Shown: positions 1 to 64,000, counted from the first letter of the stretch. The stretch is DNA of 64,000 nt from Candidatus Heimdallarchaeota archaeon (GCA_019057815.1 JAHLWR010000002.1:128001-192000); one strand, 5' to 3'. Program-made: numbers and translations. The notes: a model not told the origin generated them from the sequence alone.

Positions 1-1464
1 GTTTTCATCTGTAGTAGATTCAATTGAAGTGTGTTCAGTTGTAGTATGGTCAATAACTTCATCAAGAGGGTAAAGATCGAATGCTCCAGCTGAACCATCA
101 ATATAATAGTAACCTGTTCCCGACCAATCTGACCAAAAATTTCCTTCATTAGTGATTACATCACACCAGATATTATTATTTCCATCATCATACGCTTGGG
201 AAGTTCCTACTAGATAATTGTCTACAAAGGTATTATGGTGAATATGATTATTATCAGAACTAGATTCTATGTATATTCCATAACCTTCATTTTCTTGCAG
301 AAGATTGTAAGTAACGACACAAAAATCAGAAGAGGAAAGAGAGATACCTTCAAAGTTATTATTGATGCAAGTGTTGTTGGAAACAGTAGAACTACTAGTA
401 TGGTAAAACCAGATGCCTCTCCAGTCGTTGTTGCAAGTGTTGTTGAAAACAGTAGAATTAGCAGAATAGGAAAGCCCGATGCCAATGAAGTAGTTATTGA
501 TGCAAGTGTTGCTGGAAACAGTAGAACTAATAGAAGTGGAAAGAGAGATGCCGTACTGATTATTGTTACATGTGTTATTGGAAATAGTAGAACTATCAGA
601 ATAATAAAGAAAAATACCTCTGTAGTTGCTGCTACAAGTGTTGTCGGAAACAGTAGAGGAAGAAGAATTGTCGAGAAAGATGCCAATATCGTTGTTATTG
701 TTGCAAGTGTTGTTGGAAACAGTAGAACTATCAGAATTGTCGAGAAAGATGCCAACATCGCCATTGTTGCAAGTGTTGTCTATAATAGTTGAATATGTAC
801 AAGAGTAGAGAAATAGACCAGTTGTAGCATTATTTAATATTTGGTTACGCACTGTAACATTAGTACAATTGACTAATATTAATTGACCATAAACTGGTTC
901 AGTAATTATCGTAGAGTCAAGGTTAGTGTAAAAACCTAGTTTTTTACCATTCACCCAATTATTTTCTATAGCATACGATAGGTAAGCATCAATGGTATAT
1001 TCGTATATCTCTAAACCACAATTAGTAAAAGTGTTGTTGGAAATAGTAGAGTTCCCAGAACGCCAAAGCTTGATGCCACCATAGTCATTGTTGCTACATG
1101 TGTTGTTGGAAATAGTTGCTGTTCCATCAGCTACATACCTGATATAAATGCCATGGGATATTGCGTCAACATAGCAGTTACGAATAATAAAATAATTAGT
1201 TGTATTATAGATATAAATCCCAGCATATTCTGTTGTTATAATTTCCAACCCTTCAATAATATAAGGATCTTCAGCTGTTCCTGTTCCTGGAAAACTGTAA
1301 TCGGTGAAATTATCGTCAGAAATTATTTCAATTGATTCATGGGATGTCAATTCTAACGAAGTAGTTCTATAATCGTCCTCTTCAGCGGTTATTTGTACAA
1401 TGAAATTCGATGCGTAAACTGAGAATGTCAGTATTAGTAGAACTGATATTGCTTTATTTTTCAT
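1..1464 (-). CDS. Secreted right-handed parallel beta-helix (NosD/CASH-like) surface protein, 3' end beyond the window edge
   Basis: Translated by hand from ATG at 1464: MKNKAISVLLILTFSVYASNF (signal peptide), FPGTGTAEDPYIIEG, then NNTC..GI.L repeats, then GNFWSDW..YYIDG..DLYPL. No stop before position 1, hence absent from the ORF track. Paralog of 43443..44447. Confidence 0.88.
   Translation of the reverse strand, partial: MKNKAISVLLILTFSVYASNFIVQITAEEDDYRTTSLELTSHESIEIISDDNFTDYSFPGTGTAEDPYIIEGLEIITTEYAGIYIYNTTNYFIIRNCYVDAISHGIYIRYVADGTATISNNTCSNNDYGGIKLWRSGNSTISNNTFTNCGLEIYEYTIDAYLSYAIENNWVNGKKLGFYTNLDSTIITEPVYGQLILVNCTNVTVRNQILNNATTGLFLYSCTYSTIIDNTCNNGDVGIFLDNSDSSTVSNNTCNNNNDIGIFLDNSSSSTVSDNTCSSNYRGIFLYYSDSSTISNNTCNNNQYGISLSTSISSTVSSNTCINNYFIGIGLSYSANSTVFNNTCNNDWRGIWFYHTSSSTVSNNTCINNNFEGISLSSSDFCVVTYNLLQENEGYGIYIESSSDNNHIHHNTFVDNYLVGTSQAYDDGNNNIWCDVITNEGNFWSDWSGTGYYYIDGSAGAFDLYPLDEVIDHTTTEHTSIESTTDEN
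325..790 (-). repeat. Seven tandem 66-69 bp coding repeats (22-23 aa PbH1-type units)
   Basis: Recurring plus-strand core gcaagtgttg..ggaaacagtagaact at 66/69-nt spacing. Units read xNTCxxx(x)xxGIxLxxSxxSTVS. Confidence 0.85.
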
Positions 1465-2012
1465 AAAATCACACTTATCTAAACTCTTTATTGAATATAT
1501 CTTTTATGCAATAGATTCTTCTGTTGATAATCCTAACTAAAATATTTTTCGAGTCTATAAACCAATTTGGGAATAATTAAGTATACTCATTCGTTCTAAT
1601 ATCTTCCTATCTTCAAAAAATCAAAAAAGATGAGTTTCTCGACTACAATATTAACACTTTCAGAGGTTTTTCTACTGAAAGATTGGAATCTTTCCAATAC
1701 AAGAATCTTCAAGAGACAAATCTATGTGAAGATAATAGATTGGAAGCGGAAAAGGATAAAAAGGAGCTAACAAATTAAAATTAAGTTATAGATAATGATA
1801 AAAATAAAATTGTCTTTTTCGTATGTTTTCTTTGAACGATTATAGTTGGAATCTTGGAATTTCTTGGTTTTAGAGCCCCAGTTCTATTAGTATCCCAAAC
1901 AATTAAAAATTATTAAACAGAAACAATTCAGATTAAACCAAAAAAACAGTTAAAGGTCAAATTTATTTCATTAGGAGGTTTATCAACGAAATTAAAAGCA
2001 GAAAACAGTATC

Positions 2013-2020
2013 TTTATAAA
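2013..2020 (+). promoter_or_regulatory. Putative archaeal TATA box of the EF-2 gene
   Basis: TTTATAAA preceded by a purine-rich BRE-like stretch, about 50 nt upstream of the ATG at 2068. Confidence 0.45.
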
Positions 2021-2067
2021 AAAAAGTTAAGAGCTTCGTATAACTAGATTATTGAAAGGGATAAAGT

Positions 2068-4284
2068 ATGGTTCGCGTAAAGAACGCTGAAGAAATTAGA
2101 GATATGATAAAACATCACCCAATGGATTTAAGACGGGTATTTACTATCGCAGCTCACATTGACCATGGAAAAACAACCACTAGTGATTTTTTGCTTAGAA
2201 GAGCAGGTTTGATGTCTGATGCTGACGCTGGAAAAAAAGTTATGATGGACAGCGATGAGGAAGAACAAGAAAGAGGAATTACAATTTTTACTAGTGTGGT
2301 TCTTCTAAATTATGACTATGGTGATAAACAATATCTTTTTGAGATTAATGACACTCCAGGTCACATCAGCTTTACTGGTGAGGTGTCCCGTGCTTTACGC
2401 GGAAGTGATGGTGTCATTCTCTTAGTTGATGCTCTTGAAGGTGTGATGACCCAAACTGAGACTAATATCCGTCTTAGTATTGGCGAGATGTGTAAACCTG
2501 TCTTATTTATCAACAAGGTTGATCGTCTCATTTCTGAATTGCGTTTAGCTCCTAAGGATGTCTTTTCTAAGATTGATTCTATTATCTCACAGGTAAACAG
2601 ATTAATTAAAGCATGTGCTCCCAAAGACTTGGCTAAAGAATGGCAAGTTTCCTTTGTTAATGATTCCGTCTCTGTTGGAAGCGCAAAAGATGGATGGGCT
2701 TTTAATATGTCCACCCTTAAACGATTAGAAATCAGACCTCAAATAGTCTTTGAAAAATATGCCGAAGATAACAAGGATTGGCTAAAGACTGAACTTCCTC
2801 TCGAGGATCCTCTTCTTGAAATGGTTATTAAACACCTGCCCAATCCTGTTGAAGGTCAAAAATTGAAAATACCTCATATCTGGTCTGGTGATCTTGAGAG
2901 TGAAGTAGGTAAATCCTTGATAGAATGCGATCCAAACGGACCATTACTAGGTATGATTACAAAAATATTCATTGATCCTAAGTCTAAAAGGCCGACACTT
3001 ATTGGGCGAGTTTTTTCAGGAACACTTAGGAACTCAGATATATTGTATTTAGTTGGTAAAAAGACTAAGGTAAAAATAAAAAGATTGGGAGTTATGGAAA
3101 TTACTGACATTCTTGATGTTGATGAAGTTCCTGCTGGAAACTTATTTGCTATTTATGGTTTTATTTGCCCTGCTGGTGAAACATTCGTTTTAGATGGTGA
3201 ACAAGAGAAAATCACCGTTTTTGAGGAAATCTCTTATGTAGCTGAACCTGTAGTTAGTCGAACAATTAAACCTAAAGATCCAAAAGACATAGCGAAATTG
3301 GGCGAAGTTGTTTCCAAATGGATAATGGCCGATCCAACAGCAACTTTTAGACATGATGAAGAATCAAAGACTTATGTTCTTTCAGGAATTGATCCTCTAC
3401 AAATCGAAATCTTGGTCACAAGAATTCGAGAGCAAGTAGAAATAGAAGTCAGTGATCCTATAGTTGTCTATAGAGAACTACCTACGACCAGAGGAATAGA
3501 TGTTCATTCAAAATCACCAAATGGTCATAACAGATTGCTAATTCACATAGAACCATTAGATAACAAAGCTATGGCATTATTCAAGAGCGGAAAAGTAAAC
3601 ATGGATCAAGACAGAAGGACGAGAGCACAAATTCTACAAGAAGAAGCAGGATGGGAAGCAAAAGTAGCTAGAAGGATATGGACAATAAGCGAGACAAACG
3701 TATTAATTGATGCATCAACAGGAGTCCAAAGATTAGATAATATTAAACAATATATCATTCAAGTTTTCATTGATTTCTGCAATGGATCAACACTAGCAAA
3801 AGAGCCACTAATGGGAAGTAAATATATCATAACAGATGCAACAGTACATGTAGATCCAGCACATACTGGTTTTACTGAAATTTTTCAAATGGCTTTAGCT
3901 GGTTACCACACAACCTTCCTAACAAGCGATCCTCATATACTAGAACCTATACTAATGATTGATATCAAAGTCCCTTCCGAATATGTAGGTAATATGTCTA
4001 AAGTTATTACTCAACATCGTGGAATTATTCAAGAAATGACTCAAGAAGGTGAAAATACTTTGATAAAAGGAAAGATCCCTACAGCTGAAACAATAGATTT
4101 AGCAGATGAAATACGAAGTAACAGCTCGGGAAGAGCTTTCTTTGGTTACCAATTCTTAGGTTTTGAACCAGTACCTAAAAATCTTGAAAAAGAATTAATA
4201 GAAAGTATTAGAGCGAGAAAAGAATTACCTCCAGACATTCCAGATGTTTCAAACTGGGATCGATTTATGTACAGACGCACATAA
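2068..4284 (+). CDS. fusA: Translation elongation factor 2 family GTPase, divergent (likely the Asgard aEF-2 paralog)
   Basis: AHIDHGKTT, ERGITI, DTPGH and NKVD GTPase motifs; SPNGHNR; ILEP and domain V. Diphthamide loop reads HVDPAHTG instead of H..xxHRG. Not in an S12/S7 operon. Confidence 0.92.
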   Translation: MVRVKNAEEIRDMIKHHPMDLRRVFTIAAHIDHGKTTTSDFLLRRAGLMSDADAGKKVMMDSDEEEQERGITIFTSVVLLNYDYGDKQYLFEINDTPGHISFTGEVSRALRGSDGVILLVDALEGVMTQTETNIRLSIGEMCKPVLFINKVDRLISELRLAPKDVFSKIDSIISQVNRLIKACAPKDLAKEWQVSFVNDSVSVGSAKDGWAFNMSTLKRLEIRPQIVFEKYAEDNKDWLKTELPLEDPLLEMVIKHLPNPVEGQKLKIPHIWSGDLESEVGKSLIECDPNGPLLGMITKIFIDPKSKRPTLIGRVFSGTLRNSDILYLVGKKTKVKIKRLGVMEITDILDVDEVPAGNLFAIYGFICPAGETFVLDGEQEKITVFEEISYVAEPVVSRTIKPKDPKDIAKLGEVVSKWIMADPTATFRHDEESKTYVLSGIDPLQIEILVTRIREQVEIEVSDPIVVYRELPTTRGIDVHSKSPNGHNRLLIHIEPLDNKAMALFKSGKVNMDQDRRTRAQILQEEAGWEAKVARRIWTISETNVLIDASTGVQRLDNIKQYIIQVFIDFCNGSTLAKEPLMGSKYIITDATVHVDPAHTGFTEIFQMALAGYHTTFLTSDPHILEPILMIDIKVPSEYVGNMSKVITQHRGIIQEMTQEGENTLIKGKIPTAETIDLADEIRSNSSGRAFFGYQFLGFEPVPKNLEKELIESIRARKELPPDIPDVSNWDRFMYRRT

Positions 4285-4423
4285 CATCTCTTTTTCTTCT
4301 TTACTTATTCATCCTTTCATTTTTCTCTTAAACGTCATTTCTAAAATCTTCATAAACTCCTCCACCTGAAGGAAAAGGACTCCTGTTATATTCAGTTAAA
4401 AAATGGTGTGAATATGTTATTGC

Positions 4424-6031
4424 TTATTCTTCTTTTGCACTCAGTTGCTCACGTAATTTTTGATAGAACAGCTCATCTTCATCACCTATTGGCGAAAGTC
4501 CACCTTCTGTTACAACCCCTGTTCGTTCCACTTCTTGGTATTGTTTTTCTGCATCTAGCACAGGTTCAATAGCTGATTCTAATCTTGATGAAAGTCTCTC
4601 TTGTATGAAACCTATTAACACAGTAAAGAGAAGTATGAACACTACAATTGGAATAAGTAGCAACACTACGCCTTCAGGTTCATACATTTCTAAGGAATTG
4701 TATATTGAGGCCGGATAGCGCAGTACAAAGAGTAGTACATTTGGATTCAAAATTGCATATAATCCAGCAATCATTATCCCTACTCTAAACACTACAGAAA
4801 ATAACACATAGACAATCGTCATTAGCGGAGATATCGCCACTGAAGCTCCTACTAGCTTGTCATCTATTCTTGAATCACTTGCTACTAGACCATCATGATA
4901 TCTTTGGAGTCTACTCGTGAGCTTGTCTTTTTGTCCTCCAGGTTTTGCGAAAAGCGAATCTGATGCTTTGTCAATCATGAGAGCTACACCTGCAAAACCA
5001 AATTTTCTTGATACAGAGCTCCCTGTACTTGTGATTGATCTAGAGGCTTGTTTTTCATCAGAATCTTTGCCTTCAACTTCTTCAGCTACTTCAGGTGTTA
5101 ACTTTGCTGAATCAGTAGACACTATGCCTAGCCTGAAATCTTTCAACCTATCTAAAGCCCGTAACACACGCTGGTGCCTGTTCTGTGTGGGGTTGAGAAT
5201 CTTTGAAATATACGATATTTGGAGTGAGATTTCCAAAAACATATACGAAGCTAAAGCCACCATAACAACATTTGAACTAAACATATCTCCGATATTACTG
5301 GAAGGAGTGAAGGAAAATACATCTGGAGAATCTTGCCTAAAGAGGAGTTGAACACTGCTATAAAAAACAATAAATTGTGACAGAACAAATGCTGTAGCAG
5401 CTGAACGCATATCAGCACGGAAGATAAAAGCAAGAATAGCTATTCCTAAGAGAATAATAGCAAACCAAAGAAGAGATGCACGGTTAATAGCTTTCAATGT
5501 TTCTCCTTCCAAACTAAAAATGCTACTGAAGTATTTTCCAAAGGGAGAAAAGAGAAAATCTGGAACTGTAGCGCTAGAAGGAACAGCAAACAGATCATCA
5601 AGCCCTAAATTACTAATCGCATTTTGCATCGCAACAGGAACATCAACATTATTGAAAAGATCAGCACTGAGAAAGGCTCTGACAGTATTTAATATAGCCA
5701 CTGCATCTTGAGGAGAACCAGGTGGAGCATTAGCTGCATTAACAATAGGTATCAATACAAGGAAGGGGAGAGTAAAGAGAACGATAACTATAAGCTCGAT
5801 GAAAATAAAAATCAGTTTGAGAGTATCAAGAAGATGACCTTCAGGGAATTTAGCAGGATTTTCAAAATCAATGAGATCAAAGAGCGTTATTGATAACCAT
5901 ACAATAGCTCCAACAGCTATAAGGCGACCAATGACGTTGGTTGCCACATTTTGTATACGAGCACCACGTAGACGTCGCTGGACACCGCGGATACCGAGGT
6001 CAATGAAACCAGAATCTGAAAGAGAGTCCAT
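4424..6031 (-). CDS. Multi-pass membrane protein of unknown function (last gene of MoxR cluster 1)
   Basis: 535-aa ORF with several hydrophobic helices, a large polar loop and an acidic C-terminus. Starts 7 nt after the DUF58 stop. Confidence 0.8.
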   Translation of the reverse strand: MDSLSDSGFIDLGIRGVQRRLRGARIQNVATNVIGRLIAVGAIVWLSITLFDLIDFENPAKFPEGHLLDTLKLIFIFIELIVIVLFTLPFLVLIPIVNAANAPPGSPQDAVAILNTVRAFLSADLFNNVDVPVAMQNAISNLGLDDLFAVPSSATVPDFLFSPFGKYFSSIFSLEGETLKAINRASLLWFAIILLGIAILAFIFRADMRSAATAFVLSQFIVFYSSVQLLFRQDSPDVFSFTPSSNIGDMFSSNVVMVALASYMFLEISLQISYISKILNPTQNRHQRVLRALDRLKDFRLGIVSTDSAKLTPEVAEEVEGKDSDEKQASRSITSTGSSVSRKFGFAGVALMIDKASDSLFAKPGGQKDKLTSRLQRYHDGLVASDSRIDDKLVGASVAISPLMTIVYVLFSVVFRVGIMIAGLYAILNPNVLLFVLRYPASIYNSLEMYEPEGVVLLLIPIVVFILLFTVLIGFIQERLSSRLESAIEPVLDAEKQYQEVERTGVVTEGGLSPIGDEDELFYQKLREQLSAKEE

Positions 6032-6038
6032 ACCATAA

Positions 6039-7481
6039 TCACCCTTGACGTTGCATTCGATTGAATTGAGCTAAAACTGTTGGCATAAAATCATCAGGAC
6101 CAACAGAAACGGAAGTTGCATCAAAGCCACGGAGAGCTTTAAACATAATTTGGCGCTCACCAAGCTGTTTTTCAACAAGTGCATGACCAATCATCTGCTC
6201 AACAGGAGAAAGCTGCTGAGAAACGATTTCAAACCAAGGACCGAAGGGAGAGACAACAGTAATGTTATGTTTACGAGCACGAGCACGACGAACAGCCGGA
6301 ATAATCTTTTGAGGATGCGATTCAAGGTCAGAAATTACAATTAAGTAAGCAGAACGCTTAACACGTTGAAGAATAAAGTCAACAGCATTCTCAAGATCAC
6401 CTTCACCCTCAGGTTTAGCATGAGCTAAAGCTTCAAGAAATTGGAAAAGTTGTGCTCGGACACCGGTAAGCTCAATAAAAGCACGAACCTTGGAATCATA
6501 AATACATAAAGCAACAAGATCTTTTTTCTCAAAAGCAAGATGGATAAAAAGAACAGCACTACGAATGGCATACTCAAGTTTAGTATTTCGAGGAAGACCA
6601 GCACCCATACTAGCAGAAGAATCAAGAATGATAACGACTCGAATGTTTTGCTCAGCTTCATACTCACGAACCATCATTTTCTGAGTACGACTATAAGCTT
6701 TCCAATCTATAAACTTGAATGCGTCACCAGTTTGATATTCGCGGATACCAAAAAAGTCAGTACCCATACCCTTTATTTTAGTGCGGTGGAAACCAAAAAG
6801 GAGACCAAGTTGTCTCTTCTTGCCAATCATCTCCATTTTGCGAATATCCTCGTACGATGGATACACAAGTATAGACGTCTTTGTTTTTATCTCTCCTTCC
6901 GTTGCATAGAATCCCATTCTATCTCTAATTATGACTTTAGTTGGACCTATATCAAACTCTCCTCTTATTGGAATCCTTACAATATAACCAAACGTTATTT
7001 CTTCTCTTGGATTCAATTGTGTTACGATAAAGTTTTCTCCTAAAATTAGATCAAATACTTCTGGTATAGCATCATATATTTCGATTGTAGGTATTTGGTT
7101 TACTGATTTGTTTCTTGCTGTAACTTCTATGTAAACATAATCTCCAGCAAAGGCTTTTGTTTTAGCTACTCTTCTCTTTATCTCAATACTTTTCGGGTTT
7201 GCTCCTAGTCTATAAAATGGCAGTCCTAATAGTACTGAAAATATTAGCATTACTCCCGCTATTATAAAATACCAAATTAATGTTGCATCTTTCACGTAAA
7301 AGTGGACTATGTCCATAATTCCGAAACCTTGTGCTTCTGCTGTCGACCCCTCAAGTGTTATTGGTTCTGATGTAAAGGAAGCTATTATATTATTCAGTGA
7401 CAAATATCCCGCTAACGCGAAACCAATTGAAATCATTACAATTCCAGCAAAAACTAGCCATCCGCCTCTACGTGTGAACAT
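6039..7481 (-). CDS. DUF58 / vWA-like MoxR partner with N-terminal TM helices
   Basis: GTDFFGIREYQTGD..IDWKAYSR...VREYEAE DUF58 signature; MIDAS-like ILDSSAS; LIVISD. Confidence 0.9.
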   Translation of the reverse strand: MFTRRGGWLVFAGIVMISIGFALAGYLSLNNIIASFTSEPITLEGSTAEAQGFGIMDIVHFYVKDATLIWYFIIAGVMLIFSVLLGLPFYRLGANPKSIEIKRRVAKTKAFAGDYVYIEVTARNKSVNQIPTIEIYDAIPEVFDLILGENFIVTQLNPREEITFGYIVRIPIRGEFDIGPTKVIIRDRMGFYATEGEIKTKTSILVYPSYEDIRKMEMIGKKRQLGLLFGFHRTKIKGMGTDFFGIREYQTGDAFKFIDWKAYSRTQKMMVREYEAEQNIRVVIILDSSASMGAGLPRNTKLEYAIRSAVLFIHLAFEKKDLVALCIYDSKVRAFIELTGVRAQLFQFLEALAHAKPEGEGDLENAVDFILQRVKRSAYLIVISDLESHPQKIIPAVRRARARKHNITVVSPFGPWFEIVSQQLSPVEQMIGHALVEKQLGERQIMFKALRGFDATSVSVGPDDFMPTVLAQFNRMQRQG

Positions 7482-7648
7482 TCTTGTCTACACCTAATAT
7501 TTTCAATTCACTTATTCTAATTATAGTTCTTATATTTTTCCCAACTAGGAATACTTTACTGATTAACTTATGTTTTCTCCACTCTGAGAAGAGAAAGGAG
7601 AAAGTTTTGTCACTTACCTACTTACGACTTGTTTTCATCTTTTTTTCT

Positions 7649-8653
7649 CTAAACAGGCACAACAAGATTCCTTAGAATCTCATCTACAACCATTGTTCCA
7701 GTTGTTCCTTCAAGTTCTGCTTCAGGCTTCATCTGCAACCTGTGAGCTGTTGCTATTTTTGAAACTCTTTTTATATCATCGGGGATGACATAATCTCTTC
7801 CTCTCATAGATGCAACAGCTTTTCCAGCGTTGAGAAGGGCTATACTACATCGTGGACTACCACCTAGTATAAGTCTTGGGTCTGTTCTTGTTGCGACAAC
7901 AAGCTCTCTAATGTAATCTATAATATCCTCATGTACATATACTCGTCTTGCAACAGTTTCAATCATTTTTGTTATAGTCATAGGAGTAGTTACTCGTCGA
8001 ACAGTTTTGCGGATTCCTTTATGAATTAATTCAATAATCTCTTTTTCTTCATCAGGAGATGGCAATTCTACAAGAAGTTTGAACATGAAACGATCAACTT
8101 GTGCTTCTGGCAATGGGTAAGTTCCTTCTTGCTCTATTGGATTCTGTGTGGCAATAACTAAGAATGGTGGTTCAAGCTCAAATGTTGTTCCTTCGACAGT
8201 GACTTGTTTCTCCGCCATTGCTTCTAATAGCGCGGCTTGTGTTTTTGGTGGACTTCTGTTAATTTCGTCAGATAAGACGATATTACAAAATATTGGCCCT
8301 TTTCTCATTTTGAAGGTTCCAGCTTTTGGGTCATAAATTGTTGTTCCAACAACATCACTTGGTAGTAAGTCTGGTGTAAATTGTATTCTCTTAAAATCGC
8401 ACCCTAGTGTTGCTGCAAAATACTTAGCCATCACAGTTTTTGCAATTCCGGGGACTCCTTCTAATAGACAATGTCCTCCTCCTAGAAGAGCAATAAACAT
8501 ATCCTCTAGAATATCTACGTTGCCTATTATCACTTTTTCAAGTTCGCTATAGATTTCTTCCCAAACACGTTTAACATCCTTTGGTGTAACATATGTTTCT
8601 GTTTCAGCTTGTGCCTGTGCTTTTGCTGGTTTTTCTTCACTCATACTTTTCAC
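7649..8653 (-). CDS. moxR: MoxR family AAA+ ATPase
   Basis: Walker A GVPGIAKT, RIQFTPDLLPSD signature, DEINR, ATQNPIEQEGTYPLPEAQVDRF. Confidence 0.95.
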   Translation of the reverse strand: MKSMSEEKPAKAQAQAETETYVTPKDVKRVWEEIYSELEKVIIGNVDILEDMFIALLGGGHCLLEGVPGIAKTVMAKYFAATLGCDFKRIQFTPDLLPSDVVGTTIYDPKAGTFKMRKGPIFCNIVLSDEINRSPPKTQAALLEAMAEKQVTVEGTTFELEPPFLVIATQNPIEQEGTYPLPEAQVDRFMFKLLVELPSPDEEKEIIELIHKGIRKTVRRVTTPMTITKMIETVARRVYVHEDIIDYIRELVVATRTDPRLILGGSPRCSIALLNAGKAVASMRGRDYVIPDDIKRVSKIATAHRLQMKPEAELEGTTGTMVVDEILRNLVVPV

Positions 8654-8680
8654 TTTCCATTTCTCTTTTTATTTTTTACT

Positions 8681-10366
8681 CTACGATATTCTATCCATTA
8701 AATCTTTAATGAATGTCATTATAGTCAAAAATTCAGTTTCTTTCAATAAACGAGGTCTTCCCAAAAAGGCATCAATTCGTTTTAATTGAGGAAGAATATT
8801 TTTGACTTTCAAAGATGGATCTCTTTCTAAAAAGAATTCCGTTACTTCTTGTGGTGTATCAAGAGGACTACCAGATATTTTTCTAGCTCCTCTCAATAAT
8901 GCTCGATATAAGAGACTAATCGCTTCTTTGAATGCTCCTGTCTCTGTGATTCTCCGTATTTCTCTTTCAAATCTTGATTTTCCTGCTTCTCCCCTGTATT
9001 TTGTCCACAATACAGGTGTTAATCTTGTTTTCTTTGGAATAAGAGGATATGCTAATACTGCAATAAATATAGGTATAAATGGTGCGTATAAAGGAAACAT
9101 TGACATTTCAGTTATAAAGCGCATCAAAGTCATTGAATATATAGAAGCACTATAGAATTTTTGATGAACATGTCCTTCATCAAATATAATAGGGTAGGGT
9201 TCTCCTGCAGTTATGTTAAGATCCTGTGTGGCATAATCAAACAAGTTTTGACAGAATCTTAAATTGTCATTATCGTCAGTTTTTTCAATCCATTTGTTAA
9301 TAAAAATATCTGGATCGCCAATCATTATAATTTTACCATTACCTATAGGAAGAGTCATCATAGGAGCAAATTTTACATTTCCCCACTCATCTTCGTCAGG
9401 GGTTGCTGTCCCTTCTTTTGCTGCTTGAAAATCTGACTCTAACCATGCAGATTTGGAGGTATAAAATGGTAGAAATGGCAAGAATTGATCTTCTATTGAT
9501 CTGCCAAATAGAGACAAGGATACAGCCTGCATTGGCATCCAATCAGATTGATAGATTTTCACAGTCTGTGGGACACCTTGGTCAATGTATACACTATGAT
9601 TTATTTTTATACTAATAACAGTACCAAACTCCATTTGTATACCCTTGGTAATCCCATTAGTTAACGGGTTTGTCCCCTCAAACTCTTTTAAAAGTGGCTG
9701 AGCTGGATTAGTAGTATAACTTTCTGCATCCATTAATACTGAATTATTGAAACCAATACCTTTTAACATCCCTGCAATCATCGTGAAAATAAGATCTCCT
9801 CCTTCCTGTGTTGCATTTCCAAATAATTCGGATAATGAAGTTATTTTTCCTCCACTTACTGAAGCGACATCATCCCAAGTTTCTAATAAATTGAAGAGTG
9901 GTTCAAATATTTCAGAACCTGTTCCGTAATCATCAGCAATGATTAAACTTCCACCTCGTGCAAGAAACGCTATCATTGAAATAGTATCAGCTTGACTATA
10001 TTTTGTTGCTGGTCCAATGACTGTTACTACAGCTGATCTATTAAATCTATTTAGAATATTAAGTGATGACATACCATTTAATATCTCATATTTCTGTCCA
10101 TAAGCAGTTGTTTCTTGTTCTAAAAACAAGCGTACGCTAGAAAGCCCATCCCATCCTTCATTGTATATTGAGAACTTTGTCCCGAAGCTACCTAGCCCTA
10201 CCATTCCTAGAAATATAGGTACCACTATTACCATGAAGAGAAGAAACATTGCAATTGAGTACTTCGTAAAGGAAGGACGCCAACTAAGCTTTCTTCTTGA
10301 TGCTCTTTCGCTTCTTGACAACTTTCTTCTTTGTTGACTTCTTCTTTTGTTTTCCTCTTGGCTCAA
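8681..10366 (-). CDS. DUF4350-like membrane-anchored protein
   Basis: N-terminal TM, FSIYNEGWDGLS, FLARGGSLIIADD, GKIIMIGDPDIFIN, IIFDEGH, C-terminal TM and helical tail. Directly upstream of moxR. Confidence 0.82.
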   Translation of the reverse strand: MSQEENKRRSQQRRKLSRSERASRRKLSWRPSFTKYSIAMFLLFMVIVVPIFLGMVGLGSFGTKFSIYNEGWDGLSSVRLFLEQETTAYGQKYEILNGMSSLNILNRFNRSAVVTVIGPATKYSQADTISMIAFLARGGSLIIADDYGTGSEIFEPLFNLLETWDDVASVSGGKITSLSELFGNATQEGGDLIFTMIAGMLKGIGFNNSVLMDAESYTTNPAQPLLKEFEGTNPLTNGITKGIQMEFGTVISIKINHSVYIDQGVPQTVKIYQSDWMPMQAVSLSLFGRSIEDQFLPFLPFYTSKSAWLESDFQAAKEGTATPDEDEWGNVKFAPMMTLPIGNGKIIMIGDPDIFINKWIEKTDDNDNLRFCQNLFDYATQDLNITAGEPYPIIFDEGHVHQKFYSASIYSMTLMRFITEMSMFPLYAPFIPIFIAVLAYPLIPKKTRLTPVLWTKYRGEAGKSRFEREIRRITETGAFKEAISLLYRALLRGARKISGSPLDTPQEVTEFFLERDPSLKVKNILPQLKRIDAFLGRPRLLKETEFLTIMTFIKDLMDRIS

Positions 10367-10766
10367 CTACTTCTACATCCTGTTCTCTTATACCTCTGAA
10401 ACAGATATCTAATCGCTGTATAGCCTCTTGATAGTCTTCATAAGTGACTTCTCTGTCAGTATAACGAGCAATTTCAAAGGAGACCATATATTCATCCATT
10501 ACTTCTGCGGAAATGTTCGCCTCATTAGATATTTCAAAACCAAATTCACGTCCAGTTGTATTAGAAGAACGAATCATATTTAATAAATCATGAGCAATGG
10601 TTGTTAAACCTCCAAATGAAGCGATTACAGCTCCGCGATAATCTTGCCTTTGTTCGAAGATTCTAACATCTCCCATGACTGTATTAAATATTTGATCTAA
10701 TCTCTTAACTTGTTTTTTCCTTTTGAAGAAACCAAATATACCTCTGTTACTCAACTTTCTTTTCAC
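10284..10766 (-). CDS. DUF4129-like soluble protein with Lys-rich tail
   Basis: DYRGAVIASF..TGREF..FEIARYTDREVTYEDY pattern. True start may be the TTG a few codons downstream of AGGTGA. Confidence 0.72.
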   Translation of the reverse strand: MKRKLSNRGIFGFFKRKKQVKRLDQIFNTVMGDVRIFEQRQDYRGAVIASFGGLTTIAHDLLNMIRSSNTTGREFGFEISNEANISAEVMDEYMVSFEIARYTDREVTYEDYQEAIQRLDICFRGIREQDVEVVEPRGKQKKKSTKKKVVKKRKSIKKKA

Positions 10767-10772
10767 CTACAT

Positions 10773-13700
10773 TTATGTTTCAATTTCCATTTTACTAACT
10801 TCTAGTTGATCTATAGTTTTAAGGAGTGCTCTCACTCCTGCATTATAATCTTCTTCGGTTATAGGTTCATGACTATAACGCGCTTTTTCGAAATAATAAG
10901 TTATTGTAGCCATAGTTTCTTTTTGGATTTTTGCTTTTGCTGCTAAGAGAAAAGCAAATTCCATCGGTGTTTGATGTTTATATCTTGGAAGTTCGTAGAA
11001 CTCTCTACCTACACCTTCTACTACGTTCCACATTTTTATTAAACCTTCCTTATATCTTCCCTCAACTCCATCTCTTTTTATTTCTTCAATAATTTCTCTT
11101 AGGTAATCTCTTAATCTTCTTCTAAGAGTTTGTTTTTTAGCATAAGTTTGTAAAGAGTGTCTATTAATCCAGAAGAATAGAGCTATTATAACAACAGCTA
11201 AACCACCAACAACTCCACCGATGAGTGCACCGAGGTTTAGATCAGTACTACCACCAGGAGGAATAACAGGAGGAGGATTAACAACACTTAATAGCACAGG
11301 AGGTGTAGTAAGCAAATTATTGACAATATCATATGATAATAAATAGTAATTTAATGGAAAAGGATCTTCACTTGTTTCAGCTAGGGGATAAATAGAAAGA
11401 TTAAATGATGCAAAATATGTGTTTGTTGTTCCAACTTGAGTTAAATTCACAAGTATTGTCTGTCCATTATAATAAATATAAACTGTAACATTTTGTATAC
11501 CTGATCGTTCATCAGTAAGAATTATAGTAAAATTAAGAACAGTGTCGGCTTCTATAACTATGCCTGTATAATCAACAACTAAACCACCAGGGCCAATTAC
11601 AGGAGCGTCAGAGTCTATAGATGCTAGATTTCTTGTTACACTTGTGAAAGCATTGTTTGTGGGGTCTGCATTATCAGATGCAATATAGTACCAAGTGTAT
11701 TCATAATTATACTCCCCATCAAAGACATAAAACCATTGGTTAGTACCAGGAACGTTTGTCATTGTGTCATTAATATAATTTTCTTCCCAGACATCACTAC
11801 CTTCTACACTTCGATTAACATAAATTCTTACAGATGAAATATCTGTGTATATTAAACTGTCATTAACAAAAACTGTAATATTAAACCAAGGATTATCTAG
11901 TTCTGGAGATGTTAAGGTAACCGGAACTCCTTCTTCCACTGGTTCTTCATAATCCCCTATTTGATACTCATTATAGTGTGTACTATTATATAAATAAGTA
12001 ATCCATCCAAAGGTTACATCGTATTGTGCAACAGCTTGTCTTGTTCCACCAGCAGTTAAACCATAACCTGCAAAATCTTTGACCTCAATGTAATATTGTA
12101 TATAATTTTGTGCATACATCGTATTTATACTTAAAGTAGCTTCATATTGACCTCCCCCAATATCGATTAAAGTAATATTAGTCCATGTTTCTATTACACC
12201 TACACCCTCTTCATAAATTTGGTAGAACAATTTTACAAAGTTTATACCCGTTCCCACATCTGATGCAGTGACAGTAAAAGTAACATCAAAATAAGGTTCA
12301 TGTGGGACTATTATTAATGGATCTGGTGTGCGTATTTCTGCTGTTATTTGAGGTACATCATAATCTGGACCATAAATGTAAATTGTATGAGTTATTGACT
12401 CTGCATAAACCAATCCAGGAAGGACGTTTGCTGTGATTACAAGACCAGCAGGATAAGCTATTGATAGATCTAACCCACTGCTATCCAAATCACTCACAGT
12501 ATAAAGGACATAGTGAACAGCACTAGTGACTCCATCAGGGAGATTGTTTACTTCATCTCCTGCAAGAGTTATTGAAATCATCGCACCTAACGGTTTCCTA
12601 CCGAATTGATCTCTTACTGTAAGATTATATGCTTGAGCTGTCAATGAAGAATAGAAAGTATTGTTGAATTCTGTCCAATCAGCCACTGGATTATCTTGAG
12701 GATCAGTGAAAGTTAAAGTAAGATCATAATAGGTGTTAAAGGTGACGTTTGTTGAATCTACCCCTATTACATTATAACGATAAGTTACTTGGGTTTCATT
12801 CAAAGCATCTACTTGAATAGTTTTATTTTCTGTTTGAAGTGTAAAATCCGGGACATTTCTATTCAATATTATATTCCCACTTGCTTCAGTTATAAATTCC
12901 ACTAACCCTATTTCTGGAAAGGTTAAACTGAATCTTGAAAGAGGAGCTTTATTTCCAGCTTCATCTATAACAGTTATATTATAATAAATGATTTCCCCTG
13001 GAGTGTAAAAATTCCCATCAGGGTTATTATACAAATTAATTTCAATTGAGTAGATATTTATTGCATAGTGAACAGTTAAATCATCATCATTCAAAAGAGC
13101 TGCTCCAAATTCAGATGAAAGAGCCTCAAAATGGATATTTATTGTGTCTGTGATATCCGTAATGTTGCTTGTGAGATCATAAGTTTTCCGGATTTCAGCT
13201 TGTAAATCAGTTAAAAGGTCTTCTACAATATATACTCCTCCACCGCCAATTATAGTTACTCTTATTGTCTTACTAGGCTCAGCACCAGTATCTGAAGTTA
13301 AATTAGCAAAAACAGTGAAAGTAGAACCATATACAACCTCAACTGGCGTTTTTGTGTATGATAATATTCCAACTTCAAAATATGCATCAACAACTACTTG
13401 GTTGTCTGTCTTTGTAGTGTTATAATAAGCGAGGAATCTATCGTTTTCTGGGTCAACAGAATCATTATCTCTAAAGAAAGTCAACCCTAATGGCGCAAAA
13501 TTATAGAATACAGTTATGTCTACGTCTTGTACAAGTAGAGGAGCTGTTCCAGAATAAATATCGTTGTAGGGGGAAATTATACCAAAAGTACGATTACCAT
13601 TGAAATCTGTTCCACTAACCCACCACTCTACCTTAAGGGTATATTCATTGCCTTGTGTGTCTACTACTGACCCATTATCAAAATAACATTGACTAGTAAT

Positions 13701-14480
13701 AGTATAACCTTGACCTGGATTCGTGATTGCTGTTGTCACATCAAGATCTATAGACCCATAGAAGGTTACATTAACATTACCAGGACTAAAACTTCCTCTA
13801 CCAACTTCAGTATGTCCCCAGAAGTAAGTAAAAAGATCAATTTTGCCTATTTTGGAGAAGGGATTAGCAGAAATAACAGAAGTTAACAGATCAATTTGAA
13901 ATTCACCTTGTCCAGACGTTGTACCAAAACCAACCTCATATTGTAGGTTTCCTTGATAGAATAAAGGTGCACTCTCGAATTGATATTTCGTAACATTATA
14001 ATATAAATAAACTGTTTCACCATTCCAATAATCTCCTTCCCAAACGTACAATTGTCCTTCAACTGTCACTGTATCCCCTCTAAAAGCATAATCAGGAACA
14101 GTATTTCCAGGTTCATTTATTACTAGCTTAATGTCAGTGGGTGCTTTTCTGGAGTCAGCGATTATTGTACCATTGTTATTTCTAACTACCAGACCATTAT
14201 CACATGGTCTCTGCAGTTCATTAGAATAATAATTTTCACTCCCTTCATCAAATTCTTTACTAATAATAGGTTGAGTTGATGAAATACCCATTGAATTATC
14301 TTTCCTCTCGTTTTGTGTTATTGACACTTTTTCTTTAGAGAGTTGAGAATCTACTAGATTTGCATCCAATCGATCTTCATTTTGATGTAATGTTGCTTGA
14401 AGCGGGGTAAACATCATTAAAGCCAATAATGAAAATAAAAGAATCGCAAGAAATTTGGGTTTATAGCTTCTCTGTGTCAT
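10773..14480 (-). CDS. Large type-I membrane surface protein (signal peptide, beta-rich Ig-like ectodomain, single TM, cytoplasmic DUF4129-like domain)
   Basis: Hydrophobic N-terminus, many N-x-T/S sequons, Pro-rich linker PPPVIPPGG, TM GALIGGVVGGLAVVIIALFFWI, tail TPMEF..YFEKARYSHEPITEEDY. Confidence 0.82.
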   Translation of the reverse strand: MTQRSYKPKFLAILLFSLLALMMFTPLQATLHQNEDRLDANLVDSQLSKEKVSITQNERKDNSMGISSTQPIISKEFDEGSENYYSNELQRPCDNGLVVRNNNGTIIADSRKAPTDIKLVINEPGNTVPDYAFRGDTVTVEGQLYVWEGDYWNGETVYLYYNVTKYQFESAPLFYQGNLQYEVGFGTTSGQGEFQIDLLTSVISANPFSKIGKIDLFTYFWGHTEVGRGSFSPGNVNVTFYGSIDLDVTTAITNPGQGYTITSQCYFDNGSVVDTQGNEYTLKVEWWVSGTDFNGNRTFGIISPYNDIYSGTAPLLVQDVDITVFYNFAPLGLTFFRDNDSVDPENDRFLAYYNTTKTDNQVVVDAYFEVGILSYTKTPVEVVYGSTFTVFANLTSDTGAEPSKTIRVTIIGGGGVYIVEDLLTDLQAEIRKTYDLTSNITDITDTINIHFEALSSEFGAALLNDDDLTVHYAINIYSIEINLYNNPDGNFYTPGEIIYYNITVIDEAGNKAPLSRFSLTFPEIGLVEFITEASGNIILNRNVPDFTLQTENKTIQVDALNETQVTYRYNVIGVDSTNVTFNTYYDLTLTFTDPQDNPVADWTEFNNTFYSSLTAQAYNLTVRDQFGRKPLGAMISITLAGDEVNNLPDGVTSAVHYVLYTVSDLDSSGLDLSIAYPAGLVITANVLPGLVYAESITHTIYIYGPDYDVPQITAEIRTPDPLIIVPHEPYFDVTFTVTASDVGTGINFVKLFYQIYEEGVGVIETWTNITLIDIGGGQYEATLSINTMYAQNYIQYYIEVKDFAGYGLTAGGTRQAVAQYDVTFGWITYLYNSTHYNEYQIGDYEEPVEEGVPVTLTSPELDNPWFNITVFVNDSLIYTDISSVRIYVNRSVEGSDVWEENYINDTMTNVPGTNQWFYVFDGEYNYEYTWYYIASDNADPTNNAFTSVTRNLASIDSDAPVIGPGGLVVDYTGIVIEADTVLNFTIILTDERSGIQNVTVYIYYNGQTILVNLTQVGTTNTYFASFNLSIYPLAETSEDPFPLNYYLLSYDIVNNLLTTPPVLLSVVNPPPVIPPGGSTDLNLGALIGGVVGGLAVVIIALFFWINRHSLQTYAKKQTLRRRLRDYLREIIEEIKRDGVEGRYKEGLIKMWNVVEGVGREFYELPRYKHQTPMEFAFLLAAKAKIQKETMATITYYFEKARYSHEPITEEDYNAGVRALLKTIDQLEVSKMEIET

Positions 14481-17400
14481 TAGAATCCCTCTTCAGTATA
14501 ACTTACTAAACAAAATTCTTCCTTTAAAATCTTTATTGGATAAGAGTAATGACTAAATGATAAAACACATAATTTATGTGTTCTTATCATGAAGGTTGAC
14601 ATATATAATTTAATTTCCAAATCGTAATAAGAGCTTGTTATTTCCCAATCTGATGTTTGTTTTAGATAATCAGAATAATCTCCTTCGGAGTTCATCTCCA
14701 AATTTGGCATCAAAGTTTCAACGGTTATTAAGAGGTCAACAGAAGCGTTCCATCGTTCAAGATAAAAAGTTACAACTTTAAACAGACCTGCTCCAAATTT
14801 ACTTGCATCTATCCTATATACATCACTAAATTGTCCAGTCAAATCAGTACTTCCATTTCCAAGACTTATGATATTTTTTAGAGGTTTAGAGTCGTTAAGT
14901 GTTTGGAGTTCTGAAAGGTATGTGGTTGAATTCTTCGTCCCAGTATAAGCTTCATAATCAGCCAGAGGCATCATCCATACTTGAATTGCTTCATCTTCAA
15001 TTGAACCTACGGGAACACCTAGTGGAGACATCAGGAAAAGCGAAAAATCAAAAGCTTCAAAGAAAATAAAATCAGTAGGTGTTACAATTTCTGAAGTTGA
15101 ATTAATGTCCACAGTTGAACTTATGCCGTCCATAAGGTAGAAGTAGGAGAAAGTATAGTTCTGACCATAATTAGCTATTATTGCATAAGCTTGATCAGTT
15201 GTGAGACCATCTAGAAGATCTTCACGCAATGGTGATGTGTGATTGAGACTATAAACCCTAGAAACACCAAAAAGATCGGTTGTTCCGTTGCCCAATTCTT
15301 TTTCAGGAGGAACGAATGTTCCAGTATTTATTATTGTATTCAATTGGCTCAGTGTATAAACATAATAGTAAACATCGCGATCTGGAAGAACGGTTAAAAG
15401 TCCCGGGTCTTCGTAGAGAATACTCGAAATCTCGTAGTTCAAACCTTTTTGTGTTATATAAAGCGATTCTGTGAGCCCCGTACTAGGTATTACTTGTTGT
15501 GTTGCATTAATCGAAACACCGCTAAGATAGCCTTCTGGTACTATTGCAAAAGAGGTTATAGCATATGCAGCAAAACCACTGTATGCAGCTAGAATGTAGG
15601 TTGTACCCATATAATTGTCTATATCGAATTGAACGTAATCACTAGCGTTGAAACTATATATTAACTCTGCTTCACCTAAAACATCAGTAGCTGCTTCTCC
15701 AACATCATTTCCCAAAGCTAGTAAGTTTGCAGGTGTATCTATATTATCAGAAAATTGTTGTAATGTATAAGTGCGGTAAGATATCGGTACGTTTGTTCCT
15801 GGACTACCCCCACTTGTTGCTGTTGCCCGAAGTGTATAATCAGTTGAAAAATCAATCATGTAAGCTTCATCTGGAGCTTGTGGAGGAAGAGATGGATGGG
15901 GAGGTATTGGCTGAGTTGTTAGTGCAGAATAACCAGGTGGTTCTCCAAGCATCTCAAGTGTAAGATTGTAACTGGAATGTAGAGTATTTTCACAATAAAT
16001 TAGAGTGCTACCTGACACATAAGGTACTATTTGGAATTGACCCCAGCTATATTTAGTTACTCCTCCTTCTTCATATGGAAGGAGAGCTTCTATCCATGCA
16101 AATAGATTTTCAAGTTTTAATTCTCTATTTGTTGATGTTCCGTCTCCTAGTGCAAAACCTATCACAGGACGAGCTGGAATACCTTGTATTCTTAAAGCTA
16201 CTAAAGCTAAGGCTAAATAGTCAGTAGCAGCTTTATCACTCTGTCCAGTTACAAGAAGTTGAGCTCTATCTTGACCTGTATTATCACCTTGAGCCGTTTC
16301 AGGGAGTCCAAAAGTAGTTAAAATCGAATCGATATCATAAGTTATCTGTTGGTATACACTATCAAAACCTAAAATTTCTCCGTTAGTTTTTAAGTCAGAA
16401 GCAAAACTCCAGACATCTGGTGAAATAGTCCTGTAATTATCTGGTAGTTGAAGAAACATCGAATAAGTATCATTAAATGAAGAACTGCCGTAACCTCCAG
16501 TGGTAAAACCTAAAGCTCCATCCGTGCCATCAGTCGATTTAGTTAAAAAATCTTTTTCGCTTTGTGACATAGATAAGAAGTATGAGAAGTATTCAAATGC
16601 ACCTATGAATGCTAATGCATTCGTTGTAGCTGTTAGAGAGAGTTGTTCTCTTTGATTCCATCTTACTTTAGCGGTTCCACTTTTTGCAGCAGTTATTTTA
16701 TTGTCATCAGTTCCTGAATAGACATTATCTGTCCAATCTGCATCTTCGTCAATTAATGGAGTTTGATAGGAGTTCCATGTTGTTAACAAACTGCTTTGAA
16801 GTGATGTTGTTGCTGCATATACTTTTTGATCAACTTCAAAACGTGTATATGTTCCACTTGGTGGACCGTAATCATCATTTTCTAAGTCATACAATACAGC
16901 ATCATTTGACGCATCAAATTCCCAAGTTGTAGGGTTGTACCTATCGTATACTTCCCATCGATAGAGAAAATTCCCCAATGAACCTGAAACCACAGAAATA
17001 TTAGCAATATTCATATTTGCTAAAGTGTCATTCAAATCGATTGCATCCAATAAATCTAGTAATCCATCAATGTAAAAAGGTGCAGAACCAGTGAATAATG
17101 AGGAAAACCAATCCGCATTAACATCTTGTGCGTTTAGTTCACCCTCGGGTAAGTCACGATATTTTCCAATTAAACCCACATATGGGGAGAATAGAGAAAT
17201 CAGTAATGTCCCTATGGTTAATCCCATAAAAACAATTCTCCAAACATTATGTCTGGTTTGATATTTAATTAATGTAAACGGGAAGAATACAAGACCCGTT
17301 ATAATCGTTAATAAAATCCTTAGTGGAGTAAATTTAAATGCCATTTTGTAAGTCTCAAACGATAATAACAGAAGAAATACCTCTGCGAAAAGGATTATTG

Positions 17401-17659
17401 GAACAATTATATCCATAAAGAAAGATGGTAGAGCAATCGGTATAAATTTGATAAAATAGAAATTTACAATACTTGCAACCAAAAGACCAGTGAATATTGT
17501 AGTGAAAAAGATATTCTTTTTCCTAACACCCTTTGGCATCATAGCTTCGAGAGGTCTCTGTTTAGGTTTGCGTTTCAACCTTTTTGAAGCTACGACAACA
17601 GCTGGTTTTGTTTTGAGTTTTTTCCTAGTAGGTTTGAGTTTCTTTGGCTGCTTAGACAT
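14480..17659 (-). CDS. Membrane-anchored transglutaminase-like protein (catalytic triad apparently lost)
   Basis: Basic N-tail, about 4 TM helices, LRIQGIPARPVIGF..AWIEA core typical of transglutaminase-like domains, long beta-rich C-terminal part. Confidence 0.8.
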   Translation of the reverse strand: MSKQPKKLKPTRKKLKTKPAVVVASKRLKRKPKQRPLEAMMPKGVRKKNIFFTTIFTGLLVASIVNFYFIKFIPIALPSFFMDIIVPIILFAEVFLLLLSFETYKMAFKFTPLRILLTIITGLVFFPFTLIKYQTRHNVWRIVFMGLTIGTLLISLFSPYVGLIGKYRDLPEGELNAQDVNADWFSSLFTGSAPFYIDGLLDLLDAIDLNDTLANMNIANISVVSGSLGNFLYRWEVYDRYNPTTWEFDASNDAVLYDLENDDYGPPSGTYTRFEVDQKVYAATTSLQSSLLTTWNSYQTPLIDEDADWTDNVYSGTDDNKITAAKSGTAKVRWNQREQLSLTATTNALAFIGAFEYFSYFLSMSQSEKDFLTKSTDGTDGALGFTTGGYGSSSFNDTYSMFLQLPDNYRTISPDVWSFASDLKTNGEILGFDSVYQQITYDIDSILTTFGLPETAQGDNTGQDRAQLLVTGQSDKAATDYLALALVALRIQGIPARPVIGFALGDGTSTNRELKLENLFAWIEALLPYEEGGVTKYSWGQFQIVPYVSGSTLIYCENTLHSSYNLTLEMLGEPPGYSALTTQPIPPHPSLPPQAPDEAYMIDFSTDYTLRATATSGGSPGTNVPISYRTYTLQQFSDNIDTPANLLALGNDVGEAATDVLGEAELIYSFNASDYVQFDIDNYMGTTYILAAYSGFAAYAITSFAIVPEGYLSGVSINATQQVIPSTGLTESLYITQKGLNYEISSILYEDPGLLTVLPDRDVYYYVYTLSQLNTIINTGTFVPPEKELGNGTTDLFGVSRVYSLNHTSPLREDLLDGLTTDQAYAIIANYGQNYTFSYFYLMDGISSTVDINSTSEIVTPTDFIFFEAFDFSLFLMSPLGVPVGSIEDEAIQVWMMPLADYEAYTGTKNSTTYLSELQTLNDSKPLKNIISLGNGSTDLTGQFSDVYRIDASKFGAGLFKVVTFYLERWNASVDLLITVETLMPNLEMNSEGDYSDYLKQTSDWEITSSYYDLEIKLYMSTFMIRTHKLCVLSFSHYSYPIKILKEEFCLVSYTEEGF

Positions 17660-17895
17660 GGATTTTCCTCATTCTACAAAATATATTGGAATAATATATA
17701 TCATACTATAATTAATCTATAACAACATATATATTCAAAAACTTTTTGTGGGACATTTTTTCTTTTTGGATTTAAATAGGGTTTACAATTATACTCTTAA
17801 ACTTGGATAAAGTTGAACAGGAATACACAGGTCTAAAAGTGGCACAGAATAACGTCAAAGAAAATTTTTGTGACCTTTATATATGGATCTACTTC

Positions 17896-17996
17896 TTTGT
17901 CTACTGAGGATGAGATGGTACATGACAACTTGTAGTGTTTGCATCATCAAATCGTGGAAGGATGTCGTGTATTCATCTGCATCATGTGAGGGCAAA
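17896..17996 (+). ncRNA. Candidate structured RNA (long imperfect hairpin) upstream of thyX
   Basis: Pairings 17896-17902/17990-17996, 17909-17912/17980-17983, 17913-17917/17974-17978 and 17918-17927/17963-17972, with several G-U pairs that only work on the + strand. More GC-rich than flanks. TTTATATA at 17876-17883. Confidence 0.5.
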
Positions 17997-18014
17997 ATAT
18001 ATTAAGAAAGGAAA

Positions 18015-18746
18015 TTGTCAGTTTTCAATAAGGTTGTGATTCAAATAGAGGTTAAATTACTTTCTTATCCTTCAGAAATGGAATTAGTAGCAAAAATAGG
18101 GGCGGCTATTTGTTATTTGGGAAAACAAAAGTTTAGTGAAATTGAAGAAATCGCAAAAAACAAGCCAGATAGTTATTTACAGGAAATTATCAAGTCGAGA
18201 CATCTCTCGATTATTGAACATAACGTTTTTGTTTTTTACATCTCAGGTATAAGTAGAGTCGCCAGTCATCAGTTAGTGAGAAAAAGAATCGCTTCCTTCA
18301 GTCAACAATCACAGCGATACGTCAATGCATCGAATTTTGAATTCGTAACTCCTAATGAAATTGAAGGATCTCAATTCGCTGAAGAATATAAACAAACTGC
18401 AAAGAGAAATTTTGATCTTTACCAAAAAATGGTTAATGCAGGAGTGTCAAAAGAAACTGCGAGATATGTACTACCTAATGCTACAACAACACAACTTATA
18501 GTATCAATGAATGCACATGCGTTGATTGATTTTTTTGCTCAACGTTGTTGCAATCGAAGTCAAGGTGAAACACAAGAAATTGCTATGAAAATGTTAGAAG
18601 AAGTAAAACTCGTTTCTCCCACTATTTTCAAAGAAGCTGGAGCATTTTGCGATTTTTATGGTTATTGTCCTGAAAACTCAAATTCTTGTGGAAAGTCACT
18701 CACACTTTCCCAATTAAAGGAACAAAATAAGAACAAACAGCTATAA
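18015..18746 (+). CDS. thyX: Flavin-dependent thymidylate synthase
   Basis: HLSIIEH, ISRVASHQLVRKRIASFSQQSQRY, ETARYVLPN, MNAHAL..FF..RCC.RSQ.E. Confidence 0.93.
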   Translation: MSVFNKVVIQIEVKLLSYPSEMELVAKIGAAICYLGKQKFSEIEEIAKNKPDSYLQEIIKSRHLSIIEHNVFVFYISGISRVASHQLVRKRIASFSQQSQRYVNASNFEFVTPNEIEGSQFAEEYKQTAKRNFDLYQKMVNAGVSKETARYVLPNATTTQLIVSMNAHALIDFFAQRCCNRSQGETQEIAMKMLEEVKLVSPTIFKEAGAFCDFYGYCPENSNSCGKSLTLSQLKEQNKNKQL

Positions 18747-18747
18747 A

Positions 18748-19563
18748 TTATTCGGATATTTTAACTCTCTTTATACTCTCATCTTGATTTTCTGGAATAG
18801 ATGTTTTTTTCATCATTGTTTTTGGCAAAACAGCGCTGGCTCTAATCAACAAAACAGAGTATAAGATTGCCATAATAATTAAAGCTGGTCGAACATTTAA
18901 TTCTGCTATTGCATTTGAAGGTATCATGAAATAAATTAGGAAAGCATAACCTACACCCAAAAGTGTCAGAAGTGTTAAAATAATAAAGGGCCATAGAAAA
19001 CCTCCTAACATATTAGATAATTTTCGCCAAAAACTAGTAGATGCTATTTTTTTGAACTCAAAATCGGTTTTTATTAGATTCTGTTTATATTGTTCGAGTT
19101 GGTTTCTTGAATAATTACTGCGAGGTCTAATAATATCAAAATCGCTTTTGAAATATTCCATGTAGAAGAAAGTCGTAAAAAGACGAATAACGATGAAAAG
19201 ACCGATAATTATTTGCCAAAGAATAATTTCAATTCTTCCAAAAGTACCTTGAAAGAATATGGAATCAAAGTTCACTAAAAACATAGATACAATTGTCCCA
19301 AAAATTAATAGAAAACCAAATCTTAAGTAAGAAGCTGTTCCAATGGATTCATTACTAAAGAAATCTAGTGATACACTTATAACTCCCAGTAATAACCAAA
19401 TAGCGAATGGTATATAATTAAGACTTATTGCAGATTGAATAATTATTAATGCAAAAGTAATAGCTCCAGAGATGTGATGAGTTGAACGAGCTCTATTACT
19501 ACCTCTAACTGAAAGAAAAATTTTTTCCCAATCTTCTTCAAATGTACGATCACGGATTCTCAT
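18748..19563 (-). CDS. Multi-pass membrane protein (last gene of MoxR cluster 2)
   Basis: About 6 hydrophobic segments. Starts 4 nt after the DUF58 stop, the same position as 4424..6031 in cluster 1. Confidence 0.75.
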   Translation of the reverse strand: MRIRDRTFEEDWEKIFLSVRGSNRARSTHHISGAITFALIIIQSAISLNYIPFAIWLLLGVISVSLDFFSNESIGTASYLRFGFLLIFGTIVSMFLVNFDSIFFQGTFGRIEIILWQIIIGLFIVIRLFTTFFYMEYFKSDFDIIRPRSNYSRNQLEQYKQNLIKTDFEFKKIASTSFWRKLSNMLGGFLWPFIILTLLTLLGVGYAFLIYFMIPSNAIAELNVRPALIIMAILYSVLLIRASAVLPKTMMKKTSIPENQDESIKRVKISE

Positions 19564-19567
19564 CTTT

Positions 19568-20959
19568 TTATACCCTTATAGCTTCTCTAATTATTCGTTG
19601 TGTGGGAGAGTATTTCTTCATCAAACGGTAAAGTGACAAAATGATATTATCATCATAACCCTTTACATCAACAAAGTCCCCACCAACAGTAAAGAGGATT
19701 TCTCTGACAAGTATTTCCCTTTGTTTATATTCATCTTTTACCAAACTTGGTAATACATTTCCCAGTATCTGATTATACTCCTTGTGTATAGATTGATTTT
19801 GCAACCATTCAGGTGATGACAACAGATTGAAACCCATAGTTGAAAAATTAACAAAAATTATTCGACTTGCCATGGATCTTAGAAGCTGTAATCCACGCAA
19901 TTTTTGTGTGATGTCTCCTTCTAAATCGGAAAAAATGATAGCAATAGAATGGTGTAATTGTTGGTTTTTTACAAAATTTATAGCTCTTATAAGGTTACTC
20001 TGAATACCTGTAGGCTCTAAATCGTACAAATTAAGCATTAGTTTTAACTCGTCTTTCCCAACCTGTGGAACAATATATCTTTGTACTTCTTCTTCATAGG
20101 CTATTATAGCCAAATCATGTTGTGTTCCTTGTATCAGTGATGAAAGTTCAACAACTGATGAGAGAGCATAGTCAAACTTAGGTCCAAACATATTACTACC
20201 AAGGTCTAGAAAAATAAGAAAATGGAGATTCTTCTGATCCTCAAATTCTTTGGATATTAGCTTATCTTGTCTAGCTGTTGCAAACCAATGAATATGTTTA
20301 AAATGGTCTCCTAGTTGATATTCACGTAGTGAATGAAATTCATCACCTCTCCCTTTAATTCTATGAGCAAATTCATGAATCATTTTAAGGAGGAGATCTT
20401 TCTTCGTTTTCCAGGGGATATAAGTTCTAGGCCGTTGAGGAAGAACTTTGATAGATTTAATATCCCCTAATATTCTTCGATTTATAAATATACTTTGAAA
20501 GGGGCTCAATGAGATTTCGATTGGACCAACACTTCCACTACCTCTTCTAGCCGCCAAAAGTAACCAGTGTATTTTTTTGGATTCTTTGGGTTGAATCCTT
20601 ATGTTTAAGGTTTCAGGAGTGTCTATACACGTAAAGTGGTACGAGTAACTCAGTGTGATTCGAACAAACCTTGGTTTTTCAGCAGTATTTGTTATTTCAG
20701 CAGCAATAGCTATAAGTCCCCTATTTCTAACATATTCTTTCGAAAGTTTGATTGACACATTAAATTCTACATTTCTATTCGAAAGAAAATAAATAAAAGC
20801 TGAAGAAATAATCAACCAAAAGAAGCATCCAGGGATTATAAAAAGAAAATTATCAATTGCCAAACCTAGAATCACAGAAATACTCGACAACAACAAAAAG
20901 GTCTTACCATTCTTTGTTAATTCTATGTTCGCTTTACTATTCATAGGATTTTTCCTCAT
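19568..20959 (-). CDS. DUF58 / vWA-like MoxR partner
   Basis: GDEFHSLREYQLGD..HIHWFATAR..LISKEFE; N-terminal TMs; IIFSD. Confidence 0.88.
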   Translation of the reverse strand: MRKNPMNSKANIELTKNGKTFLLLSSISVILGLAIDNFLFIIPGCFFWLIISSAFIYFLSNRNVEFNVSIKLSKEYVRNRGLIAIAAEITNTAEKPRFVRITLSYSYHFTCIDTPETLNIRIQPKESKKIHWLLLAARRGSGSVGPIEISLSPFQSIFINRRILGDIKSIKVLPQRPRTYIPWKTKKDLLLKMIHEFAHRIKGRGDEFHSLREYQLGDHFKHIHWFATARQDKLISKEFEDQKNLHFLIFLDLGSNMFGPKFDYALSSVVELSSLIQGTQHDLAIIAYEEEVQRYIVPQVGKDELKLMLNLYDLEPTGIQSNLIRAINFVKNQQLHHSIAIIFSDLEGDITQKLRGLQLLRSMASRIIFVNFSTMGFNLLSSPEWLQNQSIHKEYNQILGNVLPSLVKDEYKQREILVREILFTVGGDFVDVKGYDDNIILSLYRLMKKYSPTQRIIREAIRV

Positions 20960-20964
20960 TCATA

Positions 20965-21909
20965 TTAGATAACAACATGTACTTCTGAAAGTATGTTCTC
21001 AATTATTTCTGAGACCCTTATTTGCTCAATTTCAGCTTCAGGAGAGAGTATGAGTCTATGATTCATAACTGGAAAGAAAATTGATTTTATATCATCTGGT
21101 TCTATGTAATCTCTACCTCTTATTGCTGCTATTGCTCTACTTAGAGTCATGAGAGCTATAGAGCCACGAGGGCTAGATCCTAACGAAAGAGAGGGTATCG
21201 AACGTGTTGCCACTACTAAATTTGATATGTATTCCATTATTTGATCGCTAACTACAACATCTTTTTCTATTTCGTGTTTTAGTTTGCTAATTGTATTTTG
21301 ATCAGTCACTTGCTCAATATCAGCAAACATCTTCACTTTCTTCATTTTTAGCATAGCAATTTCCCCTTCCAAATCTGGTGGGTAAACTGGAATTTTTACT
21401 AAGAAACGATCAATTTGAGCTTCAGGGAGCGGATATACACCTGTTAATTCAATAGGGTTTTGAGTTGCAATAACTATAAAGGGTTCAGGAAGTTTGTGTG
21501 TTTCTTGCCCAACTGACACTTGTCGTTCTTGCATCGCTTCTAATAATGCGGATTGTGTCTTTGGAGGGCTACGATTTATTTCATCAGCAAGAAGAATATT
21601 TGTAAATACAGGTCCTTTAAAGAAGCTAAATGAACTTGTTTCTCTTTCAAAAATAAGCCCTCCTGAGATATCAGTAGGCATCATATCACTTGTGAATTGT
21701 ATTCGTGTAAAATCCATCTTCATAGTTTCTGCTAGTGTACTAGCCATTAGCGTTTTAGCTATCCCAGGAACACCTTCAAGCAGACAATGCCCGCCAGCTA
21801 ACATTGTAGCAAACATTAACTCAATGACATTTTCATTCTGCACTATACGTTTTCGCATTTCACCCATAATATTCTCAAAAATATCCTTTGCTTCATTTAC
21901 TTTAGTCAT
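20965..21909 (-). CDS. moxR: MoxR family AAA+ ATPase (second paralog)
   Basis: GVPGIAKT, RIQFTSDMMPTD, LADEINRSPPKTQSALLEAMQE, ATQNPIE..YPLPEAQIDRF. Confidence 0.95.
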   Translation of the reverse strand: MTKVNEAKDIFENIMGEMRKRIVQNENVIELMFATMLAGGHCLLEGVPGIAKTLMASTLAETMKMDFTRIQFTSDMMPTDISGGLIFERETSSFSFFKGPVFTNILLADEINRSPPKTQSALLEAMQERQVSVGQETHKLPEPFIVIATQNPIELTGVYPLPEAQIDRFLVKIPVYPPDLEGEIAMLKMKKVKMFADIEQVTDQNTISKLKHEIEKDVVVSDQIMEYISNLVVATRSIPSLSLGSSPRGSIALMTLSRAIAAIRGRDYIEPDDIKSIFFPVMNHRLILSPEAEIEQIRVSEIIENILSEVHVVI

Positions 21910-23187
21910 TTACATCAACCTTTTCCTTTTCTGAATCTCTTCCAATTTTGAAAACAGATAGATGAATGTATCATAATCTATCTTTCTAATAATCATTTCT
22001 TCAAACAGTTCTTTCTCCTCTTTAGTTAATAATAATGGTTTAATATAACTTAGCTTTTGCTGAAGATATAAGTTAAAAGCCTGGGGATGTAGTTCGTATT
22101 GAAAATATAAAGAAAAAAGAATCTTCTCTTCAACAGTAGGTTTAACAACTTGTCCAAATGTATCATATAATTCTCGTCCCCTGCTCCAGATTTTATTGGA
22201 CAAAAAATTACGGTATGATTCTGTTGGTTTAAATAATTTCTGTATCCTTGGAGCAAAATAATACAATATTAAAAGTAGGAGAACAACAATAAATATTAGT
22301 AATTGTGATTTTGATAGCAAGACTAAATTTCCATAAGATTGGTTTATTATTCCTTCTGTAGATCTTAAAGGCCACTTTTTGTGGCTCTCCTCAAAACATA
22401 CTAAGCTTGGTTTTTCTGGTGATAAAATACTTAAATAATATCTGATGAGATCAATATTACCATAAAATTTCGTATAAAGATCATTGACCAAGAAGCTTGA
22501 AGAAGTTATAGCTATTATTATTCCTCTTCCTCTTCTTATCACAGTACCAATTTTGTGGAGTTGTGTTCTTTCCATTAAAACTGACCAAATTCCATCATTA
22601 TTAGAGTCTATAAACGTGGTTCCTGCTGTAACTATATTCCCAATTTCTCTTTGATTTCTATCACTAGCTATTTCTAGAATAGCTTTTGGCTTAACAAAGC
22701 AGAGAGTATCATTAATCTCTGTAGAATTTACAAGTATGATTTCAGGTGATTTGTAATAGTGAACTGTCTCAAAAAGACTTAATCCGGAATAAATTATACC
22801 AAAATACGCAGCTAAACCTGCAACTACTCCATCTCCCCCAAGTAGAACAAGAGTACCACCTCTCAAGACAAAAGAATCAATAATTGCTCTCTCTGGATTA
22901 CGATAAGTCTTTGTACCACCCGCTATCACTAAAGTTGAAGTAGAGTTAAGGTCCATAATAGGATCTGTTGATAACAGGGTTCTCGAAATATTATAACCAT
23001 CATGAAATAACAATGCATCAACATAAGACATACCGTCAGGACCTCTATTTTCGATCGAATATGGGGGAGGAGAACTTGCAAAGTTTATACTTAAAGGGAG
23101 AAGAATAACCACAAATAGAATTATTGTTTGAATTAGTACTTTGAACAGAGGAAAATTTTGAGCACTATAAAGATTTTTCAGTTTCAT
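21910..23187 (-). CDS. DUF4350-like membrane-anchored protein (second paralog)
   Basis: YSIENRGPDGMS, FVLRGGTLVLLG, GRGIIIAITSSSFLVN, CFEESH, flanking TMs. Abuts moxR. Confidence 0.8.
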   Translation of the reverse strand: MKLKNLYSAQNFPLFKVLIQTIILFVVILLPLSINFASSPPPYSIENRGPDGMSYVDALLFHDGYNISRTLLSTDPIMDLNSTSTLVIAGGTKTYRNPERAIIDSFVLRGGTLVLLGGDGVVAGLAAYFGIIYSGLSLFETVHYYKSPEIILVNSTEINDTLCFVKPKAILEIASDRNQREIGNIVTAGTTFIDSNNDGIWSVLMERTQLHKIGTVIRRGRGIIIAITSSSFLVNDLYTKFYGNIDLIRYYLSILSPEKPSLVCFEESHKKWPLRSTEGIINQSYGNLVLLSKSQLLIFIVVLLLLILYYFAPRIQKLFKPTESYRNFLSNKIWSRGRELYDTFGQVVKPTVEEKILFSLYFQYELHPQAFNLYLQQKLSYIKPLLLTKEEKELFEEMIIRKIDYDTFIYLFSKLEEIQKRKRLM

Positions 23188-23189
23188 TG

Positions 23190-23957
23190 TTAGCTATCCT
23201 TTAGTGATTTTTCATAAATTTGTATTTCATATCTTGATTTACTAAGTGCTTGCATGGTTAGAAGTTTTTCAATGAATAGTATCAAATCTTCATGTTTCAT
23301 CTCAGCGAGCTGATATCTTGCAGAATAGAAGAGACTGATTATTACATCAATATGTTCAATAATTTCTGGTAAATCAAGTGAGAGAATGAATTCTTTTGGC
23401 GTTAGAAAATTCTCTCTCTTCTTACCAATCATTTTTCGCATATTTTGATCTAGCTTGTGATATCCATAGATAATACCTTCAGCATAACTGCCTTTTTGAA
23501 GAAACTCACTAAGAATATCAATTAGAGTTTTAATATGTGTTTGAAACTTATCTCTTCGCGAATCAATAATTGTTTTTTTCACTACGGATGACGAAGAAAT
23601 CATTCGTCTATCTTCAGTTCGTTTTCTGAGGGTCAAAGCAACAGCTAAAACAAGTAAAATCACTCCTATAATTACAGGGATAATTTGCGGTGATATTAAG
23701 GGTTCTTTGTTAAACTCAACAGGTTTTTCTGGAATTTCTGGTCCTGAAGAAGGAACAGTAGGAGCAGTTGGTGTAGAAGTAGAAGAAGAGGGAGAGGTAG
23801 AAGAAGATGTAGTTTGGTCTGTACTTTGAAGAGATGTTGATTCAACATCATCTAAACTCACATAACTTTCTTGTGAGCTGTTAGCTAAAATAAAAATAAC
23901 TATACAAGCTATTATAATCCAGATTTTTGTGTTGAAAAATTTCTTAACATTGTTCAC
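23190..23957 (-). CDS. Membrane protein with Ser/Thr/Pro stalk and C-terminal DUF4129-like domain
   Basis: Signal/TM, STSLQSTDQTTSSSTSPSSSTSTPTAPTVP stalk, TM, then YAEGIIYGY..LTPKEF..LFYSARY. Confidence 0.78.
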   Translation of the reverse strand: MNNVKKFFNTKIWIIIACIVIFILANSSQESYVSLDDVESTSLQSTDQTTSSSTSPSSSTSTPTAPTVPSSGPEIPEKPVEFNKEPLISPQIIPVIIGVILLVLAVALTLRKRTEDRRMISSSSVVKKTIIDSRRDKFQTHIKTLIDILSEFLQKGSYAEGIIYGYHKLDQNMRKMIGKKRENFLTPKEFILSLDLPEIIEHIDVIISLFYSARYQLAEMKHEDLILFIEKLLTMQALSKSRYEIQIYEKSLKDS

Positions 23958-24918
23958 CCTTTATCTCACCTCTGTTCACTTCTTCAATTATTGATTCACT
24001 TTGTTGAATAAAAGCATACACTTTACATAGACTCCACATTCCTGATACACATATTTGGAGTTTGTGCGATGCGGTTTTATAACCTAGATAAGAACACCTT
24101 TGTTCCTCAAAATAAGGACAAACGTTAGTTTGTCTTATCTTTATCATTGCTTCAAGCTTTCTATTTAGATATATCATAGAAAATGCTTTTGTCTTTTTAG
24201 TTGCTTCATAATTTGAACCACTACGATCAAAAATAGTAACGACTGAAACTGGTGTTTCAGGAAGAATTTCAGGAGAATAAACAACTTTGGAACCTTTCTT
24301 TGGAAATATAAGATAAGAAAGTTTTCTACCAAGTATTGTACCTAGATAACCGCCAACAGCGCTGAAAATAAGAAAACTCGCCGTAAACATGAAAATAAAG
24401 CTGAAGAAAAGAAAATTAGGCAAAATTGAGGCTATTAGGTCTATATTTGAAGTTGTAAATAAGAAGATTTGTGATATATATAATAGAACAACGAAGAGAA
24501 AAGAAAGTAGTGAACTAATTAAAACTAAATCTATAGCATCTTTTTCCCATACAATTCCAGTTACCAAACCAGCAATGAAAAACGGAATTAAGGTATTAAT
24601 AATAATTCCATTAATAAATTCCATTATATTTTGCGCTTCGAATGTTATAGAGAAAGGCAAGAATAAGATTTCATCTGGTGACCAAACAAGATTTTCTATT
24701 ACATAGTTATTTTGAAGGGAAAAAAAGAATATTGAAAAGAATATTGAAATACCATAACTAAGGGAGAGATAAAATGAACCCCTCAATATAAGATTCGTAA
24801 AGTACTCTTTCCTACCACGTTTACCTCTATGAGGGAATAATACTTTAAGAAACACTTCCTTCATTGGTTTGTTGGATGGATGTGTTTTAGCACTTCTAGA
24901 ATTTTTGTGATTACTCAT
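23944..24918 (-). CDS. Multi-pass membrane protein with C-terminal Cys4 motif
   Basis: Start placed at ATG 24918, which overlaps the upstream TGA (ATGA) behind GAGGGGA. About 4 TMs; tail CPYFEEQRC..IC..WSLC. Confidence 0.75.
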   Translation of the reverse strand: MSNHKNSRSAKTHPSNKPMKEVFLKVLFPHRGKRGRKEYFTNLILRGSFYLSLSYGISIFFSIFFFSLQNNYVIENLVWSPDEILFLPFSITFEAQNIMEFINGIIINTLIPFFIAGLVTGIVWEKDAIDLVLISSLLSFLFVVLLYISQIFLFTTSNIDLIASILPNFLFFSFIFMFTASFLIFSAVGGYLGTILGRKLSYLIFPKKGSKVVYSPEILPETPVSVVTIFDRSGSNYEATKKTKAFSMIYLNRKLEAMIKIRQTNVCPYFEEQRCSYLGYKTASHKLQICVSGMWSLCKVYAFIQQSESIIEEVNRGEIKGEQC

Positions 24919-26609
24919 TTTATCCCCTCGCTCAAAATTAGTTTTGACCCAGAAATAACTTTTATAAGATAAGCAATACTTACAAAGAAAATCACCATCA
25001 CACAAATCAGGCTAGTAAAGCCATATAGAAAACGAAAAGAGAAGATCAGTACTAATGCGAAAACACCCATATATAGTGAGGATACAATAAGAGAAAGTAC
25101 AACAATTGACGTGACAATTATTGAACTTAACATTGATTGGACTCTATTTTTAGCAGAAAAAAACCACACAAATGTGATTAGAAGAGCTAATAAAATTGCT
25201 ACAATAAAGACTACATATCCAAGAAAAGAAACGGAACTTTGTATATCCATAAAGACAAATAACAAACTTATCAAAATCCCTACAATAATAACTCTAGTAA
25301 AACCGACTGAAAAGCTCACATAAAGCGGTGGAAACGATGAATTCATTTTGTCATATAATGTTGTTACTTCTCTACCACAAGACCAACAATTTCTTGCAAA
25401 AGCAGGAACTAGTTGATTACAATTATTACATTGCAGTTTTGGGAAGAACCAACATAAATCACAGTATTCGCTATTATAATTTCTTGTAAAACAGTTTGAA
25501 CATAAAAACTCCTTTTCAGATTCTTTATACAAGTATGGGTACTTTGGTTTTGATTTTAACACTTTTGCAAGTTTTCCACTTTTATCTCTAAGGACTGGGC
25601 ATTCAGATGACATATGCTCTGTGAAACAAAACAAACAGTATTTTGGAATTTTTATTAACAATATTAGTGCAAAAAAAATGTATAGAACATATGAGCTGTA
25701 ATTCATAATAGATAGTGCAGTTAAATTCTCATTAACTACTGAATAATAATTTACTAAACCATGAAAACCGGTACCTAAAAAAAGGAAAACACTAAAAATG
25801 AGAATCCTTACTTTTTTCGGGTAACTTCTGCCTATGAAAATTATTCCAATCCCTAGTGCAACAATCATTGAAGAAACACTATGAAGAGGATAGATTGTCC
25901 TACCAAAAAGTAAAGAGCTGATCACAAAGTTTGTAGAAAGAGTTGAATAAGACAAAAATTGTTCTATTAAGTCGAACCATGCACCAAAAAAACCACCAAG
26001 AAAGACAGCCATTCTTAGAGAGGGTACTAAACGAGTCTCATAGTTAAATTCTTCATGGGAAAGACGAGCATAATTTCCTAATAACATTACTACCGGAAAA
26101 ATTTTTGCTATCTCTTCTATAAGAGGGATTACAATAGCGTAAAACACATGTTGTATCTTTTGAGGAGTTAAAGGGGATATGTTCATCTGGTTAAGTACAG
26201 AATTTATTACAATAAAAAGGGAAAAAGCCTTATTTTCTATAACAACAGAAAAATAAGCAGTTAAGATACCAAGTATCATTAACAGGGGAAATATCAATTT
26301 AATTATTGACGACTCTGTTTTAGTAATTGAGATACTAAAAACTAGAAATAGTGTGATTACCCAGAATAGAAATCCTAGTATGAGAAATGAGACAACATAG
26401 ACTGGGAAATAAGGGGTATTAACGACATTGTAAGATATGTTGAGAAGAAGGATTATAATGGCAACTAGAATACCAACTATAATTGCTTTAATTAGGGTTG
26501 AAAAGGAAATTATTTTTCCATTAAGTTGAAAATTAAACAATGATTCATCAGTAGACCTATCCCTAAACAACTCAGCTTTTGATACAGGTTTATCACTATT
26601 TTCAATCAT
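24915..26609 (-). CDS. PrsW-family intramembrane glutamic protease fused to zinc ribbons and extra TMs
   Basis: PLIEEIAK (EExxK), FDLIEQ, PLHS and FHGLVN (HxxxN) motifs; CxxC pairs CLFC, CSNC, CDLC, CNNC, CWSC. Confidence 0.82.
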   Translation of the reverse strand: MIENSDKPVSKAELFRDRSTDESLFNFQLNGKIISFSTLIKAIIVGILVAIIILLLNISYNVVNTPYFPVYVVSFLILGFLFWVITLFLVFSISITKTESSIIKLIFPLLMILGILTAYFSVVIENKAFSLFIVINSVLNQMNISPLTPQKIQHVFYAIVIPLIEEIAKIFPVVMLLGNYARLSHEEFNYETRLVPSLRMAVFLGGFFGAWFDLIEQFLSYSTLSTNFVISSLLFGRTIYPLHSVSSMIVALGIGIIFIGRSYPKKVRILIFSVFLFLGTGFHGLVNYYSVVNENLTALSIMNYSSYVLYIFFALILLIKIPKYCLFCFTEHMSSECPVLRDKSGKLAKVLKSKPKYPYLYKESEKEFLCSNCFTRNYNSEYCDLCWFFPKLQCNNCNQLVPAFARNCWSCGREVTTLYDKMNSSFPPLYVSFSVGFTRVIIVGILISLLFVFMDIQSSVSFLGYVVFIVAILLALLITFVWFFSAKNRVQSMLSSIIVTSIVVLSLIVSSLYMGVFALVLIFSFRFLYGFTSLICVMVIFFVSIAYLIKVISGSKLILSEGIK

Positions 26610-26746
26610 AACATATTTTCACTTTACAGAGTATTGCTATTCATAAAACTATCAAACAGTAAAGATATCTTATATTGAACACTTAAAACTCTTTTCAAGA
26701 ATAAAGAAATTGATTTATATGAGAGAAAAAAAAAGAAAATTTCTTT

Positions 26747-26995
26747 TTATTCAATAAGAGCAGCTTCAGTTATATCTCCAATTGCTTTTATTAGGAAGAA
26801 TAAGAATATGACACAAGAACCTACTAGAATAGCTATTTGTGGTCCTCTTCCAAAAGCTAAAGGGTATCCGACACTACCAAAATAAAGCGTATCTGAACTC
26901 CCAATAATAATTGAAAATAGTATACCTATTAATGAAGCTGTAAGTGGGATAAACCAAAATAAAGTTACTTTCAATGCTTGAAGAACGCCTACCAT
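26747..26995 (-). CDS. Small two-TM membrane protein
   Basis: 82 aa, two hydrophobic helices, strong GGAGG RBS upstream of ATG. Confidence 0.7.
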   Translation of the reverse strand: MVGVLQALKVTLFWFIPLTASLIGILFSIIIGSSDTLYFGSVGYPLAFGRGPQIAILVGSCVIFLFFLIKAIGDITEAALIE

Positions 26996-27106
26996 TTTTT
27001 GACCTCCTAAGATTTACTCTTAGTACTTACACAGCTCTTTAACCATTGAATCTTTTAAATGTTTGTTTATTTCTTACTTTTTGAGCAAAAATAAAGTAAA
27101 AATGTA

Positions 27107-27826
27107 TCATAACAGTTTTGTAAGCCTGTCAATTTTCTTCTTAATTTCTTCAACACGCCCTACAGCACCAGATAACTGGTAATTTTGTAGTGCTTCTGTA
27201 TAATACTTTAATGCCATTTCTGTCTTTTCATCTTCTATAAACAAGCCATTATAATATGCAAGGTGAGCTTTTATAATTGGTTCATCAGAACCTTTTTCAC
27301 CTATTAGTTCAACAGCTTTCTTAAGGAAACCCTTTCTTCCTGAAATTGTTTTCTCTGCTGCAGCGCGGGATATATAGGATTTGGCTTTACAATCTAGCTC
27401 TTCTGCTGTGTTCCCAATTCTTTGAAAAGATATAGCTGCACGCTCAAAAAAAGAAGCAGCTTCAACAAATTTTTTTTCTTTCATCACTTGCCTTGCAATT
27501 ACAAGAAGAATTTTAGCTTGTTTTTCATGCACTCGTTGGAGTTCTGAGTCCATACTTAAACGTAGATAAAAGCCACCAGACCGTCCAAGATAATTTGCAG
27601 ATTCCAAAGCTTTATTTTCTTTAATTGATAGGTTTCCCAAGTACTCATAATACAAAGCTCTCGCTAAATCCAATTTTCTCCTATCTTCTTCCCCCTTCAG
27701 AATTTCTATAGCTTGCTCCGCAAGATTTGAAGCCTCTTTAAATTGTTTTCTTTGTGCAGCTAAACGAGCTTTCCCTAATTGTTCATTAGCTTTTTCTGTT
27801 ACTGATTTTCTTAATCCTTTAAACAA
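27107..27826 (-). CDS. TPR/alpha-helical repeat protein
   Basis: Repeated A..Y/F..AA..F helices (EAASFFERAAISFQRIG, ALKYYTEALQNY); GAGGTG RBS. Confidence 0.72.
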   Translation of the reverse strand: MFKGLRKSVTEKANEQLGKARLAAQRKQFKEASNLAEQAIEILKGEEDRRKLDLARALYYEYLGNLSIKENKALESANYLGRSGGFYLRLSMDSELQRVHEKQAKILLVIARQVMKEKKFVEAASFFERAAISFQRIGNTAEELDCKAKSYISRAAAEKTISGRKGFLKKAVELIGEKGSDEPIIKAHLAYYNGLFIEDEKTEMALKYYTEALQNYQLSGAVGRVEEIKKKIDRLTKLL

Positions 27827-27984
27827 CCGAACACCTCAAGGAATAAAATATAAACTTGTTATCATATATATGATAATTATTGTTATTTAAGTTTAATATA
27901 AAGTTATTTTTAAATGCCAGAACTTTACCAAGCAACTAGCACGACAAAGATATGGGTAATAACACAACTAGCTACTTCTTTTGG

Positions 27985-28734
27985 CTACTGAAATAGACGT
28001 TTTTCGTCGTCAAATTGCAATTCTTGAATACAAGAAATAGGAGATCGTTGGTTATATCCTTTAATAAGTACTACAGGAACCTTTTCACCTGCTTGTCCCA
28101 TTACTAGTTCAGCAGCAGAACAAATTTCATCTGCCAAACCTATTAAAGTAGTTTTCAGTGGATAACCAAAAATATCTTCTCTTCCTTGAGCATTATCAAT
28201 GACAGAAAAATTGAATGAACCAATTGCAATATTGATAGCTCCTCTTCTAAGAGCTCTTCCATGTGTATCAGAGATTAGAACAGAAATTTGTTTGTTGAAG
28301 TATTTAACAAGTAATTTACCTATTTTTTTAGCGTTTTTTGATGGAAATTCAGGTAGAACAACTGCACAATTTGGTTTGGAATTTGATTGATCAACAGCAG
28401 AATTAGCGCATATCCATCCATGATGTGTTTTGGTTATGATTATGTTATTTTGGACTTTAAGTATTCTCTCAGCTTCTTCAGTTATTAGATGAACAAGATG
28501 GGGATCTTTTCCAGTCTTTCTTGCAATTATCTCAGAAAAAGGTGATGGATCAATATTTGGGAGGAAGAATTCTAAACCTTCGGCTCTGGAGATGATAGTA
28601 TGAGCGATAACGAAAATATCTCCATTATCGATAAGATAACTTGAAGATAATACTGAATCAATTATTTGTTGACCTATGTCATCTCCTTCTTTAACAATTG
28701 GAAAAGCCAAAGGAAGAATTTCTATCTTGGTTAT
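27985..28734 (-). CDS. cofE: Coenzyme F420-0:L-glutamate ligase
   Basis: PIVKEGDDI, GDIFVIAHTIISRAEG, ICANSAVDQSN, ISDTHGRALRRG, DEICSAAELVMGQAGEKVPVVLIKG. Conserved N-terminus extends to ATA at 28734 (track uses TTG 28710). Confidence 0.9.
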   Translation of the reverse strand: MTKIEILPLAFPIVKEGDDIGQQIIDSVLSSSYLIDNGDIFVIAHTIISRAEGLEFFLPNIDPSPFSEIIARKTGKDPHLVHLITEEAERILKVQNNIIITKTHHGWICANSAVDQSNSKPNCAVVLPEFPSKNAKKIGKLLVKYFNKQISVLISDTHGRALRRGAINIAIGSFNFSVIDNAQGREDIFGYPLKTTLIGLADEICSAAELVMGQAGEKVPVVLIKGYNQRSPISCIQELQFDDEKRLFQ

Positions 28735-28762
28735 TGCTCATTACCTCCTTTTCAGATATTTC

Positions 28763-29821
28763 TTAGAGTTCCAAAACTGGAAGAGGTTTAGCATTTTTCT
28801 TTTTAGATGACGAAAGTTTGTTAGCTAGTATAAGAACTTCTGACCATTTTGGCTGTTCAATCTTCTCAACATTCAGATAATTGGATTCTAAAACGCTTTG
28901 AAACAACTCTTTTCCAGCTTCAGTTCGAATGATTATGATATTAATATCATCATCTACACCTACATTTCCAACCGATATATCAGCAAATTCAGCACTGAAA
29001 TCCTTGCAATATTTACAGCCTTCAGGTTTTCCAGCATGAAATAGATTAATTTTTGCTTCCTTTATACCGTCTTTTGTTTCAAAGAAGAATTTTCCTCTTC
29101 CACAGTCAGTTTTCGTTATATTTTTGAAATCCAAACCCAACTCCCGGTTAACAATATCTCGAAAAGAATCAGGTTTATAGCTACTCATGCAAAACAATCC
29201 GATTCGATATTTTATGCTGGTATCTGTTCCAAGATATTGTTTTTTAACAAACTGTGTTAACGTTTCCATATGGCAGGGTAATCCAACTACAGCAACATTT
29301 TCTCTAAAACTGCTCTTAACCGAGTCTAGTTTTGACAACGCTGGGTTTTGCGTATATTTAGATCTAGAAGCTGATCTTATCTCTTCTTCTGTAAAAGCCA
29401 ACATCGGGAGAGGATGAGACAAATCCTTACCTCCAATTGTAACCAAAGCTCCATCTATGGAACTATTTTTGAGTGCAGAAAGTAATAAAGAAGTTACAAT
29501 ACCACCATTCTGAACATTTTTGTGGATATCATTTTTTGCAGATTTACCTATATATACTTCCAAAATTGTCCCTAAGTCATCTGAAACAGCTGGTTGTTCT
29601 AATCTTTGATTAATTCTCAAGCATATATCAACACAAGAACCACATGATATGCATCCACCAACAAGTTTTGGGCGCATTTGTTCAATTAATATTACATTCA
29701 TAGGGCAAACGGATTCGCATCCACCACAGAGAATACAATACTCAGGTTTGATAACTTCTCTATTTAGGAGTGCAAAATTAGTTCGCTTAATTTTAGCTTT
29801 TGTACCTTGCATTAAGACCAT
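28763..29821 (-). CDS. FrhB/FdhB-family F420-interacting beta subunit with N-terminal 2x[4Fe-4S] ferredoxin
   Basis: CILCGGCESVCP, CISCGSCVDIC, QNGGIVTSLL, SKYT, VGLPCH, IGLFC, GCKYCKDFSAEFADISVG. Confidence 0.88.
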   Translation of the reverse strand: MVLMQGTKAKIKRTNFALLNREVIKPEYCILCGGCESVCPMNVILIEQMRPKLVGGCISCGSCVDICLRINQRLEQPAVSDDLGTILEVYIGKSAKNDIHKNVQNGGIVTSLLLSALKNSSIDGALVTIGGKDLSHPLPMLAFTEEEIRSASRSKYTQNPALSKLDSVKSSFRENVAVVGLPCHMETLTQFVKKQYLGTDTSIKYRIGLFCMSSYKPDSFRDIVNRELGLDFKNITKTDCGRGKFFFETKDGIKEAKINLFHAGKPEGCKYCKDFSAEFADISVGNVGVDDDINIIIIRTEAGKELFQSVLESNYLNVEKIEQPKWSEVLILANKLSSSKKKNAKPLPVLEL

Positions 29822-29888
29822 CTACATCTTTTCAATTAAAAATGAAACGGATGCGGTACAAAAATTGGTAACGAAAAAAGAGAAAAGG

Positions 29889-31049
29889 TTAGATATCCTC
29901 TAATTCTTCTAGGATGTAACGTTTACTTTTAGGTTGCTGTTGTTTAATTTCTAATTCTCTTTCAGAAAGAATGTCTCGCTCTATTCTATCCAGTGCTACT
30001 GCAAAAGCTCCAAATAATCCATAGCCCTCTGAACGAGAAACATAAACTTTGCCTTTGTCTGTTGCTATTCTTGATCTAACCTGATAAAGTACAAATCCCC
30101 TAAATTTCTTCTTTGGTATTGCTTTTGCATGAATATAGAATTGCCCAGAATTTCCTATAAAAACCGCATATTTTTTGACTATGTCAGCACCCATTTCCAT
30201 AACTTGATTCATATCAGAATCAGCAACGTCACCAATAACTCGGATATAATAACCTTCACTTGTTGGAGGACGACTGATGGTTTCCAACAAATCACGAGTA
30301 GTGATTATACCAATTGGATGATTTTCTGTATCAACTACAACCATAGCTTTGTGATTATTTTTATAGAGTTTCTGAATCACCTCGTCAACAGAATCATCTT
30401 TGAAGCAAGTTATTACATTTTCAGACATAATTTCAGAAACATTTACTGCTAAGACATCTAATTGTGTGGCTTGTCTATCACCTAGTGTTTGCCCAGGAAA
30501 TTCAGACAACAAAATTCTAGTTAGGTCATATGGACTTACTATTCCGAGTAGTTTATTATTATAATCTACAACAGGAGTACGAGATATATTGTTTGTTCTT
30601 GAGATAGCTATTAATTTTGCTATGGTTGTATCAGAAGAGACAGATATAAGATCACGAGTCATAACATCATTAACTGTTTTATCCTCAAATATCTCCGAAG
30701 CACTGCGAATTAAATCAATGTCCTTAATAACTCCAATAACCTTACCATTTTCTTCTACAGGTACTGAGCGGATTTTAGCAGATAATATAGATCTAGCAAT
30801 TTCATCAAGACTTACATCCCTTCTAATAGTCGGAACACGGATAATAAAATTTGAAACTCTTGAATCTGGTTTAATTTTAGATTGTCGAGTTAAGTGTCTC
30901 TGAGTTAGATAACCGAGAAGAACTTCTCTTTCTTCAAAAACTAAAATTTCTCTAATTTTACCCTTGAATTTTTCAATTGCTTTAGAAATAGTTTCATCAG
31001 CATTTACAGATACAAAGTCAGAAATAATAGAAAAATCTTCATTATTCAT
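29889..31049 (-). CDS. Four-CBS-domain protein with C-terminal HPF/RaiA-like domain (candidate ribosome hibernation factor)
   Basis: CBS motifs (VPVEENGKVIGVI, PVVDYNNKLLGIVS, VVDTENHPIGIIT) followed by YQVRSRI..KGKVYVSRSEGYGLFGAFAVALDRIERDI. Confidence 0.8.
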   Translation of the reverse strand: MNNEDFSIISDFVSVNADETISKAIEKFKGKIREILVFEEREVLLGYLTQRHLTRQSKIKPDSRVSNFIIRVPTIRRDVSLDEIARSILSAKIRSVPVEENGKVIGVIKDIDLIRSASEIFEDKTVNDVMTRDLISVSSDTTIAKLIAISRTNNISRTPVVDYNNKLLGIVSPYDLTRILLSEFPGQTLGDRQATQLDVLAVNVSEIMSENVITCFKDDSVDEVIQKLYKNNHKAMVVVDTENHPIGIITTRDLLETISRPPTSEGYYIRVIGDVADSDMNQVMEMGADIVKKYAVFIGNSGQFYIHAKAIPKKKFRGFVLYQVRSRIATDKGKVYVSRSEGYGLFGAFAVALDRIERDILSERELEIKQQQPKSKRYILEELEDI

Positions 31050-31216
31050 AATTAAACTTACGTTTATGGGTTTATAGATTTGTCTCTTTATACACGATTA
31101 TCACAACAAAGAGTAATTACAAAAAGATGAATTTGAGAGCGATGAAACTAAAACAATTTTACATGTAAAAATTATTGTAACAATTTCTAAAAATATATAT
31201 GAAAAGAAAAGAGAGT

Positions 31217-31804
31217 TTACTTATAGAATGCTTTTCTAAACTTCATTAAATCATGGCTGTACTGAATGGATAATCGCGCTGCATGATGAAAGAGAAGTTC
31301 TACATTATATGAAGATAAAGCAGAAGTTTCAATATAATCATAGTGATGAAGACGACAATACTCTATAATCTCTTCCCTATTGACAGCACGAGCTTCCTTA
31401 AGATCATATTTGTTTCCTGCTATAACAACTGGAATATCAGAACATTTTGATGATACTTCATTTGCCCAAGCTTCTATTTCGTCGAAGGAACTCATATTGG
31501 TAACATCATAAACTATTATTGCGCAACTAGCTCCCTCATAATATTTTGGTCTGAGATATGTAAACATCTCTTGACCACCTGTATCCCAGATTGAGAGTCT
31601 AGCTGAAATTGGGTCATTTACCAACTTCTTTGAAAGATTTTCATTCATTAGTTCGGTTGGCAAGTCAACAGTTTTTGTCAACCAACTCACTCCTAAAGTT
31701 GGTATGTAACTATGGACAAATGTATCCAATGTGAATCTTCTTGCTAGTGATGTTTTTCCAACAAATGCCGAACCAACACATATTATTTTTTGTAGTTGAT
31801 GCAC
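31217..31804 (-). CDS. Rab-like small GTPase
   Basis: GSAFVGKTS, YIPTLGV, IWDTGGQE, LRPKYYEGA, GNKYDL, ETSA. No C-terminal prenylation cysteines. Confidence 0.9.
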   Translation of the reverse strand: MHQLQKIICVGSAFVGKTSLARRFTLDTFVHSYIPTLGVSWLTKTVDLPTELMNENLSKKLVNDPISARLSIWDTGGQEMFTYLRPKYYEGASCAIIVYDVTNMSSFDEIEAWANEVSSKCSDIPVVIAGNKYDLKEARAVNREEIIEYCRLHHYDYIETSALSSYNVELLFHHAARLSIQYSHDLMKFRKAFYK

Positions 31805-31808
31805 TTTT

Positions 31809-32663
31809 TCACCGCCATGTTATTATTAAAATACTTTTAATTAAATCTAAGCTTTTGAGCCTTTGCCATTCTGTTCGAATGGCTGTTGAGAGATTGTTCA
31901 CTGCAACATGCCTATAGTTATCGATTCCTATCATTTCTATTATATATTCAACAAAGAACTGCAAAAGCTGTAAGAGCTCGTTCTTGATTTGTATTGTAAT
32001 TCCGCATATGTTATCAACCTTCTTAATATTGAAACAATTATCATCATTTATGTCATAAATATTTTTCAAACAGTCTGTATCAGTTGTCAGATATTCCTTA
32101 AAGATTCCAGGAATAGTATTAAGAAGAGCTTTTACTTTTAAATCCTCACTTGATTCACCAAAACCTCTAATCCCATCCCAAACCGAATTAAACACATTTT
32201 CAAAAACTTCAACCATATTTCTTTTATCAACATCATCGATGTGTGAATTTAATACATTCCACAATAAAAATGAATGAGTTAGTGATTCTGAGACTTTTCG
32301 CCTATAGGATCCCTCTAATTCATTCAATAGATCCCTAGCTGATTGAGTATCGCGAATATCAAACGCGTTTAGAAATAATTTCATATAGAAAAACAATTGT
32401 GATGTTATCATTTCTTCTGAATATGTAACAGGGTTTACAAGAATAAATAGAAAAGAAAATTTGCTTAAAAAAACAATTTTAGCTTCGTTTAAATGAATGG
32501 TTTGAACTCCATTAAATAAATCACTTCCCTCAACGTTACTATAGAAAGAAAGAATCATGTCTATATTGTTATCAACATCTTCATCAGAAAAACCTTCAAC
32601 TTGCAAAGGTTTGCAGAAAAGAACGTCGTATGTATCTTTGTTGACAATATAGAAACCTTTCAT
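31809..32663 (-). CDS. Longin-like N-terminal domain protein
   Basis: MKGFYIVNK..VLFCK, then helix, then KIVFLSKFSFLFILV, then helix: a longin-like secondary-structure pattern. Ends 4 nt upstream of the Rab-like gene. Confidence 0.6.
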   Translation of the reverse strand: MKGFYIVNKDTYDVLFCKPLQVEGFSDEDVDNNIDMILSFYSNVEGSDLFNGVQTIHLNEAKIVFLSKFSFLFILVNPVTYSEEMITSQLFFYMKLFLNAFDIRDTQSARDLLNELEGSYRRKVSESLTHSFLLWNVLNSHIDDVDKRNMVEVFENVFNSVWDGIRGFGESSEDLKVKALLNTIPGIFKEYLTTDTDCLKNIYDINDDNCFNIKKVDNICGITIQIKNELLQLLQFFVEYIIEMIGIDNYRHVAVNNLSTAIRTEWQRLKSLDLIKSILIITWR

Positions 32664-32771
32664 TGTATCTAATCACCAGATATCTATTAATGAAATAATA
32701 AAAAATCATTTAAAAGATTATCCGCAGTTGCAATAACAAAAGAAAAGCAGGTAGAATGTAACCTAAAGTTT

Positions 32772-34958
<2,187 letters not shown>

Positions 34959-35126
34959 TTACGATTCCTCAACAAGCTATAGCCATTTAATTACTTCAAT
35001 TTTTGATAAATATCTATCTTTATAATGGTTTGTTTTCTAACCTATTTTCATTTATCAAATGTAGAATTTAGTATTTAATCCCGTGTAAAAATTAATTAAA
35101 TGAGATAAAAAGTAAAAGGAAAGAAC

Positions 35127-36050
35127 TTAAAATCGGAAAGTTAGCTTTAGTGCTCCTTCATCACACGCTTCTACGCACTCTAAACAATTTATACACATCT
35201 TGTTTTTGATATTTTTGTCATAGGATAATATCGGAACTTGCATTGGACAGGCTTGCTCACATTTATTGCAACCACTAACGCACCGATTGGGATTCCTCTG
35301 TATTCCTAGTAAACTATGTTTGCTAAAGAAACCTAATATTGCGCCAGTTGGGCAAATCCATCTACAATAGGCTCTTGGATAAATTGCTATTAGTATTAAT
35401 ACTATTACAAAGATAATAAGTCGAAGAATAAACATGAATCTCCATTGTCCTATTTCTGCACCAAATGAATCCGTTACAAGTCCCCATTTTAAATAATAGT
35501 ATAAAGAAGCAAATAATGTAGAAGAAGGATCAAGAGTACTAAAAGGCATATCCTTTCCTGCACCAAATGCAAGTTTGTTAATTTCACCTCTATTATATGT
35601 TATACCTATGATAGCAGCCATTGCGATCACAAATCCCGCAATAACAATAGCTATTTTACCTAAACTTACATTTGTTGGTTTTGAAACCTTCTTTTTCTTA
35701 GTGGGAATATAGCTAACCAAATCTTGAACTAAACCAAATGGACATGCCCAACCACATGTAGTTTTACCAACAACTGCTCCAAATAAAACGAATATGGAGA
35801 TAGCTAGATAGGGAAAAACCCAGAAAGACAGTGCATATTGCAAGGCTTCAAAAGCATTCCATACCGTGGAAAAAGCAGCACCAGTTGGGTATTCAATCGG
35901 GAGTAAAATTGGAAGACGGGGTAATCCAAACATAAGACCATTTAATAATCCAAAAATTACTAACTGTACAATAGTTCTAATTATTCGAATCTTACGATTA
36001 AGCACAGGGCGTAAAAATGCCGAAAGATTAAGTTTTTGTGACGTTGCCAT
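35127..36050 (-). CDS. Membrane 4Fe-4S binding protein (NapH/YccM-like)
   Basis: CGWACPFG and YCRWICPTG motifs, TMs, C-terminal CVSGCNKCEQACP and CINCLECVEAC. Confidence 0.88.
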   Translation of the reverse strand: MATSQKLNLSAFLRPVLNRKIRIIRTIVQLVIFGLLNGLMFGLPRLPILLPIEYPTGAAFSTVWNAFEALQYALSFWVFPYLAISIFVLFGAVVGKTTCGWACPFGLVQDLVSYIPTKKKKVSKPTNVSLGKIAIVIAGFVIAMAAIIGITYNRGEINKLAFGAGKDMPFSTLDPSSTLFASLYYYLKWGLVTDSFGAEIGQWRFMFILRLIIFVIVLILIAIYPRAYCRWICPTGAILGFFSKHSLLGIQRNPNRCVSGCNKCEQACPMQVPILSYDKNIKNKMCINCLECVEACDEGALKLTFRF

Positions 36051-36071
36051 ATATTATCCCTTTCCTTTTTA

Positions 36072-36272
36072 TTACGACCACGGATGTGGGAAACCATTAA
36101 GATAAGCACTTAGAAAATCTTTTACTGACTTATCATTAAAATCGCTAATCAGCTCGTACATACCCATTTGTTCAGGTACAACTATTGCTATAATTAAGAA
36201 TATTATTCCTATTGAAAGAAAAAATAACAAATTGATTCGACTTCTTGCACTCATTGTAACTAAAGACTTCAA
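36072..36272 (-). CDS. Small single-TM protein upstream of the 4Fe-4S membrane protein
   Basis: 66-aa ORF with one hydrophobic helix, ending 21 nt before the next gene. Confidence 0.55.
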   Translation of the reverse strand: MKSLVTMSARSRINLLFFLSIGIIFLIIAIVVPEQMGMYELISDFNDKSVKDFLSAYLNGFPHPWS

Positions 36273-36443
36273 AAAACAAATGTCATTAAAAATGTTGTCT
36301 TTAGTAGGTCATCGTTCAGTCATTAAAGACTCTTACAAAAAAAAGAGTTTTTAACACACACCTTTTGAGGAAAAGAGAAAGGAATTTTGGATATTTCAAG
36401 CTAAATGGTAAAACATTTATAGAACATTTTTTGCTATTCAACC

Positions 36444-36710
36444 ATGGGATCAAATGACACATGGAAAATAGCTCCTTTAACCTCATGCATTCTAGAAATT
36501 TTAGAAAAAAGAGGTGGAGTTATTCTTGAGAATGATCTTGATAACCCTTTAAGAGAAATATATGGTGATTTTTCAATAACAGAGATTAATAGAGCATTAA
36601 TGAGTCTTGAGAATCAAGGATTAGTACATGTTAGTTGGGTTTCGAAGACTCGCCGTAGAATACAGAAAATGACACAAGACATGGTAATAATGGGAGTCGA
36701 AGAAGACTAA
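36444..36710 (+). CDS. Small winged-helix protein
   Basis: ILEILEKRGG..EINRALMSLENQGLVHV wHTH pattern. TTTATA about 25 nt upstream suggests a leaderless transcript. Confidence 0.7.
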   Translation: MGSNDTWKIAPLTSCILEILEKRGGVILENDLDNPLREIYGDFSITEINRALMSLENQGLVHVSWVSKTRRRIQKMTQDMVIMGVEED

Positions 36711-36721
36711 TTTTTTCCCTA

Positions 36722-37972
36722 TCAACAGCGATTAATGAATACAACAAGTTTTCTAGAAATAACATTATGTTTTCTTCCAATGTCAAGTGGTAAAACAACA
36801 TTGAAAAATTTTGACTGTTTCATTGATGTAAGACCAGATAATTTCTCAATTTTTATAATGTTAGGTGTAAGAATATTATCTTTTGAGTAGTTGTATGCTG
36901 GAAAGATTATGACGACTCTACCCTCTTTTTTGAGTAGTTTTTTACAGTTCATCAAAACTTTTGTGTACAACGTTTCTAAACTTTTCATGGTTTCTTTTCC
37001 TTCGTCTAACTCTGGAAGTTGTTTTAAAAACGGACCTAAATAAGGTTCAGTAATTACTGCATCAATTTCAGTCTTAATAATTTGGTTTAATTGCCTTGAA
37101 TCATATTTATACATATTCCACTTAAGCTCTTTCTTTTTTATTATAGAAGTACTTTTACAAAAATAGGTTAAATTTTCTTTTGATGCTCTCACGCATCTAG
37201 GGTCATTATCAATCCCTGCAACATTTACTGATTGCCTAAGCCCACACTGCAAAACAGTTCCTGTCCCAGCAAAAGGGTCGAGTAACCAACCATTCTTAGG
37301 AATTTTTGCAATATTAATCAGTGTTCGAGTCATTTTAAATGATAAACCATGAGTAAATAATCTTATTGGGCGTTTTTCATCATCTTCTATATCAATAAAG
37401 GGATTCGTCACCCACAGAGTGAAACCGAAATAGATTTTAGATTTAATAACAAAACAATTCAGCTCTATTCCCCTTTTAATCATATTATTTTTGTGATATT
37501 CATAAGGGGAAAGCTCCATTGTTATTCTTTTTGAAGGCAGCATTTTTACTTTAAATTGATAATCGTAAGCTAACTTTTTTATTGCTGACCTAAGCTGTGA
37601 CCCTATTTTTGCTGTTGTATCTTTAGAATTAGTTTGTATATTTAAAGAAAATTTGATTTGTTTGTTTATGTCTATTTTCAAATTTTGAATACATTGAAAG
37701 ATATGTTTTGAAAATAACTCAAGCATATTAGTATCTGGTGTGTAAGTTTTTTCAAACAGTATTTTCCCCACTTTAACAATACTACCAGTGTGTGACAATT
37801 TTTGTGTAAATTTGTTAAAAATAGGTTTATCTATATCTAAGAAGATATGCTCTTTCCATTCAACATAACTGACCTTACTGAATTCAATTTTCTCTAACAC
37901 TGATGACAAATCCAATTTTGAGAGATTTTTATTGAAACCTAGTTTCACAAAAGTGGTATACTTTGATGACAT
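36722..37972 (-). CDS. TRM11/TrmG10-like SAM-dependent RNA methyltransferase
   Basis: LLDPFAGTGT SAM motif, GIDND, VITEPYLGP, THUMP-like N-terminal half. Confidence 0.78.
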   Translation of the reverse strand: MSSKYTTFVKLGFNKNLSKLDLSSVLEKIEFSKVSYVEWKEHIFLDIDKPIFNKFTQKLSHTGSIVKVGKILFEKTYTPDTNMLELFSKHIFQCIQNLKIDINKQIKFSLNIQTNSKDTTAKIGSQLRSAIKKLAYDYQFKVKMLPSKRITMELSPYEYHKNNMIKRGIELNCFVIKSKIYFGFTLWVTNPFIDIEDDEKRPIRLFTHGLSFKMTRTLINIAKIPKNGWLLDPFAGTGTVLQCGLRQSVNVAGIDNDPRCVRASKENLTYFCKSTSIIKKKELKWNMYKYDSRQLNQIIKTEIDAVITEPYLGPFLKQLPELDEGKETMKSLETLYTKVLMNCKKLLKKEGRVVIIFPAYNYSKDNILTPNIIKIEKLSGLTSMKQSKFFNVVLPLDIGRKHNVISRKLVVFINRC

Positions 37973-37978
37973 TTTGTA

Positions 37979-39013
37979 TCAACCAAAAAAAGCGTCAAGT
38001 CGTTTTTGTCTCAGAGAAGTATCTTGTCCCTTTTTTGCTTTTTTAAGCGTATTTTCAACCCTATCTTTGCTGAAACCACGCTCATTACAAAGGAAGTCAA
38101 CAACACCTTCAATATCTAAGGGCTTGAATTTGATGTTATATTCGTTAGATATAACGGGGTTAAGAAAAATATCTCTTATAGCTTCATAGTCAGCATCTAT
38201 GACAATTTCCTCATTTTCAACAACCATTTCGAGGTTTCCATGTTTTGTGATATATTTATAAGCTGTTTTAGGACCAATACCTTTGATACCATCTGGATTG
38301 AAATCGGTACCTATCAATATAGACATATCTACCAGTTGTTCTCTTGATAAATCGAGAGTTTTTAACAGTTCTTTTAGGTTGTACGTTTCAACATTTATGT
38401 TAATATACCTATTAGAGTGAGGTAATTTTCTTTTTCCTGAAAGAGTAAGGTTTCTAACCATTATAGGAGAACCAAATAAGATACTGTCATAATCTTGAGA
38501 TGCAACTGCCCAAACTTTTCCCTTTTTAACAAGATGAGCTGCTTGAGCTTCTCCTTCTTGTTCAGCTTCTACAACGGGAATACCCATAAGATCAAGTAAT
38601 CGTTTACTATCCTCAACCATTGATTCTGTTAATTTACTTGTTCTTTGAGCTACAATCCTTGCACGTACTAAATCTCCTTTTTCGAGAGCTTCCTCTAGTT
38701 CTTCACGAGCTTTCTTTTTAGCTTCTGCTCTTCTTCTTAACTCCTTTCGCTTCATTAATGAAGGGGTTCCATCAAACACATAAACTAATTGGATACCCTT
38801 TTCCAATAATCTAGCATTTCTGTAGAGCAATCCTGTCAAATGACTAGTCACTATTCCTTCTTTATCAGTAAGAAGAGAACCATCATAACCACGTATTGAT
38901 GCAAGAAATTGGTAAATTATATTATAAGCATCAACTGCAAGTTTTTTTTGACTTAATTCATTAAGATTGATGGGTGTCCCCTTAAACAAATCGCTGATAT
39001 TCTTTACACCCAA
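37979..39013 (-). CDS. fen: Flap endonuclease 1
   Basis: MGV start (TTG 39013), AVDAYNIIYQFLASIR, VFDG, EGEAQAA, SQDYDSILFG, GTDFNPDGIKGIGPKTA, PIP box QKRLDAFF. Confidence 0.96.
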   Translation of the reverse strand: MGVKNISDLFKGTPINLNELSQKKLAVDAYNIIYQFLASIRGYDGSLLTDKEGIVTSHLTGLLYRNARLLEKGIQLVYVFDGTPSLMKRKELRRRAEAKKKAREELEEALEKGDLVRARIVAQRTSKLTESMVEDSKRLLDLMGIPVVEAEQEGEAQAAHLVKKGKVWAVASQDYDSILFGSPIMVRNLTLSGKRKLPHSNRYININVETYNLKELLKTLDLSREQLVDMSILIGTDFNPDGIKGIGPKTAYKYITKHGNLEMVVENEEIVIDADYEAIRDIFLNPVISNEYNIKFKPLDIEGVVDFLCNERGFSKDRVENTLKKAKKGQDTSLRQKRLDAFFG

Positions 39014-39091
39014 GAATTGCCACCACATTCGGTTAGAAGTTGTAATTTTTTAAAGTTTGTTCAAGAGAATAAAACAACTCAATGATGGATT

Positions 39092-39781
39092 TCAGCCATA
39101 TTTTCCCGTTAATGGAACAAACGCCACTCCACCTAGATTTCTTTTAGAAAGATTACCATTTTCATCTTTTGTTATTAATACTAATTCTTGATATAACATT
39201 TTGTTAACAGGAATAACTAAACGTCCATTGATAGCCATTTGTTCTTGCAGAGGAGGAGGTATCAATTTACTTGCAGCAGCTACAGAAATTATGTCAAATG
39301 GAGCTTTTTCTGGATAGCCTTTTCCTCCATCGCTTTCTAATATTGTCACACGATCAGCGAATCCTGATCTTTCGATATTATCCTTTGCAAATGTAGCTAA
39401 TTCAGGAATAATTTCAATTGCATATATATGACCTGGATTTTCTACCCCCTCTGGTGCAACCATTTCAGCAAAAATAGCTGCGTTATATCCACTACCTGCA
39501 CCAATTTCAAGTACTGTCTCTCCAACTTGAGGGTCAGTACAAGAAGGAGAAACGTATATCATCACCATATGAATTGCACTAATTGTTTGCCCAGCTTGTA
39601 TTGGTAAAGGGGTATCAATATATGCACGATTTTTATATTTAGGTAAAACAAATTCTTCTCTAGGCACATTTAGAAATGCCTTCTTCATCCTTTCTGTTAT
39701 CTTAATATTATGAAATCGTAATTTAGATAATACATTTAATTTTTCCCGAAGAAGTTCACCATCAGGTTTCATTTGATACAT
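39092..39781 (-). CDS. pcm: Protein-L-isoaspartate O-methyltransferase
   Basis: VPREEFV, AYIDTPLPI..GQTISAIHM, VLEIGAGSGYNAA, DGGKGY..APFD, VAFVPL. Confidence 0.93.
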   Translation of the reverse strand: MYQMKPDGELLREKLNVLSKLRFHNIKITERMKKAFLNVPREEFVLPKYKNRAYIDTPLPIQAGQTISAIHMVMIYVSPSCTDPQVGETVLEIGAGSGYNAAIFAEMVAPEGVENPGHIYAIEIIPELATFAKDNIERSGFADRVTILESDGGKGYPEKAPFDIISVAAASKLIPPPLQEQMAINGRLVIPVNKMLYQELVLITKDENGNLSKRNLGGVAFVPLTGKYG

Positions 39782-39872
39782 ACCTAGATTAGACTCAACA
39801 TCTTATGTTTTTAATTTTATGCAAAAGTCTCGAAGGAATAATGTAAACTTGAATAGTTACAACTTTGTTGTT

Positions 39873-39895
39873 GAAACCTTTTGTTAAAAGGTTTC
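39873..39895. repeat. Perfect 10-bp inverted repeat with 3-nt spacer
   Basis: GAAACCTTTT-GTT-AAAAGGTTTC in the divergent pcm/roadblock intergenic region. Confidence 0.7.
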
Positions 39896-40019
39896 CTTAA
39901 AAGGATTGAGAATAACATATTCTTTAAAAATAGGTTAATAATACGTACACTATAATTTAATTTAAATATGAAAGGCTAATTATTAGATTGAGTACTAATC
40001 ATGCGAGGAGTAACCCTTT

Positions 40020-40319
40020 ATGATTTCACAAAAACAATTTGAAGAAACCCTTAAAAAATTGGAAACACATCCTGGCGTAAGAGGCGTCATAATCACAAGT
40101 AATGATGGTTTACCTATATCAAGTACAAAGAATTTATCTATGGAAATGAGGGAAAACGTTTCTGCCTTAGTAGCTTCTTTAGTTGGTAGAGCAAAAGCAG
40201 TTGTAACCGAATTAAGAGAAGGGGAATTGAATTTTTTCACGTTAGACACCAGCAAAGGTGAAATACTAGTAGCACCTGAAAACGATTATATTTTAATCGT
40301 ATTAAGAGTCAAAAGCTAA
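40020..40319 (+). CDS. Roadblock/LC7 (MglB-like) protein
   Basis: [42 protein letters not shown]. Confidence 0.88.
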
Positions 40320-40347
40320 TACCAAAGCAAATTATTGAGGATAGAAG

Positions 40348-40914
40348 ATGAGAAAAGACGCATCTGGAAAAATGCACTTTAAGCTGGTTTTTGTCGGACC
40401 AAGTATGGCTGGCAAAACAACATTTCTTAAAAAACTTCATACAGATGTAACTGGAATTAAAAAAGGAGGATTGAACAGTATCGAAGATCCTTCTGGACGA
40501 ACGATTTATTTTGACTTTAGCCCGTTCATGGCAACATCAAATGTTATTCTAGATATATATACGGTAGCAGGTCAAAGAAGACATAGGCATCAGAGATCTT
40601 TGGTATTAAAAGGAGTAGATGGATTGCTTTTTGTGGCAGATTCATCAAGAGATTTATTAGCAGATAACGTTGAATCAGCAGAAGAATTGAAAAAAGAATT
40701 AGGAGACAAAATCATAACTGAAATTCCTATAGTTTTATCTTTGAATAAAAGAGATGTTCCAGATGCCATGGATAAAAGAGAGTTAATAGATGCATTAGAT
40801 TTGGGTGATGGTATTCCTGTTTTTGAGACAATCGCAATAGAAGGAATAGGAGTTAAACGAGCCTTTCAATCCTTAGCACGAGATGTTATGTTAAAAAAGT
40901 TATATCAAATTTAA
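40348..40914 (+). CDS. MglA-like small GTPase
   Basis: GPSMAGKTT, RTIYFDF, YTVAGQ, LKGVDGLLFVADS, NKRD. Directly follows a roadblock gene. Confidence 0.88.
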   Translation: MRKDASGKMHFKLVFVGPSMAGKTTFLKKLHTDVTGIKKGGLNSIEDPSGRTIYFDFSPFMATSNVILDIYTVAGQRRHRHQRSLVLKGVDGLLFVADSSRDLLADNVESAEELKKELGDKIITEIPIVLSLNKRDVPDAMDKRELIDALDLGDGIPVFETIAIEGIGVKRAFQSLARDVMLKKLYQI

Positions 40915-40951
40915 ATTGTCTTTCTCTTTTACATTGAAAGTGGGTAGAATA

Positions 40952-41677
40952 TTAGCTTTTCCCAGGTAGTAATAATATGTGATTTATATTACTAGTTTCG
41001 TTTTGATCTATAATCATCCTTACTACCTTTGCAACATCACTCGAAGAGAGCATTTTATTTCTGTCAATATCCTTACCATCAAACCAAGGAGTGTCTACTG
41101 ACCCAGGATTAATAGTTGCTACTTTCACCATGGTCCCTTTTAACTCATCACGTAAACACCCAACCATAGCTTGAACAGCATGTTTTGTTGCTGCATAAAG
41201 ACTACACCTTGCAGCTGTTTTCAATCCTAGATTCGAAGATGTTACTATAATCTGCCCTTTATTTTGTGCTTTCAATAGAGGTAGTGTTTTGTTCATCCAG
41301 AGGAAAACTCCTTTTACATTTGTATTGAACTGCTCATCATATTGTTCAATTGTTAAATCTTCCAAATTACCAAAGTAACCTACGCCAGCATTAGCAAAAA
41401 GAACATCAATTCCACCTAGTTTTTGCTTGATATTATTGAACATACGTTCTGTATCTTCTTCGTTCCCGACATTTCCAACATCATAATATGCTTCACAACC
41501 TAGAGAATGTAGACTTTCTACAATCTTCTTCAATCGACCATCATTTCGTCCCATAAGGAAAAAACAATGATTACTTTTAGCCATTTCAAAAGCAACTGCT
41601 TCGCCTATGCCACTTGATCCTCCAGTAATTACAATGCGTAGAGAATCTTCGATTATCGTTCCATTCATATGCTTCAA
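40952..41677 (-). CDS. Short-chain dehydrogenase/reductase
   Basis: TGGSSGIG, ANAGVG, YAATK, NPGSVDT. Confidence 0.92.
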   Translation of the reverse strand: MKHMNGTIIEDSLRIVITGGSSGIGEAVAFEMAKSNHCFFLMGRNDGRLKKIVESLHSLGCEAYYDVGNVGNEEDTERMFNNIKQKLGGIDVLFANAGVGYFGNLEDLTIEQYDEQFNTNVKGVFLWMNKTLPLLKAQNKGQIIVTSSNLGLKTAARCSLYAATKHAVQAMVGCLRDELKGTMVKVATINPGSVDTPWFDGKDIDRNKMLSSSDVAKVVRMIIDQNETSNINHILLLPGKS

Positions 41678-41769
41678 GTTTTGAACTTCTTAATATCCTT
41701 TTAGTATTGCAAAAAGAGCAAGGAATACAATAGGATTCTTACGAAGATAGTAAATATAACAAATATACG

Positions 41770-43173
41770 CTACATCTCTATTTCTTCTTTCACTAATCTT
41801 CTTAATAAAATAATACTAGTTCTTACCCCTTTTTCAAACCATTCCACCATTAGATTCTCATTTGGAGCATGGTTTGCTTCATCTGGTTGGGCATAAGGTA
41901 TAATGTACATTGGTTTTTCTATAATTTTGTATAGAGAATATAAAGGTAAACTCCCTCCTGCAAGGGGAACCTTCAATGGTTTCTCTTGGAAACCTTCTTC
42001 AATAGATTCTTCTAAGATTTTTGTCCATTGAAGTTCTAAGGATGTAAACATTGGATAAAAACTAGCTCCAAACTCTATTTTACATCTATCAATAACCGCA
42101 GCCATTCTCTCTGATTTTTGACTTATTTTACCCAAATGCGCAAGAAATAACTTTTCTATCTTTTCTGGGGTTTGGTTAGGAACTAATCGTACATCTATTT
42201 CAATAACAGCATCTTTTGGTATAATCGTTTTAGCTTTTCCTCTTACGCTTCCAGATTGAATACCTCTAATGTTAAATGTAGGTCTGAACATTACTCGATG
42301 CGATAAAGGTTGATCTAATTCTTCTCCAAAATAATCTATTCCTAATTGCTGTTTGTATACCTCTGGATTTCGATTCAACTCTTTTGCAGCGTCTAGAGCT
42401 TCTTTTGAAGGCGTAAAAACATCATCATAAAAACCTTCAATTAAACATTTACCACCATCATTTCTCATTGTTTTTAAAATCGAAATTAAATCCCACACTG
42501 GATTGGGTTGGATACCACCAAAATTACCTGAATGTACATCATCATTAGCGCTTTGTAGATTTATTTGTATTGTTTGAATTCCTCTAGCTCCAAATTCTAA
42601 AGTGGGTTTCCAAGTTGGATCTGCTGGACCATCAGAAACAATAATTAAATCTACATCTTTGAAGAGCTCAGATTTTTTTTCTAAGGCTTTTTCAAGATTT
42701 GGTGAACCTAATTCTTCTTCTCCATCGAAAACAAATATTACTCTAACATCCAGCTCATTAGATTGATGAATACATTCGATAGCACGAAGATTAGCAAAAA
42801 GTTGTCCTTTATTATCTCCTACCCCTCTTGCATAAATCCTTCCATCTCGTATTTCAGGTTCAAAGGGAGGTGAAATCCATTTGTCTAGAGGTTCGGGAGG
42901 TTGGACATCATAATGACCATAAAACAATATACATGGAACCTTTTGATGAATATTGTTATCGTTTTGAGGATCCCATTTGGCTAGAATAACTGGATTTCCC
43001 AAAGTATCTAATAATTCAGCATAGTCAGCTGTTTTCTTCAAACGTTTCATCAACCAGTCTGCAGCGTCCTTTACTGCATTTCGATCTCTTGTAACGCTTG
43101 GAATTCTAATAAAATCGAATAAGTCATCTAAACATTCTTTTCTTGTATTGTTAAAAAATTCAAGAGCTTTCAA
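41770..43173 (-). CDS. M20-family metallopeptidase (dipeptidase-like)
   Basis: YGHYDVQP, ARGVGDNKG, DGEEELGS, HSGNFGG, HAPNEN. Confidence 0.92.
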   Translation of the reverse strand: MKALEFFNNTRKECLDDLFDFIRIPSVTRDRNAVKDAADWLMKRLKKTADYAELLDTLGNPVILAKWDPQNDNNIHQKVPCILFYGHYDVQPPEPLDKWISPPFEPEIRDGRIYARGVGDNKGQLFANLRAIECIHQSNELDVRVIFVFDGEEELGSPNLEKALEKKSELFKDVDLIIVSDGPADPTWKPTLEFGARGIQTIQINLQSANDDVHSGNFGGIQPNPVWDLISILKTMRNDGGKCLIEGFYDDVFTPSKEALDAAKELNRNPEVYKQQLGIDYFGEELDQPLSHRVMFRPTFNIRGIQSGSVRGKAKTIIPKDAVIEIDVRLVPNQTPEKIEKLFLAHLGKISQKSERMAAVIDRCKIEFGASFYPMFTSLELQWTKILEESIEEGFQEKPLKVPLAGGSLPLYSLYKIIEKPMYIIPYAQPDEANHAPNENLMVEWFEKGVRTSIILLRRLVKEEIEM

Positions 43174-43254
43174 TTATACAACTTCCTTATGTCACTCAAT
43201 ATACAATCCATTAACTACTTACTTAACAGAATTATTTAAAAATGTAAGTTTGAA

Positions 43255-43270
43255 AACGAAAGTTTTATTA
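43255..43270 (+). promoter_or_regulatory. BRE-TATA promoter of tRNA-Lys(CTT)
   Basis: AACGAAAGTTTTATTA, 15/16 identical to the element upstream of the other tRNA-Lys gene. Confidence 0.6.
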
Positions 43271-43328
43271 AAAAATGGAAGGGAGAGATGAATGAACGAT
43301 AGATTTAGGGCAATTGTTCAAGAAAAGA

Positions 43329-43438
43329 GGGCCATTGGCTCAGCTAGGTAGAGCAGCGGACTCTTAAACAAGATTAGCTGAAAATCATCTCGTAGAGTAA
43401 TCCGTCGGTCGCCGGTTCAAATCCGGCATGGCTCGCCA
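43329..43438 (+). tRNA. tRNA-Lys(CTT) with 33-nt intron at 37/38 (43367..43399), CCA encoded
   Basis: Acceptor GGGCCAT/ATGGCTC, D-arm GCTC/GAGC, anticodon CTT at 43363-43365, bulge-helix-bulge (CTCT/AGAG flanked by TAA bulges), T-arm GCCGG-TTCAAAT-CCGGC. Confidence 0.95.
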
Positions 43439-43442
43439 TATC

Positions 43443-44447
43443 TCAATTTATTTCAAAAATAATCTTTGGGCGTCTTATCATTCTCTTTAGTACTATTAAA
43501 ATTATTATAATAGAATCAAGTATAAAATAAAATTTCACCTCAGATGTCGTGCTTGTTTCTGTTGTAACAACTGGAGAAATACCATTTGTTAAGGGGTATT
43601 TATCGGTTTTTCCCGCTGGTCCATCTATATCATAGTAGTTTATTCCTAACCAATCGGACCAATAATTTCCTTCGGAAGATAAAACGTCATACCAAATATT
43701 TCCTTCTCCAGTGTCATAACCTTGCGATTCTCCTCCCTTATTGTTATTAACAAACCTATTATGGTGTACAGCGTGATAATTAACATCTTGAGCCAGATAC
43801 AAACCATATCCACCATTTTTTTGTAATATATTGCTGGTTATTAATCCTGCGTCACAGTGTAATAGTTGCAAACCATAATCACTATTACCTGAACAATTAT
43901 TATTTGATACAATAGCTTTATCACTATAAATAAAATACATCCCTTTTGTGTTATTTGTACAGGTATTATTCTTTAATATAGTTCGAGAAGTGTAATGAAT
44001 ATTTATTCCATTAACTATATTATTAGTACAAGTATTATTCATGATTTTAACAGTTTCATCTTTTACATTACTAATATATATTCCATAAGAATGTCCTGAA
44101 AGATAACAATTGCGTATAATTATTGATAGTGTGGTTGTAGAAATTGCTATTGCTTTATTATATGTAGTTGTTATATTATAATTTTCAATAACATAAGGAT
44201 CTTCTTTTGTTCCATTTCCAGGGAAATTATAAGATATCAAATCGTCATCGGATAGTATAATTATCTCTTCATATTCAACTAAATATTTGTTTTGAAAATA
44301 AATATTAACATTGTCTGAAAGAGATTCACTTTTTATTATTGAACTAGAATCAGTTAAAAGAAAGCACGTACTAGTTAATAGAATACCGATAAGAATGAAT
44401 TTCTTAAAAAAGGAATTCGTTGAATTAACCATTCTACATAATCCCAT
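43443..44447 (-). CDS. Right-handed beta-helix (NosD/CASH-like) surface protein with C-terminal TM
   Basis: Signal peptide, FPGNGTKEDPYVIE, NNTC..GI repeats, GNYWSDW..DKYPL, Thr-rich linker and TM. Confidence 0.85.
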   Translation of the reverse strand: MGLCRMVNSTNSFFKKFILIGILLTSTCFLLTDSSSIIKSESLSDNVNIYFQNKYLVEYEEIIILSDDDLISYNFPGNGTKEDPYVIENYNITTTYNKAIAISTTTLSIIIRNCYLSGHSYGIYISNVKDETVKIMNNTCTNNIVNGINIHYTSRTILKNNTCTNNTKGMYFIYSDKAIVSNNNCSGNSDYGLQLLHCDAGLITSNILQKNGGYGLYLAQDVNYHAVHHNRFVNNNKGGESQGYDTGEGNIWYDVLSSEGNYWSDWLGINYYDIDGPAGKTDKYPLTNGISPVVTTETSTTSEVKFYFILDSIIIILIVLKRMIRRPKIIFEIN

Positions 44448-44511
44448 TCATTAAATGTCTGTTTTTGTGTTTTATATTACCACACTTATAAAATATGTCT
44501 TTCTTAGAAAC

Positions 44512-45438
44512 TTAAAAATTTTCTATAGTTTGTATAGCTATTATCTCTCTTTCTTGTTCCTTTATCAGGTGCTTTTCCCAAGTTTCTGAGTCCAAAATCA
44601 TTTGAAGCATCTGTTCAAATTGCTTTCTATTCTCAAAAATCTCGAATGCTCCTTCGATCCCATCACTATCAAAACTTAACCAATCATTGCAAACTTCAGC
44701 AACAAATTCTGCAAATCTTTGATAAGCTTTCTTTTGGTCTTTGTTCTGGGTAATAACAATAGCAAAAGCTTTTTGGATTACTTTGAAATAAATGGTTAGC
44801 TTTTCTCCCTCTATTTTTTTTAATTTTCCTATCCCAATAAGTTGCCCTAAATCTAATATTGCGGATACGAAAGAAGAAAAAAGTACTGCATCATATGGTA
44901 ACAAAAGTGTAGTCATCATATATACTGGTTGGCCTGAACTGGTAGCTATAAGTAAGTCAACGTCACTAATCAATAGAGCATCACTGTCTTCATCTTTGCT
45001 TTCTACAGCAATTTCTGTTTCCAATTTAACACGTTTGTTTATAATTAAATTTAGATGCCTAGCGAATCTAGAGATATATTTTTGTTCTTTTAAAAGGAAT
45101 GATTCTTCTGCTAACAGGCTATTAATCTCATCTTTGTTTACTAAAGGATGGAAATTGTTTTTGAACTCATTCTTCACTCTTTTTACAATTGATTGTTTTG
45201 TATATTGATTTTTTACAATTGCCAAAATATAATCGTTCTTCGTTTCACAAATAATCTCGAAATCTTCAAACTCAATATTTTTTGGTGATGTTTCACCTAA
45301 TTCTGTGATAATAGTAGTGATAGCGGTTAAATAGCTTACAATTCCTACCTGTAAATCATCCTTTCCCCATTCATCGTTGTAAATGCGATAATATCGACAG
45401 GAACCACTCTTCTTCAATATCAAAATAGCTTTTACCAA
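44512..45438 (-). CDS. Tandem longin/roadblock-like domain protein
   Basis: Two units each starting ILILKKSG / LLIATSSGQPVY followed by the 'S.Y/F.SAI....E/Q.....K.IE' pattern of Asgard longin-like domains. Confidence 0.62.
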   Translation of the reverse strand: MVKAILILKKSGSCRYYRIYNDEWGKDDLQVGIVSYLTAITTIITELGETSPKNIEFEDFEIICETKNDYILAIVKNQYTKQSIVKRVKNEFKNNFHPLVNKDEINSLLAEESFLLKEQKYISRFARHLNLIINKRVKLETEIAVESKDEDSDALLISDVDLLIATSSGQPVYMMTTLLLPYDAVLFSSFVSAILDLGQLIGIGKLKKIEGEKLTIYFKVIQKAFAIVITQNKDQKKAYQRFAEFVAEVCNDWLSFDSDGIEGAFEIFENRKQFEQMLQMILDSETWEKHLIKEQEREIIAIQTIENF

Positions 45439-45522
45439 TTAACGGCCACATCACTAATTATCTTTGTTTTGTTTCTTATACAAAAAAATAACTCTTAAAA
45501 GCTTCCTTCGTGACGTTAATTA

Positions 45523-46590
45523 ATGAAAGATGTTGCTTGTGGAATCCGTATTCCTTACTCTCATGCTGAAATCTTGCGTAAAAAACTAATTTCTCTTGGA
45601 GTGATTGACCATTCTTTAGCATTCATAAGAGAGGAGGAGAATTTGATTATTCCAATTGTTCTTACTAAGAAAGAAGCTGAAAAGCTACTATCAAGTTCTT
45701 ATGAAAAAGTCAATCTTGAAATTGGAGAGTTTACTTTTTTAAGAATTCAAAAATCACCCAACAGTTTACAAGAAGCTTTAGAAGACATAATTCCAGAGGA
45801 TCTCCAAATGTTCGTTCCAAAATCTTTTGATGTGATTGGAGACATAGTTGTTATTGATATTCCACCAGAGATAACAGCATACAAGAAAATAATTGGAGTG
45901 GAGTTATTATCAATTGTTTCTTCTGTAAAAACCATATATAGAAAAGCATCTCCAGTTTCAGGTCAAAAAAGAATAAGAGAATTAGATTTCTTAACAGGAG
46001 AAAAAAAGTGTAGTACTCTCCACACAGAACATGGAATCAAATTATATGTTGATATTTGTGATGCTTATTTTAGTCCTCGTCTAGGAAATGAGCACCATCG
46101 TGTTGCTTTAAGTTGTAAAAATCGGGAGATAATCACAGATTTATTTACAGGTGTTGGAGCTTTCCCCCTTCACATTGCAAAAGAACATGATGTAACAATC
46201 TATGCTATCGATATTAACAAAAGAGCAATTGAATGTTTGGAAGAATCCATAAAAATCAATAAACTCAAAGGAAAAATTATTCCAATAAATAATGATTGTA
46301 GGGAAATTATAAACGAAATACCTAAAGCAAACCGAATTATAATGAATCTTCCTAGCCATTCACATAATTTTCTTGATGTTATGTGCAACATAATTCAACC
46401 AGAAGGAATCCTTTACTTCTACCATTTTGTTGATGAAGAAAATGCTGAAAAGGAAATTCAACAAATACTTGAAGATGGTTTAAATAGAAACGCGTGGAAA
46501 ATAAGTAAAATTGTGAATTTTCACAAAATAAGAGAAAGCGCTCCTCGAGAAATTCATGTTTGTTTAGAAGTTAAGGTTTCTCCTCTATAG
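45523..46590 (+). CDS. trm5: tRNA (guanine37-N1)-methyltransferase Trm5
   Basis: SFDVIGDIVVI, HTEHG, AYFSPRLGNEHHR, DLFTGVGAFP, IDIN, RIIMNLP. Confidence 0.9.
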   Translation: MKDVACGIRIPYSHAEILRKKLISLGVIDHSLAFIREEENLIIPIVLTKKEAEKLLSSSYEKVNLEIGEFTFLRIQKSPNSLQEALEDIIPEDLQMFVPKSFDVIGDIVVIDIPPEITAYKKIIGVELLSIVSSVKTIYRKASPVSGQKRIRELDFLTGEKKCSTLHTEHGIKLYVDICDAYFSPRLGNEHHRVALSCKNREIITDLFTGVGAFPLHIAKEHDVTIYAIDINKRAIECLEESIKINKLKGKIIPINNDCREIINEIPKANRIIMNLPSHSHNFLDVMCNIIQPEGILYFYHFVDEENAEKEIQQILEDGLNRNAWKISKIVNFHKIRESAPREIHVCLEVKVSPL

Positions 46591-47003
46591 ATTTTTATTG
46601 TAACTTTCATTTCCATTTCAGGGTTTTTCATTTCATCAATCATTTTTCTTGAAAGCTGACTTGCAGACTTATTTGCGTTTATCATCAATGTTCTAGGGCA
46701 TACAAAATTGCTTTTCCTTACTATTATTGCTCTTTTATCGGATAATAAAAGGTTAGGATGACCTTTTCCTATTATTTTTTCACAAAACTTATCCACCTCA
46801 ATTAGGAGAACAATATCAGTATTTAAGCTCTTAATAGAATTTTTGATAATTTCAGGTAGAACACTTAGAGAACTACTAGCGTTTATTCCTATTATACAAT
46901 TTCCTTTTAATGATAAATCTGTATCTGTAGTAATTTCAATAGTTGTTTTATGCGTTCCTAGTATTTTTTCATGGCCTTTACAAAAGAAAGAAAAAGATTT
47001 CAT
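46554..47003 (-). CDS. DUF371 family protein
   Basis: GHEKILGTHKTTIEITTD..LSLKGNCIIGI, GHPNL, IVRKSNFVCPRTLMINANKSA. Confidence 0.88.
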   Translation of the reverse strand: MKSFSFFCKGHEKILGTHKTTIEITTDTDLSLKGNCIIGINASSSLSVLPEIIKNSIKSLNTDIVLLIEVDKFCEKIIGKGHPNLLLSDKRAIIVRKSNFVCPRTLMINANKSASQLSRKMIDEMKNPEMEMKVTIKIYRGETLTSKQT

Positions 47004-47126
47004 AGTTCTTCTTTTGACATTCTCTTTTATTTTTGTTTTGCTCTCGAAAGGAAAAGTTTTTTCAAACTATTCCAACAAAATATTAAAAAACAAACTGCAG
47101 ATAATTTCCTTGACAGGTAGACATCA

Positions 47127-48344
47127 ATGACTCAAAAGTTGCTATTAAGCGAAGCATTAGACTGGTTTAGTAAACAGATATCTTCCACTCTGGCAAGTTA
47201 CAGAAATAATGCTCATAAAAATATAAGAACAATCCATAATAAAATTGAAGATTTAATAACTGCAGCCCACAGGTTTGACTACTCAGATATTAAAGACCCT
47301 GATGTGTACCAAAATTATGCTACAACTATTTTTAATAAAACAATTGAAATATTTGAAAAAATAGTACCACCAGAAGTAGTAACTTACAAAAAGATTGAAG
47401 AATACAATAATATTTGTAAAAATCAAATTGCTACATATATGAATCTCCTCTCCAAATACCTTTCATGGTTAAAAAGAGACCGCTCTTACAAAGACAAAGT
47501 AAAGAATCTTGATCGAGTTCTAGGGAGATTAAAAGAAGAAGTCCACAAGTTTGAAAATAAGACAATGGTACATTATTCTGAAATCATAAAATATGAAAAA
47601 GTTATTGATGACATCGAAGAATTACAAATTAATGTTCAAAGTAGAACTGAGTTGAATGAAGAAATTGATTCACACTCTGAAGATATCAAGAGATTGACAG
47701 AAATAGTTGAAGAAAAGAATGGTGTACTAAAAGAACTTAAAGATCATCCTGGTTTTGTGCAATTTGAACAGAATAAGCACGAATTAGAAAAAATCGAAAT
47801 TATTCTTTCAAACAAAGTATCAGAAATTAAGAAACTCTCAAATAAAGTGATTAAAGCAGTAGAATCAAAGAAAATAGAAATCGATAACTATGACAAAGAA
47901 ACACTAAAAAATTTGATAAAAGACCCTTTGGGAGTTTTAATAAGAGAATCAGATGGATATAGAGGTTTAAAGGCTATATTGAACACGCTTAAAGAAAGCA
48001 GCACTCTTCCAGCTATTCAAATGAAGAAAGATAAACTTGAGAGAGCTTATGAAAACATAGACGAAATATTAAACGATGAGTTGCTAGAACACCAAAAAAG
48101 AGCAAAATTCCTGATACAACAAAATGATGCAATAGACTATAAATTCAAAGAAATGGAAATAGATGTCAAAATAAAAAGATATGAAAAGGAAATTGACAAT
48201 CTTAAAATTGATATAGACAGAATCACCCTACCTCTTCGAAGAGAATTAGAAAATGTAGAGAAAAAAATTACGACAGCAAAAGAAACTATTGAAACAAGAG
48301 TTCTTAATTTTACGAAACAGTCAGTTTCTCTAATATTTGATTAA
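47127..48344 (+). CDS. Long coiled-coil protein, function unknown
   Basis: 405 aa, E/K-rich heptad pattern, no TM. Confidence 0.75.
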   Translation: MTQKLLLSEALDWFSKQISSTLASYRNNAHKNIRTIHNKIEDLITAAHRFDYSDIKDPDVYQNYATTIFNKTIEIFEKIVPPEVVTYKKIEEYNNICKNQIATYMNLLSKYLSWLKRDRSYKDKVKNLDRVLGRLKEEVHKFENKTMVHYSEIIKYEKVIDDIEELQINVQSRTELNEEIDSHSEDIKRLTEIVEEKNGVLKELKDHPGFVQFEQNKHELEKIEIILSNKVSEIKKLSNKVIKAVESKKIEIDNYDKETLKNLIKDPLGVLIRESDGYRGLKAILNTLKESSTLPAIQMKKDKLERAYENIDEILNDELLEHQKRAKFLIQQNDAIDYKFKEMEIDVKIKRYEKEIDNLKIDIDRITLPLRRELENVEKKITTAKETIETRVLNFTKQSVSLIFD

Positions 48345-48429
48345 TTTAGCCCTATCTAAGTAAGGTTACTAGTGTTGTGGTCATTTAAAGATAAGCTAAT
48401 TCAATATCTTCTGATAAAGGGGGAAGGCA

Positions 48430-49350
48430 TTAAAGCAAACCTTTCTCAACAAGTAAACGAAACTCGCTCATTGAGAGATTTTCTCCTTCCTCATACTTCG
48501 AAAAAGCCTTTTGAACATTCTCCTCGAGACTACTTTGTATTTGATCTTTCCTTTCTTTTCTAATCTGCTTTTGGATGCTTTTCATCTTTTGTCTTAAATC
48601 ATGCCTGAGTCGTACTTTGGAAAGGAAATCTCTGTGAAAATGGTCAGCTTTCTTTTTAGTCACTAAAAATTTATTATGCCAGTCATTAGCATCTTTTCGG
48701 AGCTTATTTACTTGTTGAAAAGATTGTGATCCTAAATTATGATAGATTTGAGATTCTTTTGCATCATTAATTATTCGTTGGTTTAAACTATGAAGCTTCT
48801 TCTGTGAAGAATTTATAACCTGCCATAGTAGAGTTCCTTTTGTAGATAGATTAACCTTTTTAGCAATTCCATTAAATTGTTCAGATAAACTCTCTAACTG
48901 TTGAATTATCTCTTTCTCTTTATTTATTGATAAAATTTGAGTTTGAAGGTTCCATTCAAGCTTTTTAATTTGATCATTCAACCTATGCATCTGTTTTCTG
49001 TTTTTTCTGAGTTCACCTTCACCCATCTTTTCATCTGATTCAGAAAGTAATGAAAGTTCTATTCTACTCTCTTTAAGAGTTTCTTGATCTTTTTTTCTTG
49101 TATCTTTCAACTCTTTTACTTGAATATTAGTCTCATCTCTTTTAGAAATGTAATCCTTTGCTATTTTCAAATGATTACTAATCTCTTGGTTAATTTCGTT
49201 TCGTTTTGTTAAGGCTTCTTTTGTTAGAGTATTATTGTCATCTCTTTCTTTTTTGAGAATCTGGATTTCTTCTTGAAGTTTACTCAACGCAACAGCTATC
49301 TCCTCTATATTATTTTGCTCAACTGTTGGTTCATCTATCATATTACACAA
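48430..49350 (-). CDS. Archaeal coiled-coil protein (COG1340-like)
   Basis: KRDETNIQVKELK, LEWNLQTQILSINKEKEII, ESQIYH, ADHFH, C-terminal GENLSMSEFRLL. Confidence 0.8.
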   Translation of the reverse strand: MCNMIDEPTVEQNNIEEIAVALSKLQEEIQILKKERDDNNTLTKEALTKRNEINQEISNHLKIAKDYISKRDETNIQVKELKDTRKKDQETLKESRIELSLLSESDEKMGEGELRKNRKQMHRLNDQIKKLEWNLQTQILSINKEKEIIQQLESLSEQFNGIAKKVNLSTKGTLLWQVINSSQKKLHSLNQRIINDAKESQIYHNLGSQSFQQVNKLRKDANDWHNKFLVTKKKADHFHRDFLSKVRLRHDLRQKMKSIQKQIRKERKDQIQSSLEENVQKAFSKYEEGENLSMSEFRLLVEKGLL

Positions 49351-49492
49351 AAGAGGAAGAATAAGTAGTTTTTAAAGACTTTTCGTAATGTGAGTGTTGA
49401 GAAAAAAATGTAAAAAAAAGGCTATAGATAATAGTAAGTAATACAAGAGAAAGAAATACTTGAAAATATAATATCAATTTGTTTTTATGTAC

Positions 49493-50733
49493 CAGTACTT
49501 GAACATGAACTTCTCTTACCACTTCACCTCCTCTAGAGCGAAGAGCGTGCGACAGTAAAACAAATAACTGTGGTGATAAACCTGATGTTGCTCCAAAGGA
49601 CAGGGAGCAAAACGGTTACAGTTCCACACTGCAAGGGGAATAAGGGTGAGGAGGAGGTAATGGAGTAAGGTATGCAAGATTAGTGCACTCCACAGGAGCT
49701 GGAAACGCACACAAGCGTTATGAGAACATGTTCGGAGGAGGAGAGGACGCATATCGCGGAAAGCATTCTCTATACGGAAGCGACGTTTATACCACTGAAC
49801 GATCCTGTAAGCACTGTAATGTGCGAGAGAAGTAACCCAAGGGTTGGCACCATCTCGACTATAATAGACCACTCCACGTGTTGTAATATGGCGACGACCA
49901 AGGGATTTTCCCGACAGGATACGATGATGGAAAGTATACCCATCTCCCTCCTTGCCTTGTTGTTCTAATGCCAAACAGCTTTTCTTTAGTCCTCCTGCAT
50001 AATAACCTCTAATAATATAGTCCCACCCATAAGTGTGTAAAGTGTTGAGTAGACCAATATGGTAATATTTACCATCACCAAGGAAAACTATCTTTTGTCC
50101 AGTTAGAAACCATTGTTGGAGTTCTTGAACAAGAAGGATAGCTGTCTTTGCTTCTGACTCTTTCATGGGACTCAACGCCACCAACAGTGGTCTTCCAGGA
50201 TGGACAATATAGAGTGTTATAACTCTCGTAAACGTTGTTGTTGACTGCTTTCTTCTCCCCCCACAGATCCAATCCATTTTTTTACCATAATAAGGTTCGT
50301 CATGGGCATCGACAGCTAAGAAAATGGTTTTCTTCCTGTACCTTCTTTGGATGCAGTAGAATTTCTTACTTAAGAACACATTCACTTCTTGTCGTATAGC
50401 TTCTGGCTCTCCCCTTTTTAACCTTCTAATCATCGTTTGACTCGTTGGGGTCTGCATGTATGTCTTTCTTCTTACCCCTTCGTCCTCTAATGAATTCCCA
50501 GGACTAATCATTGCTTGTATAAGGAATTTTTTAATCTCCTCTGAAGTATATTTGTCTTTCTGTTTTTCCTCACTTGCTATTGGCAGTTGTCGAACGATGT
50601 GCTCACTCAAAAGTTTATAAAAGCTTTTACCATATTTTCTATAGAGGTGTGGGTTTGTTTTTGTCATAATTACAAGCCATATACACCTCTATTTTCTCTT
50701 TGTATTACCGACAAAAAAGGTGTTCAAGTACTG
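49493..50733 (-). mobile_element. Complete insertion sequence, ISH3-like (IS4 superfamily), 1241 bp
   Basis: 13-bp TIR CAGTACTTGAACA (49493-49505) and TGTTCAAGTACTG (50721-50733). GTAC direct repeats at 49489-49492 and 50734-50737. Visibly more GC-rich than flanks. Confidence 0.9.
49516..50667 (-). CDS. DDE transposase (ISH3/IS4-like)
   Basis: LAVDAHDEPYYG, LGDGKY and YKRRFRIENAFR (Y-R-E motif). Intact ORF inside the TIRs. Confidence 0.9.
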   Translation of the reverse strand: MTKTNPHLYRKYGKSFYKLLSEHIVRQLPIASEEKQKDKYTSEEIKKFLIQAMISPGNSLEDEGVRRKTYMQTPTSQTMIRRLKRGEPEAIRQEVNVFLSKKFYCIQRRYRKKTIFLAVDAHDEPYYGKKMDWICGGRRKQSTTTFTRVITLYIVHPGRPLLVALSPMKESEAKTAILLVQELQQWFLTGQKIVFLGDGKYYHIGLLNTLHTYGWDYIIRGYYAGGLKKSCLALEQQGKEGDGYTFHHRILSGKSLGRRHITTRGVVYYSRDGANPWVTSLAHYSAYRIVQWYKRRFRIENAFRDMRPLLLRTCSHNACVRFQLLWSALILHTLLHYLLLTLIPLAVWNCNRFAPCPLEQHQVYHHSYLFYCRTLFALEEVKW

Positions 50734-50761
50734 GTACAAAAAATGTGCATTACAATTAGTA

Positions 50762-51151
50762 TTATGACAATAAACGTTCAACTTCTTGTGAAGCACGTGC
50801 CATATCTAAAAAGACTAAACCAAGTTTTGCTTCTTTTCTCGCTGACACAGTAAGTACAGCATTTGCTCCTGCAGAGATAGTAATAATGTAACCATAAGCT
50901 CCTTCTATGAAAATCTTTTCTAGTTCTCCTCGTTGCATTTCTTGAGCTACTCTTTCACCAAGTGACAACATTGCTGCAGTCATAGCTGCAAGACGAGCTT
51001 CTTCAATCTCTTGAGGGAGTACAGAAGCAATGGGGAGGCCTTCAATTGATACAATTGCAGCGCTGTCTATCTCTGGAACTTTTATTTTTAAATCCGCTAG
51101 AGCAGTTTTTAATTCTGTTGTTTTGTCTTCGAATGTTATACCAAAAGCCAT
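50762..51151 (-). CDS. Roadblock/LC7 domain protein
   Basis: IDSAAIVSIEGLPIASVLP..RLAAMTAAMLSLGER..GELEKIFIEGAYGY..KLGLVFLD. Confidence 0.92.
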   Translation of the reverse strand: MAFGITFEDKTTELKTALADLKIKVPEIDSAAIVSIEGLPIASVLPQEIEEARLAAMTAAMLSLGERVAQEMQRGELEKIFIEGAYGYIITISAGANAVLTVSARKEAKLGLVFLDMARASQEVERLLS

Positions 51152-51443
51152 TTTGCACTACCCATTATTATATTGGTCAGAGAGGATTTATAAATTCCGC
51201 TATTTCGTAAGTATTTTCTCTTTCACATTATTAAACCTATTCAGACGGGCAAGAGGAATTCTTTACATAGGTTCTTTTTTCTCTTTATCCTTTACGATAT
51301 GTAATAGAGTTTTCACATTATAAACATAATAACATACATTTAATCTCTATTAGATCAAAAGCAAAATCTAACTTTAGATTTGTTAACCCCGCAATAATTT
51401 ATGTAATGACATGCGTGTTGATTTAAGACGAATGTATAAATAG

Positions 51444-51932
51444 ATGTATACATCTACCTTCTTGAAGTCGATGTCTCAACGGGTCCTAAAAATTTTAAGA
51501 CGACATGAAAAAAGTATAGGATGCGTTTTTACGGGAGATTTAATGACTTCTATAAATCCTTTGAAGATTGAACAACTATTAGATCAGATTCAGCAAATTG
51601 GAAGCATAAGGAAGAATATCATTATTTTTAATCAACAATTATCTTCTGAAACTCATGTCATGTTTATAAGTAAAGGTATATCCCCAATTATTGTTCCTTC
51701 CAATAGTGACATCCATCTTACTTTAGAGGTTTTAGATATATTGAATTCTCAGCAAATGGATGTTATATGTATAGGAATAACTGATGATTCTTTACTTCCT
51801 GTAGTAATTGCAGCTCGAGAGAAAGTTGAGGTAGTATTAGTATGTCCTTCAAAAGAAGAAGCCAAAAATTACACGCCATATATCGATTACCTAATAACTA
51901 TTAAGGATTTATCAGATAATAATAATAAATGA
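51444..51932 (+). CDS. NYN/LabA-like (TIGR00288-like) domain protein, degenerate active site
   Basis: KSIGCVFTG, FNQ, GISPIIVPSNSDIHLTLE, DVICIGITDDSLLPVV aligns by eye with the archaeal NYN family. Confidence 0.62.
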   Translation: MYTSTFLKSMSQRVLKILRRHEKSIGCVFTGDLMTSINPLKIEQLLDQIQQIGSIRKNIIIFNQQLSSETHVMFISKGISPIIVPSNSDIHLTLEVLDILNSQQMDVICIGITDDSLLPVVIAAREKVEVVLVCPSKEEAKNYTPYIDYLITIKDLSDNNNK

Positions 51933-52042
51933 GGACACAAAAAATACCCTTCCAAAAAAAACAATCTTCCAATTGCTTAAAAATAGCAAAGAAAATATTG
52001 ATTAAGAATTGCCAGAACAGCCTAGTTACAAAATACTAGTAA

Positions 52043-52831
52043 TTGACAATGGTGACTTCAATGCACTGGTTAATCCCGAAATTTATCTATAAGATTTATG
52101 AAAAGAAATTAAGATCAGAAATAAAAGAAGGCAATGTTCCAAAACATATAGGTATTATATTAGACGGCAACCGTCGAGCAAGCAGAAAGTTAGGTATAGT
52201 TTACGAATTAGGTTATGAGTTGGGAGCTGAGAAGCTTGAAGCAGTTCTAGATTGGATATGGGATCTTGGTGTGAAAGTTGTTTCATGCTGGATTTTTTCT
52301 ACAGACAATTTTTCCAGAGATAAAAAGCAAGTTGACATAATTATGAATCTTGCAAAAAATAAACTGATTCAAATTAGAGAAGACCCTCGAATTCACAAGA
52401 ACAAGGTGAGCATTAAAGTTTTAGGAAGACTTTCAATGTTGCCAAAAGAGATTCAAGAAGAGATAAAATTAACAGAAAGAGCCACAAAAGAGTATACTAA
52501 TTACAGATTAAATATATGCATGGCTTACGGAGGGAGAGCGGAAATAGTGGATGCTCTGAAAAGAATCATTTATGAATCAAAAGAGGGAAATCTTAGTGAT
52601 GAAGAAATAAATGAGGAGTTAATAACCAAATATCTTTACACAAATGGATTACCCGATCCTGAATTAATTATTCGAACTTCCGGCGAAGAAAGATTATCTG
52701 GTTTTCTGCTTTGGCAATCAGCATATTCTGAATATTATTTTGCTGAGGTTAACTGGCCTTTGTTTAGAAAAATAGACCTTTGGAGAGCCATAAGAACGTA
52801 TCAAAGAAGACAAAGGCGATTTGGTGCGTAG
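52043..52831 (+). CDS. uppS: cis-prenyltransferase (undecaprenyl/dolichyl diphosphate synthase)
   Basis: HIGIILDGNRR, FSTDNFSR, AYGGRAEI, PDPELIIRTSGEERLSGFLLWQ, RRFG. Confidence 0.95.
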   Translation: MTMVTSMHWLIPKFIYKIYEKKLRSEIKEGNVPKHIGIILDGNRRASRKLGIVYELGYELGAEKLEAVLDWIWDLGVKVVSCWIFSTDNFSRDKKQVDIIMNLAKNKLIQIREDPRIHKNKVSIKVLGRLSMLPKEIQEEIKLTERATKEYTNYRLNICMAYGGRAEIVDALKRIIYESKEGNLSDEEINEELITKYLYTNGLPDPELIIRTSGEERLSGFLLWQSAYSEYYFAEVNWPLFRKIDLWRAIRTYQRRQRRFGA

Positions 52832-52843
52832 TTTTGAATTTGT

Positions 52844-53632
52844 TCATTCATAAAAATCATCTTTTTCTCCAAATTCTCTTTCAATTGTACCAACAAGGGT
52901 ATCAATATTAAATCCACTTTGAGAACTGATAGGGAACAAATCACCTGTTACTTTAAACTGATTTAACAAATCAACAATACTTAGACTAAGCTGTTGAGTG
53001 AGAGAAATATTTTGGGTTTGCCTTATGTCAGCAATAAGAGTTGAAGGTTCTTCAATCCACCTTTCAAGTCTCTCCAATTGTTGTTTTTCGATAAGGTCTT
53101 CCTTTGAAATTGCTACTATTTGTGGAAGTGAAAGTTGGAAAGCAATAGAAACACTAAGAAGTAATAGACTTGAGAATCCTTCAGGACGCATTATAAGTGA
53201 AGGATCGATTAGGAATACAGACACAGATTGACTTTCTTCGGCTATAATAGAAGAAACTAGACGACCACTACTTCGATATGCAAAAAGTTCTATCTGCCCT
53301 GGAGTATCAATAAGTAAGTATTCTGGTTTTAGATAGTCGATTTCAGATTTAACCTTGTCAATTTTTGTTGCAATAAGATCCATACTGGCTATCATAGCCC
53401 CATTTGGTCCAAGTTGATATTTTTCAATTAATTCATCAATATCGATGATATCTCTTACATCGATATCTGGATTATACGGTAATCTACGTACTCCTGCATC
53501 TAAGTTTAGAGTCGCAACATCTAGACGTTTATCATCGAACCAGTCATATAAAGTTCTAGTGAGAAATGTTTTACCACTTCCTGCTGTTCCAAGCATAAAA
53601 ATTGTATAATATCTTTGAGCCATTTTTCTCAT
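52844..53632 (-). CDS. GPN-loop GTPase
   Basis: GTAGSGKT, NLDAG, DIDVRD, LGPNGA, DTPGQIELF, SKED. Confidence 0.93.
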   Translation of the reverse strand: MRKMAQRYYTIFMLGTAGSGKTFLTRTLYDWFDDKRLDVATLNLDAGVRRLPYNPDIDVRDIIDIDELIEKYQLGPNGAMIASMDLIATKIDKVKSEIDYLKPEYLLIDTPGQIELFAYRSSGRLVSSIIAEESQSVSVFLIDPSLIMRPEGFSSLLLLSVSIAFQLSLPQIVAISKEDLIEKQQLERLERWIEEPSTLIADIRQTQNISLTQQLSLSIVDLLNQFKVTGDLFPISSQSGFNIDTLVGTIEREFGEKDDFYE

Positions 53633-54420
53633 TCTCGAATATTTTCAATTTCAACTGATTCTATATTACTCACAAACAGTTGTTCTAGCATTTTTCTGGC
53701 TTTATGTATATGCTTTTTAGCTTCATCTCCAAAGCCTGATAAGTGAAATACTATTCCTTTTGATTCTTTATGTACTGGATGAGATTTTATATACAAGAAA
53801 GGAAATTTTCCTTTTATTTGGTTGATAAAAGGAGCAAGTTGACTTTCAAAACAGTTTAGAACACGAAACTTTACCTCGTATAGTTTGTCATACCCTTTTG
53901 AAGACAAGAAAGGGATTATGTGTCTAGTAAATATATCTTTCATTTCGCTTGGAACACCAGGCAAGCAAAAGATATCGATATTTTCATATTGGATTAGACA
54001 TCCAGGTGCGCCTCCAACCTTGTTATCAAGAACTTTTGAGTTTATAGGCATATTAGCCATCTTTCTTCTCTCCTTAGTCAACTCTAAACCTTTTGCTTTA
54101 TAATATTCCCTGACTTGTTCTAAAGCTTCTTGATTTTCATCAATTTCAATATTGGTAGCTTTCGATATTACAGCAAGTTGTATGTCATCATAAGTGGGTC
54201 CTAAACCACCAGAAACTATAACAACATTGGGCTTTCTTTCAAATAATTCAAGAAATAATTCCACTGCTAATTCTAAATCATCTCTAATACATGTAATTCT
54301 TCTTACTTCAAACCCCATTTTAGTTAATTGGTTTCCAATAAATGTTGCATTTGTGTTAACAGTAGCACCAATTAATAGTTCAGTGCCTAAACAGACTATT
54401 TCACAAATTTGGGGAGGCAG
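53629..54420 (-). CDS. CinA-like molybdopterin-binding (MCF) domain protein
   Basis: In-frame extension upstream of the track start gives EIVCLGTELLIGATVNTNA. Also SGGLGPTYDD, GGAPG, LPGVPSEM. Start placed at CTG 54420 behind GGTGA. Confidence 0.88.
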   Translation of the reverse strand: MPPQICEIVCLGTELLIGATVNTNATFIGNQLTKMGFEVRRITCIRDDLELAVELFLELFERKPNVVIVSGGLGPTYDDIQLAVISKATNIEIDENQEALEQVREYYKAKGLELTKERRKMANMPINSKVLDNKVGGAPGCLIQYENIDIFCLPGVPSEMKDIFTRHIIPFLSSKGYDKLYEVKFRVLNCFESQLAPFINQIKGKFPFLYIKSHPVHKESKGIVFHLSGFGDEAKKHIHKARKMLEQLFVSNIESVEIENIRE

Positions 54421-54437
54421 AATATTTCACCTATAAA

Positions 54438-55511
54438 TTACTTTTCTCTATATACGCCCATTTTACTAATATTGATAAGAAGTTCTTTATATTGTACATT
54501 CAATTTAGGGCTAGCTTTTTCTAAGAAATCAATTGACATTTTAAAAAGCTCTTCTGCCTTCTTTTTAGCATAGTCCACAGCTCCTGTTTCTTTCATTATT
54601 AGACACACTTGCTCTATTTCCTCCTGGGTTGCACTACTATTGCCTACAATCTTAGAGAGCATTTTCTTTTGTTCCTCTGTGGAATTCTCTATCGTTTTAA
54701 TTAGTAAAATAGTTTTTTTTCCTTCCTTAATATCGCTATCTACAGGCTTACCTGTTTTCGCAGGATCACCAAAAGTTCCAATAATATCATCAACTATTTG
54801 AAAAGCTATTCCTGCATTCTTTCCATAATTTCCGAGGCTTTCAATTTGAGATTCTGTTCCACCGGCAAATATTGCCCCTATTCGAGCTGATTTCTCGAAC
54901 AAAGCAGCTGTTTTTCTTTTATTCATTTCGATATATTGTTTTTCAGTTACTTCTAACTTGTTTATCATATCTGTTTCTAAAATAACGCCCTTTACGATAC
55001 TCATAAAACCTTCATTGAACTCTTTGTAGGCTTTTAACTTAGTTTCTGCGGAGAATTTGCCTTCTTGAATCGCTTTGTATGCTAGATTATATGCAAAATC
55101 TCCTCCCAATATACCCATGGATAAGCCATAATTCAAAGCATCGGTGTTTTTTGATGGATACATTTTTGTTGCATAATCTTGAAAAGTACAATGAAATGCC
55201 TTTATTCCTCGTCTTGATTCAGCTTTATCCATGATATCGTCATGAATTAAACTAGCATTATGCAAGAGCTCGAGTGAAAGAGAAACACGAAATAGATCTT
55301 TTCCCAAAATTTTTGGATTAACAGCAGCAGCAGAAACAGCCAGTAATACCGGTCGAAACCTCTTTCCTCCAGAGAATAAAAAATTTCTAATTTGTTCATA
55401 GTAGTAAGTGAAAAATTCATTGTCTCTAATCGTTAATGATTGATCATTCATAAAATCTTGAAGCGCAGAATCAATGTTAACCCTTAGATTTTCGAAAGAT
55501 TCTTTCGTCAT
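54438..55511 (-). CDS. trans-polyprenyl diphosphate synthase (IdsA/GGPPS family)
   Basis: GGKRFRP, FARM HNASLIHDDIMD, RRG, KTAALF, AFQIVDDIIG, GKPVDSDIKEGKKT. Confidence 0.92.
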   Translation of the reverse strand: MTKESFENLRVNIDSALQDFMNDQSLTIRDNEFFTYYYEQIRNFLFSGGKRFRPVLLAVSAAAVNPKILGKDLFRVSLSLELLHNASLIHDDIMDKAESRRGIKAFHCTFQDYATKMYPSKNTDALNYGLSMGILGGDFAYNLAYKAIQEGKFSAETKLKAYKEFNEGFMSIVKGVILETDMINKLEVTEKQYIEMNKRKTAALFEKSARIGAIFAGGTESQIESLGNYGKNAGIAFQIVDDIIGTFGDPAKTGKPVDSDIKEGKKTILLIKTIENSTEEQKKMLSKIVGNSSATQEEIEQVCLIMKETGAVDYAKKKAEELFKMSIDFLEKASPKLNVQYKELLINISKMGVYREK

Positions 55512-55625
55512 TGAAAATTACCTCTTGGTTTCATTAGAACGAAAAAAAGCAAGTATTAATCTTTTTGCTTCTTAAGTCAAGTTTACCTAATCATAAGATA
55601 TTAGTAATCCTTTATTAGAGATTAC

Positions 55626-56261
55626 TTGAAGATGATAGATACATCAACATTTCAGACTTTATCAGAAAAGATAGAAAGAAGATTGGTTTCACTTAATGAA
55701 ACCAGAGACAATTTAATGAGATTATCCCGTGATGTTGTGAAGTATTCGGGAAGAAGTATCGAAAGTTTTCATAGAAAACAAATTAATCAAACTGAACAGA
55801 ATTTGGAAAAGGCAGAAAATAATTTAATCGAATTGACTAAAATTCTTGAAACAGAACCTTCTTTTTACCAATTAGGGTTAGTTAACGTGGCTCTACAAGA
55901 GTATACCGAAGCTAAATTGCTCCTTGATATTGTAGAAAAAGGAAAATTTTCTACTGTAGAGGAACTTAAGGTAACAGAACAAACGTATTTACTAGGCATT
56001 GCAGATTTAATAGGTGAGTTACGAAGACATACTTTGGAAAAACTTCTAGAAGGTGAAATAGGGAAAGCAAAATCTGTTTACAATATTATGAAAGAAATTT
56101 ATGGAACATTCATGCAAATTGATTATGGAAAGAATTTAGTTTCTGATTTCAGAAGAAAAAAAGATATAGCTAGAGTGTTAATTGAAAGAACGTTATCAGA
56201 TCTACTAGGGGCAATCCAAAGCGAAAAAATAAGAGTAAATATTAACAAAGACAATATCTAA
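55626..56261 (+). CDS. Translin/TRAX (C3PO-like) RNA-binding/RNase protein
   Basis: RDNLMRLSRDV, QEYTEA, YLLGIADLIGELRR, FRRKKDIAR. Confidence 0.85.
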   Translation: MKMIDTSTFQTLSEKIERRLVSLNETRDNLMRLSRDVVKYSGRSIESFHRKQINQTEQNLEKAENNLIELTKILETEPSFYQLGLVNVALQEYTEAKLLLDIVEKGKFSTVEELKVTEQTYLLGIADLIGELRRHTLEKLLEGEIGKAKSVYNIMKEIYGTFMQIDYGKNLVSDFRRKKDIARVLIERTLSDLLGAIQSEKIRVNINKDNI

Positions 56262-57650
56262 CTACATAATTTGCTCAATTAAAATAATGATGATATCCAT
56301 CAGATTTGTACCAGTGTGACCAGTTAATATTTCTCCTCCTTCTAATCGAAAGAATCGATTAGAATCATGCTGTTCTAAACACCTTAAAGCTTTTTCTCTT
56401 TTCTGCAAGTTGGATAATGTAAATGGACCAACTATTGCTCCAGCAGCAGACGAAGATCCATCAATACCATCAGTACCTAATGCTATCATAAATACTGGAA
56501 CCTCTTTGTTAATAGTAAGAGCAAAAGACAAAGCTAATTCTTGATTTCTCCCTCCTTTACTACTAGATTTTGATTGAAGTGTTACAGTTGTCTCACCACC
56601 GAATAAAAAGACTAGAAACTGTTCAGAACCTTTCTTTCTATTCGAGTATTTTGTGAGTGCAAAATGTGCAAGATTTTCGCCAACTGCAGAAGCTTCCCCT
56701 TGAAGCGCATAATCAACAACTGAGGCGGTAATAGCACTGTCTAAACCGTCTTTAGTTCGCTCTAAAAGTTGTTGATTATCCCCAATCATGAAATTGTGAA
56801 CTCGAGAAAATAAAACTGAATCTGAAGGTGTATCGGGTATTGTCCCATTAATTCCTTTATTTATGACAAAAAGAATAGAATCAGGTAATGTAGGAATTAA
56901 ACCGTATTTCTGGAAAATCTGCCAACAATCATTCCAAGTTGTTTTATCAGGAACAGTTGGACCAGAAGAAATGGTGGAAATATCGTTTCCTATTACATCA
57001 GAAATTATTAAAGAAACTATAGAAGCTCTAGTATTTATACAAAATTTTCCACCCTTAGTTTTTGAGAAATGTTTACGTACTGTATTTATTTCATGTATTG
57101 GAGCACCGCAAGACAACATGGTTTCCATAAGTAAAAGATAATCATTGAAAGGAACGTTAAAATCTGGAAAATCTAGCAATGATGAACCACCTCCAGATAT
57201 CAAGAATATACACAAATCATCTTTTTTCAGTGACCGTAAAAGATTTAACACCTCTTCTGCCGCTTGAAGGCTTTTATTATCAGGTTTAGGATGTCCTGCT
57301 TTGTAAAATGAGCAAAATGACTCATTATTATATTTTCCACTACTCTCTGATGGAGAGGAGATAATAATATTCTTGAATTTTTTAGTGCTATTCTCAGTCA
57401 TCCACGCCGCCATAGGCTGTGATGCTTTGCCAAAAGCGATTAAATAGATTTCATTATATGAAGAAAAACTGAATTCTGTATCCTGAACCTTGAAGCTATT
57501 TTCGCCAAATGAGATAGAAGTTGCTAATAGCTTTGACGGTTGTGCGTTGGAAAGAATTTCATCTATTTTATCAATAAGAAAAAGAAGAATGGACTTTTCA
57601 TTAGCATTACGCGCTAGTGAAAATATAGCATCACGGTTCTTAATGAACAT
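56262..57650 (-). CDS. Glycerate 2-kinase (MOFRL family)
   Basis: AFGKAS, GHPKPD, LISGGGSSL, INTVRKHFSKTKGG, SDVIGND..ISSGPT, GGETTV, GGRNQE, GTDGIDG, TGTNLMD. Confidence 0.92.
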   Translation of the reverse strand: MFIKNRDAIFSLARNANEKSILLFLIDKIDEILSNAQPSKLLATSISFGENSFKVQDTEFSFSSYNEIYLIAFGKASQPMAAWMTENSTKKFKNIIISSPSESSGKYNNESFCSFYKAGHPKPDNKSLQAAEEVLNLLRSLKKDDLCIFLISGGGSSLLDFPDFNVPFNDYLLLMETMLSCGAPIHEINTVRKHFSKTKGGKFCINTRASIVSLIISDVIGNDISTISSGPTVPDKTTWNDCWQIFQKYGLIPTLPDSILFVINKGINGTIPDTPSDSVLFSRVHNFMIGDNQQLLERTKDGLDSAITASVVDYALQGEASAVGENLAHFALTKYSNRKKGSEQFLVFLFGGETTVTLQSKSSSKGGRNQELALSFALTINKEVPVFMIALGTDGIDGSSSAAGAIVGPFTLSNLQKREKALRCLEQHDSNRFFRLEGGEILTGHTGTNLMDIIIILIEQIM

Positions 57651-57718
57651 ATCAATGAGTAATACTTTCTCAGATTTTAAGCTATTGTTTGGATAAGAAT
57701 ATTACAAGTAAAGGAGCT

Positions 57719-58363
57719 TTAGCTATTTTTAAAGTTATAATTTATAATAGTTTGAACAATCTTTGAAGTTGACTTGCCTGGAATGTATTGCTTCATTCTT
57801 ATGATTTTAATATGACCAAAACCTCTTTCAGAAAGCTGTTTGTGAAGACTTTTTTCCTCAAATACTTGATCGTAACCTAGTGTTATAATATCCGGTTGTA
57901 TGAAATCTATGGTTGAGATGAAGTCTTCTTCAGTTCCTACCAAAGCACAATCAACTTCCTTAATATGTTGAACAACTTTAGTTCGTTCATCTTGAGAATT
58001 TGTAGGAGTACGACTTTTTAATTTCTGAACATTCTTATCTGTTGCTAAAACCACAACAAGGATGTCTCCTAAGAGTTTTGCCTGTTGAAAAGTAAAAATG
58101 TGTCCAATATGTAACAAATCAAAAACCCCCGATGTCATCACCACTGTTACTAATTTTCGTCCAAAAGGTGATAAAGAATAAATCTCATTTGAATTAAGCT
58201 TTAAAGTATCTTCTGTGACAAGAGAGGAGAGGACAGGTTTAAGATATGATGGTTTTAATTCTAATTGTCTTGAAATTGTTAGCAAAGAAGATTCAATATT
58301 ATTAATTTTATTAGAAAAAACTAACTTAATGACAGTTTTCTCGATTGATTTATCCATTTTCAT
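57719..58363 (-). CDS. ribL: FAD synthetase (cytidylyltransferase fold) with N-terminal wHTH
   Basis: SGVFDLLHIGH, LVVVLATD, QDER, PDIITLGYDQ, STSKI. Abuts ribK. Confidence 0.85.
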   Translation of the reverse strand: MKMDKSIEKTVIKLVFSNKINNIESSLLTISRQLELKPSYLKPVLSSLVTEDTLKLNSNEIYSLSPFGRKLVTVVMTSGVFDLLHIGHIFTFQQAKLLGDILVVVLATDKNVQKLKSRTPTNSQDERTKVVQHIKEVDCALVGTEEDFISTIDFIQPDIITLGYDQVFEEKSLHKQLSERGFGHIKIIRMKQYIPGKSTSKIVQTIINYNFKNS

Positions 58364-58364
58364 C

Positions 58365-59063
58365 TTACTCTTTGCTTTGTTTCAAAGAATATTCAATTTC
58401 GATTTCATCACCATCTTCAAGGGTTAAAGCTTCTCTTAAATACACATCACTAATTAGTTCAAGAATGTTTTCCCCATAATGTGTACGACGTGGTATGATA
58501 ATCGCTACTTTTGCCTTTAGTTTAGGAAGTTGTGCAGGGTAGCATAGAACATCTCCAAAGCGTCTTTCTTTCTCCTCAAAACCAGGAATAACAACAGGCC
58601 AAGAACCTTTAATCACGTCAAGAAAATCTTCATCTTCAGAACGAATTCTAATATTTAAAGTCCCAGGAAAAGGTCGATAACCAAGTTTAGATTGAAAAGA
58701 ATCCATATAAGGAGGACGCGAGATGTAATAACCTCCCTCTCTCAAACCTGAAAAAATTTTACCTTTAAGAATAATAAAATTATGTTCAGGGTGGAGAGCT
58801 CTTTCTAATTCGTATCTCAACTTGTGAAGTAGTGAAAGACTAAGATTCGTTAAACGAACTTTTGACCCCTTTGGGTCTGAAGCCCAAATGATTAAACCTT
58901 CTTCATGAGCTTGAATAAGGCACCGCGACGCGCTTTGTTGAGAAATACCAAAATACTCAGCTATTTTGGAAGTTGTAAGTTCAACTTCCCGATCTATAGT
59001 ACATCGCTGAGCTAAATAAATCAGAAGACCTATATCACGACTGGAACGCTGAAAGATATTCAT
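58365..59063 (-). CDS. ribK: CTP-dependent riboflavin kinase with N-terminal HTH (RbkR-type)
   Basis: KIAEYFGISQQSASR HTH; SGLREGGYYI, LGYRPFPGTLN, PRRTHY, ELIS..LRE.L.L.DGD. Confidence 0.92.
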   Translation of the reverse strand: MNIFQRSSRDIGLLIYLAQRCTIDREVELTTSKIAEYFGISQQSASRCLIQAHEEGLIIWASDPKGSKVRLTNLSLSLLHKLRYELERALHPEHNFIILKGKIFSGLREGGYYISRPPYMDSFQSKLGYRPFPGTLNIRIRSEDEDFLDVIKGSWPVVIPGFEEKERRFGDVLCYPAQLPKLKAKVAIIIPRRTHYGENILELISDVYLREALTLEDGDEIEIEYSLKQSKE

Positions 59064-59105
59064 TCCAACACCACTACAATAAGATACAATTAAATCAACA
59101 AATAA

Positions 59106-59119
59106 GAGTAGTGTTACTC
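59106..59119. promoter_or_regulatory. Candidate operator palindrome upstream of ribK-ribL
   Basis: GAGTA-N4-TACTC immediately downstream of a minus-strand TTTATTA (59127-59121). Confidence 0.45.
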
Positions 59120-59226
59120 ATAATAAAAATTGTTGCATATGTAAGAAAAAAAGCAGTAAAAAAGTAGAATTGAAACATTTTAAGTAACTTTTTTGTAAAT
59201 ATAGTAAACCATTTTATTAGTTAACC

Positions 59227-59242
59227 AACGAAAATTTTATTA
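59227..59242 (+). promoter_or_regulatory. BRE-TATA promoter of tRNA-Lys(TTT)
   Basis: AACGAAAATTTTATTA, matching the element upstream of tRNA-Lys(CTT). Confidence 0.6.
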
Positions 59243-59288
59243 GACTTTGAAGAAAAATGAAGATAACACGATAAATCATGAATTTTTT

Positions 59289-59365
59289 GGGCTAGTAGCT
59301 CAGCTAGGCAGAGCAGCAGGCTTTTAACCTGATGGCCGCCGGTTCAAATCCGGCTTAGCCCGCCA
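59289..59365 (+). tRNA. tRNA-Lys(TTT), no intron, CCA encoded
   Basis: Acceptor GGGCTAG/TTAGCCC, D-arm GCTC/GAGC with G15, anticodon loop CTTTTAA, T-arm GCCGG-TTCAAAT-CCGGC, GCCA end. Confidence 0.95.
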
Positions 59366-59474
59366 AAACACTCTTTTAATGGATTTGTTCGATGGAAAAT
59401 TAGTTAATTTATTCTATGATAACATATTCTTTTTATGTTGTTTAAATTCCGTTAAACTAAACAAGGTGCATGAA

Positions 59475-61373
59475 TTGAGATTTTTTCAGCCTATTTCACA
59501 ATATGGATTTGCGAGAACATTAGTTGAAACACGCACCCAATTCCCATTATCACCAGGGATTATTTCAATAGAGGATACCATTCTATCCAGTGGTTATTCA
59601 GCTTCTTTCAAATTACCATTTCCACCCGATTTTAGTAATAAAAAAGAAAAAGAAATCTATCTCTCTTGGAATATTCCAGAAAAGCTGAAATCGAAAGCAC
59701 TTTCAAACGACTTTGTTTTATCTATTCAACCATTTTATCCCTCATCAATAGACAAATCAATTTCTGAAGATGATCTGATATCATATATTAACTCTTTTCT
59801 TGACTTACCATCAAAATATAAACAAATATTCACACTTCCTTATACGTTCATAGATCATCCCATCATTGAACAGATTTTAGACACAGAGTGTTCACTTGTA
59901 ATATTATCCGGTTTCCAAAATCTTTTCAACAATCAACGTAGGCTAGCTGAAACGTTTATATCTCTTAGAGAAAATCTCTCACCAGATATCGCTCTCTATA
60001 TTCCAGGTCCTGTATCTCCCTCTCATTATTCATTCCTTATATATTCTGGTATTGATTTCTTTGACAATTCGATTGCTTATTATATTTCACAAAATGGTAA
60101 ATTTCTATTGAATGATGGCACATATAAATTAACATCACACCCTAATTGTTATTGCCCACATTGTTTCAACTCTCCACCAGATGTTTTCAAACATAATGAA
60201 CTTATTCTTAAGAATTCCATGTCTAGAATTCAGTTCGCTCTTGGGAATGGAACACTCAGAAATCTAGTAGAAAAAGACGTTCACAATTCTGTTACTTTAG
60301 CTGCTACTCTACGATATTATGATAAAAAATACTCTATTTCTTTCCAAAAAAGAATACCATTAGCATCTAAATCTAAAGTTGAATGTATAGGAGAAGAATC
60401 TCTTTTTCGACCGGAAGTTATGGAATACAGGAAGAGGATAGAAACACGCTTTAAACCCGTTCCCTCCTCTAAACTGATTTTATTACTCCCTTGTTCAGCT
60501 AGGAAACCATATTCTCTCTCAAAATCTCATATGGTTTTCAATAGATCTGTTAGTAGAGGTGGTAAAGGAATATTTTCTATTCTCTCTGAATTAATATTGA
60601 CGTCTCCTCTTTCACTCGTCCCCAGAGAATTAGAACAAACTTTTCCAGCAAAGAATTATGATATCCCCGTAACAGGAGAGTGGTCCACCGAGGAAATCGA
60701 TGTTACAGCTAAACTTCTGGAAAAAGTTTTAGCAAAATATCCAGAAGATGCAATTATTATCAACCATACATGTGGTAAGAGTTATTCAGAAATTGTCAAA
60801 AAGGCAACTTTATCACATAATTACGAAGTCTATAATACATCACTAGAATCCCCCCCCACAAGCTATAAATCACTGGAAAACCTATCAAAAATCTTACACA
60901 AAATAAGATCTGAAACTAGATTTGATGAAATAAATAAATTATCACATTACGCAAGACGTTTTCAAGCTATAGCAGATTACCAATATGGCCCAGGGACAGG
61001 AAAAATACTCTTCCCTTCAGGTATAAAAGTAAAAGGAAAATATCCAAGAAATTTGAATGTATTCTACGATAAGAAACAAGTAGCAACTTTTCGTACAGCT
61101 GAAGGATTACTCTCTATTTCGCCAGAACATGCACAATTAATTGTTGAGCATTCTCTTGTAAAATTAGAATTTGGTGCGGAGAAAATAGTGGGAAGCAGTA
61201 TTTTTGCTCCAGGAGTATTAAAAGCAGATAATACTATTTTACCCAAAGACGAGGTTCTGATAATTCATGCAGGTGAAGTTATAGGAACAGCTATTTCACT
61301 AGTTTCAGGAGTAGATATGAATAAAATGAGTTCAGGAAGTGTTGCAAAAGTAAAGAAGAAAAGGAAGGTATGA
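59475..61373 (+). CDS. arcS: Archaeosine synthase subunit alpha (lysine transferase)
   Basis: TGT-like N-terminal half with CYCPHC..HN zinc site, LLPCSARKPYS.SKSH, TSPLSLVPRELE..YDIPVTGEW, C-terminal PUA (IFAPGV). Start placed at TTG 59475 behind AGGTG (track start 59379). Confidence 0.9.
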   Translation: MRFFQPISQYGFARTLVETRTQFPLSPGIISIEDTILSSGYSASFKLPFPPDFSNKKEKEIYLSWNIPEKLKSKALSNDFVLSIQPFYPSSIDKSISEDDLISYINSFLDLPSKYKQIFTLPYTFIDHPIIEQILDTECSLVILSGFQNLFNNQRRLAETFISLRENLSPDIALYIPGPVSPSHYSFLIYSGIDFFDNSIAYYISQNGKFLLNDGTYKLTSHPNCYCPHCFNSPPDVFKHNELILKNSMSRIQFALGNGTLRNLVEKDVHNSVTLAATLRYYDKKYSISFQKRIPLASKSKVECIGEESLFRPEVMEYRKRIETRFKPVPSSKLILLLPCSARKPYSLSKSHMVFNRSVSRGGKGIFSILSELILTSPLSLVPRELEQTFPAKNYDIPVTGEWSTEEIDVTAKLLEKVLAKYPEDAIIINHTCGKSYSEIVKKATLSHNYEVYNTSLESPPTSYKSLENLSKILHKIRSETRFDEINKLSHYARRFQAIADYQYGPGTGKILFPSGIKVKGKYPRNLNVFYDKKQVATFRTAEGLLSISPEHAQLIVEHSLVKLEFGAEKIVGSSIFAPGVLKADNTILPKDEVLIIHAGEVIGTAISLVSGVDMNKMSSGSVAKVKKKRKV

Positions 61374-61377
61374 TAAG

Positions 61378-62439
61378 TTGAAATTCAACCCTAAATTCGC
61401 AAAACTAATAAAATCAACACGAGAATCATTTTTAGCAAAACGTTCTCATACTAGAAAACTCATTTACTGGGAAGAAAACCACCGCCTTCGTGATGGCCCA
61501 GGAAAAGCCCTTGTTTTTATAATCCCCACCCGAGGTTGTTCTTGGGCTATGTCCAAAAGTGGAGGGTGCTCAATATGTGGATATTTATATGATAATCCTG
61601 AACAACCAGATTTTGAAAAAATTGTTGAGAGCTTTGATAAAATTATAAGAGAATGTATCCAAAATAATCAAATTCATTCAATCAAACTTTTTACCAGTGG
61701 AAGTATATTGGACTCAAAGGAAATGCCAAGAAATGTTCTCAAAGCAATTCTTTCCACTCTTAAAAAATATAATGAAATAGAAGAAGTTGTATTAGAATCC
61801 CGCCCAGAGTACATAACAGACCAAGTTCTAGAGCAAATAGATTCTAACATCGATATTTCAAAAATCGAAATCGCAATAGGGCTCGAAAGTGCTAATAATA
61901 AAATCTTAAAAGATTCAATAAATAAAGGTTTTTTGTGGGAGGATTTTGAGAGAGTTGTACCAAGAATTTTGGATAATGGTGCAAAAGTAAAAGCTTATCT
62001 TCTATTCAAACCTCCATTTATTTCAGAATATGATTCAATTGTGGACATTATGGAGTCTGTGGAAAAATGTGTTCAGTTGGATATTGATACAGTTTCAATA
62101 AATTCAATAAGTATCCACAGAGGGACTTTCTTATCGGAACTATTTGATAGGAGAGTGTATAGAACACCTTGGCTCAGATCTCTGACTTATTTGTGCAAAA
62201 AAATAAAATTGGAATTTCCTAGTTTACGTGTAATATGTGACCCTGTTTCAGGAGGTAACGAAAGAGGAGCGCACAATTGTGGAGACTGTGATAAGTCATT
62301 TATTGATGCTCTAAAAGAATTTACTTTGACACAGGATATAGCTGTCTTTAACAAAATTCAGAATTGTAGTTGCAAAAGTGATTGGAAAAGCTATCTCATT
62401 CACGAGAAAATTAGTAACAAAGAAGTGGTTTTACCTTAG
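61378..62439 (+). CDS. Archaeosine biosynthesis radical SAM enzyme RaSEA (TIGR01210-like)
   Basis: PTRGCSWA..GGCSICGY, KLFTSGS, ESRPEY, IGLESAN, KAYLLFKPPF, RGAHNCGDCD. Directly after arcS. Confidence 0.9.
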   Translation: MKFNPKFAKLIKSTRESFLAKRSHTRKLIYWEENHRLRDGPGKALVFIIPTRGCSWAMSKSGGCSICGYLYDNPEQPDFEKIVESFDKIIRECIQNNQIHSIKLFTSGSILDSKEMPRNVLKAILSTLKKYNEIEEVVLESRPEYITDQVLEQIDSNIDISKIEIAIGLESANNKILKDSINKGFLWEDFERVVPRILDNGAKVKAYLLFKPPFISEYDSIVDIMESVEKCVQLDIDTVSINSISIHRGTFLSELFDRRVYRTPWLRSLTYLCKKIKLEFPSLRVICDPVSGGNERGAHNCGDCDKSFIDALKEFTLTQDIAVFNKIQNCSCKSDWKSYLIHEKISNKEVVLP

Positions 62440-62449
62440 GTTAATGAAG

Positions 62450-63415
62450 CTAGATTGAATTATGTATTGCTTGATTTATTCTACTGGAAATTCTACTCAG
62501 TATGGGACCTAGAAGAACCAAATTAACCTCTTTTTTTGCTATAATGTAGAGAAAGTGGTCAGCATCCATAGGTGTAAAAGTTAACTTATAATTTTCAGCT
62601 ATTTCTAGAACATTTTCAAGATTTTCATCTTTCATTATCGCTATAATATCCTCTAAATATTTTCGTATAACCTTCATGGTTCCATCAACATAGTGTTCTG
62701 TCAATTCACCATCATGAAAATAGACTTTTGCATTTGTATTATCATGCTCAACAATAATTAAATGAGAGATTCCTTTGAAACTATGTCGAAGTGAGTATGT
62801 AAGGTTGGTCAACACTTCCTTCTGCCCTTTACCAGCAGATTTTTCTTTCAGTGGAAGAATTTCTTCCTTTGGGGAGATAAGCAATTCCTCTTCTGAAGAA
62901 GAGGATTCTTTTTTTGTGTCTGCTACAACCTCTTGACGTTTTTGTTTTAACTTATCCTGCTCTGCTTTAACATCTTTAAAAAGATCATCTACAACTTTTT
63001 CGAAAGCAGATGAAGCACCTGAAAAGACTTCAGACTGATTATGAGAGTAGAATTTTAATCTAGACTTTTCTTCAAAAAACTCTACTATTGCTTTAAGAAG
63101 AGTTCTTGCTTTCTTTATATCACTAATTCTGTGATTAAGAACAAATACAATATCAAGGTATTTATTAAATGTTATACTCGAACGCGAGAGAACAATTGTA
63201 CCATGGTTAGAAATTTTGGTTTCTTCAGCAAATGAACAAATAGCTTTAACTACATTTTTTAAGATCAGTTGGGGACAAAATTCATTGTTAAATACTCGCT
63301 CCTTTAATATTTCTCCATCACTATTGCCCAAAAAGAATCCATATATCGATGCAGCATTTGATAAAAGTATGTTCTTAATATCAGTCGTAATTATCCCCTT
63401 TAAAATTACTAACAC
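62450..63415 (-). CDS. Hypothetical protein with longin/roadblock-like N- and C-terminal domains and acidic linker
   Basis: IYGFFLGNSDGEILKER..VKAICSFAEE pattern; C-terminal beta-alpha unit FLYIIAKKEVNLVLL. Confidence 0.55.
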   Translation of the reverse strand: MLVILKGIITTDIKNILLSNAASIYGFFLGNSDGEILKERVFNNEFCPQLILKNVVKAICSFAEETKISNHGTIVLSRSSITFNKYLDIVFVLNHRISDIKKARTLLKAIVEFFEEKSRLKFYSHNQSEVFSGASSAFEKVVDDLFKDVKAEQDKLKQKRQEVVADTKKESSSSEEELLISPKEEILPLKEKSAGKGQKEVLTNLTYSLRHSFKGISHLIIVEHDNTNAKVYFHDGELTEHYVDGTMKVIRKYLEDIIAIMKDENLENVLEIAENYKLTFTPMDADHFLYIIAKKEVNLVLLGPILSRISSRINQAIHNSI

Positions 63416-63514
63416 TCTAGAATATCTTTTTTTTGGTTATAACAATATTCGAATTAACTTTGCTATGAAGAATTAAACAAAACAACTTTAAACTTGTCCC
63501 GTTATGTGTTAAAT

Positions 63515-64000
63515 ATGGATAAGGAAGCTTCATTAGATGAAAATCTTTTCACAGAAACCGATTACAAAATCTATGGCTTTCTATGTAAACAGGGTTTTGC
63601 TACAGTTAAGGAAGTATCAAAAGCGTTGAAAATACCTAGTTCTTCTGTGCAAGCACTGGTAGAAAAATTGTATAGGGCAAATTGGTTAAAACAAGATGGT
63701 AGCAGTAGGAAATATCATGTTAATTTACTAAAAATCCCTAATAATTCAACAAACAACCTGCTTAAAGAATACCAAAATAATAGAAAAAAGGAAGAAGATT
63801 TCGTTCTAAAAACATCTACTAGTTTAACTGAGGCCACAACAGCCGCTAATAATCATTTAACAAAATCCATGGAGAATCTTTTTAATGAATCAGATTCATT
63901 AGGAGGAAATCTTGTTGAAGAAATAATATCACAGATTAGTAAGTTTGAAAATAACCGGCTTCGTGCTTTTGGATCATATAGAATTAACTTAGATTCCTTC
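63515..64000 (+). CDS. TrmB-like winged-helix protein with helical extension, 3' truncated by the window edge
   Basis: Hand translation from ATG 63515: MDKEASLDENLFTETDYKIYGFLCKQGFATVKEVSKALKIPSSSVQALVEKLYRANWLKQ. Open to 64000 and absent from the ORF track. Confidence 0.75.
   Translation, partial: MDKEASLDENLFTETDYKIYGFLCKQGFATVKEVSKALKIPSSSVQALVEKLYRANWLKQDGSSRKYHVNLLKIPNNSTNNLLKEYQNNRKKEEDFVLKTSTSLTEATTAANNHLTKSMENLFNESDSLGGNLVEEIISQISKFENNRLRAFGSYRINLDSF

Follow-up and report, generated by a model that had tools for sequence, protein, structure and literature searches.

The window analysed here (the whole stretch of 64,000 nucleotides from a Candidatus Heimdallarchaeota archaeon, GCA_019057815.1 JAHLWR010000002.1:128001-192000) carries two gene clusters that are, on balance, probably two separate operons, each encoding a membrane-embedded MoxR/DUF58 machine with DUF4350 and DUF4129 partners, whose mechanism we infer below. 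Cluster 1 (4424-17659) and cluster 2 (18748-26995) both occupy the minus strand and have in common the core order DUF4129, DUF4350, MoxR, DUF58/vWA, polytopic membrane protein. Gene calls and Pfam matches bear out the two co-oriented clusters of a preliminary description of this DNA; the 15 genes are all read from the minus strand, at the coordinates first assigned to them. That description had also placed thyX alone between the clusters, which holds: the gene is on the strand opposite to both, convergent with cluster 2 and divergent from cluster 1, and its position is kept in four other genera. Because of this opposite-strand gene, the clusters are read as separate transcription units.

Cluster 1
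14480..17659, minus strand: gene 1, 1059-aa membrane protein (Transglut_core 22.4 bits, cut-off 23)
10773..14480, minus strand: gene 2, 1235-aa type-I surface protein (DUF4129 tail, 35.8 bits)
10284..10766, minus strand: gene 3, 160-aa soluble stand-alone DUF4129 protein (hhalign)
8681..10366, minus strand: gene 4, 561-aa DUF4350 protein (DUF4350 43.3 bits)
7649..8653, minus strand: gene 5, MoxR AAA+ ATPase, 334 aa (AAA_3 218 bits)
7482..7648, no strand: AT-rich MoxR/DUF58 spacer, 167 nt (read from the sequence)
6039..7481, minus strand: gene 6, 480-aa DUF58 protein (DUF58 114 bits, VWA_2 45 bits)
4424..6031, minus strand: gene 7, 535-aa polytopic membrane protein (no family match)
Between the clusters
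18015..18746, plus strand: thyX (Pfam Thy1 200 bits), belonging to neither cluster
Cluster 2
26747..26995, minus strand: gene 0, 82-aa two-TM protein (conserved 5' of PrsW)
24915..26609, minus strand: gene 1, 564-aa PrsW-type intramembrane protease (PrsW-protease 44 bits)
23944..24918, minus strand: gene 2, 324-aa Cys-tail membrane protein (alignment)
23190..23957, minus strand: gene 3, 255-aa stalk protein with DUF4129 (hhalign)
21910..23187, minus strand: gene 4, 425-aa DUF4350 protein (DUF4350 34.8 bits)
20965..21909, minus strand: gene 5, MoxR AAA+ ATPase, 314 aa (AAA_3 211 bits)
19568..20959, minus strand: gene 6, 463-aa DUF58 protein (DUF58 66 bits)
18748..19563, minus strand: gene 7, 271-aa membrane protein (no family match)

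The tight junctions described earlier are seen, from gene calls and reading of the sequence, for most gene pairs. Taken in gene order, those of cluster 1 are a 1-nt overlap, a 6-nt gap, an 83-nt overlap that depends on the uncertain TTG start of the 561-aa DUF4350 gene, and gaps of 27, 167 and 7 nt; those of cluster 2 are a 137-nt gap after the small gene, an ATGA overlap that joins the 324-aa gene to PrsW, a 14-nt overlap, and gaps of 2, 0, 5 and 4 nt. This spacing, the only basis for the suggestion, points to co-transcription within each cluster, with possible transcript breaks at the 167-nt spacer of cluster 1 and at the T-run behind the small gene of cluster 2. The spacer is unusually long for this operon (the corresponding junction in locus L007 is about 22 nt) and contains a short inverted repeat and TATA-like stretches; it may be an internal promoter. 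As a correction to the first reading, the ORF at 26747-26995 stands at the head of cluster 2. This 82-aa gene lies directly upstream of PrsW in more than 20 Heimdallarchaeaceae loci (35-73% identity), and may be a separate transcript because AGGAGG precedes its ATG and the T-run follows its stop.

Gene content and predicted topology

Most of the domain calls made earlier were confirmed by Pfam and hhalign. The predicted topology, which puts the DUF4129 domains, vWA domain and MoxR in the cytoplasm, is backed by hydropathy, charge and sequon density: the ectodomains are for the most part acidic and are rich in N-glycosylation sequons (1.4-2.4 per 100 aa), and the tails are basic and free of sequons. 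One claim to be corrected is that of a multi-TM protein as a shared core gene, as the terminal 271-aa protein is unrelated to the 535-aa family (no BLASTP similarity; hhalign 0.3%).

The 1059-aa protein of cluster 1 has a basic N-terminus and some 4-5 TM helices, and its large, acidic domain includes a transglutaminase-like core (Transglut_core match at residues 461-530); residues 166-1059 hold 115 D+E against 42 K+R, and 14 sequons. On which side of the membrane this domain lies is uncertain and hinges on the TM count: with four helices it would sit inside, and its bacterial homologues are predicted to be cytoplasmic (PMC3495828). At the positions of the Cys-His-Asp triad the protein has Ala, Phe and Gln, none of its family orthologues keeps the triad, and the triad is lost in three Asgard families, the Cys being gone in all three checked. 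Because the triad is lost, the core is predicted to be catalytically dead. The neighbouring 1235-aa protein (25 sequons) consists of a signal/anchor, a 1048-aa acidic ectodomain predicted to be glycosylated, one TM helix and a cytoplasmic DUF4129 tail that scores 40.7 bits when taken alone. Its ectodomain has no Pfam Ig match; its counterparts in other families match Big_1, Big_13, CarboxypepD_reg and MG domains. In one other family a single 1833-aa protein (L073:97-5598) combines transglutaminase core, Ig domains and DUF4129, and this fusion links genes 1 and 2.

The 160-aa protein, at 16.8 bits below the Pfam cut-off for DUF4129 (PF13559), aligns with the tail profile of the 1235-aa protein at 99.9% in hhalign (E 7.6e-37) and is a close paralogue of that tail; its AF2 model is a five-helix bundle (pLDDT 80.6), and its counterparts in other Asgard families bear an N-terminal TM helix. 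The third DUF4129 domain belongs to the 255-aa protein of cluster 2, which comprises an N-terminal anchor, a 54-aa Ser/Thr-rich stalk, a TM helix and the cytoplasmic domain. This protein itself has no Pfam match, its tail aligns with the DUF4129 tail profiles at 97.4% (E 1.5e-11) and 96.5%, and its positional homologue, L016:7634-8500, reaches 29 bits on the DUF4129 profile. By hhalign the three domains are mutually homologous; conserved motifs are R..QT.[RK]E[FY] and FE.ARY, and the only structures that the DUF4129 model resembles are generic HEPN-like helical bundles, at Z ~10, within the noise range for such bundles.

Both DUF4350 proteins have an anchor, an ectodomain (354 aa in the 561-aa protein), a TM helix and a cytoplasmic tail (117 aa and basic in the 561-aa protein, 106 aa in the 425-aa protein). 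They match each other only over 109 N-terminal residues (26% identity), and likeness of the tail to DUF4129 falls short in both, being weak in the first (hhalign 46%) and 0.1% in the second. The two MoxR proteins have intact Walker A (GVPGIAKT) and Walker B (DEINR) motifs and AAA_lid_2 scores of 83 (cluster 1) and 80 bits (cluster 2). Likewise, both DUF58 proteins (Pfam cut-off 23.4) are predicted to have a TM hairpin, N-terminal and of two helices in cluster 1, and a cytoplasmic vWA or vWA-like domain. In the 480-aa protein of cluster 1, which is 36-42% identical to orthologues of other Asgard families, the MIDAS motif DSSAS is intact; the nine close cluster-1-type rows in the alignment, which come from five families of the class, all keep D[AST]S[AS]S. 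The 463-aa protein of cluster 2 has no Pfam VWA match and a degenerate motif, DLGSN, at a position that varies across its clade.

The 535-aa protein that ends cluster 1 has a conserved cytoplasmic loop, no Pfam or NCBIfam match and no PDB fold match (AF2 model pLDDT 69.7). A profile search of 1.84 billion representatives gave 93 matches to its family, the named members all being Asgard bar one weak Korarchaeota match, and the family occurs, usually as a single copy, in 264 of 301 Asgard genomes. The 271-aa protein that ends cluster 2 has about six TM helices and a conserved cytoplasmic loop; searches gave no family match, and its positional homologues in other families show a weak loop-motif match (hhalign 49%, E 1.7e-4).

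At the head of cluster 2, the PrsW-type protease (PF13367, cut-off 23.5) is fused to a cytoplasmic CxxC zinc-ribbon module and further TM helices. The motifs EExxK, FxxxE, H and HxxxN are all present, E165, E166, K169, F212, E216, H243, H283 and N287 are invariant in the family (five genera), and nine Cys are invariant across the order. The 324-aa protein, whose start is corrected to the ATG at 24918 (not 25005), has about four TM helices; its cytoplasmic tail is rich in Cys and His and conserved as CPYF..C.YLGY.T..H..QIC....C.VYAF. Weak DUF5518 matches occur in four of eight members, every one below cut-off. Cluster 2 contains no Ig-like or S-layer-like surface protein.

A proposed mechanism, and degradation as an alternative

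We suggest that in each operon the cytoplasmic AAA+ ATPase MoxR would act with DUF58 as a membrane-tethered vWA adaptor on bitopic partners of two kinds: the DUF4350 proteins, which have a surface domain, and those that carry a DUF4129 helical bundle in the cytoplasm. In cluster 1, the DUF58 MIDAS site would bind a cytoplasmic partner, most likely a DUF4129 domain, and MoxR would spend ATP to assemble, remodel or release a surface-protein complex from inside the cell. MoxR-type AAA+/vWA pairs with known clients include CbbQ-CbbO, NorQ-NorD, RavA-ViaA and midasin, in which the MoxR-class ATPase is hexameric and the MIDAS-bearing vWA partner binds the client. Like these pairs, cluster 1 keeps the MIDAS motif; unlike them, the putative clients here would be membrane-protein tails. 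For cluster 2 the adaptor model is weaker because its MIDAS is degenerate. MoxR-vWA pairs have been read as a chaperone with a metal-dependent substrate adaptor (PMC3495828).

Where cluster 1 has a dead enzyme, cluster 2 has an intact PrsW with zinc ribbons, and its motor-adaptor pair may present a membrane substrate to PrsW, or extract the substrate afterwards, in a scheme of regulated membrane proteolysis. The likeliest substrate would be the adjacent 255-aa stalk-TM-DUF4129 protein or the 324-aa Cys-tail protein. In Bacillus subtilis, PrsW is the site-1 protease that cuts the anti-sigma factor RsiW. The protein described here retains the fold and all four catalytic motifs, and the second gene downstream encodes a candidate substrate, a single-pass membrane protein whose extracellular part is short. 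This PrsW differs in its fused zinc ribbons and extra TM helices and in lying inside a MoxR-DUF58 operon, and archaea are not known to have a sigma/anti-sigma pair.

It is also worth considering membrane-proximal degradation as proposed by Zhang and Aravind (2012), in which a substrate recruited by the vWA protein is unfolded by MoxR and then cleaved by a linked peptidase. The MoxR-vWA-transglutaminase-like operon has been so described and read (PMC3495828), and cluster 2 bears an intact membrane protease in the matching position. However, cluster 1 cannot degrade substrates by its transglutaminase-like peptidase, because the catalytic residues are gone, and the PrsW motifs are also lost in one paralogous subclade of cluster 2. 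We regard degradation as a rather unlikely account, one that may nonetheless hold for cluster 2, where it overlaps with the mechanism preferred here.

Ancestry and distribution of the two operons

The preliminary description had the system duplicated in place and specialised into a structural and a proteolytic arm; a single apparatus of this origin, its arms still working together, is a reading to which we give little credence. In its favour, all five Heimdallarchaeaceae genera examined have the clusters next to each other in the same orientation, four gene families are common to both, and a dead enzyme in one is matched by an intact protease in the other. However, the MoxR copies are just 50% identical and the DUF58 copies 23%, the terminal membrane proteins are unrelated, and thyX separates the transcription units. 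Furthermore, in MoxR trees orthologues from eight other Asgard families join the cluster 1 copy in a phylum-wide clade of MoxRs encoded beside the cluster 1 membrane protein, and the cluster 2 clade falls outside this group, separated with 99-100% SH-aLRT. No other family sampled showed the clusters side by side; there, they are either on separate contigs or on one contig at a distance of 835 kb. The contrast between a dead transglutaminase and an intact PrsW stands, but its origin by local duplication is not backed by the trees or by the distant siting in other families, and the two operons are, on these comparisons, old paralogues.

The arrangement is not due to chance: four other genera of the family have the complete layout of both clusters, together with thyX and the EF-2 gene downstream. 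Neighbourhoods in these genera also bear out the synteny of the accessory genes. Of 14 loci sampled in eight other Asgard families, 13 have the cluster 1 core in identical order, and the cluster 2 architecture extends to all four families of the order plus another family of the class.

Relation to known and predicted systems

Makarova, Galperin and Koonin (2015; PMC5898192) predicted that arCOG01314 (DUF4350) is part of a secretion or membrane-remodelling complex of archaea, and one could imagine that GldG-like DUF4350 and its partners export or anchor surface, S-layer-like proteins here. Features in common with that module are a DUF4350 protein that has an extracellular flavodoxin-like domain and is anchored at either end (by an N-terminal anchor and a C-terminal TM helix in both clusters here), and its place in one operon with a MoxR/COG0714 ATPase, a vWA (DUF58) protein, multi-TM proteins of small size and large surface proteins; the published operons include Ig-like surface proteins, and in several Asgard families cluster 1 has giant proteins with Ig-like, CarboxypepD_reg and macroglobulin-like domains encoded upstream. 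Beyond that description, which does not include PrsW, the present clusters have DUF4129 partners, a transglutaminase-like protein, the 535-aa family and the PrsW-zinc-ribbon head. Moreover, the vWA protein is taken as secreted in that module, whereas TM hairpin and charge here put vWA in the cytoplasm, there is no channel-forming or known secretion component, and export cannot be told from later assembly or remodelling on present data. We consider secretion an improbable reading.

Bacterial TgpA-type proteins carry a C-terminal DUF4129. The MoxR-vWA-YebA/TgpA operon is found in bacteria and archaea (PMC3495828), TgpA itself being known from P. aeruginosa (PMC3507681). Cluster 1 shares with it MoxR, DUF58 and a polytopic transglutaminase-like protein, with a fused form in one Asgard family; unlike TgpA, the triad is lost, the TM helix and DUF4129 tail are on the separate 1235-aa surface protein, and cluster 1 has in addition a DUF4350 protein, a DUF4129 protein that stands alone and the 535-aa membrane protein. 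Likewise, the Bifidobacterium PFNA cluster, pkb2-fn3-aaa-duf58-tgm (PMC8430577, PMC6803598), resembles cluster 1 in its large repeat-rich surface protein, MoxR-type ATPase, DUF58 and adjoining transglutaminase-like gene, but the lineages are unrelated, and the Asgard clusters have DUF4350 and DUF4129 and lack the Ser/Thr kinase gene (no such Pfam domain in any of the 15 products).

A mobile conflict or defence system of the MoxR-vWA ternary type, suggested by bpMoxR model scores of 34 and 45 bits for the two MoxRs, is very improbable, as Pfam finds no beta-propeller or effector gene in either cluster, PADLOC returns one weak generic AAA+ match and no anti-phage system proteins, and the cluster 1 core is mostly single-copy and tracks taxonomy phylum-wide, a housekeeping pattern and not a mobile one.

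The general type of system was already predicted in the literature, in 2015 and 2012 (PMC5898192, PMC3495828). Within it, cluster 1 is best read as the form taken in Heimdallarchaeaceae by an Asgard operon of DUF4129, DUF4350, MoxR, DUF58 and the 535-aa membrane protein that is vertically inherited and mostly single-copy, and the two operons would carry out ATP-driven remodelling of membrane-protein tails, joined in cluster 2 by proteolysis.

Gene content and relationship of the two clusters

The paired gene strings of the preliminary description, lying on either side of thyX, were confirmed by gene calls and domain searches, with every gene of both clusters on the minus strand of the window. 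Likewise, the assignments of MoxR, DUF58, DUF4350, DUF4129 and PrsW were borne out by domain scores, with hhalign supplying the DUF4129 assignment of the 160-aa and 255-aa proteins.

Genes of the two clusters and the intervening thyX (window coordinates; cluster genes in order of minus-strand reading; scores in bits)
Cluster 1, 17659 down to 4424, minus strand, seven genes
Gene 1, minus: 1059-aa polytopic protein; transglutaminase core sub-threshold, 22.4 against a cut-off of 23
Gene 2, minus: 1235-aa type-I surface protein; cytoplasmic tail is DUF4129, 35.8 (tail alone 40.7)
Gene 3, minus: 160-aa DUF4129 protein, soluble
Gene 4, minus: 561-aa DUF4350 protein
Gene 5, minus: MoxR; AAA_3, 218
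Gene 6, minus: DUF58/vWA protein; 114
Gene 7, minus: 535-aa polytopic protein; no family match
thyX, 18015-18746, plus strand, between clusters 1 and 2
Cluster 2, 26995 down to 18748, minus strand, eight genes
Gene 0, minus: 82-aa two-TM protein
Gene 1, minus: 564-aa PrsW protease with zinc ribbons; PrsW 44
Gene 2, minus: 324-aa membrane protein with a Cys/His-rich tail (Cys-tail protein)
Gene 3, minus: 255-aa protein of stalk, TM helix and DUF4129
Gene 4, minus: 425-aa DUF4350 protein
Gene 5, minus: MoxR; 211
Gene 6, minus: DUF58 protein; 66
Gene 7, minus: 271-aa membrane protein

Junctions are tight in both clusters; in cluster 2 the gaps measure 0-5 nt, an ATGA overlap joins the PrsW gene to the 324-aa gene, and the 82-aa gene is followed downstream by a T-run and then 137 nt. 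The thyX gene is convergent with cluster 2 and divergent from cluster 1, so the clusters form two transcription units. A scan for bacterial-type promoters and terminators around thyX gave no signal above shuffled controls, and Rfam returned zero matches in window 1-32000. The cluster-1 MoxR/DUF58 junction is an oddity: it holds a 167-nt AT-rich spacer (window 7482-7648), compared with about 22 nt in Ca. Heimdallarchaeum. TATA-like stretches and a short inverted repeat (TTCTC...GAGAA) occur in this spacer, which may act as a promoter within the operon or as a terminator.

Upstream of cluster 2, and syntenic there across the family, is a gene for a 239-aa helical-repeat protein with weak TPR-like matches (27107-27826, minus), and two genes upstream of the cluster is a CofE-like F420-0:gamma-glutamyl ligase (27985-28710, minus; PF01996, E 9e-61). 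Homologues of the ligase, 37-39% identical, lie 2-3 kb from a cluster-1-type operon in another Asgard family (loci L070, L071, L076 and L077), and the presence of such a gene near both operons may go back to an ancient common neighbourhood or be coincidental. A stand-alone EF-2 paralogue (2068-4284, plus), convergent with the end of cluster 1, is syntenic and 77-79% identical in the family's other genera. Three AAA_3 MoxR genes are present in the genome, whose third MoxR operon (G000:C38:67112-68116, G000 being this genome; L049:10113-18418) encodes an HTH regulator, a MoxR of 339 aa, proteins of 729, 231 and 530 aa without Pfam matches, a short DUF58/vWA protein of 316 aa and a CARDB-like protein of 625 aa. 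Operons of this third type occur in other families of the order Heimdallarchaeales (L015, L020, L023, L050, L064), and their MoxR proteins form a separate clade.

Comparing the clusters with each other reveals likeness of very different degrees. The MoxR proteins are 50% identical, the DUF58 proteins 23%, and the DUF4350 proteins 26% over a match limited to 109 N-terminal residues. The 160-aa and 255-aa proteins have barely any BLASTP similarity; by hhalign, the tail of the 1235-aa protein matches the 160-aa protein at 99.9% (E 7.6e-37) and the tail of the 255-aa protein at 97.4%. Homology of the terminal 535-aa and 271-aa membrane proteins was rejected by BLASTP and hhalign (0.3%). A DUF4129 identity is not claimed for the tails of the DUF4350 proteins, for which hhalign gave a weak match in cluster 1 (46%) and none in cluster 2. 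These pairwise comparisons therefore leave four gene families common to both clusters, the remaining genes being different: of the core order proposed earlier, DUF4129, DUF4350, MoxR and DUF58 stand, and the multi-TM proteins at the ends are unrelated.

It is informative to examine this pairing in light of synteny and phylogeny. The nearest related loci are in Candidatus Heimdallarchaeota/Heimdallarchaeaceae MAGs, including Ca. Heimdallarchaeum aukensis and Ca. H. endolithica. A neighbourhood survey upheld the expected synteny of the accessory genes: in four other Heimdallarchaeaceae genera the whole layout is kept gene for gene, from the TPR-like gene through PrsW to the 271-aa gene, thyX, the dead transglutaminase to the 535-aa gene, and EF-2, and in most genomes of the family 13-14 kb lies between the MoxR genes. 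The clusters are not neighbours in the three remaining families of the order, and in one genome assembled as 10 contigs 835 kb separates them on a single contig. In Asgard-only, midpoint-rooted MoxR trees of 38 and then 50 sequences, the cluster-1 and cluster-2 clades each split off with SH-aLRT of 99-100%. In the tree with eight further Asgard families, the MoxRs adjoining the 535-aa family form one group that follows taxonomy, and the cluster-2 clade falls outside it. This topology, midpoint rooting notwithstanding, excludes a duplication within Heimdallarchaeaceae and leaves the proposed local duplication of one system unsupported. The preliminary interpretation as a whole is thus partly supported: of its two "duplicated and specialised" arms, the specialisation survives in a dead enzyme on one side and an intact PrsW on the other, and the duplication as a local event does not.

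The cluster-1 operon across the Asgard archaea

The 535-aa protein marks an operon found in most sampled Asgard genomes. Specifically, its family profile retrieved 93 representatives among 1.84 billion proteins, whose named members come from Heimdall-, Kari-, Hod-, Thor-, Hel- and Frey/Jordarchaea and "Promethearchaeota", all Asgard, the sole exception being a weak Korarchaeota match. The family, which usually has one copy per genome, occurs in 264 of the 301 Asgard genomes (85 of the 90 of high quality); a separate homologue search reached close relatives only. The protein has no Pfam or other family match, and no known fold was matched (model pLDDT 69.7; Foldseek against the PDB without a match at E <= 0.001).

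Eight other families contributed 14 sampled loci, and 13 of these have the order DUF4350-MoxR-DUF58-membrane protein; DUF58 in them is 36-42% identical to the cluster-1 copy. All five loci whose upstream genes were inspected carry the small DUF4129 protein and giant proteins, the latter in other families having Ig-like, CarboxypepD_reg or macroglobulin-like domains. Because one family combines a transglutaminase core (56.6 bits), Ig domains, a TM helix and DUF4129 in a single 1833-aa protein, genes 1 and 2 of cluster 1 look, by sequence, like a split version of one TgpA-like protein. The description of a pseudo-transglutaminase holds: in Heimdallarchaeaceae the catalytic triad is replaced (Cys to Ala, His to Phe, Asp to Gln), and it is also lost in a second family, where His alone is kept, and in the fused protein (Cys to Pro). 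A PDB sequence search with the transglutaminase-like protein returned nothing.

The operon has also varied in detail. In one Asgard family (L072, G171:C17:66000-85900) DUF58 adjoins the 535-aa-family gene with neither MoxR nor DUF4350 beside them, and two loci of another (f3; L014, L019) have the order DUF58-MoxR-membrane protein. Rearrangement of the operon has taken place several times. The small DUF4129 protein has an N-terminal TM helix in all three aligned counterparts outside the order (L065:15170-15667, L069:15184-15669, L068:4154-4582); in Heimdallarchaeaceae (window 10284-10766) and in the counterpart from family f4 (L022) it has a basic N-terminus and no TM helix. Orthologues of genes from the two clusters contain in-frame stops or a split match at L006:10561-11349, L011:4424-4831, L025:4280-5281 and L076:12466-13465. 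The affected products are the 271-aa protein of Ca. H. aukensis, the 160-aa DUF4129 protein of a single genome and the MoxR of two genomes, and the cause could be sequencing error, pseudogene formation or recoding.

Cluster 2 and its PrsW protease

Cluster 2 typifies a seven-gene form (PrsW-like protein, membrane protein of about 250 aa, DUF4129, DUF4350, MoxR, DUF58, second membrane protein of about 250 aa) that each of the order's four families possesses, at times twice per genome, and that also occurs in one genome from a further family of the class Heimdallarchaeia. By profile search (E <= 1e-8), the PrsW-zinc-ribbon family occurs in 13 of 13 genomes of the order, the window's own not counted, and in 1 of 107 other Asgard genomes, there on a short contig without MoxR. 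These counts are a lower bound, because the same search overlooked a divergent PrsW in the family f5 that was recovered by tblastn, and cluster 2 may be wider than counted. A related-locus search with a five-sequence PrsW alignment reached Heimdallarchaeaceae only, and a homologue search with PrsW close relatives only. In three genomes from other families the cluster-1 MoxR is the sole copy at E <= 1e-60; in the cluster-2 comparison, the best MoxR relatives beyond Heimdallarchaeaceae, at 54-59% identity, are Asgard too.

The PrsW motifs are all invariant in Heimdallarchaeaceae. Two other families possess a further cluster-2-type paralogue (L017:4965-6707, L024:2462-4315) that has lost them, and in this subclade the nine zinc-ribbon cysteines are still invariant; as far as the residues tell, the loss is a parallel to the dead transglutaminase of cluster 1. 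Neither the 271-aa protein nor the Cys-tail protein could be matched to the SpoIIM or RDD partners of bacteria, for which Pfam gave nothing at thresholds relaxed to E 10; weak DUF5518 matches occur in four of the eight homologues of the Cys-tail protein, and the ESM Atlas was uninformative for both proteins.

Proposed function and meaning

MoxR-class ATPases and vWA partners with known clients are remodelling or assembly factors, the client being bound by the MIDAS, the metal site of the vWA domain (see also PMC3495828). Walker motifs are intact in both MoxRs. All nine close cluster-1-type DUF58 rows aligned, which represent five families of the class, retain the MIDAS; in cluster 2 its position reads DLGS[TN] and is variable across the clade. 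Judged by hydropathy, charge and sequon counts, the 1059-aa (TM count uncertain), 1235-aa and DUF4350 proteins have their large domains outside the cell, with DUF4129, the DUF58 vWA domain and MoxR inside. DUF4129 is modelled as a five-helix bundle (pLDDT 80.6) with conserved motifs R..QT.[RK]E[FY] and FE.ARY. HEPN-like helical bundles head its fold matches and are no more than a lead: the values (Z about 10, Foldseek E >= 0.24) are within helical-bundle noise, and the HEPN Rx4-6H motif is not conserved.

In cluster 1, membrane-tethered DUF58 would bind the cytoplasmic DUF4129 domain or a conserved loop of the 535-aa protein, and MoxR would then power assembly, remodelling or release of a surface-protein complex. 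Cluster 2 would carry out ATP-assisted or regulated membrane proteolysis, a reading suggested because an intact membrane protease occupies the place of the cluster-1 dead enzyme; the likely substrate would be one of two neighbours, the stalk-TM-DUF4129 protein or the Cys-tail protein. We also weighed three rivals: a system for degradation alone, a complex for secretion, and one for defence. PADLOC found no defence system.

A bolder possibility, which we consider improbable, is that cluster 1 is a machine, near-universal in Asgard archaea, by which the cell constructs or controls its glycoprotein surface structures from within, its MoxR motor and MIDAS adaptor acting on the DUF4129 tails of giant proteins via the 535-aa subunit in an integrin- or midasin-like "inside-out" manner, with cluster 2 adding a PrsW-based signal path of regulated proteolysis. 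If true, the closest archaeal relatives of eukaryotes would have an inside-out machine that uses the prokaryotic ATPase class nearest dynein and midasin, and that includes an inactive transglutaminase-like domain of the kind that occurs in ciliary proteins (PMC3495828).

Operons that join MoxR and DUF58 to transglutaminase-like, DUF4350 and DUF4129 partners are found very commonly among prokaryotes, and we know of none with an established function. A MoxR-vWA-transglutaminase-like operon was predicted by Zhang and Aravind in 2012 (PMC3495828) and the arCOG01314 module by Makarova and colleagues in 2015 (PMC5898192); the PFNA cluster of Bifidobacterium is a bacterial analogue. The kind of system was thus predicted earlier, and ours is an annotation-level result with nothing categorically new. 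In the literature searched we found no paper tying MoxR to Asgard archaea in this sense and no description of a PrsW-headed MoxR operon, PrsW being absent from PMC5898192. What is added is a form marked by an extra membrane subunit whose named members are nearly all Asgard, mostly single-copy and kept in most sampled Asgard genomes; an old paralogous form with an intact, zinc-ribbon-bearing PrsW protease at its head; and testable differences between the two, namely dead enzyme versus live protease and intact versus degenerate MIDAS. Conserved across most sampled Asgard genomes, mostly as a single copy, the cluster-1 operon suggests a basic role in the envelope of the archaea nearest eukaryotes. 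It is a sound target for transcriptomics, proteomics and cryo-tomography in cultured Asgard archaea.
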